Of a DNA stretch of 64,000 nt, positions 1 to 64,000 are shown piece by piece. Position numbers and translations under genes: made by a program. This stretch comes from Ophelia neglecta (taxonomy: Eukaryota). Location of the stretch: the NCBI GenBank assembly GCA_965285935.1, contig OZ260663.1, forward strand, positions 104,470,001-104,534,000, written 5' to 3'. Every line of letters begins with the position of its first letter. Positions within the stretch are counted from its first letter, which is position 1. Under the pieces are notes generated by a model. The model searched no databases. It saw nothing but the letters and a program-made list of their open reading frames with translations, and had not been told where the DNA came from.

Positions 1-1353
1 CTATACGGTCTCAGTTTAAATTGTCACTATTTCTTGGCGAAGTGCTGAGGCTGTTCAATTGAAAGTGTATTTCTAAAGCCTAATAGATCCACATGTTATA
101 TGTATTTTATCTATATATGTTTATTTGTAGATGTGTTTGTACTCCATGCCTCATATTAGGCCGCGAGTTAATAAAACCTTAACCTAACTCATTATTAAGC
201 CAGACATCAAGGCTTCATTTCTCTTATCTACACAATGTTTTGTGTGTTTATCAAATTTCGACAGTCCCCTCTATTACTGTCTTTTTAGATATAACCATAT
301 TCATATCAATCTTTGTCAGAATACACAAGTACAATGTAGGTAAAATAATACTCGTAAACCAGACGAATTCATGGTATTCATTTTCCTTTTCGACACTCTT
401 TTTGTGCGTTACCAAATTTCGACCTTCCTCTCTTAAAAATATAACCAGATTACACAAAGAGAATATAGGTAACATTATGTATATAAAGGACCATAGTTTT
501 GTCGCTTCCATCAGATCTCAATCTAGAAAACAATCTTAAGGGTCATCGGTGTTAGCCATAGTAGCCTGACCAAAACCCGACTAACAAAACCCAATGAAAC
601 ATATATCGAAAGTGATTACCAACTTGAAAAATTGCTAAAAACATTATTCACCACCTTCCTGAATTTTAAAAGTCATTTATCATCAAAAGTACACTCGGGT
701 TGCGATGTGTCAATACCAAATGGACCTAACGCGTTATTTTTGCTTCATTGTTTTCAATCCACGTCCATCCAAAATTACATTATTTATACCCGTGGCTGTC
801 ACACACTCAGTCCCTGTGAGCTTTAGGATAAGGAAAGGGATGGGTACAAATATTTTAAAACCTTTTTTGACAGTTTGACAGAATGCGTTGGGCCGAGATC
901 ATCAATACCGGTAGAAAAAGAGGTGTGCTGAAATCGCCTTTTGTCAAAATGACGCGGGCTTTTGCGTGACCAATGAACATCATATAAATGCATATTGTTT
1001 CCTAGAATTGTGGGCCATTGAAAAACAATTGTTTCTCCTGCATTTTTAAACGTAACATCACATCACTATAAAACACATGTATCTAATTGTTAATGAGCTA
1101 CCAATTCATATTAACGATACATTAAAATTCGTGGCACTTGTTTTAAAAGTAATATAATCATTTGAATTGTGTGTAAGATTAGTTCCAATGGTTGTAGTAA
1201 CATCGGAAATCGTCGTATGGAAAGCATTGGGTTAATCAACTCTGTCTTAATAGGGTAGTCACATCTGTGTACTTTTGTAGAAATAGCCATCGCTTGATCC
1301 AAAACAAGATGGGTATAATTGAGCGTTGTCTAATACATTACTGGCGACATTAA

Positions 1354-3139
1354 GGGTATACCGAACCCCAACAGAATGTTAAATTTCATAATTGGGTGAT
1401 TTTTAAAAATGTACTGTTTTAGATAGAGCTAAATCTGCTCTATCCATTGGTGTGTTTATTTTTATTCTTAGCATTTTCGATTTTACTCAAAAAAGGATTT
1501 TTATTCATGCCCATCAGCAAATTGTTTGTTTACAAACAAGACATGTTATGGTATTGTTAGTCACATGACCATAGTGATCAGTCATGCATGACCAAGCATT
1601 AGGCAATGGTAATTACGCTCCTCCCCACTCTCACTGGATCACTGATAGTTGTGACAGGTGGGATACCTGTACATAATCCGTTAGTGTGCCCAAGAAATCA
1701 CTAATAGAACTCATGTAAAATGGCTCCAAGAAAGAGGCTGTGTCCGAATTTTCATATGACAATAAACTTGTCAATAATAGTATACAATAGGTCTGAAGAA
1801 TGTATAGCAAACTTTGACATAGAGCCCGATGAAAATGACGACGAATACAGATAATTGAGCTTCATGTATATGTAGTCTATGTACTCTATTATAGAGCCTG
1901 TGTGAGAAAGCATGTATGTGAACGATAAAACGAGAAGCGGACGTTCCTAACTTACTATATCTTACAAGAACGATCTATATTTATCGCCGAGAATTTCACT
2001 ATATCAATTCAACACAGGCTAATCCATTACTACGGGCACAGACCAGACGATTGCAAAGTTTATCCCACAATTCGCCGCAATCTAATATCAAATGTTTGAA
2101 AGGGTCTCTTTTTAGGAATATCCAACCATCCACAGTTATTTTGTATATGAATTACACGGCATTTGCAATAAACAATCGATGTCTGAAGTCAGAGGTTATT
2201 CTATCGCTAATTAATATCCAACTGATGATGCGTGATACTACATTTGACAAGTTAGCTAAACTTATATAAACAGATGATCTGTCTGATATTAGGTAATCTC
2301 GCCTACTTGGCTCCGCCCACAAGGGCTGACGCGACGGCATCACAGCCAATTAAAATCTGTCCGCGTGGCTTACCACGTGGAACTGACCGAGTGACATTTC
2401 AACCGGCTAAAACTCACCGACTAAACTCCCAAAATTACGCTTATGATTGGTGGAAAGAATATGACAGTTAGTGGGATTGTAGCAGACTATACTGCCCTAG
2501 TGGCAAGTGAAAAGGTGAGAATAAATCAAGCCAAATCCAGGCGTCCAAGTTAGAAAAACAGTGTTCCAGCGCCTTCTTTGTTGATTAGGCGCAAAGATGA
2601 TCTGGTGTAAATTGCAAGCTATTCATCATTTTCAAACAACGCTGGCCTCGTCAAACTTTAACCGAATTAAAATCCGCAAACGGGAACTTGTCAATAAGAG
2701 TTATATCTAGTTAAGGATTATTCAAATTTTTTATAAGATTTTCCATCAATTAGTAATCAATCGCCAAAGTTGAGATAGCCAATAATGAGTACTATATTAG
2801 ATGACTAGTTACAAAGTCTATTAAAATCACTGGTTAGGAGAGGAATTAGAAAAATCTGAATAACCCTTTACTAGTTTACACTCTTAGGAACACATTGTCA
2901 CAATTATCACACTTATAAATAATTTCAGTGCTCCATGGCAACCTTTGAAAAAAATAGCTATGTTTCTGACAAAAAGTGCTACAAAGTCTTAATTTTTAAT
3001 TTTTTTCCAGCAATTTCCACTCATTGGCTTCTTGGTACCTAGTGGGCACTATATATTATGAAAGTTTTGTTGTATATATGGTAATCGTCGACAGAAATAA
3101 ATTATAACATTTTACATCCAATAGGGGTTCGGTATACCC
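1354..3139. mobile_element. Non-autonomous TIR DNA transposon, Kolobok-like (TTAA target duplication, purine-purine termini)
   Basis: TTAA at 1350-1353 then GGGTATACCGAACCCC; GGGGTTCGGTATACCC ending 3139 then TTAA at 3140-3143 (perfect 16-bp TIR with imperfect extension). No long internal ORF. GG termini fit Kolobok better than piggyBac (CC). Confidence 0.8.
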
Positions 3140-4213
3140 TTAAAATACAGTGCACTACTAATTTAATATATAGTTATGACGTACAGTCAATGTTTTTTGG
3201 TAAATGTAAAGTATATAGAGCCTCAGCATAAATCAATGAATGCCATCTTTGTGTTTGCTCTGTTACAATTTATTGCTTGTTATGTCATCGACAATAGTCA
3301 TTTCTTATCATTCATATTTATTGTTGTCGTAGGATATATTTCATTGTGCCTCACATGTGCATTAGCCTCCGAGTGTTGATTATTCATAATTGGCTCAAAA
3401 CTTGAATGATTCTGAAAACTTCTCATTGAAAAACCGTCTGATTGAATATTTAATATAGCTACACACTTGTTTTGCTGTTTCAGAAATGACTGATGTTTTA
3501 GTAGCTTGCGGTTGACAATTTACGACTAATTATAAGCTTCATAATTAATGTTTTCTTCTGATTTGCATAGTTGCCAAACTAATGTACATTTGTAAACTGT
3601 TGAGTTTTCCTTGCGCCGACAGATATACGTGAGTAACAAAGCTTACTCCCATAAGCATTTTAATCTCTGTTAAAAGTTTATAATAAGAATGAGAGTAAAA
3701 TGAAATATACCAACCATCATTTAGTAAGTACTGATTTTTTAATAAAAGCGGCAAACTCTGACAACATGTATGTACACTTTGAATTTTTACTTTCACAACA
3801 TGTTTATCTTACTGTTGAGACTTTTGGATTGCTGTTTGTGGGCCTGTGGCTTGTGGTTTCTGATGGTAGAGTAGTAGTATTTCATGAATAATACCGAATA
3901 AAAGATTTTGCTTTGTCTGCCGGGTATCCACTGCCAAGTTTATTTCAAATAGAACCAAGCTAAATGTTATCGTTGAAATCATAGATGAGAACCAATATAG
4001 TTGTTCATAAGGTAAATTTTAAGTAATATGTGTTTGAAACAAGCAAAAGCAATATAAGATGAGAGTCGATATTAACGACGGCGAGTTATTTATTAAGGCT
4101 TAAATACGACGGTCAAACGCTGAGCTCTTAGAGAATAATTTTAATCCGATACCGCGGATGTGCATAGGGACATAAGCTCATTGGTCGATCCTTGATATAT
4201 TACTCATCATTTT

Positions 4214-4540
4214 GTCGGCCATTTTGGATTTTAGCCCATTAAATTTTTAGTGGAGTGTCAGAACTACCTCAAAACATTGAACTCACTTCTGAATTTACTT
4301 CATTGATCCCTAAAACAGTGAAAACCATATATTATCCCACCATGAAAATGTAGTATTAAAATAATAACTTTTGGCAGCCATTTTGGATTTTTGCCTCTTT
4401 AAAAGTCAACAGTGATTCAAAACAATAAATTATTGGCAGATTTGGATTCCTTGACTCCCAAAACCTTGAAAACCACAAATTATGCCATAATCTATGTGAA
4501 AAAAAAATCATATTTTTCGGCAGCCATTTGGATTTTGGGC
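4214..4540. repeat. Repeat remnant with three GCCATTT(T)GGATTTT motifs
   Basis: CGGCCATTTTGGATTTT ~4216, GCAGCCATTTTGGATTTT ~4374 and GCAGCCATTTGGATTTT ~4520, at roughly 150-bp spacing; family not identified. Confidence 0.5.
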
Positions 4541-4755
4541 TCTCCAGAATTCCGCTTAGATTTTTTCAGAGGCACCGGGGCTAAATTTATTATTTAGACC
4601 TCAAAGAAAATGAATCCATGAAAAAACGAACCTTCGCTCTCCACGGTCACGGAATTGCCTTGGATGACCCAACTATATACTATCCTTCTAGAAGAATATT
4701 CATGGCGCAATTTGACTATAGTCCTATGCTATATCAGGTTATAGGTACAGGGTAT

Positions 4756-5796
4756 TTACATTTTAGTTTCTTTGCTGGGGTATGAGTCGTCGCTGTCAGC
4801 CCTCACACTTCTATCGCCGCGATTTTTCCATTTACAACTCATGGTTTTTAATTCTGCTTTAAAAGCTGGCACTCTGAAAGCGTATATTACAGGATTAAAC
4901 GCCGAGTTTAAGGACACCGGAAGTGCGAGAAACGATGTTACTGTAATCAATGTTGGAGAAGGCAGAAAGATTCCTGGAAGATAAACCTGAACTGCTATTA
5001 CCAGTAGGTACGGAATCCAACAGACATAAAATGTACCGAAGATTATTAATCCGGATTTCAAAGTCCTCATATCACGCTGGGAAATAGCACTTTGTGTGTT
5101 GTTCATCTGTAAGGCGCTTCTATTGGACATGAATACTTTTCTGAATATAGCCACATATAGTCCAATGGTCACGATATTGCACACGTAAAAAAATGGTAAT
5201 AGGGTGTAGATGAAGTATTCCCGCTTCATTGCCGTCATCAGATTCCAGTCTAGGTAGCACACGGTCGGATCGTAGGAGTTATGCCAAAGCAGCGGGACCA
5301 CAACGCCGAGGGCTATCGATGGCAGGAACACTAAAATGGTTAGACAAACTTTCCTTATGGACGAAGAAGTAGTATCACATTGATACTTCAAGGGCCATAT
5401 TATTGCCACAAACCGATCATATGTTATAGCAAGCAGGCCGCCTATTGAAGCCATGGCCGAGAAAGAATACAAGGAGTAGTATACAATTTGCATGAAACTC
5501 CCTCTTAGTTCATTTGTCTTAATGACAAAGTAAATTGCCACCATTGCAGGAGGTCCAAGTCCAAAGGTTAGGTCAGAGACAGCAAGTAGTATCAGGCAGT
5601 AGTTTGATGGTGTACGTGCTTTCTTCACTCGCCGGTAGATGTCGATAGTTAGACTGTTTCCGGTGATGGTGAGGGCGCTGATGAGGATAAAAACTGCACT
5701 AATGGTTACACGGGTCGACTTACTGAACTCAAACGTGGTACAGTTAGATGGCACCACTGTTGTTGTGTTAGCCTCCACATCGATAAGTTCGGTCAT
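4756..5796 (-). CDS. Class A (rhodopsin-like) 7TM GPCR, orphan, single coding exon
   Basis: Seven hydrophobic segments; TM1 GN, TM2 LAVSD, TM3 (Y)DRF, TM6 CWIP, TM7 NPVIY. First true ATG is at 5796; the track start at 5814 is a TTG right after a ttacag acceptor, implying an upstream 5'UTR exon. Confidence 0.92.
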   Translation of the reverse strand: MTELIDVEANTTTVVPSNCTTFEFSKSTRVTISAVFILISALTITGNSLTIDIYRRVKKARTPSNYCLILLAVSDLTFGLGPPAMVAIYFVIKTNELRGSFMQIVYYSLYSFSAMASIGGLLAITYDRFVAIIWPLKYQCDTTSSSIRKVCLTILVFLPSIALGVVVPLLWHNSYDPTVCYLDWNLMTAMKREYFIYTLLPFFYVCNIVTIGLYVAIFRKVFMSNRSALQMNNTQSAISQRDMRTLKSGLIIFGTFYVCWIPYLLVIAVQVYLPGIFLPSPTLITVTSFLALPVSLNSAFNPVIYAFRVPAFKAELKTMSCKWKNRGDRSVRADSDDSYPSKETKM

Positions 5797-7309
5797 TTTA
5801 TCGTATGAGTGCAACTGTAAATGTAATGAAAATTAGTTTATAAACAAATCACCAAGCTCAGTAATATCACAGGAACAGAAGAGCGAGGTAAATCTTAACA
5901 TGTCAAGCGTTTTATTTTGGCAATGGGGTAAAGTGACACGGTTACCAGGTAGGAAAGAGGAGTGACAAGAGTAACCTACACTCAAATAAGCTACTTAGAC
6001 AGAAAAGAGTAAATTACACCGAAAGGAATAACCTGCACACAAATCAGGAACTTGCTCCTTATTAAGTAACGTCCACCCACAGTAGTATCTTACACTCGAA
6101 GCAGTAACGGACACCCAAAGTAGTATCTTATATTCAAAACAGTAACATACACCCAAAGCTTTAGTATAATATTCTTCCTATATATCAATCCCATAACTTG
6201 TACTGTTAATATTTTATTATCCTTTTCCTCATCCGAAACAACAAGCACCTTTTACAAAGTAAAACATGGAGTTAGAGTTAAGTTTTTTGTACGGGACGAT
6301 GGGCTTACCTAGACTAGATAATCGTGGCTTCATTATAATTAAATGTTGCCAATAGTGATTCCATCCAATTCAGATGTTCTTTTTCAATTCAGTTCTCATC
6401 GTTCTTAGCAAGGGGTATATGTTCTGGGCAGACTTTATGACGTTTGCTTGTATTATATGTGTCTATTGTCTACCCGGGTATAAACGTACATTCTCTGCTA
6501 AGCCCAATCTTACAACTTTATATTATTTACATTAACCAAAAAAGTAGATTCATAGCTTAGTTCAACACATTTATATTGATAAATTCTTCAACACTGTGCA
6601 CTGTTAAATAGAGATGTTACTCACCTATCAGTTCCTATCGTCATATAGTTCCAGATTCTCTTCAGACTAATCTTTTCAATGACGTAGAAGTTTTGTGCGT
6701 TCAGTACTAGTGTCGGTCTCGGTGTAGCAGTAGATGTGTGAAATGAAATAACGTACTAAGCATTTAATACTGGTGTATCGGTTCTAGCTTGGAAGTCTGA
6801 ACCGGATATTTACATGTCTCAAGCCTGGGCGGATCCAGGGGTACTACACAGGGGGAGGGTGAGGAGGTAAAGGTGTTACGCAATAGGGGGGGGGGGTATT
6901 GGAGGCAAGTCGTGTTAACATGTGGAAAAACAGTTCTTCCTCAAGGCAGACCCCGCGCGAGGCGCTATGGGTCTTTGTCTGAAAACATAGATCCGGTACT
7001 ATCGCGCAGGCATAACCGCATCTCATTTAATCTTACAGCCATAAAAACTTCCATTTAGGTCGCCCAGGGCATCCCTGCACGACCATGTATTAATATCCCT
7101 GCAGTATACCAGTACAGACGTATTTTGAAACACTGTATCAACGCATGGCGTGTTCATTGGTACCGGGTTAAGGCAGCCATTTCATGTAACGATCAGCTTA
7201 TCTCGATACTGTGGAATGTTTTAACTTAATGCAGCTTCAGGGCCTAAGATGTGTTATGGGCTGGGGATGGGGGGGGGGGGGGACAGAGCGATGCGCTGTT
7301 ATCGCTTGT

Positions 7310-7800
7310 TGTGGACTTGAGTAGGCCTAGAAGTAAACGGGTATGATAGGTGTGTATTCCATAGGAAGAGGTTTAGTAATAGCGTCTGTCTGGAAGGCGG
7401 GGTTGAAAGATGGTACAAAGGGGGGTAGGGGGTGGAAATGATAGGGGTATGGTTGAGCAAGTAGGGACTGTGGATGGAGGTGTGCGGTGGTTGCCAAGGA
7501 GGGTGTAAGGCGATAAAGGAAGGAACAGATAAGGGGCGAGTTGGGAAGTGGAGTGGGAAGTAGGGGAAAGCTTGACCTGAAGGGGTTGGAGGTGTTTTGG
7601 TAGGTGCCACACTGTTAAGTGAGCCATTTCAGCGATAAAGTTAAACATAGATTGCATTAAGGATAGATTTGAAAATATCCATGATTTAATCCGTCATGAT
7701 CAAGCAGTTCCAACGAGGCTTGGATGTTTGCTTTTTTGAACATACAAAGATAATAGTAACAAACCAGCAATAATTTCCTTTGCCTTGAACTCGGTCTGAT
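7310..7800 (-). mobile_element. Possible decayed 3' end of a LINE
   Basis: Minus-strand translation ...MQSMFNFIAEMAHL resembles non-LTR ORF2 C-termini and is followed by a C/T-rich 3'UTR-like tract; weak similarity only. Confidence 0.25.
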
Positions 7801-10800
7801 CTGCTAAACATGCCAAAATCTATGCAAATATTTATACGAATTAACATTGGTGTACAAATAATTCAGGATAGAAAAAATAGAAAATGTCCAAAAAGGCAGG
7901 AAACGGGGCCCTTTTTAATTCGGTCCCCTCATAAAACCTGGTGGCTCATTGTGGAGGTCTGACATTTCTTGCATATTTAGGTTCCGACCCGGTGGATTGG
8001 CAATTTATTTGTATAATGTATATATAGCAATTCTATTTGATAGTCTAATTGTTAAGTGCTTTTGAAGGTATGATTGTTTCATATTAAACTTTGTCGCGCC
8101 CCATAGGTACGAAGTCGATGTCATAGGTCATGTTTTTTCTGTCAAACTGTTTGTCTAAGAGCAGTCTACCGTAAAATAACACGTTAAAACTGTACACAAC
8201 TTTTCAGTGTAAGTGATATCATTGTTACTTTTTCATCATTCATATCGTTACAGCTCATGTACTCATTTACTTTTAGACAGTGGATTGACGATTATGGGCC
8301 TGTCACTAGTTGTTAGTGATTTCGGACTACTTTAGTGGACTATTCGTGACTCAACTATATTCCATTAAATTGGCCACGTTTCAAAACCGTCCGGGTAACC
8401 CTTGATGAACTGACTATGAAGTGATTTGCTTTTTTTCATTAGTTTTCAAAGTATTCCAATGTGGCACAAATGTTTACTTGTTTACATCAAGATTATATAT
8501 AAAAGCCTTAATAAGTCACCTTTGACGGTGTGATCCGCCCGTGGCCCGTCGCATTATGGATCACGTGTCTCAACCGATAATAAGCTATTTCAGGGTTTTG
8601 GTGCTAGTTAATATAACCTAAGGCAACAACAAGTACCGTACCATATATGACTCTTATTTTGGTTATCATTCAGTAGATAGGTTCGTGGCCAGCCAATATT
8701 ATCTGAGCTGTTGACAGTTTCCACCAGCCTGGCCAACTTAGCTCGCCCCGTGTTGTGTTTATTACCACAGCGGCATGGAGCATCATTACAAGTATATCAC
8801 TATAGTCTAAAGGTTAAGCAGTGAGACCTATAATCGAGTGCGCGCTTTCATTGGGATTTGCTTTGCAATCTTACAACATCCGCAGTCTCTCATAATTATA
8901 TTGGCAAAACAAATCTTCGAGGCACATAATTATAAATAAACATAGCCTTCTAAACATATATGTTGGAAGGACACATGTTCTTTTCATGTAACCCGCTTCT
9001 ATTTCAGATATTCCAAGGCGACAGGCAGTCTGGGCGGAATTAACTCTCTGATTATCGGGTTCTATTGAGTCTACGCATTCTTCACTTTATTTCGAAAAAA
9101 AAAGACTTAAATTGATATCGCAGAATACAATTTCTTCGAATCAATTTTTATATAATATGGTATAAAACCCATAAATTATATTCAATTTGATAATACTCAC
9201 ATGTAAAAGGACCCCCTCTTATATTCCAACGCATACTATTGTTTATGCCCCCAAGAACTATCATGGCATGGTGAATACACTTATGAGCCTTGAGAAAATT
9301 TAGGTTTTAGGACAAACGTTGGTTTCGTCCGTGCGATTTACTACTTTACTGCTAGATTGCACGTTTGTAGCTGGACAAGTTTTTCGTTTGCGAAACATTT
9401 TTAGAGAAAGGAAATTTAAGAATAAGGCATAAGACGTCTGCTAAAAACATACACTGCGATCGCTAAGCGAAAATTATCCCTTTACAGGTACGGCTACTCC
9501 AAATTCCAGGGCAGAGAGAACGGAAAGGTACGGCGACTCCAAGCAGCCACATACAAACAAATCAGTATCTTACACTGTGCGGGGACATTCAGATAAACAG
9601 TATTAATAAAGCAAAACATGTTGCTCAAATGGCAATCGTTTCATTTTCATGACACCAATTTGATCCCAAACATGCAATAGTAATGTCAATTATTAGTGTA
9701 TGATTAACCCCATACAGCAAATAAAAAACGTCGGGTATATGACCATACACATAGGGATTCTGATGTCACAGAAGTGGGACTCAGTTTGTGGCAAAGGCAA
9801 TGGGTTTGATATATATAGCAGGAGCTTTGGACTTTCTTTCATATTTTATATTATTCACTGTGTAAAATGGTTCATTAAAAAACTGGTATGAGGTTAAAAT
9901 CACTAGTAAGGGATATACTTGGTAAAAGATCCTCTTACTTTTGGGAAGGCTTACCATATTATACGTTATAGAAGTCAGCAAATATTTTATAATGTCACGC
10001 TTTAATCGGATCGTCATATCTTTTGATTGTTAAATAGGCTAAATATCAATACTGTCGTTTTATGCGATTTTTACCAATGTGATAAAACACAAACAAAATA
10101 TCTGAAAGGTTTGAAGCCCAAATCATAGTAGACATGTGCCAATTACTTGTAAGCAGTACCCACCAAAACACTGAACTCGAAAAATCATTGGGGGGAACGG
10201 CGAATTTTTGGTAGACTTCAATGCTTAAATTTTCATTATAAGGGAACCTTTGCCATTAGAGTAGCAGGTAACGAAAATAACGATCGTTGTATGGGAAAAA
10301 GTGTTTTAAAACAACAATTCATAGTCTTCATAATCATCTATTATAACACGAAACATTAACAAAAAGTACTTCTGATTTTCCTGTCCGAATTAGCCTTCAC
10401 CCGGATTTGACGATATTATCACGCAGATTGTATGAACAGGTTACTTCAAACATTGTACTGTGAGTCTCTTCCATATATTTTTGGTGTTTGTATATTATAA
10501 TTAAGCTATTTAAATTAGTGTCAATCATGCATGGTCAACGAAATGCTGCGAAAGGCGCTAAAATCCTTAAGACTATATCTTTAATGAGAGTACTTCTTCC
10601 AAATTGCCAATGTAGAGCAGGTCATTTTAATTATCATGTAGAAAAGATCAATTGAAATATAAAATAGTTGTTGTTCAGAGATAGTAATCTTGTAGATCGT
10701 AGGGTGCCTTACCCATTTGTATAAGTTATTATTCTTGTGATTAAAAGTGTACATAGCGCAAATGTAATAAGAAAGGTATAAGGCTGTTCGTATAGGACAT

Positions 10801-12696
10801 ATTTCATATTTGCACTACATACATGCATTTTCACCTCATAATAGTTCGTTTGGTCGTTTGGGCCACATCATGGAAACCGTTGAAAACGCATCATTGAAAG
10901 ATTGTTCTATGTAATACTTAATATAGTTATTATGCACTTTTTTATTCAATACATCAGTCGATACAACTGTCGCCACGTATGTAAAATGGTGAGTTAGGGC
11001 ACGTATATGTGACCAAAAATAATAAGAGAAAACACAAATCTTATGCAATAGAAATGGTGAAATTTACAGTATCGAAAAGGCTTTATTAATCAGTTGTTTA
11101 TTAGTATTTTTGTTTATGTTTAATAACATATCCGCTCCTTTACTCGAATTCAATTTTTCTTATGGTCCTTATCAACAATAAAAAAATATCATGCTGTGGA
11201 ATGTCTATATTGTCACCCCAAAGAGTTTGAAAACTAGAGTAAAATCGAAACCTTGTAAGATAAATGTTTATATCAATGACAACGACAAATATTTTACAAA
11301 TGTAGTACTTAGTGCAAATAGAGCATGAATTTTATTAGCAAAACTAGCTACACATAGGCGCCATAATCAAGAAAGAGATAAACCATAGATTCATTCTATA
11401 CGAAAACCGTTGTCTATGTATTGTAAACTAAAAAGCTCATTTATGTTTAATTAAATCGCCATACACATCAAGGTATTATATCATTTCTACCTATGTATGC
11501 ATCATATAACTAGCTCGAAGAACATTCTAGTCGTTAGAAAATCTGGAATACCGGTTTACACCGCACAAAAAAACTAGTCCATTGTATGCCGTGAAGCCAA
11601 TCCGTCCAATCACAGACAATATATATTGACCACTACATAAACTACAGTTATTCAAAAAAATCACTTGGTGAAATTTGTATGTTCTTCAAACACATATTTA
11701 TCGAAAAGAGGTAGTTTTCATTTGTAATAAATCAAATATAACAAATCATATCTGCATATAGTCACTGAGAGGAACAGAAAAACAGTATGAGTCTATCCAT
11801 GAAAGATGACACTTTAATACAATTTCCCTCTTAGAATATGGATATTATACGTGGAACACAATAAGCTAACTAGACAGCAATACCTGTGTCTACGTGCTCC
11901 TCCCTTTTACCAAATATGTTAACTAAATAGACAGCAAACAGTTACTCCACCCATAGTATAAAACATACTATCCATGCTTATATATTCTTTATTCATTATT
12001 CTGCTTTTCAGAAAGAACTAACATTAAATATTTCAAATGCATGTTTGGAATTAAAAAAAATATACTTCTTAAAGACATAAGCTATAACTGTTTAAACATT
12101 TCACACAGGCATTTGTTTAAATATATTTTTGTTCGCTTACAAGCTTAAAAATAAATCTAATTATTATAACAAAAAGCAATCATATCTACCATATTGCATG
12201 TTTGAAAATAAACTCGTTAAAACAAAATGGTGGAAAATATACCCTTATACAACCGTGCTTTTGCATGTCGCTAATTTGTGTCATATACCTTAGATTATTA
12301 TACTACTAACATCAGAGCATGCTTTCACTTAAAGTTACATGTCAACATGCACGGCACTGAACGCCAGGAGACGAGGGTGTCGCAGGGGCGCGGGCATGAG
12401 CGTAAAACGTCTGATATTAGCTAGTTTTCCGTATGGTATAAGTCATACACATTTCATTCAGCAGGCTATACGTTTTTTTGGATAGATACTTCGGTACATT
12501 TGGAGTCGAGAAATATAACCGGTGAATACACTTCACAAAATCATCTTTTTATCTGTGCTTTATATTTGCTTAAACGCATCAATATTGTTCTACGTGTGTA
12601 ACAAAAGCAAGGAAACCTATACTGTTTATCAAATAAGGGCATTTCTATGATAGCGCAGATCTCAAAAGGAAGAATTCAGTATAACGGTGATTTCTT

Positions 12697-15600
12697 TCAG
12701 TTACTATCAAATAGGGTCAAGGATGTATATGGTGGTTTTGACCATTGCGCCACATCGTACAGAAAATGGTATTGCATCTGAAAAGGCAGGAAAACCGCTC
12801 TTTTATCGTCAGTAACGTGAAGAAGTCACAAAGCAAATCCTAGGTAGTTTCTCTTTACAGTAATGACTTGATATGAATTGTTTTAGCAGTTAAAGAGAGC
12901 GCATTCCGTTCCAACATTTCCTGATCGGCGGCTCTATACATTCATTACTTTCATGCATAACACTGCACCCAATACAATTAAATTAGACGCCATGAGATCA
13001 TTATCATAACTGTACTATTAATAGATACTTACCAATGTGTTGACGAATTCCGGTCTATTGGCCGAGACGCATCTCGCAGCCAGGAAAACATCTAACTCCT
13101 GATCTGCTTTCATTTTCTCCAGCATATAATATGCAGCACAAAACAGACCTGACCAAGTGATCCCGTCTCTAAAACGCAAAGAATTTGTTAATGGACAGAT
13201 AAACTATTCTGGGCAAAGTAACATTGTACTACATTGCTTTAAAATTAAAGAAGTCGCACATTTGCCGTGCTTACTCTTCATGATTTGATGAGAAATACTT
13301 AGACTACTAGTATTTAGTCTATCATTAGTCTTTCAACAAAAGCTCTCATGTTTTGCTAACTTACTCGCAATGCACAAGAATATTCCCACCGCTCATATTG
13401 GCAGAGCTCATCACAGTATCAATGAGATCAACTAGTGATCGTATGTTTGGCAGGTCTTGAACAGCCGGCCAATCCAACAGGTGGAAATGTGTGATGGTCC
13501 TCGGTTCTTCGTTAGTCTGGAAAGAAGAGTTTTATAAATACTACTATTTTGATGTTTCTTGCTACTTAATGGAGACTAAATGATATTGGAAATGGTTTAA
13601 AATGCTAACAGTCGTTTTGAGTTAAATCATCAAATAGGTAGTTATATATACTGTTTTCGTTTTCTTGAGACTCAAGTCCCGCTTCACAAATGGTCCTATA
13701 GTATCTAGTGATCTGCATTTAATCAAAAGATCTCCAAATCTTTGCTCTGGTTCCTTGATTTCCGGCCAATATACTGTTTTGGTCTGGAATAGGAAATAGC
13801 ACAATTAAATAAATTATCTTTCATCATACCTGTTTTCGTGGTAAAAAAAGAGAAAGAATATTGTATACCTCTCCCGTCTTGACCAGGGGATCGAGCATGA
13901 CGATGGTCGTACGTCTGTATTGGTAAACAAGTCTCCAAAAATCTCCCACTGTGTTGGAATGAGGTGTCGTTGTCGCGTATAAACCATTGTTAGTGTGTAA
14001 ACTCTGCCAAAAATAACAGAGCCGGCGTATAAGAAGCATTAACTCCTACTGGCATGACAAGCAACATCCAAAACGAGGATTATTACCAATTAGTATTTGT
14101 TTTTCATCAACAGTTTATTTTATATTCCTACATTATCATAATTCTTACATCGACAAACACGCCAATGATGTTTGCATTGTCATGAACTTCTGTCGATATC
14201 AGTGTGGGACTCGTGTCTACATGAAATTAAAATATGTAAATTAATTCAAATAGATTAAAGACAAATGTATGCATGTAACTATAGAATCACGGAACAGTGA
14301 AACTCCTCCATCATTTCAACATACCAAAGTCAGTACCCTCTGTCTCATGTTTAGATAAACTATCATCTTCTGGTCCATGAACATCATTCATGTATTTCAA
14401 ATGTTGTAAGACCTTTTATGAAATTAAGCATATTTCTAAATAAAAATAGGAGAGACAAACATAAACACAATTATAACAAATATTAAATTAAATCTGTACG
14501 TAACCATTAAGACCAGTGCCCTGTAAGCTCTCAACTATCGCTATTCAGTCCTTGTAGGGTAAAAAGACTAGATGAGTTTGTTTCGAAAATCCAAAAACCA
14601 AACAAGGATGGGTATAATATATTCCCATAGTGCAGAGAAGTACAAAGTAGTGCATATTCAGGTGATCAATGCGAGTGTGAGTGAAAGTTGGCTGGTTTGT
14701 AAGTGATTGCGTTTTGGGGTTTACATTTCATTATAGTAAGGTTTGAGTTGAACTACTACGATCACAGCGCTGCCAAAGTTGGATGGGCTTTACTCTGGAT
14801 ACAGAATCGAGTGATAGAACAATAATATTATATCAATCCTGTAGCATACTATATCAATTAAAAACAATAAACAAAGAGAACGTTTAGTTTTCATATACCT
14901 CGAATTCATGATGAATTTGGCAAGTTTGGTCCACAGCAGTGAGATTAGTCAGTCGTTGTTGGAGCTCAGTAATGGGGATAGCGGTGTCACCCGTGGTGAC
15001 AGCCTCCAGTATGGCGGTGTAAAGAAATATGTACTGGTCCTGATAGGCATGAAGATTAAGAAAACGAATTGGTACTTATCTAACACGACTTAATATCCAA
15101 ATATTAAAAGCAGACATAACACATTACTAAATCTTTGAAATAATCATGAATGTTAGTAATATATATTCAATCAGGAATAATAGTGATTGTCTATTCAGTA
15201 TTTGTAGCCAGACTTCGGTCTTATTAGAAATTTGAAACATCGAATAAAATAAACATGGACAAAGGCAAGGGTGAGATCTTTAATATTAAAAAACAAGATT
15301 ATACTTACTATAGCTAAAAGCATAAAACATAAGAATTCGAATTTTATAACCCGTGTGCCAACGGAGCTTTATTCTCTTACCAATGTCTGAACCATCTTCA
15401 TCCTCTCTAGTCTCATCTGACTGACAAAGGCGAAGACATCGATTTGAGACTCGGCCTTTGCCTGCTGCATCAGATAGTCCAGGGCGATAAACGTCCCTGT
15501 TCTCCCTATACCGGCACTATAAGTATAAATATTTTATGCATGATGATAAAAAGCATTTATATTTGGTAAACTATTAGTTTTTAGTTAAACTATATGTTGG

Positions 15601-18600
15601 TGAAGCTATTAGTCTTATTGTATCATTGCCTAATTGCATCTTCCGGCCTGGTATTTATAGACACAGACACATTGCACATAACACTCCGCTGTATTAACAG
15701 TAAATTAACAAAGTACCTATATACATTATCCCATCGACGGAAATAGTATCACTGGTCTCCAAGTGTATATACTATACCTGCAGTGGACTATTATAGGCCC
15801 TAGACTGACCCTGTCAAATGACCTGACCTTCCTCCGAAAGGCAATGAAGGGGTAGGCCTGCTGTGGCGTCGATTTGTCCGGCCATCTTAAGAACTGGAGA
15901 TGTCGGACAACTCTTGTATCGTTCTTACCGTACAAATTATAAATGATATTTCAAACAGATTAATAAGGATATTTGTAAATAATGATCTTGTACCTACACG
16001 CATAAGGCATGTCTAACAATGAAAGTGAGTAAATGCCATATACTGAGTCGTATTTATCAATACATATGAACCAAAGTGTAAAACATATAACCCTGACCCC
16101 TCTAGTGATATTCAGCACACAAAATGTGTAGTCAGCTAGGGTTTCTCTTCTTACAGTTTCGACCAAAATTTCATTGTATCTGTGTTCTGTACCAACATCC
16201 TCCGGCCAGTATTGTTCACTCTTTCGCTAGAAGTCTTTATATTCTTATTGACGTCGGACATGACAGTATATACGTATATTGTTATTTGAGTACGAGGTTC
16301 CAACAAGCAGTTGATGGGACATTGACGGGGCCATATATTATATTTTACTATCAATATATATCGCTTAGCACGGAGATAAAATAATTGAACATAATCATTG
16401 TTGCTCTTCATATTCATGTATACCCTTCCGTTTTCAAATGCTCTTGTAAGCATAACTATCCTGTTAGCTTCAAGTTGCCAGATCATTGCCCAGAACTCGC
16501 CTGTGGTGTGCTTTGTGGGTGCTGACATGAGAAAATATAAAATCAAGCGTTAGATTTATAGACGGTCAGCAACACGAAAATATAAGCATAGAAATAACTA
16601 AATAAATAAAAAATAATATACCTTGTGTGGCGACATATGCTCTATTCCCGTCATATCCCTGAAAACCAAAATTAACCGTACGAGATGGAGAGCGAATAGT
16701 TTGTGGTATAAGGTTATGTGTTTGAACTCTGCAAAACCGACCTATTTATGGTTATTAAACACATCATAATGTGTAACATTTCCGACATACCGTAATGTAG
16801 TTGGCGTTAATGTAGTCAGAAGCTTCTTTTTTGTTTTTAATAAGAACAACGCGAGTGGAATCATCTGAAAATATGCCGAATATGAATGCAAACTTTGAGA
16901 TTAATTTAAATGACAATTTTTGATATTCAATCATTGTATTGTTAGCTTTAAATGTAGTTTTACGCGGTTTTTTTTTACTAATAAACGTTATTACTAGTTC
17001 TGTTGACGCCACTTTGACGGTGTTTGGTAATTTTAGATCGAATTAATGGCCTATTTTGTTCATGATTTTTGAGGGGTATGTCGGGTATCCAGTCCCGTTT
17101 TTTTCACTCACAAGCTCGGATATTTGTAAACCTATTTCTCAGCTTATTCTCAGGCAGGCTAGCAGCTATACAATCCAGCATTTCTGTACTTGGTATCGCC
17201 TGTAAGAAAGCGAATGCCATATAATCTTATGCTTTTATTAATATATCGTGTCTGCGAGTTGGATAATAAACACAGAAATAAAATGCATGCACTCTAATAC
17301 AAATGTATAAGCTTACGATGAATTCTTCGCAGAATCCATTGTCAACCTTCCCCTTGTTAACATACGACTGCAGCTTGGATAGTTTTATAATTGTACGTTC
17401 CAACACAACGGGTGTATTGACATTGGCATAAATAACATCATCTCTTCCTTCACCGTTTCTTGGAATCATTACAGCTTCGTTATTATCCCGTGGCATTTCT
17501 ATTGCAAATGACATTTTAGTATTTTCAGAAATTATGCAGTCATTATAGATAAGCAACCGTCATCTACAGATACTGTATGTCGAATTGTCCCTAGCGTAAA
17601 TGATGACCAGTATTTGTTCAATCTGGGACTTGATGTTTACGGAGAAAAACACGAAAGGTCTATTTCAAAACATCTTGTCAGTGGGTATATTGACCTACCT
17701 GAGGTAGCATGCGACATAGATTGGGCGGTCCAGTTAGTGCCAGCCATCATAGAAAGAGTGTGTTCCGGGATGTTGTTTTTACGTGAGGTTCTGTTCCTGT
17801 CGGATATGTAGCACACCATATTGTGTGTGCAGAAATAAACATCATATTGTCGAAGTCAATTCGGAATGTCATTATATTCAAGTCTATGCTGTAATTAACA
17901 CAATACCTGTTGAGGAACAAGAATATTCCGCTGCCTATAAGTATAACCACTAACACGGAAATACTTATAACCAGGACGGTCTTCCAACTAGATGAAGAAT
18001 CTAATATAGGTGCAGAATCTATTGTAGGAATTTCTGCTGTGCCTTCTCGCCGCTCAGTAGTAGGCGACAACGATGTTAACCCTATTTATTGTAATACATA
18101 TAAACCATATTTTAGTGTAAATGTTCTGTGAATAATTGATATTCAACGGGCTAATCTTTTATGTGAGGAATTTGATACAAAGATTATAGATATTAACTCT
18201 TTAGTGCAAACAAAACTAGATAAACCTCTGCTGTTATCCCTTAATTTTGCATGGAAACTGTGTGTCGTACAATATATTACCTGTCGTTCGAGCCTTCAAT
18301 ACATCCATGTTTGATCGGTTGTTCGATTTCAGATCCATAAAAAGCAGACTACCATCCTTCGTCCAGAATACCCTCCAGTAAAACTCGTACTCCGTGTCTG
18401 GTTGTAATCCGCTCACGGTTACCTGCCATTCCCCCTGTCCCTGTGAGACGTCGTCATACTTTGTCCAGTTTGTAAAACCCAGTGGTCTGTAGTATATCCT
18501 AAATCCCACACAATGAGTAATCCGTTCGTGGGAATACATATCTGCCATCCAGGTCCATGTTACAGAGTGTGTTGTTGCATAAACAAGGGTTCTGTTCCAG

Positions 18601-21600
18601 AAGTCATTAGATTCTCTTGCCAATATGTCTAAAATCCAAAGTACGTATTGTTGGTTTCGGGCACTGTGGCGGCAAAAACCATTTAGTTTGTTTCTTCTAA
18701 TCTATATAATTCATAAGATGGCTGGCGTAAATTTACGATAAGAAAAAGGACTGCACTCACGTATTTCTATGTCACACCGTATTCCCGTCCTCCAGTATAT
18801 AGTATCCGCGGTCCTTTTACTATTACACCCGTCTGTGCACTCTCCCGTCTCCTTCACACAGGAATGGTTACGGCAATGGATACTGCAACAATTCTTTCCA
18901 TACGTGTCTTGAGCACATTCTGAGAGAAAAATGATATTATAAACTAACGTAGGATTGCACACAAAATCACTGTATGTTTGGGTCAAAATATATATGAAGA
19001 TACCATGCACATAATCCAAAGTTATTAATAAAGAACCATCATTTAAATATGTTTTACCTGGATCAGTTAGTTGCAGTTTCATAAAAATTTTAAAATAAGG
19101 TTTTGCAAGAATGAGCATTGAGAACTGCTCTCGTTTGGATGTAAATGTGTATCTATTAATTTATTGATTAAGATTTGTATGAACAGTTTGCTGGATGGAC
19201 CGATGCACATAGCCAGAAATGCTAAGGAGGGTCAGGAATTCAACGTAGCCCCGAGTTCAGGGACTCGTTTACTGATACTGTTTCATATTGACCTCTTATT
19301 TTGAGACAGCTTTAATCATCACAATTAACCAAGACTCTCCAAGGGCATATTATACGTTTGTCCAACGTTGATCCCTGCCGCCTTTGTTTTGTGTTCTGAC
19401 TCGCATCTTTGAAATCAGTTGACTCCGAATTGCACGTGATTATCAAGTTTAACGGTTTTTAAAAGTTTTTTTTATGTTGTTTAACTGTTCTAAATTCTCC
19501 CCGGGAAACCCTCACTCTTTTATTGTGACTCAACATATGTGTAGCGTACAATGACATGGGTATGAAGCAAGTGCACATGCACTTTAGCCACATGAAATTT
19601 TTTTCATCTTTCATTCAGAGCTAACAAATTGCGTGCAGACCATTACTATACAAGAACTGGGCTGGTCCGAGAATTTAACCCTAAAGAGAATAAGCCCCAC
19701 CTTACTCCGACACTAAATCTAATATACCCTTCTCTCCACCCCCCCCCCCCCCCCACACACACACAAACACATAAATAAAAACTGAAAGTAAAATGTAGCT
19801 GTATTATGAACATGCCGTACCAGATATTTAGGTCAGTCATAGGTTTCGAAAACCTTTAACCAAGTGGATACATTTCTACAGTTAATATGCAAAAACACAA
19901 ACCAAGCGAAGTTGCTTAGAATGGAATGGGTCGAGAGTGTGTGTGGTTTGTGTGGGGGTGGGGTTGAACCGTTTCTCGCCGATTTCTGCGGAAATCTGGC
20001 GCCGGTTTTGCATCGCTTGCATCATCGATGTCATTTTTGCGCAAAAAGGCAGATGGTCGGGATCATAGGCAAATTTATTGTTCATCAGCAGTTGTGCGCC
20101 GGTACCTGGCTGATTAAGTTTGCAGATGCACTCCTTGGAAAATCGACGCATTTCAGAAATTTCGCAGATATCGGCGCAAAACGGCACACCTAATTGACCC
20201 CACTCGATAAAAACATTTTACACTCCGACCACTCCCTGTGTACTCCAGTTGGACATTGATTACAAAGTTTACGACACATGACAATAAGAGGACTGTGTTA
20301 TGCTGTATTTACTCAATCACCCTGATGGCAATCAAATCGCTTTATGGAATGCCAGACAGCTTTCTCCTTTGATCACAGCCATTTAGTTCAATATTCATCA
20401 ATAGCATACACGCAGATGGTCCTCCCAGGCGGTGTCGAAGAGTTGACTATAAGTTTCATAGATCTTTAGTGAACTGATTACAAGGGCACACACAGAGCAA
20501 TGGTTTGTGTGCTTGTGTTTTACTTACCCACTCGGATATCACATTTATTTCCAATCCACTGTATACCATTCCTTCCAATAGCACACCCCTCAGTACACAC
20601 GCCTGTCTCTCTCACACATGACTGGTTAAGACAATGAGGACTGCAGCAATTCACACCCAACGTCCCTGCAGCGCATTCTGAAAAAACAGTAGAAACAAGA
20701 AACAAACGCAGCATATTGTTGCATTTCTGTCTATTAAATAAGGAATGGAATATTGTTTCTACATCAGAACTGTTAACATTGCACTTTTATTATTGTTTCA
20801 TTATTGTTCGCAGCAAATTGCCCGCATGCAATTCGCCACTAATAAAATAACTTCTAGTATTACCATGACTGTACATTTAGCATTTAGTCTCCATGTGAAT
20901 AAACTTTTCCCAAGGTAAAAGACACTAATACCGTATTACTTTATAACACACCCTTCGCTTTAAAGGAAATTAAGGTAATGTGACTTTGAGAACTTGCAGA
21001 TGCACTCCTTGGAAAATCGACGCAGTTATATGTTAATCACAGTTAATTAACTTGTGATAAGTAGCCGAACATTTCTGAATTGCATATAGTGCATATATTG
21101 AGCCAAGTGAAAGATCCCGCACACGGAACACTGATGTTTTACGCCAGGCACATACTATTGTCACCCAAGGAGCATTACGTACACTTCCATTATAATCCTT
21201 TATCTATACATATTCAAGATATTGAATGGTGATATGTCTGGCTACCTTCGAACCAAACTTGGAGCACTGACGACGCATAAACCTTTACTTGTTATGCCTA
21301 AAACAAATGTATTAGCACTGCAGAATATTTATTCTTTGAGCCCTAATTGTATTGCCCATTGATACATTTAGCAACTAATCCATCACAACTTATTGTTTCT
21401 GCGATCTAGATATGTAATCATCGGATATGCGAAACCGCTACCTTGATTAATTCAAGTAGTATGTGTATTAGATCCAAGGACAGCTTCCCTTAAACTTATA
21501 AAGTGTTATCACCAGCACGACCTATCATTCTGATTATTGCTCCTTCCAGCACGCCTTCAGACTGTTTCAGTAAAAATTGCCTTTTGCGAGATCATTGCCT

Positions 21601-24600
21601 ATTAAAGCACTTTGTTTTAAACAGTTATATGTTTATTTGTGTTTTTGTAAACCTATGTACGAATTTACATAAAACCTTGTTTGTTTGGGTCAAACATGAA
21701 CGCCAACCTAGGTGTCGAGGTAAGTTGGTTTAAACATATGTATTTAGTTATGTTGGATGTTGCAAGAAACGTAGGGAATATAGAGTGTAATCTTCCACGG
21801 AGCCTAAGACTAAAACATTATATTTACAAGCATGCGATGAATGAAGGAAGAGCAAAAAGCACACAGTAAAGGAAATGGGAAACAATTTAGCATATCTTAG
21901 CCTAAAAAAAAATCACATAAAATGCATATTGACAATTAAAATTATGAGTCCAAAGGTAATAGCTAAGCAAACTGTCATTGAAGAAATAATGACGAGACCC
22001 TTCAGGAGACTACTTTCTGGACTAAATGTGAAATTCATTGAAGACACATTTATTCTTACCAAAAATGATATTTTTGGGTTGATGCGTAAAAATGACAAGA
22101 GAAGTGGCGGGGGAAGAACTTTCAGTATCACAAACGCAACTTGGTGTGGCAAAACAAAAGTTGAAAAAACGATAGTAAAGCCGGCAGCTACACGCCTGAA
22201 CTGAGCCTGAATGATATGGGTATATTGTATATTTACCTTTACAGTCTGGTAGCCGGAATCTGTCTGGACATTTACTACAACCTGTGTAGTCATCACAGGT
22301 ACTGGTCTCCGGACAGTCAGAGCAATCTACAAAGTTATCAAATCGGAACAGACGAGTTGGTATGACCTTAGTCAAGTAGCCACGACAGGAAAAGGAATAG
22401 AATTAAAGTCCCAAACGCGAGAGATGATCTCTTGTATATGTGTTAATTTATACTATGATTGAAAATATTATTTAATTAGACCATATAGAACTTTTCTCGA
22501 TGAGCGCGTCTCTTCCAAATATATTGCAGCATAATTAATTTCGATGCAATAAATAGGTATGATTTCTCTGGCTAACTCTGAAGAGAACAATATTGATAAT
22601 AATGAATGACATTATTTTATTTTTTGAAGAAAATGATCGACTATCCAGATTCAGTGATAAGATGACATATCGATTATTTTCTAGCAAAATAATTTGAATA
22701 AAAGGTGTTGACCCCTGGAGGGTATTTTCTTACTTATATATCTTCGCCCCATGACAACTACCTCGCACAGCTTGAAGCTGGTACTGTCGTATACTGCTAA
22801 CGCCACCTTACTCCCTATCATAGATGTCCCATTTTTACATGTTACTTCTGTGTACTGTGTATGGTTTTTGTTGGCGAGTGTACTTTGCATACAGATCTCA
22901 TTAGCTACTGGGTCTTCTGAGTTTTCAATGTAAGTATAAAGCCTTACATTTTGAGCTGCAAAAACAGAATCCTCCCAATCAATTCAAACCTCTTTCTTCC
23001 ATAGTTACCTTACTAGTCAAATAAATTCCTGCTTAGTGAACACAGGTTTACATATTTATTTCTGCCTTAACCGAATGGAGAAAAAAGAAATACCTTCATT
23101 GCCACCGTACACCAATACACGGGAAATTTTATAAAGATGTCCGAGTTCCACCATCCACCAAGGCTGAGCGTGTTCTCCTTTTATGTATGAACAGTGTTGC
23201 CTATCGTGGGTCTCGACCGCTACGCCATCTACTGCGAGGTCAGCAGTTCTATCTTTCCCATTTTGTAAACCACTTTGTTTGGCTGATTTACCAAGAGCAA
23301 CATTACCTGTTGAGGTTCGACCAGGTATTATGCTTTTATATATTGACACGCAATTTTAAACTTAAATTAAGTGTGCTGAAGTATTTACTGAAAACAGACA
23401 TTAATTTATAAACGTGAAATGAATCATCGGATTTTAAAATTAGTCTTTGCAATGAACCCAAACCCCACTTAGTAACTGCCTTATTAAATCACACAGACTT
23501 AGTATACAGGGTACTGATTTTGCCCTACAGTTAAAACGAGCATTCAGCCACTGGAATGCACGCCGAGAGATAGCCTACAAAACAGAAGGAGTATGTACGT
23601 CGAATATAACTGGAAAGAGAAAATCAAACCAAATCTGCATCCTGGACCGCTCCATGGTATGTCCCCCGGACTCCACCTCTCACACACCACCCCAGGACGA
23701 CAAGCGCCATTGTCATGATTACAGATGTCATCTTCACACCGACAAGGAAACGCACACGTTTTGTCGTCATGGCCGTATCGACATGAACCTATATAACATG
23801 TGATAAGCAGGAAATAGATTTATAATAAAAAACACATTTACTTCTCTCTGTGAAGATAGGGGGGCTTTTTTGTTAAATATGTTAGCATGAGGGAAAAATC
23901 AGATTGGTCAAATGACATATGGGTCAAGCCCAATTAATTTTCATATTGTCTTCCTTTTTTGTTTGTTTTATTACTTATCAGTTTGTTGTTTTTTTGTATT
24001 GTCGTGGTTTAGGGAGTAAGAAGGGGATTACCCAATTTATTGATTATTGTTACATGCTATATCGTAGTGGTATAGTTTTATCAGACAATATTAAAAATTT
24101 TAATTTAGTATGGCTTTCGTCCTTAATAACTTATGACAAATATGACATTATCTTAATGAATATCATGGTCAAACTATAATACGCATTACTATCCGCATAT
24201 GAAGTCCTTGCCAAAATTTACTGGACCAAGGAGGAGTATTTCATTTACTGGGTTTGTATGACCAGATGACATTCTCCGCTGCGGTTTAGCTTTCACAATT
24301 CACAAACATGGGATGAGATGGACTTGATAAGAAAAATGTCCACTACCTGTCCACGCCCTAAAAATAAACTAGCACTATTTTTCAATTTGGAACGCAGACA
24401 AATAAAAGTCTTCCATAGTACAAGCTGTGCGTTAATTGTCAATATAACACCAAATATATAGTTAAAAAAAATACATTCGGTCACTGTGACACCGCGACTA
24501 AATTATTTCCCATTTCCGCTGCCTATACTAACGTTCTTTAATGGCAAAACTAAACGCCAACTTAACATTGTAGTGAATATGGATTGTATTTCAATTGAAA

Positions 24601-25778
24601 TGGATTCATTTCAATGAATTTAATATTAACCCGTTAACACACGGTTTATCTCGAAAATATGTTATTTGCAGATTCGCAAATTGAAAATATAAAATCTTGC
24701 TGAACTACAAAAAAAGATAAAATTGATTGGTCGGAACATATGTACAATAGCAACACTTGAACATCCAGTTGTAAATATGTTGCGGTATTATGGGCAATTG
24801 AATTCCCCTAATTTTTTCCTGAAATAAAAGCACTTATCATTAATTCTCCGAGGAACAAGCTCTATTTTTTCAGGGACTAATTTAGCTAAACGACTATGGT
24901 ATTTACGCAGCAAGACGCAAGTTATTATAAAAGGATATATAGCAGGTGATAAATTGTCCAATTTTCATATCAAGTTATTTGAAGAGATCACTAATTCTGA
25001 ATATCGAATTATGTTTATTACTGTATAAGGACACAGCCAGAAACCAGCCGGATTACGTGTATTCGGGTCTAGTATCAGGTCCTAATTGGTATGAACCCTT
25101 AACAAGGAAATAGATATCTGACTGCATCTGACGCATCTGACTGTTAAACTATGCCGACAAAATGTTCAGCTGATGAAAGCAATATTATATTGAAGATGAA
25201 AATGAAGCAAGGGTCAGCGTATTTGGACGAAAAAAGAAATCTTTATTATAAACAGATATGGCATGCAAAAAGACAAGAATATTTATCGCTTGTGTAAGCT
25301 TCGTAACCAAACTGCCTTCACATTCATATTATAAAGCACCACTGTAGTGGAAAAGGGCATGCAACTAAGGCCAGCCCCTTTCGACAAATGTATTATTTGT
25401 AATTTAAATAGATTTATGAATAAGCTAAGAATTGGCATACACAATTCAGTTGATGTTTTTTTCTGACATTGAGCTGGATATCAATAATTATTGCGAGTTA
25501 TACTCAATGAAAACAATGAAGAGCAACTACTAAATATTATATATTTACTTAGTCCAGGCCTTAACACAATGGACAATATATAGGCCGTATTGAGTTTTTT
25601 TTAGATACTAGTCTGATATTCAAACCAACCATGGCTTACTTTCTGCGCGTTTAATACTTATTTAACATTTCAGAGTAAAAAGCTTAGAAAATGTGATTTC
25701 AACTTTACCTAGACCTTTAGCAACCGCCCAATGTAAAAGTACAACTAAGAGAGATATCTGTAGCATGGCCGCCATCAT
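12697..25778 (-). CDS. Gene A: receptor-type protein tyrosine phosphatase with SP, EGF-like, F-type lectin-like, EGF-like, FN3, TM, PTP D1 and D2 domains (~1164 aa, 26 exons)
   Basis: Phase-consistent GT-AG exons: 25709-25778 (signal MMAAMLQISLLVVLLHWAVAKGL), 23630-23788, 23094-23306 and 22734-22955 (NVALGK..AVDG..CS..WWMVELG..LCEV), 22237-22326, 20528-20677, 18761-18919, 18281-18628 (FN3, GLQPDTEYEF), 17907-18081 (TM), 17699-17796, 17317-17498, 17112-17199, 16791-16864 (DYINAN), 16622-16658, 16424-16521, 16098-16226 (QYWP), 15778-15923 (WPD..VHC), 15381-15516 (SAGIGRTG..MVQT), 14899-15039, 14337-14412, 14149-14216, 13869-14003, 13652-13783, 13365-13516, 13033-13168, 12697-12777 (stop). Confidence 0.88.
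19915..20240. mobile_element. Probable MITE-like insertion in an intron of gene A
   Basis: GC-richer block not found at the matching position of gene B; left GGAATGGGTCGAGAGTGTG is an imperfect inverted match to right TACACTCCGACCACTCCCTG. Confidence 0.35.
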
Positions 25779-26289
25779 TCCACAAAGTCACTTTGCTCCT
25801 CTGCAATACATAGTCACATGGCCTGTTAACTAAACACGCTCAACCCACGTTAGATGAGCTCGCTGTGTAAACAGCACAAGTCATCGCTCTATGATAGGGT
25901 ATCGTGTCCTTATCGATGCACTGTATGTTCACCCACTTATTAGAATTTACGACGTTCGGCTAGGCCGATCTCGAGCTGGTACTAGAATTAAACTAAGCAG
26001 ACGTTATGAGCTAATCACTAAGAGCGTTCTATACACAGTCAGTATTCTAACCACGTCATTAGAAGCAACAGAAAAATTAAGCTTGTATAATGTATTAATT
26101 ACTGAAGGTTATAAATATATATAAGAGTAAAAAGAATTCGTAATGCAATTGATTAAACATCAACATGTAGTTTCCTTTAGAGCATTTATTGGTTTTAATA
26201 GATTAACCATTTTTATTGTCAAACCTGATTTAAGCCTCCAATACAGCACATTGTAATACTGTTTTCTTTTCCCATGGTTAGTGAAATGA

Positions 26290-26676
26290 TCAAGTGTAGG
26301 ACTTGTATTTTCGCCATATCGCGAAGAAACGGTACTGCTTCTGTGAAGAAGAAACATGCATAATAGCTAAGGTCTTAGTTAATAATGGAAGATTTATCTT
26401 CTCAATGGTAATAGGACATACTTAATATTTGTGTGAGACTCTAAAACTGGAATGAATACCTGGCATATTTTTCTTAACAAATTCAATGTTTATACTAGAA
26501 CAATTATTCAAAACTGTAATTCGAGTTAATATTCATTTACCATGTTAACCTTGTTAACAAATTGCGGTTGCTTGCTTGACACACATCTAACAGCCAGAAA
26601 GACTTGCTGATCGGCTGTAATACTGTCTATCATGTAGTACGCAGCATAGAACTGACCGGACCGGGTGATTCCGTCT
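26290..26676 (-). pseudogene. Orphan last two exons of a further PTP D2 paralog (relic, or alternative terminal exons)
   Basis: 26541-26676 is a 136-bp AG/GT-bounded open exon, DGITRSGQFYAAYYMIDSITADQQVFLAVRCVSSKQPQFVNKVNM, homologous to 13033-13168; 26290-26340 starts KQYRF like the terminal exon MQYHFL. Confidence 0.75.
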
Positions 26677-26904
26677 CTACAGCACAGCAAAACTCATTGG
26701 TGGTAAAGAAGTATTTCTTTTGCAATTCGCTCTGGTAAATTCTAGCCATACTGCAACATTAATGTGTGTGTCTTGGATCTAGCCAAATACGAATTTGTCA
26801 TATACACCCAATAATTATATTTTACTATGTATGTCGGAGGAATTGAATCATCTACTTTTGTGGCTTGTTGATTGCTTTTGTTATTATGTTGGCATGTCAT
26901 TATT

Positions 26905-27070
26905 ATATTCCAGTCTAGGTAGCGCACGGTTGGGTCGTAGGTGTTATGCCAACGCAGCGGGACCAGTACACCGAGTGATATAGATGGGATAAACACTAAT
27001 ATGGTCAGACATACATTCCTGGCTGATGCAACATTGGCCGAACAGTGATAATTTAGAGGCCATATAACGG
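26905..27070 (-). pseudogene. GPCR pseudogene fragment (TM4-ECL2 region), paralog of the 4756-5796 gene
   Basis: FIPSISLGVLVPLRWHNTYDPTVRYLDWN aligns with FLPSIALGVVVPLLWHNSYDPTVCYLDWN; the rest of the gene is missing. Confidence 0.85.
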
Positions 27071-29042
27071 CTTGATTGGAGATCTAATAGTAAAACAGAA
27101 ATACCAAATGTACAACAATGAACAGAGTGCATGTACAGGAAACTCATAAACGATGAGTAATTCTACCATTACGACCTACAAGTATATCATTTAGAGTGGG
27201 TCAAAAAAACAACACTTTTTAAAAAGTTATGATCCCCGGGTGGTTAGGGTTTCCTTTTGGATAAAGTCTTATTTTTGTGGAGACAATTTGAAGGTCCCAC
27301 ACAGCCTCTTACTTCACGGAATTTAAATTGAACATTTATATTGTTTATTCTTTGTTTATTATGCTAACCAGAGGCTTGACTGAATGTGGTTTATATTGCT
27401 TAGTAAAGTGACATTTTCCACTGACTTAAGCTACAACGGAACATCTCCCATCTACTGGCGCTCATGAGTATTGAACTAACTGACTCTTGCCACTACATTT
27501 CTCTGTTTGCATTAGAATTATTATAGTTTTCCTCTAAGCTGTAACTGATTTTTATCATTCGAAGTAGAACCTATTTACTTTTTAATTGACTATTCTGGAT
27601 CAGATCTTCTGAAATACAGAATCCGGTGAGTTGCCATTCATTAAGTAATAGATATATACAATTCTACTAAATATCATCTTATATATCCTTCAAGGCATAC
27701 TGCAATCCATACAACTACCATAACCATCGACACGCCTGTACAATTGATACTCAGTGTCTTGAGTTGACATTATACATGGAGAAATATGTATGATATGTTT
27801 ATCATGAATTTTATTAGCAATACCAGCAACACAGAGGCGCCATGAACAAGAAAGATATAAGCCATAGATTCATTCCTATACGAAAACCGTTGTATATGTA
27901 TTGGAATCTATAAAGCTCATTAATGCTTAATTAACTCGCAATACACATCAATGGTATTGTAATATTTCTACCTATTTATGAATCATATAACTAGCTCGAA
28001 GAACATTCTAGTCGTTAGAAACTCTGGAATACCGGTTTACACCGCACAAAAAAACTAGTCCATTGTATGCCGTGAAGCCAATCCGTCCAATCACAGATAA
28101 TATATATTGACCAGTACATAAACTACAGTTATTCAAAAAATGTCACTTGGTGTAATTTGTATGTTCATCAAACACATATTTATCAAAAACAGGTAGTTTT
28201 CATTTGTAATAAATCAAATATAACAAATCATATTTGCATATAGTCACTGAGAGGGCCAGAAATACAAAATGAGTCTGTCTATGATAGCTGACACTTTAAT
28301 ACAATTTACACCTTAGCATATGAATATTACACGTATAACACAATAAGCTAAATAGATAGCAAAGTCTGTTTCTACGTGCACCTCCCGTTTACCAAATATG
28401 TTAACTAAATAGAAAGCAAACAGTTACTCCAACCATAGTATAAAACATACTATCCATGTGTATATATTCTGTATTCATTATACTGCATTTCAGAAAGAAC
28501 TAACATTAAATATTTCAAATGTATGTTTGGAAATATAAAGAATATACTTCTAAAAGATATAAGCCATAACTGTTTAAACATTTCACACAGGCATTTGGTT
28601 AAACATTTTTATTCGCTTAAAAGCTTGAAAATAAATCTAATTTTTATAACAAAAAGCTATAATATCTACCATATTGCATGTTTGAAAATAAGCTCGTTAA
28701 AACAAAAAGGTATAGGTAATACCAGGTGGACAATATACCCTTGTACAATCGTGCTTTTGCATGTCGATAATTTGTGTTATATACCTTACATTATTATACT
28801 ACTAACATCAGAGCATGCTTTCACTAAAAATTACATGACAACATGCACGGCACTGACCGCCAGGAGACGATGGTGTCCCATCTTATTATATATGTTTTAT
28901 ATTTGCTTAAACGCATCAATATTGTTCTACGTGTGTAATAGAAGTAAGCAAGTCTATACTTTTTATCAAATAAGTGATTTCTATGAAGGCGTAGCTCTCA
29001 AAAGAAAGAATTCAGTATAACGGTGATTTCTTTCAGTTATAA

Positions 29043-32000
29043 TCAAATAAGATCAAAGGATGTATATGGTGGTTTTGAGCATTGCGCCACATCGTACAGA
29101 AAATGGTATTGCATCTGAAAAAAAGGCAGGAAAATCCGCTCTTTTATCGTCAGTAACATGAAGAAGTCACATAGGAAATCCTAGGTAGTTTGCTTTACAG
29201 TAATGACTGGATATGATTTGTTTTAGTAGTTAAAGAGAGCGCATTCCGTTCCAACATTTCCTGATCGGCGGCTCTATTAATTCATTACTTTCATGCATAA
29301 CACTGCACCCAATATAATTGAATTAGACGCTATGAGATCATTATCATAAGTGTACTATTAATAGATACTTACCAATGTGTTGACGAATTCCGGTCTATTG
29401 GCCGAAACGCATCTCGCAGCCAGGAAAACATCTAACTCCTGATCTGCTTTCATTTTCTCCAGCATATAGTATGCAGCACAAAACAGACCTGACCGAGTGA
29501 TCCCGTCTCTAAAACGCATAGAATTTGTTTCTGTGCAGCTAGTCTAGGCAAAGTAACATTGTACTGCATTGCTTTCAATTTAAAGAAGTCGCACATTTCA
29601 CGTGCTTACTCTTCATGTTTTGATGAGAAATACTTAGACTACTAGTATTTAGTCTATCATTATTCTGTAAACAAAACCTCTCATGTTGTGCTAACTTACT
29701 CGCAATGCACAAGAATATTCCCACCGGTGCTATTGGCATAGCTCATCACAGTATCAATGAGATCAACTAGTGATCGTATGTTTGGCAGGTCTTGAACAGC
29801 CGGCCAATCCAACAGGTGGAAATGTGTGATGGTCCTCGGTTCTTCGTTGGTCTGGAAAGAAGAGTTGTATTAATTATACTAAATACATGTTTCTTGCTAC
29901 TTAATGCTGACTAAATGATATTGAACATATTTCAATATTAAGGGTTGCCCTATTTCAATGTATTCGGTATTATAACTAGACCGGGATGTTTTAAAATGCT
30001 AACAGTCGTTTTGAGTTAAATCATCAAATGTGTAGTAGTATATACTGTTTTCGTATTCTTTAGACTCAAGTCCCGCTTCACAAATGGTCCTATAGTATCT
30101 AGTGATATGCATTTAATCAAAAGATCTCCAAATCTTTGCTCTGGTTCATTGATTTCCGGCCAATATACTGTTTGGGTCTGGAATAGGAAATATCACAATT
30201 AAATAAATTATCTTTCATCGTACCTGTCTTCGTGGTAAAATAAACAAAGAATATAATATACCTCTACCGTATTGACAGGGGGATCGAGCATGACTATGGT
30301 CGTACGTCTGTATTGGTAAACAAGTCTCCAAAAGTCGTTCACTCTGTTGACAGGAGGGGTCCTTTTCGTGTATAAACCATTGTTAGTGTGGAAACTCTGC
30401 CAAAAATAACAGCGCCGTCGTTTAAGAACCATTAATTCATACTGGCATGACAGAAAGCCTCCAAAGCCAGGATTATCACTAATTAGTACTTGATTTTCAT
30501 CAACAGTTTATTTAATTTTCCTAAACTAGAAACATTCTTACATCGACAAACACGCCATTGATGCTTCTTTTGTCATGGACTTCGGACGATATCAGTGTGG
30601 GACTCGTATCTTCATGAAATTAGAATATGCAAATTAAATCAAACAGATTAAAAAGAAATCATTATAGACGTGTAACTATAGAATCACGGAACAGTGAAAC
30701 TCCTCCATCATTCCAACATACCAAAGTCAGTACCTGTCTCATGTTTAGGAAAACTATCCGCTTCTGCTCTTTGAACATCTTTCATCTGTTTCAAATGTTG
30801 TAAGACCTTTTATCGAATTAAACATATTTACATATAAAAAAGGAGACATACATAAAGCAAGTAGTAACTAATATTGCATTAAATATGTCCGTAACCATCA
30901 AGAACAGTGCCCTGTGAGCTCTCAAACATCGCTACCCAGTACTCTTGGATAAAACAAGACTAGGTGAATTTGTTTCGAAAATCCAAAGACCAAAGAAGGA
31001 GGGGTGTAATATATTCCCATAGTAGTGCATAGTAGGGTTCAGCTGATCAATGTGAGTGAAGTTTGACCAGTTTGTAAAAGATGGTGTTTTGGAATTTAAA
31101 TTTTATTACTGTAAGGTTTCCTGTTGAACTGCTATGAACATGTTTGATGGTAAATATGCTTTTATCTGGCAATAGAAACTTATAAAAGAACAGTTTTATC
31201 AGTTTCATCCGAAAGCATAATATAAAAATTCAAGACAATAAACATGGAGAATGTTAAGTTTTCATATACATTGAATTCACGATGGATTTGGCTAGTTGAC
31301 AAGGTTTGGTCCTCAGCAGTCATATCAGTCAGTCGTTGTTGGAGCTCACTAATGGGGATAGCGGTGTCACCCGTAGTGGCAACCTCCAGCATGGCGGTGT
31401 AGAGGAATATATACTGGTCCTGATAGGCATGAAGATTAAGAATAAAGTATTCGTATTTATCGAACAAGATTTAACATCGAAGCATTAAAAGCTGACATAG
31501 CACATTGCTAATTATTTGGGAACAATGATGAATGTTAGTAATATATATATAACTGTGAAAGCCAGAGCCGCATGTGGCACAGGCTGCACAGAACAGTCAA
31601 CTTTTTTCCAATTTTAGGTGGTTTCTTCGGTATATGGATCACTGCTTTTCTGTAGAGAGTGGGATAAAGTATGGGAGAGTGATCTCTTGGTGTTTTCCTA
31701 CGGATATTTTTCAAGTGATTGGAGCTTTTTAGTGTTTTCTGTCCATCACAGTGACTTTGTATATTTGTCAACATTGTACGCCAGATGCCATAATAGGGAG
31801 CTAATCACCCTTTCTACCAGACTGACATGTCTTACCCCTGTGCATGCTTGTTATTCGTTATGTGCTTGGGTACAGCTCAAGGAGGCGCACGCTTGGTGTA
31901 CTCCAGAGAACAGCTTGTGTCACTTAAGCCTGGAGGTGGGATCAGCGCTTTCTCACCAGTCACCCAGCCTGTCCAGTCAGTTATCAGAAGGAACAAGGCA

Positions 32001-35000
32001 GGGGTCAACGAACCAAAGCAGTGCCTCATTGACTCTGGGCCAGGTAAAATACCTACTCTGGTTAGTATACACAGGTGTCCACAACTACAGCCAACAAGAC
32101 CTCCCAGGTACTTAAAGGAAATTCCCCAGCTGCGGAATCCTGTAAACTGTGAAAAACTGACTTGCACTACCAATGGAACAGACTCAAATCTGTCTGTATG
32201 TGTTTTCAATGCAAGATCAGTAAAAAATAAAACAACTTTAATAAATGACCACATTGCTTCAAATGACCATGATATTATTGGTATTACTGAGACTTGGTTG
32301 CGTCCCGGGGACGCAGACACAGTGACTGTCGGAGACTTAGTTCCACCAGGTTATGATTTTCACCATCTGCCAAGGGAATCTGGATATGGTGGAGTCGGCA
32401 TTATCTTCAAGGAATCAATAAAATCAACAAAGGGTACTTTGCAAAGAAACAAAATTTTTGAAGCCATTGACATTGCATTGAAAACAGAAATACCCACACA
32501 TGTAATTGTGGTTTATAGACCTCCGCCCTCTGCCAGGAATAAGTTAACTGTATCACAATTTCTTGATGAATTTAGTGCATTCTTAGAAGTTAAAACATTA
32601 ATACAAGGACATTTGCTTATATTGGGTGACTTCAATTTTCATGTCACTGATAAATCAGATTCCTGTGCTCAGAGGTTTAATGATCTCATTCAGTCTTGTA
32701 ACTTGCAGCAGCATGTGTCAGAACCTACTCATGAAAGTGGCCATTGCCTGGATCTGGTGCTTACCAGAGCTGATCAAACATGTATTAGAGACCTCCATGT
32801 GGCATGTCCAATCTCGGACCATTTTGCAATTCACTGTAATGTATACTCTAGTAAGCCACAGAATGAAAAGTGTCAAATAAAATATAGAAGTTTCAAGGCT
32901 ATTGACATGGAGAAACTTACGGAAGATATTAGGTTGTCTCCCCTTGTCTCAAAATTGAGAGATACTCACGATACACCAGTACATATATTGGTTGACAGTT
33001 ATAACACTACACTCAGTGCCATTCTGGACAAGCATGCCCCTGTTAAGACAAAAGTTGTCACAAAAAGGGTTAAATCTCCTTGGTATTCTGATGATATTGC
33101 TCAGGCCAAGCGTTCTAGAAGGAAACTGGAACGCCTCTGGAGACGCACCAAACTGGTCGTACATCGGCAGATGTATCGGACTCAGTCAAATCTGGTGTGT
33201 GACATGATTGATTCTGCTAAACAGGAGCATTACACAAATAAAATTCAAGAAAATCCCGCAGATCAAAAAACCTTGTTTAAGGTTATTGATTCGCTCCTCC
33301 ATAAAGAGAAAGTATCTCCACTTCCAACTTGTAGCTCTAGTGAAACCCTTGCAGAGTCTTTCTCAAACTTTTTCTCTGAAAAAATTTCCAAAATTCAGAG
33401 TGGGCTTCAGATAGCCCGGAGGTCTTATCAGTCTCCATCATCAGAGGATAGTCTTTTCTCTGGTGAATCCCTGCAATGTTTTTCTCTAACGTCTCCTGAT
33501 GAACTGAGGAAAATCATCCTTAATGCTCCCCAGAAATCCTGCGAAGTTGACCCATTGCCAACTTGGTTGTTGAAGGAGTCGCTTGATGACCTTTTACCAG
33601 TTTTGACTCACATAATTAATCAGTCATTCAGGGCAGGTGTGGTCCCACATAAATTAAAAGAGGCTGTTGTTAGGCCATTGTTGAAAAAATCAAATCTTGA
33701 CAAAGAACAACTCGGTAACTTCCGGCCTGTTTCAAACCTATCATACTTGTCTAAGCTAGCGGAACGAGTTGTGGCAAATAGGTTGACCAGTCATTTGAGT
33801 GTCAACAATCTTGATGAACCATTTCAATCTGCCTACAAGAAAAATCATAGCATTGAGACAGCTTTAATACATGTCCAAGATGACATACTTTGTTCTCTCG
33901 ATGAGAAAAAGAGTGTTTTGCTCGTTCTTTTAGATTTATCTGCCGCTTTCGATACGGTGAGTCATTCTACATTGTTAAATCGGTTACAAAATAGGATAGG
34001 TATTGGAGGCGTTGCCCTGAAGTGGTTTGAGTCGTATCTGAGCGACAGAACACAAAGTGTCAATATAGATGCATACTCATCTAAACCTCGTTTGTTAGCA
34101 TGTGGGGTGCCACAGGGAAGTGTTTTAGGCCCCCTTTTATTTTCAATTTACACGCTCCCACTTGGCGATATAATGAGGACCCACCAGGTATTATATCACC
34201 TGTACGCTGACGACACTCAGCTTTATGCTGCCTTTCACCCCAATCACCTCGGTCAGGTTCGTACAAATCTCGAGCAGTGTCTTGATCACGTCAGGTGCTG
34301 GATGGCGCACAACCTCCTCAAGCTGAACGATACCAAGACGGAGTTCTTGATTATCAAGCCAAAAAGAATAGCCTGTGAGGTTCCAGAGACTATCCGCGTC
34401 GGTGAATCCACTATCGTTGCCTCTCCATCAGCCCGCAACATTGGTGCAGTTTTCTCAAATGACTGCTCACTGGATTCCCATATTAACAAAGTGTGTAGAA
34501 ATGCATTTTTACACTTGCGAAATATCTCAAAAATTAAGAGATACCTATCCAAAGAGGCACTTTTAACAATCACTCATGCCTTTATTACATCAAAGCTTGA
34601 TTCATTAAATGCTTTGTACACCGGGCTGCCCGAATCTCAGATAGCAAAACTTCAACGGGTACAAAATGCGGCTGCCCGAATGATAACAGGCTCATCTTAC
34701 AGGTCTCACGTAACTCCCCTTCTGAGAGACCTGCATTGGCTTCCTGTAAAACAGCGTATAGAGTACAAGATATACCTGTTAACATACAAGTGCCTTCACG
34801 GTCAGGCACCGGGCTACTTGTCTTCCCTGATTTCTAGATACTGTCCTGCACGAAGTCTCAGGTCCAGTAGTCATTTTAATCTTGATTTGCCACGCGTCAG
34901 GACTACTACCTATGGTCACAGACGCTTTTCATATGCTGCTCCAATGTTATGGAATCAGCTGCCTGTCAACGTTAAGCTTGCTGACACATTGACTGATTTT

Positions 35001-38000
35001 AAGAAAAAATTGAAAACTCACCTGTTTAAACTTGCATTTCAATTATAAGTCAACTCTTATTTTATAAGTTACTTACCTCTTATTCTTGTAAACTTCTTTT
35101 AATGATTCTAGTCGTTTTTAGTATTATCAGAAACTATTTTATTGTTTCTACCACTGATTGTACAGCGCCCTTGATCAAGTTTTTAAACCTGGAAATGGCG
35201 CTTTATCAAATGTATATAATAATAATAATAATAATAATAATATATATATTCAATCAGGAATAATGTTAATAGTCTATTCAGTATTGGTAGCCAGGCTTCT
35301 GTCTTATCAGTAATTTTAAACATCACAGTAGGTTAACATGGATAAAGGCAAGGATGAGCTCTTTAGTATTTAAAAACAGCATTATATTAATTAACATTAA
35401 TTAAAGCTTAATCAAGGGATTACGATTTTTATAACCCATGGGCCAACCGAACTTTAATCGTTTACCAATGTTTGAACCATCTTCATCCTTTCGCGTCTCA
35501 TTTGACAGACAAAGGTGAAGACATTGATTTGAGACTCGGCCTTTGCCTGCTGCATCAGATAGTCCAGGGCGATAAACGTCCCTGTTCTCCCTATGCCAGC
35601 GCTATAAGTTTAAACATTTTGTGCAGAATGAAAGGGTTTATATATTCGGCAAACAATAAGCTATTTGTCTAATTGTATCATTGCCTAATTGCATCTTCCG
35701 GCCTGGTATTTATAGAAACACACACAATGCAAATATCCCTCCGCTGTACTAACAGTGAATTACCAAAGCACCATTATAAATTATTTTGTACCTGCAGTGG
35801 ACTATTATAGGCCCTGCACTGGCCCTGTCAAATGACCTGACCTTTCTCCGAAAGGCGAGCAGGGCGTGGGCGTGCTTCGGGGTCGATTTGTCCGGCCATC
35901 TTAAGAACTGCAGATGTCGGACAACTCTTGTGTCGTTCTTACCGTTCAAATTATAAATGATATATACAGATTAATAAAGATATTTGTAATTAATTATCTT
36001 GTGCCTACACGCATTAGGTATGTCAAACAATGAAAGTGAGTAAATGCCATATACTGAGTCGTATTTATCAATAATTAGGAACCAAAGTGTAAAACATATA
36101 TCCCTGACCCCTCTAGTGATATTCAGCACACAAAATGTGTAGTCAGCTAGGGTTTCTCTTCTTACAGTTTCGACCAAAATTTCATTGTAGCTGTGTTCTG
36201 TACCAACATCCTCCGGCCAGTATTGTTCACTCTTTCTCTAGAAAAGTCTTCATATTTTTATTGAGGTCGGGCATGACAGTATATACGTATATTGTGATTT
36301 GAGTACGAGGTTCCAACAAGCAGTTGATAGGACATTGACGGGGCAATATATTATATCTTACTATCAATATATATCGCTTAGCATGGAGTCAAAACTAAAT
36401 TAAACATAATAATTGTTGTTCTTCATATTCATGTATACCCTTCCGTTTTCAAATGCTCTTGTAAGCATAACTATCCTGTTAGCCTCAAGTTGCCATATCA
36501 TTGCCCAGAACTCGCCCGTGGTGTGCTTTGTGGGTGCTGACATGAGAAATTATAAAATCAAGCGTTAAATTTATAGACCGTCTGCAACACGAAAGTATAA
36601 GCATAGAAATAACTAAACAAATATAAAATAATATACCTTGTGTGGCGACATATGCTCTATTCGCGTCATATCCCTGAAAACCAAAATTAACCGAACAAGA
36701 TGGAGAGCGAATAGTTTGTGGTATAAGGTTATGTCTTTGAACTTTGCAAAACCGACCTATTTATTGTTATTAAACACATCATAATGAGTTACATTTCACA
36801 CATACCGTAATGAAGTTGGCGTTAATGTAGTCAGAAGCTTCTTTTATGTTTTTAATAAGAACAACGCGAGTGGAATCATCTGAAAATATGCCGAATATGA
36901 CTGCAAACCTCGAGATTAATTTGAATGACCGTTTTTCATTTTAAACCATTGCATTGCTAGCTTGAATTGTAATTTCACGAGATTCGTTATTGTTAAACTG
37001 TTGACGCCACTTTGCCGGTGTTTGGTAATTTTAGATCGAATTAATGGCCTATTTTGTTCATGATTTTTGAGGGGTCTGCCGGTTACCAGTCCTGTTTTTT
37101 TCACTCACAAGCTCGGATATTTGTAAACCTATTTCTCAACTTATTCTCAGGCAGGCTAGCAGCAATACAATCTAGCATTTCTGTACTTGGTATCGCCTGT
37201 AAGAAAGCGAACACTATATAACCTTAATGTTATTTATATATAATGTCTTCGAGTTCGATAATAAACACAGAAATAAAATGCATGCCCTCTATCACAAATG
37301 TATTGACATACGTTGAATTCTTCGCTGAATCCATTGTCAACCTTCCCCTTGTTAACATACGACTGGAGCTTGGATAGTTTTATAATTGTACGTTCCAACA
37401 CAACGGGTGTATTGACATTGGCATAAATAACATCATCTGTTCCTTCACCGTTTCTTGGAACCATTACAGCTTTGTTATTTCTGTCTTCAACATCATTATC
37501 CCGTGGCATTTCTATTGCAAATGACATTTTAGTATTTTCTGATGGGCTTGTTAGGATTTCTGGAGCCAGAAATTATGCAGTCATTATAGATATGCAACCG
37601 TCATCTACAGATACTGTATGTCGAATTGTCCCTAGCGAAAATGATGACAGTATTTGTTCAATCTGGGACTTGATGTTAACGGAGAAAAACACGAAAGGTT
37701 ATTTTAAAACATCTGGTCAGTGGGTATATTGATTTACCTGAGGTAGCCTGCGACGTAGATTGGTTGGTCAAGATAGTTCCAGCCATCACAGAAAGAGTGT
37801 GTTCCGGGATGTTGTCTTTACGTGAGGTTCTGTTTCTGTCGGATATGAAGCACATCATATTGTGTGTGCAGACATAAACATTATATTATCGAAGTCAATT
37901 GGGAATGTCATTATATTCAAGTCTATGCTGTAATTATCACAATACCTGTTGAGGAGCAAGAAGATTCCGATGCCTACAAGTATAACCACTAACACGGAAA

Positions 38001-41000
38001 GACTTATAACCAGGACGGTCTTCCAACTAGATGAAGAATCTAATATCGTTGCAGACTCTATTGTAGGAATTTCTGCTGTGCCTTCTCGCAACGCAGTAGT
38101 AGGCGACAACGATGTTAGACCTATTCATTGAAATATATATAAACCATAATATAGTGTAAAGGTTCTGTGAATAATTGTTATTCAACTTTGGTTTTCAGTT
38201 TGGTAATTTACAGGCTAATCTTTTATGTGTGGGATTTGATACAAAGATCATAGGTATTAACTGTTTAGTGCAAACAAACCTAGATAAACCTCTGGTGTTA
38301 TCCCTTAATTTAGCATGTAAACTGTGGGCCGTACAATATTTTACCTGTCGTTCGAGCCTTCGATACATCCATGTCTAATCGGTTGTTCGATTTCAGATCC
38401 ATAAAAAGCAGACTACCATCCTTCGTCCAGAATACCCTCCAGTCAAACTCGTACTCCGTGTCTGGTTGTAGTCCGCTCACGGTTACCTGCCATTCCCCCT
38501 GTCCCTGTGAGACGTCGTCATACTTTGTCCAGTTTGTAAAACCCAGTGGTCTGTAGTATATCCTAAATCCCACATGTTTAGTAATCTGTTGTGTGGAATA
38601 GAAAGCTGCCACCCAGGTCCATGTTACAGAGTAAGTTGTGGCCTCCGCAAGGGTTCTGTTCCAGAGGTCATTGGATTCTCTTGCGTTTATGACTAAAATC
38701 CAAAGTACGTTCTGTTGGTTTCAGGCACGGTAGCGGCAAAAACCTGCTGATTTATGTAATTTATCAGATAGCCGGCGTAGATTTAAGAAAAAGGACTGCA
38801 CTCACGTATGTCTATGTCACACCATCCTCCCGTCCTCCAGAGTATGAAAATCGGGGTCCTTATATTATTACACCCGTCTGTACACTCTCCCGTCTCCTTC
38901 ACACAGTAATGGTTACGACAATGGATACTGCAACAGTTCTTTCCAATCGTCTCTTGAGCACATTCTGAGTGAAAGATATTCCTTCTATCAATATATATAT
39001 TTCTTTTCCACCAAAAGACAATAAAGTGTATAGTATATCGCCTGTTTTGACGAATCGGGGACCTACTATTCAATGCAACCCATCAACTAGATTTATTTAT
39101 TTATTATAAACTTTAAGACGCGGAAGCTACTGACTGTGATACTGTTAACCAGCCTCTAAAGAGCAACACTATAGTAAACTATGATGATTATGATTCTAAA
39201 GTATCTAATTTTATATGATAAATCCCATTGGCCTCTTAGCTGTTGTTCCACGGCTATTATGATATACAGGCTCTGGTAAACACAATGCCTCTATATATAG
39301 GCCCATGCATTTTTCAGCTTAGGCTTAGGTATTAATAAACTTTAATTAGGTAATAATACACTTGCTATTCTAATAAAACAGCCTGCGGTTGTCGTTGATT
39401 AGGGTTGTCAATATTGGAGAAAAATAGAACAATGGTAACATGTGGTGACAAGATAAGAGTGGTCATGTGTGGAAAAGTCATGAGGTGCCATGCAAAACGG
39501 GTCCAATATGTAGTACAAATACCCATATTTACCTATACAGTCGGGGGTCCTGAATCTATCTGGACATTTACTACAACCTTGGTATTGGTCACAGGTGCTG
39601 TTCGGCGCACATAGAGAACAATCTACAAGTAGATATATATGTAAAGAAATAGATAACCGCAATGTATAGATACAATTAGAAACTATAATGCGCACTATGG
39701 CACGGGTTACCTGTGAAGGAATAACACATGTGAGTCTATTTGGTTGAGTTCGAAAGTGTGGTACTGATACGAGTCAGTTCAAATCACTCTTATTGCTGAT
39801 TAAAAACCTCCTTTTGTTAACCGAAGGTAATAGGGCATTATTCCTATCAGATTGCCAAACCAGCAGGTAAAGAAAGCTGATCACACTGACTTCATTACAC
39901 ATGACAAAATGCGGACTCACCCTGAATCAAATCGTTTATAGAACGACAAACAGCGTTTTCATATGATCACAGCCATTTCATTCCATATTTATGAACAGCA
40001 TACACTCAAATTTTCCGCCAGGGGCGGTGTCGAAAAGTTTATTATAAATTCCATCGATCTTTAGTCACCTGAATACAGAGCAACGGTTTGTGAGCTTGTG
40101 TTTTACTTACCCACTCGGAAATCACATTTCTTTCCAATCCACTTTATACCTTTCTTTCCAATAGCACACCCTTCAGTACACACCCCTGTCTCTCTCACAC
40201 ATGACTGGTTTAGACAACGGGGACTGCAGCAATTCACACCCAACGTCCCTGCGGCGCATTCTGAAAAATAGTAGAAACAAACGCAGAATATTGTTGCATT
40301 TCTTTTTTTAACCAAGGAATGAAATATTGTTTCCACATCATAACTGCACTTTCATTATTATTTCATTATTGTTCGGAGAAAATAGCCCGCAGATAATTCG
40401 CTACTAAGAAAATTACTTATAGTATTACCATGGCTGTACATGTAGTATTTAGCCTCCATTTGAATAAACTTTTCCCAAGATAAAACACACAGATAACGTA
40501 TTACTTTATAACCCACCCTCCCCTTAAAAGAATAGTAATGAAACGTGACTTTAAGAACAACAGTTATATGTTAATCATATTAATTCCTTTTTTTATTAGT
40601 AGCCGAATATTTCTGAACTGCATATAGTGCATATATTGAGCCAAGTGAAAGATCCCGCAATCTAAACACTGATGTTTTACGCCAGGCACATACTACTGTC
40701 AACAAAGGAGCATTACGTACACTTGCATAATCCTCTATCTATACATATATAAGATATTGAATGTAGATTTGTATGGCTACCTTCGAACCCAACTTGGCGC
40801 ACAGACGAGACATAAACATTTATTTGTGATGCTTAAAAAGAATGCATTACCATTACAGAATAGTTATTCATTGAGCCATATTTGTATTGATACATTTAGC
40901 AACTAATTTGTGTATTAGCTCCAAAGCCAGCTGCCCTTAAACTTTAAAAAGTGTTGTCAGCAGCACGACCTATTCTTAGAATTGCTCCTTTTATTTTTAT

Positions 41001-44000
41001 TGTTCTCCGCACGACTTCAGACTGTTTAAATGAAAAATGTCTCAGCGACTTGTAAAAACATTCAATATCTTTTCCGATATCCTTGCCTCGGTTTTAAACT
41101 TTTATATGTTTATTAATGTTTTTCGTTGTTATTGTAAACTAACGTAGGATTGCACACAAAAACCCTGTATGTTTGGATCGAAATTGAATGCCAACCTAGG
41201 TGTCTTTGTAAATTGGTTTAAACATATGTATTGAGTTATATTGGATTTTGAAAGAAACGCAGTGAATATAGAATGTAATCTTCCACGGATCATAAGACTA
41301 AAACATTATATCTACAAGCATGCGATGAATGAAGGTAGAGACAAAAACACACAGTTAAGTAAAGGGGAATCAATTTAGCATATTCTAGCTACACAAAAAT
41401 CATATAAAATACATATAGACTATTAAAAGCCCCCCAAAAATGAGTGCAAATGTAATAGGTAAGCAAACTATCTTTGAAGAAATAATGATGAGGCCCGTCA
41501 GGAGATAACTTTGCTGGACTAGAATGGAAGTTCTTTGAAGACACCTATATTGATACCAAAAATGATTTTCACCATCAGAAATGCAACTAGTGTGGAAAAA
41601 CTAAAGTTAAAAAAGACAATAGTTAAGCTGGTTCAGGTTTGAACTTAGCCCGAATGATATGGGTATATTGTTTATTTACCTTTACAGTCTGGTAGCCGGA
41701 ATCTGTCGGGACATTTACTACAACCTGTGTAGTCATCACAGGTACTGGTCTCCGGACAGTCAGAGCAATCTACAAAGATATCAAATCAAAACAGACGAGT
41801 TGGTATGACCTAAGTCAAATAGCCACGACAGGAAAAGGATGAGTATTAAAGTTACAAACGCTTGAATAGAGGAGAGGTGCTCTCCTATCGCCATTTATAT
41901 ATGCGTTAAATAATAGTATGATTGAAAATTGTTGTCCAATTAGACATTATAGATCTGCTGTCGATGAGCGCACCTCTTCTAGACATATTGCGGAATAATT
42001 AATGTGGATGCAAATAAAAAGGAATGATTGCTCTGGCCAATTCTCAAGAAAAAAAGTGATGATAACATCTGACATTATTTGGTTATGTGAAGTAAACGAT
42101 CCATATTAAATGATAAGATATCGAATCGATCATTTGCTAACGAAATAATGTTTATGAAAGGTGTTGAACCTTGCGGGCTTTTTTATTTACCTACATATCT
42201 TCGCCCCATGACAACCACCTCGCACAGCGTGAAACTGGCACGGTAATATACTGCTATCAACACCTTACTTCCTATCATATGTGTCCAATTTTCACATGTT
42301 ACTGCTGTATACTGTGTATGGTTATTGGTGGTGAGGGTACTTAACCCACAGTAGCCATTATCCGTCGGGTCGTCTGAGTTTATAATGTATGGATGGAGCT
42401 TTACATTTTTAGCTGCAAAACCAGAATCATCCGAATCAATCCAAACCTCTTTTTTTCATAAATACTTTACTGGTCAAATAAGTTCCTACTGAGTGAACAC
42501 AGGTTTACATATTTATTCTTGCCATACTCAATGGACGAAAAATACCTTCATTACCACCGTACACCACTACACGGGAAATTCTATAAAGATGTCCAAGTTC
42601 CACCATCCACCAAAGCGGGTCGTGTTTTCCTGTTATGTATGAGCAGTGTTCTCTATTGTGGTTCTCAATGGCTACTCCATCCACTGCGCGGTTAGCAGGT
42701 CTCTTTTTAAGATTATGAAAACCACTTTGTCTGGCTGATTTACCAAGTGCAACATTACCTGTTGAGGTTCGACCAGGTATTATGCTTTTGTTTATTGACA
42801 CCCAATACTAAAACTAAATTAAGCGGGTTGAAGTATTTATTGTAAGCAGACATTAATTTAAAAAGTGACATGACTCAGCGGATGTTGAATTTAGACTCTG
42901 CAAGAACCCAAACCCCACTTTGTTACTGGAAGGCAAAGAATAATAATAATCATCAGTTAAAACGAGCATTCAACCACTGGAATGCACGCCGAGAGGCAGC
43001 GTTCGTAATAGGATGTCTATGTACGTCTAATAAAACTGGAAAGAGAACACCAAACCATATCTGCATCCTGGACCGCTCCATGGTATGTCCCCCGGACTCC
43101 ACCTCTCACACTCCACCCCAGGACGACAAGCGCCAGTATCATGATTACAAATGTCATCTTCACACCGACAAGGAAACGCACACTTTTTGTCGTCGTTGCC
43201 GTATCGACATGAACCTATATAATACGTGATAAGCCGGAAATGGATTCATGTTTAAGGTACGCATTTACATCTATTTTCCGTTACAAGCGCAATTACATTT
43301 GGGAAGCTGGGGTTTGAGATTTTTGGGCCTGCAGCTGAATGTGATGATTTCAGAGCCAATTAACGGACTGTTCATTGCTTTGTCTGCCGGGTATCTATTA
43401 CCGCTATTTAAAACTACCAACGCTCCTTACCAAGTTATCGACGGAACCAGCCTACAGCTAGTCTAGCATACTGACTTTGGAGAGAACATGTATCTACATA
43501 CTGCTACTTGTTACGACATTAATCGGACATGATTGAATCAATAAGAACAACTAATAGCAAACTAATGTGTTTGCTACAGACACATTAGATGTAATTGTGG
43601 TGAAAATTACTAAACCGTAGACTTATAGTGATAGCTGTTAGAGTGGGCCATCTTGGTTCCTAGTATAAACATGAAACATGTGCCAAAAAGCAGACGAAAG
43701 CAAAATTATGCAATTTCAACCTAAAGCGAAAACAAACTAGAACATGTCGTATATATATATACCATATTATTTGAACTTTCTTGTCTCTGACAACGAAGAT
43801 AATTACTCATAATTAAATCAGGAGCAAAAGAATTTCATACACTATTTCAATGTTGATCCAGGCTCCAATTTGTCACGAGCACTGCGGCATTTGCTCTCTT
43901 CAAAAAAACATTCTCTAGTGCAGTAAAAATAGTTACTAGAGTATATACACTCTTTATAAGCCTTTATATGGTCAATCATCTGTCAGTCACTTTTATTATT

Positions 44001-45117
44001 TGTTAACTGCTAACACAACACCCTTACATATTTTTGCATACTACTTATATGTTGGTCACACAATAGCAAAACACGAACTACTCTGCTGTTGATTAGTAGC
44101 TATTGATGGGTTATTCACTTGCTATATTTTAATTTAGTGAACAAAATGCTCCTACGAATTCTCTCTCTCGAAAAACTCATTGTATATTCATTAACGTGGG
44201 AGATAAACAGATACAAAGACTAATACTAGGCCATTATGCGAGCACGGCAATACCACATCATCGACAGTGCTATTTACTGAGTCTAACTCAAGCCATTATG
44301 CTAGCATATCACATATGATAATTTGTACCAGTTTTTAGAATAGATACTTTATTTAGACTATCGCAATAAATGTATTCATATCTAACGAGACCATGCCTGT
44401 ATTCGAAATTGGATAATTTTATTTGAATAAAGTAATTGAGGCAATTAGACCTTATCAGGAGCAAAATTGACTTGAACCCATTGACAAAGATATTAATCCT
44501 TCTTGTCTGACTGATTAACATGGCCATCAGCCTGCTCATGTGAGCTAATAAAAAGGCAATATTGTAGTTTAGATGGAATGATGTTTTTAATCAATTTGCT
44601 GTATAATTAACCGAACTAATTCATGTTCACATCTGGTAAGCATTAATGTAGTACTGAACGGAATGCAACCAAGGCCAGAGCCTTTCCGAAAAAAATGTAA
44701 CATTTGCTATTTCAAACCGAGGCATGAATAAGCCGTGCATTGACATAAAATCTTCCGCTGATCCAAGATGAATAATATTTCTTTGGTGCATTTTTTATCC
44801 GAAATATCAGCAGAATAGCAATAATCAGTTCATTGCGAATAAATATATATGAAAAATGAAAGCCTCCTACAAAACAGTATATATTAAGTCCATGACTTTA
44901 CAAAATCCATGAATCAATATACGCCATATAAACCCCTCGACTAGGATGATTTGGATAGTAGTCTGAATCTCAAACCAAACATATTTACTCATTTGGTATT
45001 AAATTTATATTTCAGAGTAAAAGGCTTAGAAAATTTAATTTCAACTTTACCTGAAACTCCAACAGATGTCCAATATATAAGTATAACGACGAGCAATGTA
45101 TGAAGCACGTCCGCCAT
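29043..45117 (-). CDS. Gene B: paralogous lectin/EGF/FN3 receptor PTP (~1198 aa, 27 exons)
   Basis: Exons 45051-45117 (signal MADVLHTLLVVILIYWTSVGVS), 43056-43214, 42546-42758, 42191-42412, 41680-41769, 40111-40260, 39533-39622 (extra), 38806-38964, 38345-38692, 37946-38120, 37738-37835, 37312-37511, 37109-37196, 36806-36879, 36637-36673, 36439-36536, 36109-36237, 35792-35937, 35466-35601, 31270-31419, 30734-30806, 30542-30609, 30262-30396, 30046-30177, 29700-29851, 29373-29508, 29043-29114; phases match gene A; WPD and HCSAGIGRTG intact in D1. Confidence 0.88.
31551..35240 (+). mobile_element. L2-group (L2/Crack-like) non-LTR retrotransposon with intact ORF, antisense in an intron of gene B
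   Basis: Long APE-RT ORF; 3' stem AGCGCC (35164-35169)...GGCGCT (35197-35202); (TAA)n tail; flanked both sides by AATATATATAT; the matching intron of gene A (~15151-15175, TGTTAGTAATATATATTCAATCAGG) is the empty site. Confidence 0.93.
31827..35048 (+). CDS. LINE endonuclease/reverse transcriptase polyprotein (1073 aa)
   Basis: APE motifs NARS, ITETW, YRPP, GDFN, SDH; RT motifs LDLSAAFDTV, GVPQGSVLGP, YADDTQLY; C-terminal LHWLPV..RI.YK typical of the L2 group; no stops or frameshifts. Confidence 0.95.
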   Translation: MSYPCACLLFVMCLGTAQGGARLVYSREQLVSLKPGGGISAFSPVTQPVQSVIRRNKAGVNEPKQCLIDSGPGKIPTLVSIHRCPQLQPTRPPRYLKEIPQLRNPVNCEKLTCTTNGTDSNLSVCVFNARSVKNKTTLINDHIASNDHDIIGITETWLRPGDADTVTVGDLVPPGYDFHHLPRESGYGGVGIIFKESIKSTKGTLQRNKIFEAIDIALKTEIPTHVIVVYRPPPSARNKLTVSQFLDEFSAFLEVKTLIQGHLLILGDFNFHVTDKSDSCAQRFNDLIQSCNLQQHVSEPTHESGHCLDLVLTRADQTCIRDLHVACPISDHFAIHCNVYSSKPQNEKCQIKYRSFKAIDMEKLTEDIRLSPLVSKLRDTHDTPVHILVDSYNTTLSAILDKHAPVKTKVVTKRVKSPWYSDDIAQAKRSRRKLERLWRRTKLVVHRQMYRTQSNLVCDMIDSAKQEHYTNKIQENPADQKTLFKVIDSLLHKEKVSPLPTCSSSETLAESFSNFFSEKISKIQSGLQIARRSYQSPSSEDSLFSGESLQCFSLTSPDELRKIILNAPQKSCEVDPLPTWLLKESLDDLLPVLTHIINQSFRAGVVPHKLKEAVVRPLLKKSNLDKEQLGNFRPVSNLSYLSKLAERVVANRLTSHLSVNNLDEPFQSAYKKNHSIETALIHVQDDILCSLDEKKSVLLVLLDLSAAFDTVSHSTLLNRLQNRIGIGGVALKWFESYLSDRTQSVNIDAYSSKPRLLACGVPQGSVLGPLLFSIYTLPLGDIMRTHQVLYHLYADDTQLYAAFHPNHLGQVRTNLEQCLDHVRCWMAHNLLKLNDTKTEFLIIKPKRIACEVPETIRVGESTIVASPSARNIGAVFSNDCSLDSHINKVCRNAFLHLRNISKIKRYLSKEALLTITHAFITSKLDSLNALYTGLPESQIAKLQRVQNAAARMITGSSYRSHVTPLLRDLHWLPVKQRIEYKIYLLTYKCLHGQAPGYLSSLISRYCPARSLRSSSHFNLDLPRVRTTTYGHRRFSYAAPMLWNQLPVNVKLADTLTDFKKKLKTHLFKLAFQL

Positions 45118-46602
45118 GATTCCTATGTATCTATGAATGTAGCTATGCGGCTCTTTCAGTTGAGTTGTACATATTTGCATTACGGATTAAGTAAATAAGC
45201 CCACGACGAAAGAAAAAACTCGCTATGTAAATATCACCAGTCATCGCACTCTGATAAAATGAAGTGATGGCAATTTCGATGCACTGTATATTCCCTGCCT
45301 TGTTGGAATTTACGACCTGCTAGACCAATCTCAAACGAGCTTGGACTAAATGTAAACTTGCCAAACAAAATGTACTACTACGATGTATTTGTACACAGTC
45401 AGGAGTATCTCTAGATCAAGCAGTATAAACAATGGATGCCTTTCAAAAACCAAGTGTATCCCAGCTTAGGAGGGTTGTATACATTCGATAATTAATAGAC
45501 AACGGGTGTTTCTCGTGTTCTGTGTTCAGGGAGTGAATGCCTCAAATACAAATTAGAATGTTAATAGATTAAAAATAAGTGATTAAAAGAATAAGGTCCG
45601 ATTGCGCTTGCAATGGGAAGTAGTAAACAGTTCTCCGTGTTGTGAGTAATACTGAAGTAGTTTGGGTTCTTTTAATGTGGTGAAAGTATATAGTAAATAC
45701 CAGGAACTTACTATTTGTGTCTGGTCTTGCTGGTCCGACGATCTCTATAGAGTTATCGGTAGAGAACTCCGGAGGGGTTCCTAAGGAGGTGTTCATTCAC
45801 TGAGATGTCCAATCAATCTGTCGGCCCTGTCGCTCGATCTCGGCGATCCGGTGGTTTGGCGGCGTCCTCTAGTGGGAAGTCTATGAACTGACTTCCCGAG
45901 ACCAGTCTCCTGGTGGTACTTGATTCCCAATTTCACCCGAGACCGGAAGTAAGGGTGCATTAGAACGGAGATGTACAAAGGCCATGTGCGAGCTAGAAGT
46001 GGGCATTAATTAGATGCACATAAATGATATACGGCCTACATCAATTATATCCTAATGGGGGTAGTGGCCTACATTAATCTTAAATTGCCCTTACAACGAC
46101 CCAAAGCTACAGTAGAGAGTAAACTTATACAATGTTGTGATCTTTGAGTTCGCGAAACCTGGAGCCCAGCTGGCAGGACAACAAGGGCCGAAAAAGGTAA
46201 GCCAAGGGCCTGTGGGTCCAAAACTGGTGTCGCCATCTTTCCGAATTAACCGGGCACCACGACCCGCAGATGGGCGTGACACACAAGTATATGACTCTCT
46301 AAAATTTTTCAAAGCCAGTAGTGTTTAGATAAACCTATTAATACTAGCGGCGTGTGCATAGAGTGGTATTTATTCAGTTTTATCACCTGTACAATCAATA
46401 ACCCTAGTTTAATGTTTATTTATTATAAATGAATGTAGTCTGCAATTAACATTGATAATGAGTTTGAACAGACGCCAGCCGTCGTAATTTTTGAACAATT
46501 GTTTCTAATGTCAATTACTCACACGTAGGCTTTAAATAGGCTTAAATCCGGAACATACGGTGTAAGCACTGATAGCAAAGAGTGAAATTGTCCTGGGCGC
46601 TT

Positions 46603-47540
46603 CTGCTCTGCACTGCTTGCTTTGGCCATACTACTCATAGTTAACCGGATTGGATGGGGGTGGGGGTGTTATTGGGTGGGAGGCTGGAGGGGGTTGTGAT
46701 CGGGGGGGGTGGGGGTGTTATTGGATGGGGGGCTGGAGGGGGTTGTGATCGGGGGGGGGGGGGTGTTATTGGATGGGGGGCTGGAGGGGGTTGTGATCGG
46801 GGGGGGTGGGGGTGTTATTGGGTGGGGGGCTGGAGGCTGGGGTTGTGATCGGGGGGTGGGGGTGTTATTGGGTGGGGGGCTGGAGGCTGGGGTTGTGATC
46901 GGGGGGTGGGGGTGTTATTGGGTGGGGGGCTGGAGGGGCTTGTGATCGGGGGGTTGGGGTGTTATTGGGTGGGGGGCTGGAGGGGGTTGTGATTGGGGCT
47001 GGGGGAGGGGTGGGGGTGTTATTGGGTGGGGGGCTGGAGGAGGTTGTGATCGGGGGGGGGGGGGGGTGAGTTGACATTTCTTTCTTAGGGTTATCTGCTC
47101 TGCGCTGCTTGCTTTGGCCATACTACTCATAGTTAACCGGATAGGATGGGGGTGGGGGTGTTATTGGGTGGGAGGCTGGAGGGGGTTGTGATCGGGGTGG
47201 GGTGGGGTGGGGGTGTTATTGGATGGGGGGCTGGAGGGGGTTGTGATCGGGGGGGTGGGGGTGTTATTGGATGGGGGGCTGGAGGGGGTTGTGATCGGGG
47301 GGGTGGGGTGGGGGTGTTATTGGATGGGGGGCTGGAGGGGGTTGTGATCGGGGGGGTGGGGGTGTCATTGGGTGGGGGGTTGGAGGGGCTTGTGATCGGG
47401 GGGTTGGGGTGTTATTGGGTGGGGGGCTGGAGGGGGTTGTGATTGGGGCTGGGGGAGGGGTGGGGGTGTTATTGGGTGGGGGGCTGGAGGAGGTTGTGAT
47501 CGGGGGGGGGGGGAGGTGACATTTCTTTCTTAGGGTTATC
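46603..47540. repeat. G-rich ~40-47-bp minisatellite nested in a ~490-bp duplicated unit
   Basis: Unit ~GGGGGTGGGGGTGTTATTGGRTGGGGGGCTGGAGGGGGTTGTGATC repeated in two blocks, each preceded by CTGCTTGCTTTGGCCATACTACTCATAGTTAACCGGAT (~46612, ~47105) and followed by GACATTTCTTTCTTAGGGTTATCT. Confidence 0.95.
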
Positions 47541-49170
47541 TCCTTGTCCTTTTCTGGACTATTACATGTACATTATATAACATGGCGAAAATATGACATA
47601 AAAGTTAAACACACTGTTGGTCGAATGGGACATCGAATGGGACATTCCGAATTAACCGGGCATTTCGATAAACCTAATAACACCAGCGGGGTGTGCATAG
47701 AACCGACTGTGGCATGGGGTCCTGATTGACAGCTGTGTTTTCCTCCACAACGGCGAAGTGCCTAACTCTTGGCTGTAACTGTTGCTCAGGGGCCTTTGAT
47801 TGGTCCGTCTCCGCAGAGTCTTGGCACTTCTCTCGCGAGTGAAGGCCAATTTTGTCATACGTGAGGGGTACCCGCTACGTGTACGCGACAGTAATCGTAG
47901 ACAGCAGAGCGCTGATGCTTCAAGTCAGATACTTACAACTGGTCACATAATGTATTGATAAAGTCCTCTCTAGGCAAGTGGCCAAACTTCTTAATTTCGT
48001 TTGACGAAATCTTCCTCTGTCTGAGTAGTTGTAAATCATTCGTCGTCACTCTTATATTGATATTTATATAATTACGATGGTTCCTGCTAAATGCTATCTT
48101 TTCACCCACTACGGATTTGTGTAGGTCGACCAGGAAAACACAACTACATATTAACAAGGTGCGACTTCATCTTGGAAAGAATAGCAGTATTTACATGCTT
48201 TAATCTCCCCGGATTGCGAAAAAACAGTGACACACTGTATTCAAATTTTGTGCTGCACACACAGCACCATTGGTATTAATTTGTTTAATGCCATGAGACA
48301 AATTATGACTCGAGTATTTCCGGATCTGTCCACACATGAATGGATCAAACAATGTTGTATTATACAACATCCCTAATCATGGGTTTTCCTCCTCACACTC
48401 TTAACATGCGCACACCTGCCAGGAGCTCTCAAGTAAGATGATTTGAAATATTGAAAGAAAGATAAATGTCCACATCAATTAACATGAAAAACAATCACCT
48501 CATTGGACATGCATCGCTGAGTCTAGAATGATAAATGAATCACTTAACACAGAAGTTATGTCAAAGTCAGTAATTTTTAATGAATTTCAATTTGCAATCA
48601 TAATTCTTGTCATCAAATTTCCATTGAATATATTTCAATCGATTATTAACATAACCATATCTTCTAACAGTACCATAACTCGTCTACATTCGCAGAGACT
48701 TTGTCCTGAATTCTAAACTATTTTCTAAATCCCTGCTTAGCATTCAAATCCTTGTTCACTGCAAATCGAATACAATGATCTCAACGAAATTATTTTTGAA
48801 TTTCTTTTGCAGAATCCAGTGGACTGGTATATTTACACCTTATTATTTTATCTGTTAAAGAATATGTACGTTACCTAAAAGCATATATTAGGTATTCGGT
48901 CAAAGAGGACTTTTGACCTGAATTAAGAATGATACCTCAAATGTATTACTATTCACCACATAGAGTCATTTATTTATGCAGAATGGTGCTTGACTATCTA
49001 CAATCGTATTGCATGTTGTAAGTCTTATAAATCTGACATGAAAAATATGTACTCTTTTAAGCGGACGCAGATTCTCTACCTGATCAACAGTCAAAGAAAA
49101 ATATATGGGAATAAAATCTTTTTAGTAGATATTGGTGTATAAATTTGTTGGAAAAACGTCTTTAAAAACT

Positions 49171-52100
49171 TCATTTACCATACTGGTTGGTAGTTGATAT
49201 TTCTGGTAGCTCATAGGCATGCGCTCGTTCGTCCTGAATGCCAAAGGTCGTTTGCTGCAGCTCATCGATATCTTCGTACAGTGGAGATGACGGTATTTGG
49301 GAATGAATAGAGTCATGGCCGAGTTCTCTATCGGTGTTATGAGAGGCAGGACCCGAGCGCTCAATCTGGGTCTTCATGTTCCTTAATTTTCTAATATACA
49401 TCCTGAAAATGTTGGGCAATTGTACTTTGAACAGAATTAATGTATTTAAAGGTCATTTCGTGACATTAATAGAGATATAATCTGTTTCGAAAATATGAAG
49501 ATACCAAAAACGACTTAATATAGCAGGTGTGATTTCAATAATTTTGAAATTATTCAAATTAAACTACAACATACAAAGAAAAACTAGACGACTAAGTCTC
49601 CCCCCCCCCCCTCAAAAAAACAAAACAATAATGACAGGATGTTGCGAGGTCTTCCAACTCATTCGTAGCCAGTCCCCCCCCCTTCCCTCATCCCCCCTCC
49701 TCCTTCATATCAAAGCAATACATTTTTGTTTTGTCATCAATTTTACATTGTCCTAAATGCCTATTCCACTGGGAGGAATTACCAACTGCACCTTTTTTTG
49801 GGCAGAAACAATGTGGACGAGCCTGACCCCAACTAAGGAGCACTTTCTTTTATAAACCCACATGATGGGAATATGTTTGTCAGATATAACGCCATATGAA
49901 TCACGGCTTGCTAGGTAATTAGCAAGAACACATTGCCAAGTTGTCCTAGGCAGGTTCATATCACACCCCTAACATTTCGTTCTGAGACAACTAAGTTTCC
50001 ATTAGAATTAAAAAGGGGGGTAAGCATCAAGTCTCATGACCCTAACAGTAGATAAGCATAAAGTTTCCGGGCCCTTATAGTAGCTAAGTTAGTATCCAAA
50101 ATGTTTGCCGCGGTTGTGTGCTTGTCTTTGTGTTTGGAGCGTGATTACGGGAGGGGGTGGGTTGGAGTGGGGGTGGGAACATAACAGCCAACAAACCGGC
50201 CCATTACATCTTTCTTTTTCTAAAGAAAGCAACATCTGCATTAAGTCTACATTCACGTTTCCTGTCTCCAGGGAGTGAACAGGAACGCCCTTTCCATGAA
50301 ATAATTGTTCTCCGTGTGAAGAGAAATTAAAGGTACATGAATCGCTGTGTATCGACTATGCGTGTGATAGTATGTTGTCAACACATAGATTAGGACGATA
50401 GAAAGCCACGCACCATAGACAAACCATCAATCCAGCTATAACTGCCACGAACACGACGGCACCGGCAGTAGCTCCACCAATCACAGCCGCGCTTACTCCT
50501 GAGCCCTGCGATGACGTATCGCCTTTCAGGGTAGCCCCGCTTGATGATACACTACTGGTCTGGGCCCCGTCACTCGATGGTGGTGTCGTGGATTGTGTTA
50601 TATTTGGTATTGTCTTCGTGGTTCTTATTGCTGGTAAGGTTGTCGTTTTTTCATTTGTAGTTGTCTGTAGCGGATTCTTCGTCGTAGCATCTGCAAAAAC
50701 AGTAAAAAAATGGAATCCTGGCAAACAGAGCTAAAGTCAATACTCAAGAATGATTCATTTCATCGTTCCCAAACAGTAATAAACATCAGCTGCAGGCCCA
50801 CAAGTATCAATCCCCAGGTTCTATACCTTTATATAGGGTGGCCTGTGGCTACGGTTTCCTGATGATATCAGACGGATTAAATGGACTCTTCTTGATTAAA
50901 TCTTTAGCTTTGTCAGAACAGGAATTCATTAGAGTTAACATTAGAGTACAAATGGGTACAATAAGAAGTGGTTTAAATTACTCTATGGTATGAGACATGC
51001 CTCTAAACAAATCAATCAGTGATTAATATTTCTATGATGATAAAGCCCTAGATAAAGGACAATCTACGATCGACTAGGATAAAGCAAAGACAGTGAGAGT
51101 ACCAGTCAATGAGTCGGTTGGCAGGGGAGTGATGAATAGAAAATAAAATGAAAATAATCTATATCATACTTTAACCCCTTCCAGGATAACAGTTGCATCT
51201 ACAATGTGCCCAATTAGTGTCCAATGCTTGTTGCAAAGCATTGCAGACGCTTACTCTGATGTAATAACCTGATGTAGGCCAGACGATTTCATGGGGATTC
51301 TTACACAGTCTTGAGGGGAGTCTTGAATTTTTGGTGTCTTATCATACCAATAAAGAAACATTTCAATACCATATGACGTCTTTGGCTTTCTGACTTCCCT
51401 TCCAGGGAATGTCGAGAAGGTGGATTCTGCTCTTACAATACGTCTGTACCTGATGTTATCAGATCGCAATGACCTAACATTCCTCCACAATGTTAAGGGT
51501 ATCGTACGCTACCCACTTTCTCAAAGTGGCGTGTGCTTTGTCAACGGACCCATATCAATTAAGAGTAGTGTTGTACTTACTTGCCTGCACATCACACTGC
51601 TCCCCAGTCCAGGTCATCATATTACTATCAGTAGCACACCCCCCAGTACAGACCCCTGTCTTCTTTTCGCATGCCCCGTTTAGACAATGTGGACTGCAAC
51701 AATTCTTTCCAACTTTCCCTCGAACACATTCTGAATAAATAAAGAAATACAATAAACAAAAGGTCTACCTTTGTATATATTATATCTCATTATCACAGCA
51801 CAGAAAAATGGCGTGGGGAACGCAGGCACCGATGCTAAGACAAAAATGGCCAAGAAAACTGTACCCATATGTATTCCCTTACCCAATATATACAACTTTG
51901 CGACACACATGTCCAAATTAAGATCAAATTATTCCCATATCATCTATCCAATTATACGTTCGAAGCCTTCTGTCTTATTTCCTATGCGTCTTTATGATGT
52001 CTTTGCTGGTAAAATTCGATTCTTTATCCAAAACTACTTTGTTAGGAGAATGTTCTTTGAATGTAAATCAAACTTTCTGGGCATGCCTGTTAAATCTGTT

Positions 52101-55100
52101 CATTTTTAACTCCACGTCTGTACTCAGAATCACACGGACCATTAAGAATGTAGCTTCGTATCATGTTGTCCTATTAATTTGGTTTGTCACATGTGTTCTA
52201 TATATCTTATGCTTGTTTGGTTTATTTAGCAACTGTAAACTTCCCATACACCTGTTCATAAACAGCTAATACAACTGAAATCGAATTGTAATATTGCGTA
52301 ACGCTGTCGACTTTACTGCCTACCTTTACAGTCGGGAAGTTTGTATCTATCAGGACACTTCCTACACCCATGGTAGACATCGCATGTACTGGACTCCGGA
52401 CAGTCAGCGCAATCTACATATATAACACAATAGAATGGAGGAAATGGTATACACTTATATCAGTCAAAGACCACGCCAAGACGAAGAGTTGAACTGTTAT
52501 TCCCAAGACTATTGAGTGAGTACAAAGGGGGTTCCTACGTCTCTGGCAATTGTTTTTAACATTTTTTTGGGGGCAATTTCAAAACTGAATTATTTCGTTC
52601 AAGACTACCTGCAGTTGGTATCAACGAGCGTGGCTATTTCAAAATATAGGGCTGAATAATGCTAAATGAATAGACCGTCTTAATCATTAGTGGTGGCATA
52701 TGGGATAGAACGAGTGTGAATAATCTGACTTATGCCCTTATATTTTATATATGTCGTCCTGTCAGCTCAACGTTTTGATATAAATAAAATATTCAACTTA
52801 TCTAAAACATTCTAATGTATGTATGCCTATTTCCAGAAAAAAAGGTGAATTACCTATATATCTTCGTCCCATAACAACCACCTCGCATAGTGTTAAGTCG
52901 GAAGTTTCAAATACCTGCAACACCACGTTACTCCCGATGATAGGCGCGCCATGTAAACATGTTACGTTCGTGTATTGTGTATGGTTATTGTTGATGAGTG
53001 TACTATACCGACAGTAGTCATTAAGTAATGGGTCATTGGAGTAGTTTCCTATGCTGGTAACAAAGTTAACCGGGTTACCTGGAAATAGGGCATATCGTTT
53101 GCAATTTAAACCTTATTCTGCCAGATATACTTTACTTGATGATTAAAATTCCGACCTTTTCCCAATTAAGATATATGTTTATAGACTTATCAAATGGTAC
53201 AGGGCATTATACCTTCATGGCCACCATACACTAATACACTCGATATAATATGCAGATGTCCAAGTCTCACCATCCACCAAAGCTGGTTTTGTTCCTGTTG
53301 TATATATGAACAGTGTTGACCATCTGTGTTCTCCGTAGATATACCATCTACCGCAAGGTTAGCCAGTCTCTTTTTCCCGTATTGAAAATCACTCTGCAAC
53401 GCTTCTTTACCAAGTGCCACATTACCTGTTCAAGTTAGAGCAGACGTCAAATCATAGTATGTTGACAATCAGAGTTTATAGTATAGCTATTCACTAATTA
53501 ATGCATTGATTGATCTATTGTATTAATTATTGTGTTACCTTACTTCATGTGAATTATAGGAATCCGGATGTACTTTGTAGTTCAATTAATCAACGTATCA
53601 AAATAGGGCTTGGTTTCTGAAACGTTAAATATACTTTTATCTTCTTTCTGTCTCGTTGCATGTCACATGACATGTCACACAACCCATTGGTCTTTAGAAC
53701 AATTGTACACTTTTTAAAGGAATACTTTCAACTGCCTTGATAATGCGTAGATAGTATTAACAACCGTTAAGTACGGCCAACTAAAGTTTGTGCCCGGCAG
53801 ATAAAAGAATACTAGTTCATACATTTATTCCATATTCCACAAGAATGGGGAAGCATATTCTTGATCTTCTGGTTTCACTTTATTCACTGTTTTGCGTTAT
53901 ATGTATCACGAAATGGAAACACTGAAATGATCACAGGGCAATTGCCTCCATATCATCGAATGCATGTTTTTGTTTAAGATAAATACGGAGAAACCTTACC
54001 AAACCCGCATCCTGGCTCGGTCCACTGCACATTACCCGGACTCCATCTTTCACATTCCACCCCAGGACGACAGTCTCCAGTGTCAAGGTCACAGATCCCA
54101 TCGATACAGCGACATGGAAACGCACAATTTTCGGAGTCATTACCATATCGACAAGAACCTATGTTATAGTAAAGCATGTAATGTGACAATCGGGAAGAGA
54201 GAGTGATTTAGGTCAAAAAAAGGTTAATGTTCAATTTGTTTCGAGATATAAGAATAGTGTGTACATTCGTATACAGTTGCATATACACAGATGTAAGCGA
54301 GTCTTTGGCCTGGTATGCCGGCCTCTTTCTACTTCGAGAGTATGACTACTTAACCGACATTTCGACAGCGCGTGTCGATACTAAAATCACTTATATGTCT
54401 CAGGAATGGTTTCAGAACGCAAGACATTTTAATTGTAAAATAAGTTCTTAATAAGTTCTTAATAAATATCTTATATGTTATCTCGTTGCTGTATAATCAA
54501 TATGTAGAGGCAATTCCCCACACTCCCCTTACACTGCACGCGTGCTAGTAGATGCCTTTACACAAAGCTCATACTTAAGATAACCTAAGTGAATGGTATT
54601 CAAAACACTACATGCAGATGGGTGGAAGCCCCACATTTCACTGCCATACAAAAAGTATTGGCTTAATACAGGTCTAAAATATAGAAAGTGAAACATTTAG
54701 TGGTAGCTTACCAAATGATTTTGTTCATTCTTTAGATGCCAACATTGCATTGAGCGCCTGGTCTTTTAAATATACATAATTTGATTTGAAAATATCACCA
54801 GTAATTCTCTGCGTTTCTGGAAGAATATTGCCTATATACCTGTACTTTTGAACCCGTTCAATAACGTGATCAAATCCAAATTAATTTTCATTTTTACTGT
54901 CAGCTGCAAAACATTTTCCAAAAATCATATATTTTTGATCAAAATGTAGATAGGCCATTGACCTGAGTCTGTAGACCATCCGTCGAGTCTGACAATAGAA
55001 TAAGGTCGTCTTCCCACAGTAAATGTGTAAGAGGATCAGATCCTCATCAATAACAATAACATGATCCTCTTGACCTACCCTGATAGGCTTTCTTATCGGC

Positions 55101-56446
55101 CAAATATCTAAGGAAGAGATCGGAACTCCCTGGTTTAAACCAATCAGACATTCAATGAGATCAGTAATCCCCTCTACACTCCTACCTTTGTACCTGGTTT
55201 TAGAATGAAATATTTCGGAGGGTGTCGATGACCGTGTAAATCCGATTTGATTAATATAAATAATAGGATAAGCCTGTTAATAAGATCGGATGCCTTGGAG
55301 AAGTCCACAAACCACACGAAAACCCTTATCCTATACAGAGCTGATTTTGGATAAGACCAACAAGAATAAACATTTTGTCGGCAGTCTGTGAATCTTTCAA
55401 ACACCCCCCATTATGAATGTCTACTGTTATATGCTCCGTTTATAAACCGAAGACGATGAATCACTATGATTTCGAATATTTTCTCAATCACAGGTAAGAT
55501 GGTAATATGTCGATATTTAGTTACAACCGATTTGTCACCGGTCTTGGGCACAGGTACCCGCAAACCTAGTTACAATCACGTCTCACAACAACGCCGGCCG
55601 CCGCAACCACCTCGCAACAATTTTTTTTTCGGTTACGCGGACTTTAGGGCGATACACAGACCTATACTGGGCTAGTACTCGCAAACTTATATATATATAC
55701 ATATATAAATGATCATGAAATATTCTTAGCCTTACCCAATATATCATGCTATAACAACACTTGTTGTAATACAGTGCATTATATTCATCACTGTTTGTTT
55801 GAAGAGATGACTCATTTAGAACATCACAGTAAGTTTACTATCATATACGTAGATCATACATTGAATCCTGCTTGGAAACTTCTATTTTATTATAATAATT
55901 GAGTCAATTAGATCTTATCATGTCCACAAATGCTGTGTACCCGTTAACAAGGATATTAATACCGGAAGCCTGTCTGTTTTACGATGTTGACAAACTGTTT
56001 GTACTTGCCTATAAAAATACAGCACTATTTTAGTGGAGACTGTATCGATACTAGGGCCAGGGCCTTTCGACAAAAGATGAAATACTTGCGATTTAAATAG
56101 GTATGAATAAGCTGCGTTTGGCATACATATTTCATTGATTCAAGAAAAGAAAACCTCATTTGTGCATTTTTTACCTGCCATTCAGCATATGACCAATAAC
56201 CAGTTCATAGCAAGTTATTCGAAATGAAATACAGAAGGGCACTATAGTTTATACTTATTCAGCCAGAGGCTTAACGCAGGAAATAGGCTCTACACAACGT
56301 AACAACGTAAACCTCTGTACTGGAATGTTTGACAACAATCTGACTCAAACATAAACAATAAATTATATAAAAAGCTTACCTGAAACTCTAACAGAAGCCC
56401 AATAAACAATCACAATTGAGAGTATGGTTGGAAGCACGACCGGCAT
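49171..56446 (-). CDS. Gene C: phosphatase-less paralog; SP, EGF-like, F-type lectin-like, EGF-like, Ser/Thr stalk, TM and short Tyr-motif tail (~470 aa)
   Basis: Exons 56380-56446 (signal MPVVLPTILSIVIVYWASVRVS), 54000-54158, 53213-53425, 52854-53078, 52324-52413, 51581-51730 (sizes/phases as in A/B), 50414-50690 (Thr/Ser-rich stalk + TM) and 49171-49402 (tail with LYEDI, AYELP, QYG). No PTP exons found between here and gene B. Confidence 0.82.
54560..55450 (-). mobile_element. Decayed non-LTR retrotransposon RT fragment in intron 1 of gene C
   Basis: Broken frames give FVDFSKASDLINR, LTHLLWEDDLILLSDSTDGLQTQVNGL (YADD-box equivalent) and VIERVQKYRYIG. Confidence 0.75.
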
Positions 56447-56854
56447 GACGGCTAGAAGCTTTGTGAATTACAAGTCTTTCACTTTGTTACGCTATAAAGC
56501 CTACTTTCATTGCAAATTCCTTAAACATGGGTCACGTGCATTGATAAGCTCGATTTAAACACCACCAATCGTCCCACACTGATAGTGACTCGTGTCATTT
56601 TTGATCAGTTATATTTGCACATCCTGGTTAGAATTTATCAGTTTATTTTGGGCTAAATGTAAAATACCCGGATGTTATGTCAATAGATAATAAAATTACT
56701 ATATGCACATTCAGCAGTATCGCTTGGTCATTACGTGCATGGCCAACACATATCGGGTGACTCACGACAATTGATTATCTTACAATTATTTTCGACATTG
56801 TAGGCCGTTAATGGCCGAAAGGCAATGCGTGTCAAATATACTACTTTCGATGCA

Positions 56855-57070
56855 TGGGCGATGTGTTTCTAATAGACAACTGGCGACGCATGAACGATAT
56901 GTGTCTTATAGATATCTGGCGATGTATGTCTATCAGACACCTGACTTTCAAATGGCTATACGTGTTTAACAGACACAAGGCGTCCCATGGACGACATGTG
57001 TCTAATAGACGTATGGAGTCACATGGACAATGTGCGTTTAATAGACAACTAGGTTCAATGGGTGATCCTT
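56855..57070. repeat. Degenerate ~34-bp tandem repeat with GTCTAATAGAC-like palindromic cores
   Basis: Six or seven variants of ATGGRCGATGTGTGTCTAATAGAC in series. Confidence 0.55.
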
Positions 57071-57802
57071 GTTGAAAAAAGCTTCCCATAAAGGATGGCT
57101 AACCAATAGACACCCGACTGTCTAATTGGTCTATCAATCACCTATGACTGCACTTTATGGCAAATAAACGGACGTTATACGCCACGTATACTAACTGACA
57201 ACAGGGGAAGATGGACATAGACGGCCCCGATACGTACGTCTGTTTATCCCCCTATAAGATAGTTATTTCAAACATGCTTCAATAAAGGGGCCCGGTTTTG
57301 GCCTGGTTTGTAAGAAGAGTGCAGCGTACGGCCAATTGAAGACATTTGTCTAGCCATGGTCTTGCCTAATAGATAATTTTAATCCTGATAAAGTTGTCTG
57401 TTCATGTACGCTTGACGACTGATGGACAATGAATTTTTGGGGACTAACATTGCTAAGGAATGCTAAAATACAGCTGTTACGCAAAAAAAATTATTCTTTC
57501 CTCGAGATGGGAGATTCAAGTCTTTGTTGTTAAAAAATTATTATATCCGCATTGGTTTTTTTCTTTCAGGCAATATACAGGTACAATGGTATTGGATTCC
57601 TGGCAGATAATGCAAAAACATTAATTAACATTAACAATTAATTCGATCAATATTCCCTAAGCTCAGGCCTACAGAATGGATAAATAAGACTAATCAAAAT
57701 AAGGATCGTTAAAAGAATTCATGACAAAACATATAAAAAATGTCTAATATGTAAAGTGTATAACGCACCATACACACGGGAAACCGATTTTGCTAGTTTC
57801 AC

Positions 57803-58615
57803 AGTCATGCATAAACATAACAAAAGGCTTTTCAACACACGAAAGCTATACATCGAAGTATGCGCAATATAGTAAACTTAAACATAATCAGATCACAGGA
57901 ATATACATATGATCTGGTAATAGTTAGGGTAATCTTGTCGCCATTTACTCTTTATTGCGTAACACATCTTTGAAAAGTTATAGCTAAAGAGTAAATATAC
58001 ATTCTGATTTCTCGGAGGCGACACCTCGGTGTCTGGTATTTCGAAATGAAATTTGATTACCTCATAAATCGTCATAGTCATGCATAAACATAACAAAAGG
58101 CTTTTCAACACACGAAAGCTATACATCGAAGTATGCGCAATATAGTAAACTTAAACATAATCAGATCACAGGAACATACATATGATCTGGTAATAGTTAG
58201 GGTAATCTTGTCGCCATTTACTCTTTATTGCGTAACACATCTTTGAAAAGTTATAGCTAAAGAGTAAATATACATTCTGATTTCTCGGAGGCGACACCTC
58301 GGTGTCTGGTATTTCGAAATGAAATTTGATTACCTCATAAATCGTCATAGTCATGCATAAACATAACAAAAGGCTTTTCAACACACGAAAGCTATACATC
58401 GAAGTATGCGCAATATAGTAAACTTAAACATATTCAGATCACAGGAACATACATATGATCTGGTAATAATTAGGGTAATCTTGTCGCCATTTACACTTTA
58501 TTGCGTTTCACATTTTCGAAAAGTTATAGCTACAGCGTAAATATACATTCTGATTTCTCGGAGGCGACACTTCGGTGTCTGGTATTTCGATATGAAATTT
58601 GATTACCTCATAAAT
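57803..58615. repeat. 273-bp tandem repeat, ~3 copies
   Basis: AGTCATGCATAAACATAACAAAAGGC starts at 57803, 58076 and 58349; copies 1 and 2 almost identical, copy 3 slightly diverged. Confidence 0.95.
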
Positions 58616-58617
58616 CA

Positions 58618-58960
58618 TAGATTCAGATTCATTTATTTGACCAAGAAATCATACAATTGCAATATTACAGGAAAGTCAAAGACACACAACACACGAATAT
58701 CATGAAGAAAAAAAAAAAAAGCAAATGCATGCTTTCGAAATACCAGTAGCAGTGTGTCCCCGCGGTCAGGGAGACCCCCATTAAGTCCTAAATGGACGCT
58801 AGCATGGGGGCCACCACAGGGAAAAGTATAAGGGTTCAAAGCAGAATAAAAAAATAAAAATACAGAGGTGAAGGAGCATTGGTCAAATGCTCACACTTAG
58901 CACCAACACAATACATTCAGACAAATTCAGACATATCTCACACCGTTCCATGGACCATCT
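58618..58960 (-). mobile_element. Possible LINE 3' end remnant
   Basis: Minus strand ends AATAAATGAATCTGAATCT, a polyA signal plus short-repeat tail as in CR1/L2-type 3' ends; no coding evidence. Confidence 0.3.
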
Positions 58961-61900
58961 TGACAGTGGTAGTTAATTTATAATTATGGTTTTTAATGAT
59001 AGATATATATTTATCATAATGGTTTTTAATGACAAATATATTAACCACATTATATGTGATGATGAAAACCCTGGCAATGTGGAGGCCAGTCATTTACCAA
59101 CATATTGGTGAAAACAGTTAATAGGTTCACAATTTGTAATTTGCACGAGGTCGAATATAACAAGGCAATTTTGAGGCCATTGTTTTAATAGCACAATAAT
59201 ATTAACTATAATTTGGCAGATTACAACTTTGTCGACCACATAGAAGCAATATGTATTTAATGGTTGCAGTGTTACCTTTACATACCATGAAAACCGCGCG
59301 CTCCATATGCTGATTAAAAAAAAATAAGAATAGTATCAGAAAGTTTACATCAAATAATCTCATAATGCTCCATAGATATAAATTTTATTATATCAAATAT
59401 GCATGTATTACACCTCATCTGGCGCATCTATACCACTTCAAAATAAACATAGGTTTTGATACTTATCTTTAGAGCAATTGTTTAGGAAGACTTATAAACT
59501 TCTAAGCTTTAGTAGGACGAACAAACTCGCATCCGTGTCAAATATAGCGTAAGTAATTAACGAGTTTTGCATATGTACCTCAATGTATATGTGACAAAAG
59601 TTAATGCTTATCAAAAATTTGGGTATTAATCTTATTGATTTAGTAAACTGTTGTCTATGCAACGACGGACCTCTGTAATGCACCGTTCAAGTATCGGCAC
59701 GGGAGATTCAAAATCACACTGAACCCTCGCCTGATAAGGTATATTGAGTTGGGTGTCATCAGGATATGAGCAGTATATAATACAATTTAAATATGTTCGT
59801 GTCCTCCTAGTAAGATAAGAAATCTGACCTGTTGATATTTGCCACTTTCAATATTTGCTTGAAAAACGGACTAACTTTTGCATGTTTATACTGAGAAGAT
59901 ACACGTCAGCATTTGATTAATACGTTATAATATGTAGGGATATGGTGACCACTAACATCATATACAACTGATTGGGATCGCGAAGCACATTGATTTGTGA
60001 TTGGGCTTCAATCGAAGCTCGATTCTAAATGATTTAAATGCGATGGGATGGTCTCAGGAAGGTATCTGATGGTTATCAAAGTTGAAAAGTTTAAGAACGA
60101 AATGTATATTATTAATGCTTAAAAAGTAGCAAAGATAAGACAACATGTTTCTATGTAAGCCCACTTTCCAAATAAATTAATAAAGGAAGAATCATATTGT
60201 CCTATATAATATGCGGTAAAAGTAAACAAATTAATGGCTAAACATAACATAATATAACCCCTTATCTTGATACCGCTTCTATAAACCGGGCGCTGGTTGT
60301 AATACGATAGTATAATATAATTTGATGTCTTGGATCTGTGCCTTTTAGTAGTGGTCCGGATATCTGTAATTTATAACTTCGATGAAGACACAATGCCAGA
60401 AACGCTTTTTTATAGTGCTATAAATCATATGTTATCATTTCATAGTTTTGTTTTTGGCTAATGTTATGTTTGCAGTGAGCGACCTGTGTAGGCAAGCGAA
60501 GAAGCCTTAAATCTCGCCTTTCATGTTTTGCTCTTGTTGAACCAGATATTAGATTTTTTGATGTCTACCTTACTTTCTTTTTCTGATATTGGATTGCCTG
60601 CCGCGAACAGACCCCTCTGTTTATATTTTGCAGTGCCACACGTTTTGTTCGAGGGCCTAAGGGGATTGCGGATCACGGCACGAAACATGACTACACGATA
60701 AGAAGAAGGACAATCAGACTGTTTTGCTCTGCCCCTTCACAAAACTAAATTCAGCCTGATGGCTCACGGATGTTATAGAGGCTAAGATTCAGCTCTTTGG
60801 ATCGCAAATATAATAACAACCTACTAGACTTCTTAACAACAATATCCAACCAGGAGTGGAGACCAATTTAAATATAAAAGTAAGCTACAAGCCTTGGAAC
60901 CCACTTCAATTATTACAGTGCCCTTTTAGCATTGTTACCCATTACATTTGTAACACTACCCTTCCAGCCTTGCAGCCATCTAAAAAACACCCCTCGCTTC
61001 GAAGCCAAGTTTTTATATGTCTAGCGACGCCTTAGACTGCCATGGCAAATAAAAGCACCGTCAATACCCGCTCCATAGGTTCATCATAGACTACCACAGA
61101 GTATAGTTCATCATTTACCTACGTTGACAAGTAACTGGTTTCTTTTGTGCTCGCAATCACATCGTAAAAAAGTGGTTTATAATTCTCAATGCAATTTATA
61201 TCTAAATTAATTTTTATATTACTGTGCAATTATTAACAGTTATCTAACTGCTGCTGACGGTTTAGGTTTCCGCGATTTATTCGATCACCAATTTCCTTAG
61301 TAAGTATCAAGATAAGCAAGGGATTAGCTCCTTAATGATTTTGTGTCAAAACTATAAACACGGCAGGTCTTACTGTGAGTATGATTGCTTGTTTAATAAG
61401 TGTAGTAAATTTATTGCCCTATGCTTCATATAGTGGTAACTTATGTTGGTGTATTTATGAAGGTCACTTGACAATAAAACTGTCTACAGTTATATGCTTG
61501 AAAATAAAGCTATACAGAAATCTTGAATGAATGCCAGCCACGGTCCTACGACTGTTTGAAATGACAATATGCCCGCGTTAGAAAACACCTAGAGAAAGCG
61601 ACATGGTATTTGGTTGCTGATTACCGCAACAGGTAAGATAAGACGAGGAATCCGTGTGTTTCTAATTACAGGAAAATAACCAGAGCCAAATTGCCTTTGC
61701 CATTCATAGATTAAGTCACCAACCGATCACCCTTGTTGTGTGAATGATAATCCCATTTGAACTTTATACTTATGTACACTACAAGATATAGTGTAGATGT
61801 ATATAAATCGTGATTTTAACTACAATAGAACAAATGAAATGGTAAAATACTGCATAAACCAGTCCATAAATAAACCAAATACATGTCATAAATATAGACC

Positions 61901-64000
61901 ATACTGAATAGTGAATCTCGTATACATAATATAATTATATAAGCTTACCTGAAAGAAGTTTCAGTTGAACCAGACACAATGTGTACACTGTCAGTGGAAA
62001 TTAATTAACTATTGTTATAATGGCAACATGTATATGTGGGCTCAATGAAGTATCAAATAAGGTACTACAAGAAGAGGCATATGCTATAAAATGCTATGTC
62101 TAAACAGTGCCTACCTTTGATTCACAGTTTTTGATTGGGTCGCATCAGCCGAAGGTAAGTTACAACACAGTCGCCACGAGTCCAAAAATGATCGGAAGAG
62201 CGTCTGACGTCACATCGTAAGTTAACCACATTCCAAGCATGATTTATCATGTATAACAGAGCCTCCCTAGTTTGTTAGCATATGGCTAATATGGACATAA
62301 AAGGACATAATGGTTTGGTTGGAAACCTGAAATTTGGTCGATAAACAAGTATATGTATTCTTATTGCTCACTGCCCTTTAGGGATTCCTAAACTTACAAT
62401 ATCGACAGGTGGCAAGGCCATCGAAGCCCACTGATAGCAATTTCATTTATCAATACACATACACCAGGTTAACGTCTGACGGATCCCACTGGTGTGGACA
62501 TGTGGGATCTTTGAAAATCAAATGCGTGGACAACAATAAAACAATGGGCGTGTATCTTCCAAGAGTTATATAAAAATAAAATCATAGCATGACAGCATAG
62601 TACTCTCTATTAATGAGCTAGCTTATAGTTTTTTCATCAGAGAATATTGAAAAAAAGGCGGAGATGGATATCCGTAAAAAAAAGGCAGGGACCTTTTACA
62701 TCCTTCATTGGCGTTGTGATTAGTAAGACAATTTCATCTATACATTCTCAAATTATGAGTTAGCTTTAACCACAAGAGAGAAGCTAAGGGCATATTTTAT
62801 CGTTACGTTGACCCTGACTTGTTTGTTCTGTGCTCTGACTCGAAACCTGTTAAGCTCTTATTGCAAATGCTATTAATTGTAAACAGAAATACTTCTTTTA
62901 AAGCGATTGAACATACTCTGTATTAACCATATATCCAGCCGGATGCTCTGCCTTCAACAAAAAGAAAATCAATTATTTCAATCCATTTGGTCACTGGAAT
63001 AGTTTGACGATACATAGGTCAAATGAGTTTCACACGATTTCTTGCCAGTGACCAAATCAACATAATTTATTATTTCAGGCCAAATATGTACTTCTAATGG
63101 GGTTGTGATTAGTATAGAACAGTGTCGTGGCATCTTGAGTCCTTATTCAAGTCTAAAGACCTATTATTGGCGAAAAAAACTGCCAATATACAATCCTGAA
63201 ACACAACTGATATAAACCTAACACTATGTTTAAGTGAAATGGTGCTCTCTGGCCAAAGTGGCTCTATAAATGACAAATTCAAGTCAACTTTTTTTATTGC
63301 TCTATGAGATAAAAGTATACAGTCCTAAAAACTATTATAGATATATTTACCACACAGAACTAAGCGGAAACTTTATCTCTTAATTAAATGAGCATATTAC
63401 TTCAACACATCCACAATTCAACAACAGGAACAAACTTGGTTTATCACACCTCAACATTATTCCTAAACAGGAATGCCTTCAATAGTTGTTTTGAAATGTG
63501 CAAAAATACATTTATTCTCAATAACCTCACAGAAATAAAGTCACAGAGTTACCCCCTGAACCTAATAGCTTAAGTCGTTTATAGCTTTAGACGAAAAAAA
63601 AATAGTTAAAGGAACTCGCAATTTTGTAACATGTCTAGCGAAATACTGATGAAAGTCAACATTGACAATGAACAGCTCACCCATAATCTGGGGGTATTAA
63701 AAATAAAACATGTTGCAGCGTAAAAATACATCGTATACAAAGGCAGTGTGCTGAGTGCTCTAAAAAGACCATTTGTGTGAGCATAACGCTTAGACAAAGT
63801 TATTAGACGCTTCACCCTCATCTGGACCCTAAATAGCACCTATAGCGAACATTTGCTATGCCCGAAACCTCAATCCAACTGTTTAATAGAAATATAAATA
63901 TGAGTAATAAAGAGTAACACTGGTTTGTTGGTTAAGACATTTTTTCGCTTTACAAAGAATACTAATAGACATATAAGAAAGATGAAATTGGAGATTAATC

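Follow-up and report, generated by a model that had tools for sequence, protein, structure and literature searches.

Tandem receptor genes of Ophelia neglecta joining an F-type-lectin-like head to predicted tyrosine phosphatase domains, and a neighbouring gene with an apparently captured tyrosine-bearing tail

In the animals that have been studied well, receptor-type protein tyrosine phosphatases (RPTPs) form a small, conserved set, and for most of them no ligand is known. The classical tandem forms (the R4 type, PTP alpha/epsilon, and the R2A type, LAR/sigma) have type-I topology, a complete first phosphatase domain (D1) and a degenerate second one (D2), and none of the vertebrate subtypes R1-R8 is known to carry a head of the F-type-lectin kind described here. 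F-type lectins, such as eel agglutinin, striped bass FBP32 and the bivalve and amphibian fucolectins, are secreted tandem-domain lectins. Their fucose-binding motif has been defined as H-X24-R-X-D-X4-(R/K) (PMC5712786). The vertebrate paired receptors (KIR, Ly49, SIRP, Siglec, PIR) form multigene families, arranged in clusters, where exon shuffling has put a single type of ectodomain on varied cytoplasmic ends; the paired heads are near-identical and lead either to a phosphatase-recruiting ITIM or to a charged transmembrane residue with an ITAM adaptor. Drosophila furrowed (CG9095) differs from the genes reported here in adding numerous CCP repeats together with a C-type lectin domain, in having no phosphatase and in being a single gene.

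The window analysed (64,000 nucleotides of contig OZ260663.1, positions 104,470,001 to 104,534,000) contains three intact genes for type-I membrane proteins, A, B and C, all on the minus strand (Table 1; positions are those of the window). The product of A is composed of a signal peptide, a Cys-rich module, an F-type-lectin-like domain, three further Cys-rich modules, a fibronectin type III (FN3) domain, a transmembrane segment (TM), D1 and D2, whereas that of C has a signal peptide, a Cys-rich module, the F-type-lectin-like domain, two Cys-rich modules, a Ser/Thr-rich stalk, a TM and a tail of about 72 residues. A and B thus resemble the classical tandem RPTPs in topology and in their two phosphatase domains, but unlike these they carry a single F-type-lectin-fold domain amid Cys-rich modules together with one FN3 domain, and they belong to a family of more than 100 genes in one genome, where the classical forms number a handful.

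The exon chain of A was obtained by tblastx against divergent paralogues followed by scoring of splice sites and phases, and domain, homology and structure searches of the three genes were made exon by exon, with continuity of the frame followed through phase bookkeeping. The three genes have in common a signal exon (67-70 bp, with equivalents of that of A in B, C, L001, L003 and L005) and five head exons of 159, 213, 222-225, 90 and 150 bp, all of phase 1-1 and bounded by AG...GT. An earlier note on this DNA had described three tandem co-oriented genes with this chain, and the set was found once in each gene at those sizes and phases; the stop codon of A (12697-12699) and the ATG of C (56446) coincide with the limits given in that note. 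The AG and GT boundaries of the head exons are retained in all scorable paralogues (21 to 24 acceptors per exon). All 26 exons of A map onto B, with AG/GT kept at every internal splice boundary, and each internal exon is as long as its counterpart or longer or shorter by a multiple of 3. Neither gene has an in-frame stop through the fourth Cys-rich exon, FN3, TM, D1 and D2, and the stop of B (29043-29045) is the only one in its frame. The earlier exon list for A and B holds for the head chain, but it had missed the fourth Cys-rich exon that precedes FN3 in both genes and a 90-bp Cys-rich exon (39533-39622, minus strand, phase 1-1) that is present in B and absent from A; most paralogues have a second copy of this 90-bp exon type downstream of the 150-bp exon. 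An assembly or haplotype artefact as the origin of A and B was considered and rejected, because individual introns differ by 3.5-28%, and because of the LINE insertion and the extra exon of B.

Table 1. Features of the three receptor genes and of the intervening DNA (window positions).
Feature	Position	Strand	Details
Gene A	12697-25778	-	26 coding exons, ~1168 aa; receptor-type tyrosine phosphatase (predicted)
A signal-peptide exon	25709-25778	-	70 bp, phase 1; ATG, hydrophobic core, GT donor
A head exons	23630-23788, 23094-23306, 22734-22955, 22237-22326, 20528-20677	-	size, AG...GT, phase
A F-type-lectin-like domain	22734-23306	-	two exons, 23094-23306 and 22734-22955
A FN3 exon	18281-18628	-	348 bp, phase 1-1; Pfam fn3 28.0 bits (cut-off 25)
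A transmembrane exon	17907-18081	-	175 bp; ~25-residue hydrophobic stretch, basic residues in next exon
A PTP domain D1	14899-17199	-	eight exons; Pfam Y_phosphatase (PF00102) above cut-off on single exons
A PTP domain D2	12697-14216	-	six exons; Pfam Y_phosphatase 32.0 and 26.0 bits
D2-type PTP exon relic between B and A	26529-26693	-	Pfam Y_phosphatase 20.1 bits
GPCR fragment between B and A	26745-27083	-	26907-27020 matches GPCR gene
Gene B	29043-45117	-	27 coding exons, ~1202 aa; intact paralogue of A
B signal-peptide exon	45051-45117	-	phase 1
B head exons	43056-43214, 42546-42758, 42191-42412, 41680-41769, 40111-40260	-	size, AG...GT, phase
LINE insertion in B intron	31548-35224	+	antisense to B; gap in A/B alignment
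Gene C	49171-56446	-	8 coding exons, 470 aa; canonical splice sites throughout; no in-frame stop
C signal-peptide exon	56380-56446	-	phase 1
C head exons	54000-54158, 53213-53425, 52854-53078, 52324-52413, 51581-51730	-	size, AG...GT, phase
C chimera breakpoint interval	51268-51568	-	similarity to A stops at 51568; donor similarity begins at 51268
C captured 3' module	48501-51268	-	part of intron, stalk/TM exon, intron, tail exon, 3' flank
C Ser/Thr-rich stalk and transmembrane exon	50414-50690	-	277 bp
C cytoplasmic tail exon	49171-49402	-	232 bp; three conserved tyrosines

To judge from profiles and motifs, A and B are receptor-type tyrosine phosphatases with a D1 predicted to be catalytically complete and a degenerate D2, and the tandem phosphatase domains that had been proposed for them are borne out by Pfam, by matches to solved structures and by the catalytic motifs. 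D1 of both genes has the Cys-X5-Arg signature, the WPD loop, the Q loop and the pTyr-recognition loop (with Phe at the usual Tyr position), and the codons split at two exon junctions restore the expected Tyr of the pTyr loop and Ser of the active-site loop. The best solved-structure matches of the D1 exons are PTP epsilon (2JJD, E 1e-22), PTP alpha (6UZT), PTP sigma (3SR9, E 3e-16) and LAR. The second domain is encoded by separate exons that match positions 41-79 and 129-176 of the Pfam profile again; among solved structures, the best stretch for this domain lies in D2 of PTP epsilon, and its signature exon matches D2 of PTP epsilon and PTP alpha. In this domain the Asp of the WPD loop is replaced by Ala, and the signature Arg is replaced by Trp in A and kept in B. 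Between A and B, dN/dS is 0.30 in D1, in line with constraint on the enzyme, and near 1 in D2, FN3 and TM. The statement of the earlier note that R1-R8 are not defined by an F-type lectin head agrees with the classification, and two reviews of F-type lectins contain no mention of a phosphatase.

The two exons that had been called lectin show homology to F-type lectins over both halves of the domain, which is of roughly 140 residues, and this upholds that identification. A profile of the first lectin exon of A matches FBP32 (3CQO, E 9e-8), Sm-hPAF (3LE0) and eel agglutinin (1K12) and finds 201 proteins at E<=1e-10; F5/8-type-C Pfam domains were present in all ten matches scanned, and the names that were looked up were mostly fucolectin or fucolectin-like. 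The second lectin exon can be aligned to a clam fucolectin over the strand motif at the C-terminus of the latter. Among the points of likeness are the strand motif at the N-terminus, the W-W strand, the L-C-E-V strand at the C-terminus and, in part, the calcium-site motif h-h-D-G. On a single exon the Pfam score is 20.8 bits against a cut-off of 27.8, the domain being divided between two exons, which were searched separately. The best 150 matches to the first-exon profile, below which single-domain relatives may rank, are all multi-domain proteins of fucolectin type, and none has a PTP signature.

Unlike F-type lectins, these proteins are membrane receptors and do not keep the fucose motif: Tyr stands for His and G-x-E for R-x-D, and at the last basic position A has R, B has K and C has N. 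The motif is likewise not kept in any of the 24 genes of the surrounding array. At the cation site A, B and C share an unvarying A-V-D-G, which nearly all 24 array genes also retain; the residue after it is Val or Ile, where the expected motif, h-h-D-G-x, has a small hydrophilic one. Because the canonical triad is missing, glycan binding by the head is uncertain and the ligand need not be fucose; the loss may even mean that the head binds no sugar whatever. In a comparison of 15-18 phosphatase-type genes, the two lectin exons gave dN/dS values of 0.55 and 0.92 and the Cys-rich modules 0.13-0.34, all of them below 1 and thus no proof of diversifying selection; the non-synonymous rate in the lectin exons is 3-4 times that of the adjoining modules. 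This variation is patchy, the core motifs being invariant, and the most variable positions fall in the lectin exons. For A and B, a dN/dS of 0.62 in these exons, below 1, led us to reject strong positive selection between the two genes as well.

The Cys-rich modules had been labelled EGF. Their spacing of six and eight cysteines agrees with this label; no Pfam match reaches a cut-off, the best being to Stabilin EGF (E 0.012-0.19), so that they may be called EGF-like. The module exons had no match among PDB sequences, and their predicted models (pLDDT 53-60) were too poor for a fold search.

A, B and C lie within a tandem array of about 1.2 Mb with at least 24 such genes, and the family has more than 100 members on the same chromosome. 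Several phosphatase-type neighbours are broken, truncated or stop-bearing. The C-type unit now exists as four intact copies, which keep all eight exons, splice sites and open frame, and one dead copy, with a stop in the stalk exon and the tail missing. Given this decay among both C-type and phosphatase-type genes, some of the intact-looking copies may be on their way out.

The stalk, TM and tyrosine-bearing tail that had been read at the end of C are present as two exons in an open frame. The three tail tyrosines lie in Y-E-D-I, in Y-E-L-P and, at the C-terminus, in Q-Y-G-K; the membrane span is free of charged residues, the basic stop-transfer run begins in the tail exon, and an AATAAA is found about 200 nt downstream of the stop codon. 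Counting the tail exon itself, 26 places on the chromosome match it, 21 of them without an internal stop. Over the whole 3' module, intron sequence as well as exons, DNA identity to the (EGF-FN3)n receptor genes L006 and L007 (at 102.19 and 103.56 Mb) is 74-88%; these genes have FN3 and Cys-rich exons, no lectin exon having been found within 27 kb upstream of them. On these alignments C is a chimera, produced by phase-compatible recombination within an intron that joined the head to the stalk, TM and tail of this neighbouring family. The C-type heads are 95-99% identical to one another and form one clade, so the chimera arose once; its head lineage is old (dS 0.77-0.96 to phosphatase-type heads, dN/dS ~0.3). 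The divergence of the TM/tail module from its donors is smaller (dS 0.13-0.23), which could reflect gene conversion rather than late capture. A protein search with the stalk/TM frame of C gave no match, a result that is uninformative on longer proteins. A G-rich repeat (46656-47513), considered as a mucin stalk of C, is a non-coding minisatellite of 48-50 bp units outside the gene.

The account that we favour, with a probability of about 0.6, is that of a diversified lectin-fold receptor family in which A and B are phosphatase-ended and C is a chimeric, separately evolving member, without a matched pair. These genes would encode recognition receptors whose lectin-fold surface varies on a fixed scaffold. 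On engaging a ligand, A and B would dephosphorylate tyrosines locally by means of D1, and D2 would be a regulatory pseudo-enzyme, by analogy with other tandem RPTPs. C would signal alone, its tail, once phosphorylated, offering docking sites for SH2 domains: we take Y-x-x-I to be a Src-type site and Y-x-x-P a Crk/Abl/Nck-type one (short-motif matches), and the first tyrosine motif presumably also fits the Y-x-x-hydrophobic signal for endocytic sorting. C would then be a separate receptor of the same recognition family and not a ligand-matched partner of A and B.

The earlier note had proposed a candidate paired-receptor system of innate immunity or allorecognition, with C as a phosphatase-less sibling bearing the same ectodomain. 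In such a system C and its phosphatase neighbours would see the same ligand, the tail of C activating and D1 of A and B counteracting it, possibly by dephosphorylating C. The clustering and co-duplication typical of paired receptors are found here, since each intact C-type copy sits 5' of a run of phosphatase-type genes and since C and its neighbour B were duplicated as a block (C versus L010, dS 0.054; B versus L011, dS 0.037, a similar age); the head architecture and exon phases are identical, and the tail tyrosines are retained in most C-type copies and in the donor family. The sameness of the three heads is one of architecture only, however: those of A, B and C are 59-68% identical, as are C-type heads to all phosphatase-type heads, where paired heads in vertebrates are near-identical (here ~60%). 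The lectin exons hold the most variable positions; those of C are 54-63% identical to every phosphatase gene, and the best non-C match of the second one in the whole genome reaches 63%; with a C-type clade this old, there is therefore probably no matched pair here. The signalling ends fit no better: inspected against the consensus motifs, the tail has no ITIM, ITSM or ITAM, the membrane span is uncharged, and the phosphatase is built into A and B instead of being recruited. The comparison of A, B and C thus weakens the idea of a paired immune receptor, which we consider unlikely.

That the C-type genes are functionless by-products of neutral birth and death, intact only through their youth, also seems improbable. 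The C-type copies differ by a dS of only ~0.05, one of the five is dead, truncated and stop-bearing phosphatase-type neighbours are common, and the dN/dS of the tail among these copies is 0.4-1.0 (on very few substitutions), all of which speak for this reading; against it stand an old head lineage (dS ~0.8 to any other) with a long-branch dN/dS of ~0.3, four copies with exons, splice sites and frame retained, and the persistence of the three tail tyrosines in the donor family and in the majority of copies. A bolder extension, quite improbable in our view, would make the family an invertebrate counterpart of paired immune receptors, with a hypervariable F-type-lectin-fold head joined either to a built-in tandem phosphatase or to phosphotyrosine-docking tails repeatedly acquired by exon capture; the C-type tails would be direct substrates of the co-duplicated phosphatases, and ligand-driven co-clustering would set the activation threshold without ITIM-recruited SHP enzymes. 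Use of the C head exons as alternative 5' exons of B, by read-through or cluster-type splicing, is very improbable, as C, although located just upstream of B, in the same orientation, and able to splice to it in frame (all head exons being of phase 1-1), has its own TM and tail exons, stop codon and AATAAA, B has its own signal-peptide exon, and the eight-exon C unit is intact at three other places.

If the diversified family is as we propose, its more than 100 genes, with a diversifying lectin-fold head on a conserved phosphatase of predicted activity, would offer a natural series for the control of RPTPs by their ectodomains and would add a candidate class to the expanded recognition receptors of invertebrates. 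C, with its breakpoint and donor identified, shows how phase-1 introns allow a head to be re-wired to the signalling end of another family, a step that is assumed for the evolution of vertebrate paired receptors but seldom observed. Taken alone, the window is of limited value.

Other elements lie among these genes. The LINE within the B intron has an intact ORF (31827-35048) with a reverse transcriptase domain (RVT_1, 117.5 bits) and an endonuclease domain (63.1 bits). The phosphatase exon relic between B and A covers profile positions 173-221, with a score just under the cut-off of 20.9 bits (E 5.5e-4). Beside it, the matching part of the GPCR fragment is 84% identical to 5242-5355, inside a GPCR gene of the window.

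Comparison of the window with itself revealed a segmental duplication of the segments 11324-25994 and 27803-45358 (66-92% DNA identity), interrupted by a 3.7-kb insertion, with a partial third copy of the duplicated unit at 51568-56139, and stop-free frames identified the minus strand as the coding strand. Three genes are concerned: A and B, which code for receptor-type tyrosine phosphatases, and C, which lacks the phosphatase. All share a head (signal peptide, Cys-rich modules and a two-exon F-type-lectin-like domain) that continues in A and B into FN3, a membrane span (TM) and the phosphatase (PTP) domains D1 and D2, and in C into a Ser/Thr stalk, TM and tail. The head exons, sought as AG...GT-bounded open exons of the sizes given in the earlier note, form a single co-linear chain of 159, 213, 222 or 225, 90 and 150 bp in each gene, all of phase 1-1, which confirms the common chain, sizes and phases proposed there; every scorable same-chromosome paralogue (21 to 24 acceptors per exon) retains the AG and GT of these boundaries. 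Phase-1 signal-peptide exons of 67-70 bp were found in A, B, C and three more paralogues. The proposed outer limits, 12697-56446, proved exact, 56446 being the ATG of C and 12697 the final base of the A stop codon. The exons of A were placed through tblastx comparison with a pair of divergent paralogues, located at 105.06 and 98.17 Mb, and their edges fixed as the best-scoring frame-keeping introns between in-frame anchors; the junctions restore expected PTP residues: a Tyr in the pTyr-loop region and a Ser in the active-site loop each arise from a split codon. All 26 exons of A map to B, with AG/GT kept at all internal splice boundaries and internal lengths that are the same or offset by multiples of three.

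Genes and other features of the region, in window coordinates
Feature	Coordinates	Strand	Description
GPCR gene	4756-5814	-	downstream of A; intact, single exon, rhodopsin family, 352 aa, Pfam 7tm_1 119 bits
Gene A	12697-25778	-	26 coding exons, about 1168 aa
Relics	26529-27083	-	in the B-A interval; remnant of a D2-type PTP exon, plus a fragment with 84% identity to a portion of the GPCR gene
Gene B	29043-45117	-	27 exons including an extra 90-bp exon, about 1202 aa; sole stop 29043-29045
LINE	31548-35224	+	antisense in a B intron; intact 1073-aa endonuclease/reverse-transcriptase ORF
Minisatellite	46656-47513		between C and B; G-rich, 48-50-bp unit, about 17 copies, GC skew +0.45
Gene C	49171-56446	-	8 exons, 470 aa
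Tandem repeat	57799-58616		upstream of C; 273-bp unit, three copies, 97% identity

Pfam, homology and structure searches were run exon by exon, with reading-frame continuity followed by phase bookkeeping. The FN3 and tandem PTP domains attributed to A and B were borne out by Pfam (28 bits for FN3; above-cut-off hits on single exons for D1 and D2) and by PDB matches of the PTP exons to PTP epsilon, alpha, sigma and LAR (down to E 1e-22), the D2 signature exon matching D2 of PTP epsilon. The catalytic set of D1 is complete, and the WPD Asp of D2 is replaced by Ala. Where D2 should carry its signature Arg, A has Trp (13033-13168) and B retains Arg (29373-29508). For the Cys-rich exons all Pfam scores lie below cut-off, no PDB sequence match was obtained and models are of low confidence; 'EGF-like' is a descriptive label for them. 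The sequences support a family of putative single-pass receptors in which a variable lectin-fold head is combined with a predicted active phosphatase.

Searched as a profile, the first lectin exon matches solved F-type lectins, namely FBP32 (E 9e-8), Sm-hPAF, pneumococcal fucolectin-related protein and eel agglutinin, and 1016 library proteins at E<=0.001; ten out of ten matches scanned bear F5/8-type-C Pfam domains, and the majority of those whose names were looked up are called fucolectin or fucolectin-like. The second lectin exon aligns to the C-terminal strand of clam fucolectin. The fucose motif of F-type lectins, H-X24-R-X-D-X4-(R/K) (PMC5712786), is not conserved in any of the 24 array genes aligned: A, B and C have Tyr opposite the His and G-x-E instead of R-x-D, and at the final basic position A has R, B has K and C has N. 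A comparable loss in Drosophila furrowed is interpreted as altered or lost sugar binding (PMC5712786). The partners given in two F-type lectin reviews (one of them PMC5712786) are pentraxin, C-type lectin, CCP, FA58C and transmembrane ones, and a phosphatase is named in neither. Full-text literature searches for an F-type lectin or fucolectin combined with a receptor phosphatase gave no match to this architecture; in a snail genome paper fucolectin, MEGF and PTPRK all figure as expanded families, with no link drawn between them.

Exon copies were mapped across the 762-Mb assembly, in which the window occupies C5:104470001-104534000. Between 103.83 and 105.06 Mb of the same contig (C5) lie 24 close copies of the first lectin exon (121 bits or more) and 18 of the D1 signature exon; well over 100 more distant lectin copies occur in clusters elsewhere on contigs C5 and C7, and hundreds of D1 candidates elsewhere. 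The C tail exon matches 26 places. Four of them (C's own included) show 89-100% identity, each with a lectin exon ~3.9-4.0 kb upstream; another 13, at 74-82%, lie within 100.9-103.6 Mb, a region without a reported lectin exon. Combined, the lectin, D1 and tail maps give four runs in which a C-type gene comes first, followed by two to seven same-strand phosphatase-type genes; the run in the window is inverted relative to the other three, which are on the plus strand. Two loci at 104.63-104.67 Mb (L027+L034 and L028+L035) retain head, FN3, TM and the first juxtamembrane exon, with PTP exons absent within 9 kb, and represent a second route, truncation, to phosphatase-less copies. The TM exon of one phosphatase-type neighbour and the FN3 of a second contain a stop, and these truncated and stop-bearing members reflect birth-and-death turnover of the array.

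C is 98.6% identical in DNA to a copy at 104.25 Mb over 8.5 kb. Its similarity to A ends at 51568, directly past the 150-bp exon, and from 51268 down to 48501 it matches a pair of genes, at 102.19 and 103.56 Mb, with 74-88% identity that extends over introns and 3' flank. The upstream exons of these donor genes are FN3 and Cys-rich modules in alternation, and no lectin exon was found within 27 kb upstream of them. Both families have phase-1 introns at the junction point, so that recombination inside the 300-bp interval 51268-51568 preserves the frame. The donor-type loci examined (L006, L007 and L030-L033; C5:102.19-102.22 and 103.56-103.59 Mb) belong to a separate FN3/Cys-rich receptor family bearing the stalk/TM/tail module of C, with at least 13 tail exons at 100.9-103.6 Mb.

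The heads of C and its paralogues (L005, L010, L018 and the dead L023) group in a single clade with 95-99% identity, whereas they are only 59-68% identical to every phosphatase-type head, and the best non-C match of the second lectin exon of C is 63% genome-wide. In the head, C and the phosphatase types are separated by a dS of 0.77-0.96 (dN/dS about 0.3); for the TM/tail module against the donors dS is 0.13-0.23, and among C-type copies it is about 0.05. As C and L010 (dS 0.054) are of similar age to their downstream neighbours B and L011 (dS 0.037), the C-plus-B pair was duplicated as one block. L023 (C5:104261100-104267600) is a pseudogene whose stalk exon contains an in-frame stop and which lacks the TM half and the tail exon.

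We consider C to be probably (at roughly 0.6) a tail-swapped member of the recognition family of A and B that evolves separately. The earlier note had proposed A/B and C as a candidate paired-receptor system; the window sequence gives no support to a matched pair, the heads being so far apart, and a ligand-matched partnership is unlikely also in view of the tail and membrane span of C. The tail tyrosines lie in Y-E-D-I, Y-E-L-P and a C-terminal Q-Y-G-K, which by the usual consensus motifs are neither ITIM, ITSM nor ITAM; Y-E-D-I would suit a Src-type SH2 site as well as a Y-x-x-hydrophobic sorting signal, and Y-E-L-P a Y-x-x-P site. On inspection, the membrane span contains no charged residue. 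The reading of C as a separate family member also ranks above that of a neutral by-product, which we find as improbable as the partnership.

Between A and B, dN/dS is 0.30 in D1 (constrained), 0.62 in the lectin exons (intermediate) and near 1 in FN3, TM and D2. Their intron divergence varies along the gene from 3.5 to 28% as a mosaic, suggesting gene conversion. Across 15-18 phosphatase-type array genes, dN/dS is 0.55 and 0.92 in the two lectin exons; the three Cys-rich modules, similar in dS, give 0.13-0.34, and lectin-exon replacements are patchy, between invariant core motifs. This pattern, short of proof of positive selection, fits a recognition surface that has diversified on a fixed scaffold.

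Regarding the neighbouring features, the PTP and GPCR relics between B and A suggest that the ancestral duplicated unit was a phosphatase gene plus a GPCR, one copy of which has decayed. The best public relatives of the LINE ORF are only 49% identical. The minisatellite reads as a Pro-rich pseudo-ORF in all minus-strand frames; it was rejected as the mucin stalk of C, since it is non-coding and outside the gene. Elsewhere in the assembly, locus L029, on the small contig C223, is a mitochondrial COX1 gene with 8 TGA codons under table 11, as expected for the invertebrate mitochondrial code.

What the first reader, a model, noticed from the sequence alone, without database searches (positions are those of the whole stretch)
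22734..42758. Lectin domain is hypervariable between A and B while adjacent exons are nearly invariant
Hand alignment: lectin exon 1 differs at 19/71 aa (23094-23306 vs 42546-42758) and lectin exon 2 at 26/74 aa (22734-22955 vs 42191-42412), many radical (G/L, D/K, G/W, D/Y) and clustered between conserved framework motifs. The next EGF exon (CSDCPETSTCDDYTGCSKCPDRFRLPDCK) and D1 exons such as APTKHTTGEFWAMIWQ... are identical in protein. Inference: diversifying selection on the ligand-binding surface.
Basis: partly seen in the sequence, partly recalled or inferred. Interest (0 to 1): 0.78.

Follow-up and report, generated by a model that had tools for sequence, protein, structure and literature searches.

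The report
Variable lectin head, homogenised phosphatase tail
Two neighbouring receptor phosphatase genes do differ most in their lectin-like head, but mainly because that end of the gene is an old, unhomogenised lineage with loosely constrained loops; only about a sixth of its codons show signs of positive selection.

Summary
On the minus strand, copies A and B differ at 19/70 and 26/73 codons of the two lectin exons, while the next EGF exon and several phosphatase D1 exons are identical.

The selection reading is only partly supported. For A versus B, dN/dS is 0.48 and 0.74.

A and B belong to a cluster of at least 24 paralogues. The 5' head module (EGF, lectin, EGF) keeps old lineages: about 81% identity to most copies, and 94% to one twin 550 kb away. 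The FN3, transmembrane and phosphatase module is about 90% identical to every copy, introns included. Recombination among copies is significant.

Family-wide codon models still favour a class of about 17% of lectin codons with omega 2.3-3.5 (p = 3e-4 to 6e-6). D1 exons show no such signal, but the FN3 exon does. The AAA-equivalent CDR1-3 loops evolve at omega of about 1. Selected sites lie at both ends of the inferred barrel.

The domain lacks the fucose-binding triad. Earlier scan notes describe this same receptor family elsewhere in the genome.

The parts
12700..25778 (-). Gene A. Order of parts: signal peptide, EGF-like, F-type-lectin-like domain (2 exons), EGF, two laminin-EGF-like exons, FN3, TM, PTP D1, PTP D2.
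   Evidence: Open frames, conserved AG/GT sites and phases. Pfam fn3 and Y_phosphatase hits on individual exons.
23094..23306 (-). A, lectin exon 1. It encodes the N-terminal half of the domain: the CDR1-3 equivalents and the calcium-site motif.
   Evidence: PDB sequence hits to FBP32 (3cqo), AAA (1k12) and Sm-hPAF. Pfam F5_F8_type_C(_2) matches are below the cut-off, as expected for a half domain.
22734..22955 (-). A, lectin exon 2. It encodes the C-terminal half: the end of CDR4, both Cys of the second disulfide, and the CDR5 equivalent.
   Evidence: The exon-2 profile matches second halves of F-lectin domains (P0143 and others) that align with AAA over their full length. The exon alone has no PDB sequence hit.
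23630..23788 (-). A, upstream EGF-like exon (5/52 aa different from B).
   Evidence: Family-wide M0 omega is 0.24.
22237..22396 (-). A, downstream EGF exon (22237-22326) plus 70 nt of upstream intron. This patch is only 3.8% diverged from B.
   Evidence: Max-chi-square breakpoint at about 22396, p < 0.002. Family-wide omega is 0.10.
29036..45120 (-). Gene B. Same architecture as A, plus one extra EGF exon (39537-39620) and a LINE in one intron.
   Evidence: MAFFT alignment of A and B, and tblastn of A's exons.
42546..42758 (-). B, lectin exon 1.
42191..42412 (-). B, lectin exon 2.
41680..41769 (-). B, downstream EGF exon (protein identical to A).
52854..53425 (-). Copy C, lectin exons 1 (53213-53425) and 2 (52854-53078). 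They are 66% and about 60% identical to A at the protein level.
   Evidence: dS to A or B is 0.5-0.85, with omega 0.3-0.64.
12700..18919 (-). A, 3' module (laminin-EGF 2, FN3, TM, D1, D2), introns included. It is about 90% identical to many paralogues, and no closer to A's twin than to the others.
   Evidence: 400-bp nearest-neighbour scan and medians.
19100..23900 (-). A, 5' head module. It is 92-97% identical to a single twin copy (C5:103.94 Mb) and about 81% to all other copies, B included.

Best explanation
**What A and B are.** They are two members of a clustered family of at least 24 type-I membrane receptor tyrosine phosphatases. Each carries an EGF / F-type-lectin-like / EGF head.

**Why they contrast so sharply.** The genes are evolutionary mosaics.
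- The head module (upstream EGF-like exon to the first laminin-EGF exon, introns included) preserves old paralogue lineages. A and B are about 18-20% diverged at neutral sites there, and each has a much closer twin in an inverted duplicate of the array.
- The FN3, TM and phosphatase module has been repeatedly exchanged among copies (gene conversion or unequal crossing-over). It is about 90% identical to every copy, introns included.

**Constraint inside the head.**
- The small EGF exons are strongly constrained (omega 0.10-0.24). One of them also lies in a short homogenised tract.
- The lectin framework is constrained (omega about 0.15-0.3). This covers the strands, the calcium-site motif and two disulfides.
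- The lectin loops are free to change (omega about 1).
- Roughly a sixth of lectin codons change faster than neutral (omega 2.3-3.5).

**Shown and inferred.**
- Shown: the mosaic structure, the recombination signal, and the omega values from my own codon-model code.
- Inferred: that the fast codons reflect selection for new ligand specificities. The same kind of signal in the FN3 exon suggests it concerns the ectodomain as a whole.
For: **Divergence and selection between A and B**
- Exon-by-exon Nei-Gojobori values for A versus B.
- Intron K against exon dS and dN for 18 paralogue pairs.

**Family and mosaic structure**
- At least 24 clustered copies. A's lectin exon 1 is 90% identical to copies 200-550 kb away, but only 73% to B.
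- The upstream-EGF-to-downstream-EGF stretch of A is 93.5% identical to locus L004, against 81% to B.
- Nearest-neighbour scan. Head module: median 80.9% to non-twin copies, 94.4% to the twin. 3' module: 90.6% to non-twin copies, 90.4% to the twin, 90.2% to B.
- PHI test across the head region: 0 of 2000 permutations reached the observed value.
- Significant max-chi-square breakpoints in introns for several pairs.

**Codon models**
- M0 omega per exon.
- M1a against M2a for the lectin exons: p = 2.6e-4 (all copies) and 5.8e-6 (subset). D1 (p = 0.80) and TM plus juxtamembrane (p = 0.32) are negative controls.
- Framework omega 0.32 against CDR omega 0.96 in lectin exon 1.
- Nine independent recent pairs: lectin pN 0.036, pS 0.045, intron 0.055; EGF pN 0.021.
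Against: - The codon models are my own implementation, with branch lengths fixed from M0. Paralogue gene conversion can inflate M2a tests. PHI inside the lectin exons alone is not significant (p = 0.35), but its power there is low.
- Lectin exon 2 omega (1.30) is not significantly above 1 (p = 0.21).
- Recent pairs show lectin pN significantly below intron divergence (p = 5e-5). Any positive selection is therefore confined to few sites or is episodic.
- No RNA evidence was available. No 3-D model of the joined domain could be made. No orthologues or population sample were analysed.
Confidence: 0.7

Rival explanations
1. Pure diversifying selection on the sugar-binding face. The lectin is hypervariable because new ligand specificities are favoured, and the neighbouring exons are conserved only by purifying selection.
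For: - M2a is preferred over M1a.
- 13 of the 19 exon-1 differences fall in the CDR1-3 equivalents.
- Lectin exon 2 has the highest omega in the gene, 1.30.
- In-frame indels sit in loops.
Against: - A/B omega is 0.48 and 0.74, with dS equal to flanking-intron K.
- CDR1-3 omega is 0.96, indistinguishable from 1.
- Neutral divergence itself differs about two-fold between the head and tail modules.
- High-posterior sites include the loop around the Cys108-equivalent and the turn after the Cys124-equivalent. By AAA numbering these lie at the barrel bottom (PMC5712786).
- The FN3 exon shows the same kind of signal.
- No variant was seen in A's lectin exons in another sample's contigs, against about 32 in 2.5 kb of flanking non-exon sequence.
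Confidence: 0.15
2. Relaxed constraint only. The lectin loops are unconstrained surface, many copies are redundant or decaying, and the M2a signal is an artefact of gene conversion among paralogues.
For: - Loop omega is about 1.
- A/B omega is about 1 in the FN3, TM, juxtamembrane and several D2 exons.
- Some copies are broken: a 1-nt deletion in lectin exon 1 of L020 (B's twin), a frameshift in the upstream EGF-like exon of L006, and no downstream EGF exon in L013.
- Recombination is pervasive in the region.
Against: - The lectin exons are open and their splice sites intact in 23 of 24 copies.
- The framework, both disulfides and the calcium-site motif are invariant.
- The controls run with the same pipeline (D1, TM) show no M2a signal.
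- The signal strengthens in the shallower subset, where saturation is lower.
Confidence: 0.15

Closest known systems
Oyster sperm bindin F-lectin repeats (Crassostrea gigas), as summarised in PMC5712786
   Same: An F-type lectin domain diversified among repeats or isoforms. Positive selection acts at a minority of sites, and recombination in introns shuffles variants. Some isoforms lack the His-Arg-Arg triad.
   Different: - Bindin is a secreted acrosomal protein from few genes, with allelic hyper-polymorphism and alternative splicing. Here the domain heads at least 24 clustered receptor phosphatase genes, and no allelic excess was seen.
- The eight selected bindin sites cluster on the fucose pocket. 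Here the sites lie at both ends of the inferred barrel.
Eel fucolectins (AAA, eFL-1 to 7) and striped bass FBP32
   Same: The same domain family by sequence. Variation and indels concentrate in the CDR loops, CDR1 and CDR2 especially (PMC5712786).
   Different: - The eel lectins keep His52 and the CDR4 Arg-x-Asp-Cys-Cys...Arg motif strictly.
- All 24 copies here have Tyr at the His52 position and Gly at the Arg79 position, have no Cys-Cys pair, and have a CDR4 three residues shorter.
- So fucose binding is not expected.
Clustered vertebrate immune receptor families (KIR, LILR, Ly49) and other birth-and-death receptor clusters (my own knowledge, not tested here)
   Same: Tandem multigene clusters with a variable ligand-binding ectodomain and a conserved signalling part, mosaic exchange among paralogues, and short-tail relatives nearby (copy C; earlier scan notes).
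   Different: Different domains (lectin, EGF and FN3 instead of Ig or C-type lectin). The phosphatase is built into the receptor rather than recruited. No expression or functional data exist.
Classical tandem-domain receptor protein tyrosine phosphatases (LAR/PTPRF-like)
   Same: A single TM segment. D1 has WPD and HC(X5)R motifs, followed by a second, degenerate D2 domain. FN3 is present in the ectodomain.
   Different: - The head is lectin and EGF, not Ig.
- None of the 150 best library matches to lectin exon 1 also matched the phosphatase exons.
- The amphioxus protein named PTPRF (P0084) has the lectin domain but no Pfam phosphatase domain.

Membership tests
F-type lectin domain (AAA / FBP32 type) | Sequence similarity to solved F-lectin domains across the domain | tested here: met
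   - Exon 1: FBP32 E = 2.7e-5, AAA E = 4.5e-3, Sm-hPAF E = 3.6e-3.
- Exon 2: its profile matches second halves of multi-FTLD proteins (E = 1e-5 to 1e-7). One of these (P0143) aligns with AAA residues 8-153.
- Pfam F5_F8_type_C(_2) scores fall below the gathering cut-off for the half-domain.
- The fold itself was not modelled, because joining the two exons was left out.
F-type lectin domain (AAA / FBP32 type) | Fucose-binding motif His-X24-Arg-X-Asp-X4-Arg/Lys with adjacent Cys-Cys (PMC5712786) | tested here: not met
   - His52 is Tyr in all 24 copies, and also in six distant paralogues.
- The Arg79 position is Gly.
- There is no Cys-Cys pair, and CDR4 is three residues shorter.
- The candidate Arg86 position is variable: R, K, T, M, N or G.
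F-type lectin domain (AAA / FBP32 type) | Cation-binding motif h2DGx and the two disulfides Cys50-Cys146 and Cys108-Cys124 | tested here: met
   - A-V-D-G is present in 20 of 24 copies; the rest vary by one residue (VVDG, AVDS, AEDG). The x position is V, I or S rather than N, D or S.
- Cys is present at all four equivalent positions in 23 of 24 copies. L018 lacks the Cys124 equivalent.
Classical receptor-type protein tyrosine phosphatase | Y_phosphatase domain with a WPD loop and an HC(X5)R active site; tandem D1-D2; one TM segment | tested here: met
   - Pfam Y_phosphatase on D1 exons (E = 2e-3 to 1.5e-13) and D2 exons.
- WPD and VHC-S-AGIGRTG can be read across the exon junction.
- A hydrophobic TM exon is present.
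- The D2 signature Arg is Trp in A and Arg in B.
Recognition domains under diversifying selection (oyster bindin type) | A codon class with omega above 1 supported by a likelihood-ratio test | tested here: met
   - M2a against M1a: p = 2.6e-4 for 24 copies and 5.8e-6 for the subset; D1 and TM controls are negative.
- Caveats: home-made implementation, and paralogue recombination.
Recognition domains under diversifying selection (oyster bindin type) | Selected sites clustered on the ligand-binding face | tested here: inconclusive
   - Exon-1 sites fall in or next to the CDR2 and CDR3 equivalents.
- Exon-2 sites fall in CDR4 and CDR5, but also around the Cys108-equivalent and near the Gly95-equivalent turn, which I infer to be the barrel bottom.
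- No coordinates were available to measure this.
Recognition domains under diversifying selection (oyster bindin type) | Excess allelic polymorphism in the domain | tested here: not met
   - Contigs of one other DNA sample show 0 variants in 435 bp of A's lectin exons, against about 32 in 2.47 kb of non-exon sequence.
- This is one sample only. Contigs drop rare variants, and alleles more than 3% divergent were excluded.

The most novel reading that the evidence does not exclude
The cluster is a germline-encoded repertoire of recognition receptors. It combines lectin-headed phosphatases with short-tail partners such as copy C. Old head lineages are kept and reshuffled by gene conversion, and positive selection acts on ectodomain loops. 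The signalling module is kept uniform by concerted evolution. This would be an invertebrate counterpart of paired immune or allorecognition receptor families, built on a fucose-blind F-lectin fold.
Probability: 0.25. Interest if true: 0.75.

Novelty: new variant of a known kind. Interest (0 to 1): 0.5.

Why it matters
If the heads of the different lineages bind different ligands, this would be a large, undescribed invertebrate receptor repertoire. A variable lectin-like sensor would be wired directly to a tyrosine phosphatase. The division of labour would be clear: the recognition module diversifies while the signalling module is homogenised.

There is also a methodological point. A striking contrast between a 'hypervariable' exon and 'invariant' exons in tandem paralogues can come mostly from mosaic gene conversion. 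It needs intron and synonymous controls before selection is invoked.

Tried and rejected
- **First translations.** The cause was phase-1 exons on the minus strand.
- **Exon 2 against solved structures.** Lectin exon 2, alone and as a 20-sequence profile, gave only spurious PDB hits. I bridged it to AAA through library protein P0143 instead.
- **Contiguous template.** I looked for a contiguous copy of the whole lectin domain to fold. The 208-aa open frame in L013 turned out to be the upstream EGF-like exon, a shortened intron and lectin exon 1, not the two lectin exons.
- **Large representative search.** Searching with exon 1 found nothing above 45% identity, and no hit that combines the lectin and phosphatase exons.
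- **Amphioxus 'PTPRF'.** P0084 looked like a precedent for the architecture but has no Pfam phosphatase domain.
- **RNA evidence.** None: only DNA-type runs from one sample hold this stretch.
- **Literature.** Searches for lectin-headed phosphatases found nothing specific.
Full report
**1. Observation**

The four exons are phase 1, which is why straight translation gave stops. I aligned A (about 11.0-26.2 kb) with B (27.5-45.6 kb) and read conserved AG/GT sites and phases. This gave a 23-exon model of A, with every exon matched in B.

The order of parts is: signal peptide, EGF-like exon, lectin domain in two exons, EGF exon, two laminin-EGF-like exons, FN3, TM, juxtamembrane, phosphatase D1, phosphatase D2. 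Pfam confirms fn3 and Y_phosphatase on single exons.

Between A and B the lectin exons differ at 19/70 and 26/73 codons. The downstream EGF exon differs at 0/29, the upstream EGF-like exon at 5/52, and D1 exons E11 and E14 at none. The excess over the EGF exons is significant (p = 4.6e-6).

**2. What the domain is**

Lectin exon 1 matches solved F-type lectins: FBP32, AAA and Sm-hPAF. The AAA alignment places our residues as follows:
- 12-19 on CDR1
- 24-27 (A-V-D-G) on the cation motif
- 29-36 on CDR2
- 41-48 on CDR3

Of the 19 A/B differences in exon 1, 13 lie in those 24 codons (p = 5e-4).

Exon 2 has no PDB hit of its own. Its profile does match the second halves of multi-FTLD proteins from the large library search. 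One of these, P0143, aligns with AAA residues 8-153. That bridge gives these equivalences:
- our Cys21 = Cys108
- Cys39 = Cys124
- Gly47 = Gly130
- Cys63 = Cys146
- CDR5 = our residues 55-59
- CDR4 is three residues shorter than in AAA

The fucose triad is absent in all 24 copies: His52 is Tyr, the Arg79 position is Gly, and there is no Cys-Cys pair. The domain therefore has the F-lectin framework, but it should not be assumed to bind fucose.

**3.

Nei-Gojobori estimates for A versus B are below.

| Region | dS or K | dN | omega |
|---|---|---|---|
| Lectin exon 1 | 0.289 | 0.140 | 0.48 |
| Lectin exon 2 | 0.293 | 0.219 | 0.74 |
| Three flanking introns | 0.17, 0.20, 0.24 | | |
| Two EGF exons | 0.10, 0.06 | | |

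Synonymous and intron divergence around the lectin exons are therefore equally high, and dN does not exceed them.

A max-chi-square scan puts a breakpoint about 70 nt upstream of the downstream EGF exon. Divergence is 17.1% to its left and 3.8% to its right (p < 0.002). That exon's identity thus reflects a short homogenised tract as well as strong constraint.

Between A and B, omega is about 1 in the FN3, TM, juxtamembrane and several D2 exons. The lectin does not stand out by omega in this pair; it stands out by the depth of its divergence.

**4. The family and its mosaic structure**

The window is C5:104.47-104.534 Mb of a 762-Mb genome. Lectin exon 1 of A has at least 24 close paralogues within 103.83-105.06 Mb, and hundreds of distant ones elsewhere.
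- A's exon 1 is 90% identical to copies 200-550 kb away, but only 73% to B.
- The upstream-EGF-to-downstream-EGF stretch of A is 93.5% identical to locus L004, against 81% to B.
- B has a near-identical twin (L020), and C has twins too (L021-L024).
- The gene order is C-type, B-type ... A-type, and it is mirrored on the other strand. This indicates an inverted segmental duplication of an array that was already diversified.

A 400-bp nearest-neighbour scan of gene A against 20 other copies shows two regimes.

| Module of A | Median identity to non-twin copies | To the twin | To B |
|---|---|---|---|
| Head (23.9-19.1 kb) | 80.9% | 94.4% | 82.1% |
| FN3 exon onward | 90.6% | 90.4% | 90.2% |

In the 3' module, introns included, the twin relationship has vanished and the family is star-like. 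I read this as repeated exchange among copies. The PHI test across the head region is significant (0/2000 permutations). Several pairs show sharp breakpoints in the introns on either side of lectin exon 2. One example is L009/L016, with 13 differences in 1195 bp against 66 in 339 bp.

**5. Family-level selection tests**

I wrote a Goldman-Yang type codon likelihood: F3x4 frequencies, a separate tree for each exon, and branch lengths from M0.

M0 omega by exon:

| Exon | Omega |
|---|---|
| EGF exons | 0.24, 0.10 |
| Lectin exon 1 | 0.53 (0.66 in the phosphatase-gene subset) |
| Lectin exon 2 | 0.89 (1.30 in the subset; not significantly above 1, p = 0.21) |
| First laminin-EGF exon | 0.36 |
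| Second laminin-EGF exon | 0.77 |
| FN3 | 0.57 |
| TM | 0.86 |
| D1 exons | mostly 0.10-0.33 |

M1a against M2a:

| Data set | 2dlnL | p | omega2 | Share of codons |
|---|---|---|---|---|
| Lectin exons jointly, all copies | 16.5 | 2.6e-4 | 2.3 | 18% |
| Lectin exons jointly, subset | 24.1 | 5.8e-6 | 3.5 | 17% |
| D1 exons (control) | 0.46 | n.s. | | |
| TM plus juxtamembrane (control) | 2.3 | n.s. | | |
| FN3 | 17.3 | 1.8e-4 | | |
| Laminin-EGF exons | 9.5 | 0.009 | | |

Further checks:
- With an a-priori partition of exon 1, the CDR1-3 codons have omega 0.96 (not different from 1) and the framework has 0.32.
- In nine phylogenetically independent recent pairs, lectin pN is 0.036, pS is 0.045 and intron divergence is 0.055. 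Lectin pN is significantly below the intron value. EGF pN is 0.021.
- PHI within the lectin exons alone is not significant, so intra-exon recombination is not an obvious cause of the M2a result. Power for that test is low.

**6. Where the fast sites lie**

High-posterior codons in the subset analysis:
- Exon 1: 29 and 35 (CDR2), 46 and 47 (CDR3), 51 and 64 (strands).
- Exon 2: 4 (CDR4), 56 (CDR5), 51 (strand), and 10, 16, 19, 22, 23.

By AAA numbering, the last five surround the Gly95-equivalent turn and the Cys108-equivalent. [quoted passage not shown] It also describes Asp64, Pro106 and Arg131 as strictly conserved across structures whose core and barrel bottom are very similar, with the top loops varying. 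From this I infer that the loop around Cys108 is at the bottom, next to where the two EGF modules attach.

This inference rests on sequence equivalence and the alternation of strands. No coordinates were available to me.

**7. Other evidence**

Only DNA-type runs from one sample hold this stretch, and there is no RNA. Their contigs, laid at 97% identity or more, show about 32 substitutions in 2.47 kb of non-exon sequence and none in the 435 bp of A's lectin exons. This is weak evidence against allelic hypervariability of a given copy.

Literature searches found no description of lectin-headed phosphatases. The 150 best library matches to exon 1 include no protein that also matches the phosphatase exons. 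P0084, named PTPRF in amphioxus, has the lectin domain but no Pfam phosphatase domain.

Earlier notes of this scan describe the same very large family elsewhere in this genome, with phosphatase or short tyrosine-motif tails. I did not test the tail claim. I did see that copy C has only the head exons, followed by a Ser/Thr-rich stalk and a TM exon.

**8. Verdict**

The sharp A/B contrast is mainly a product of three things: modular mosaic evolution (an old head lineage against a homogenised tail), a short conversion tract over the EGF exon, and unequal constraint.

A real but modest signal of positive selection exists at about a sixth of lectin codons. It is shared with the FN3 exon and is not confined to the canonical sugar-binding face.

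The closest described precedent is the diversification of F-lectin repeats in oyster bindin. The receptor-phosphatase context, and the split between a diversifying module and a homogenised module, make this a new variant of that known kind.

Noticed in passing
window 31549-35223 (ORF 31827-35048, + strand): The 3.7-kb insertion in B's intron between the last two D1 exons (E17 and E18) is a non-LTR retrotransposon. It has an intact 1073-aa ORF (endonuclease plus reverse transcriptase), runs antisense to B, and is absent from A.
   Followed up: partly
window 50359-50730 (minus strand): Copy C, and its twins L031, L039, L044 and L045, have only the head exons (upstream EGF-like exon through the first laminin-EGF exon). 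In the window, C's head is followed by an exon encoding a Ser/Thr-rich stalk and a TM segment. I found no FN3 or phosphatase exons. C therefore looks like a short-tail, membrane-anchored relative of the phosphatases. Its tail exons were not searched for.
   Followed up: partly
window 39537-39620 (minus strand): B, and most other paralogues, carry an extra EGF exon (75% identical to the downstream EGF exon) between the two laminin-EGF-like exons. A, L038 and L041 lack it. A and B do not align across this interval (A 19.1-20.1 kb).
   Followed up: partly
window 26547-26675 (minus strand): An isolated relic of a D2 phosphatase exon (60% identical to A's) lies between the 3' end of B and the 5' end of A.
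   Followed up: no
window 18281-18628 / 38345-38692: The FN3 exon is itself mosaic between A and B. Its first roughly 120 nt are about 79% identical, with 14 of the 17 aa changes. The remaining roughly 228 nt are about 97% identical, including a stretch of about 180 bp with 2 differences.
   Followed up: partly
L020 (C5:103.84 Mb), L006 (C5:103.92 Mb), L013 (C5:104.63 Mb): Some family members are damaged. B's twin L020 has a 1-nt deletion in lectin exon 1. L006 has a frameshift in the upstream EGF-like exon. L013 has a shortened intron after the upstream EGF-like exon, and no downstream EGF exon at the expected place.
   Followed up: no
window 46600-47545 and 57799-58616: Two tandem-repeat arrays. 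One has a period of about 49 or 97 bp at 75-91% identity, in the interval downstream of C. The other has a 273-bp period at 95-98% identity.
   Followed up: no
window 13033-13168 / 29373-29508: In the D2 domain's active-site signature, the Arg position is Trp in A and Arg in B. The Cys is kept in both.
   Followed up: no
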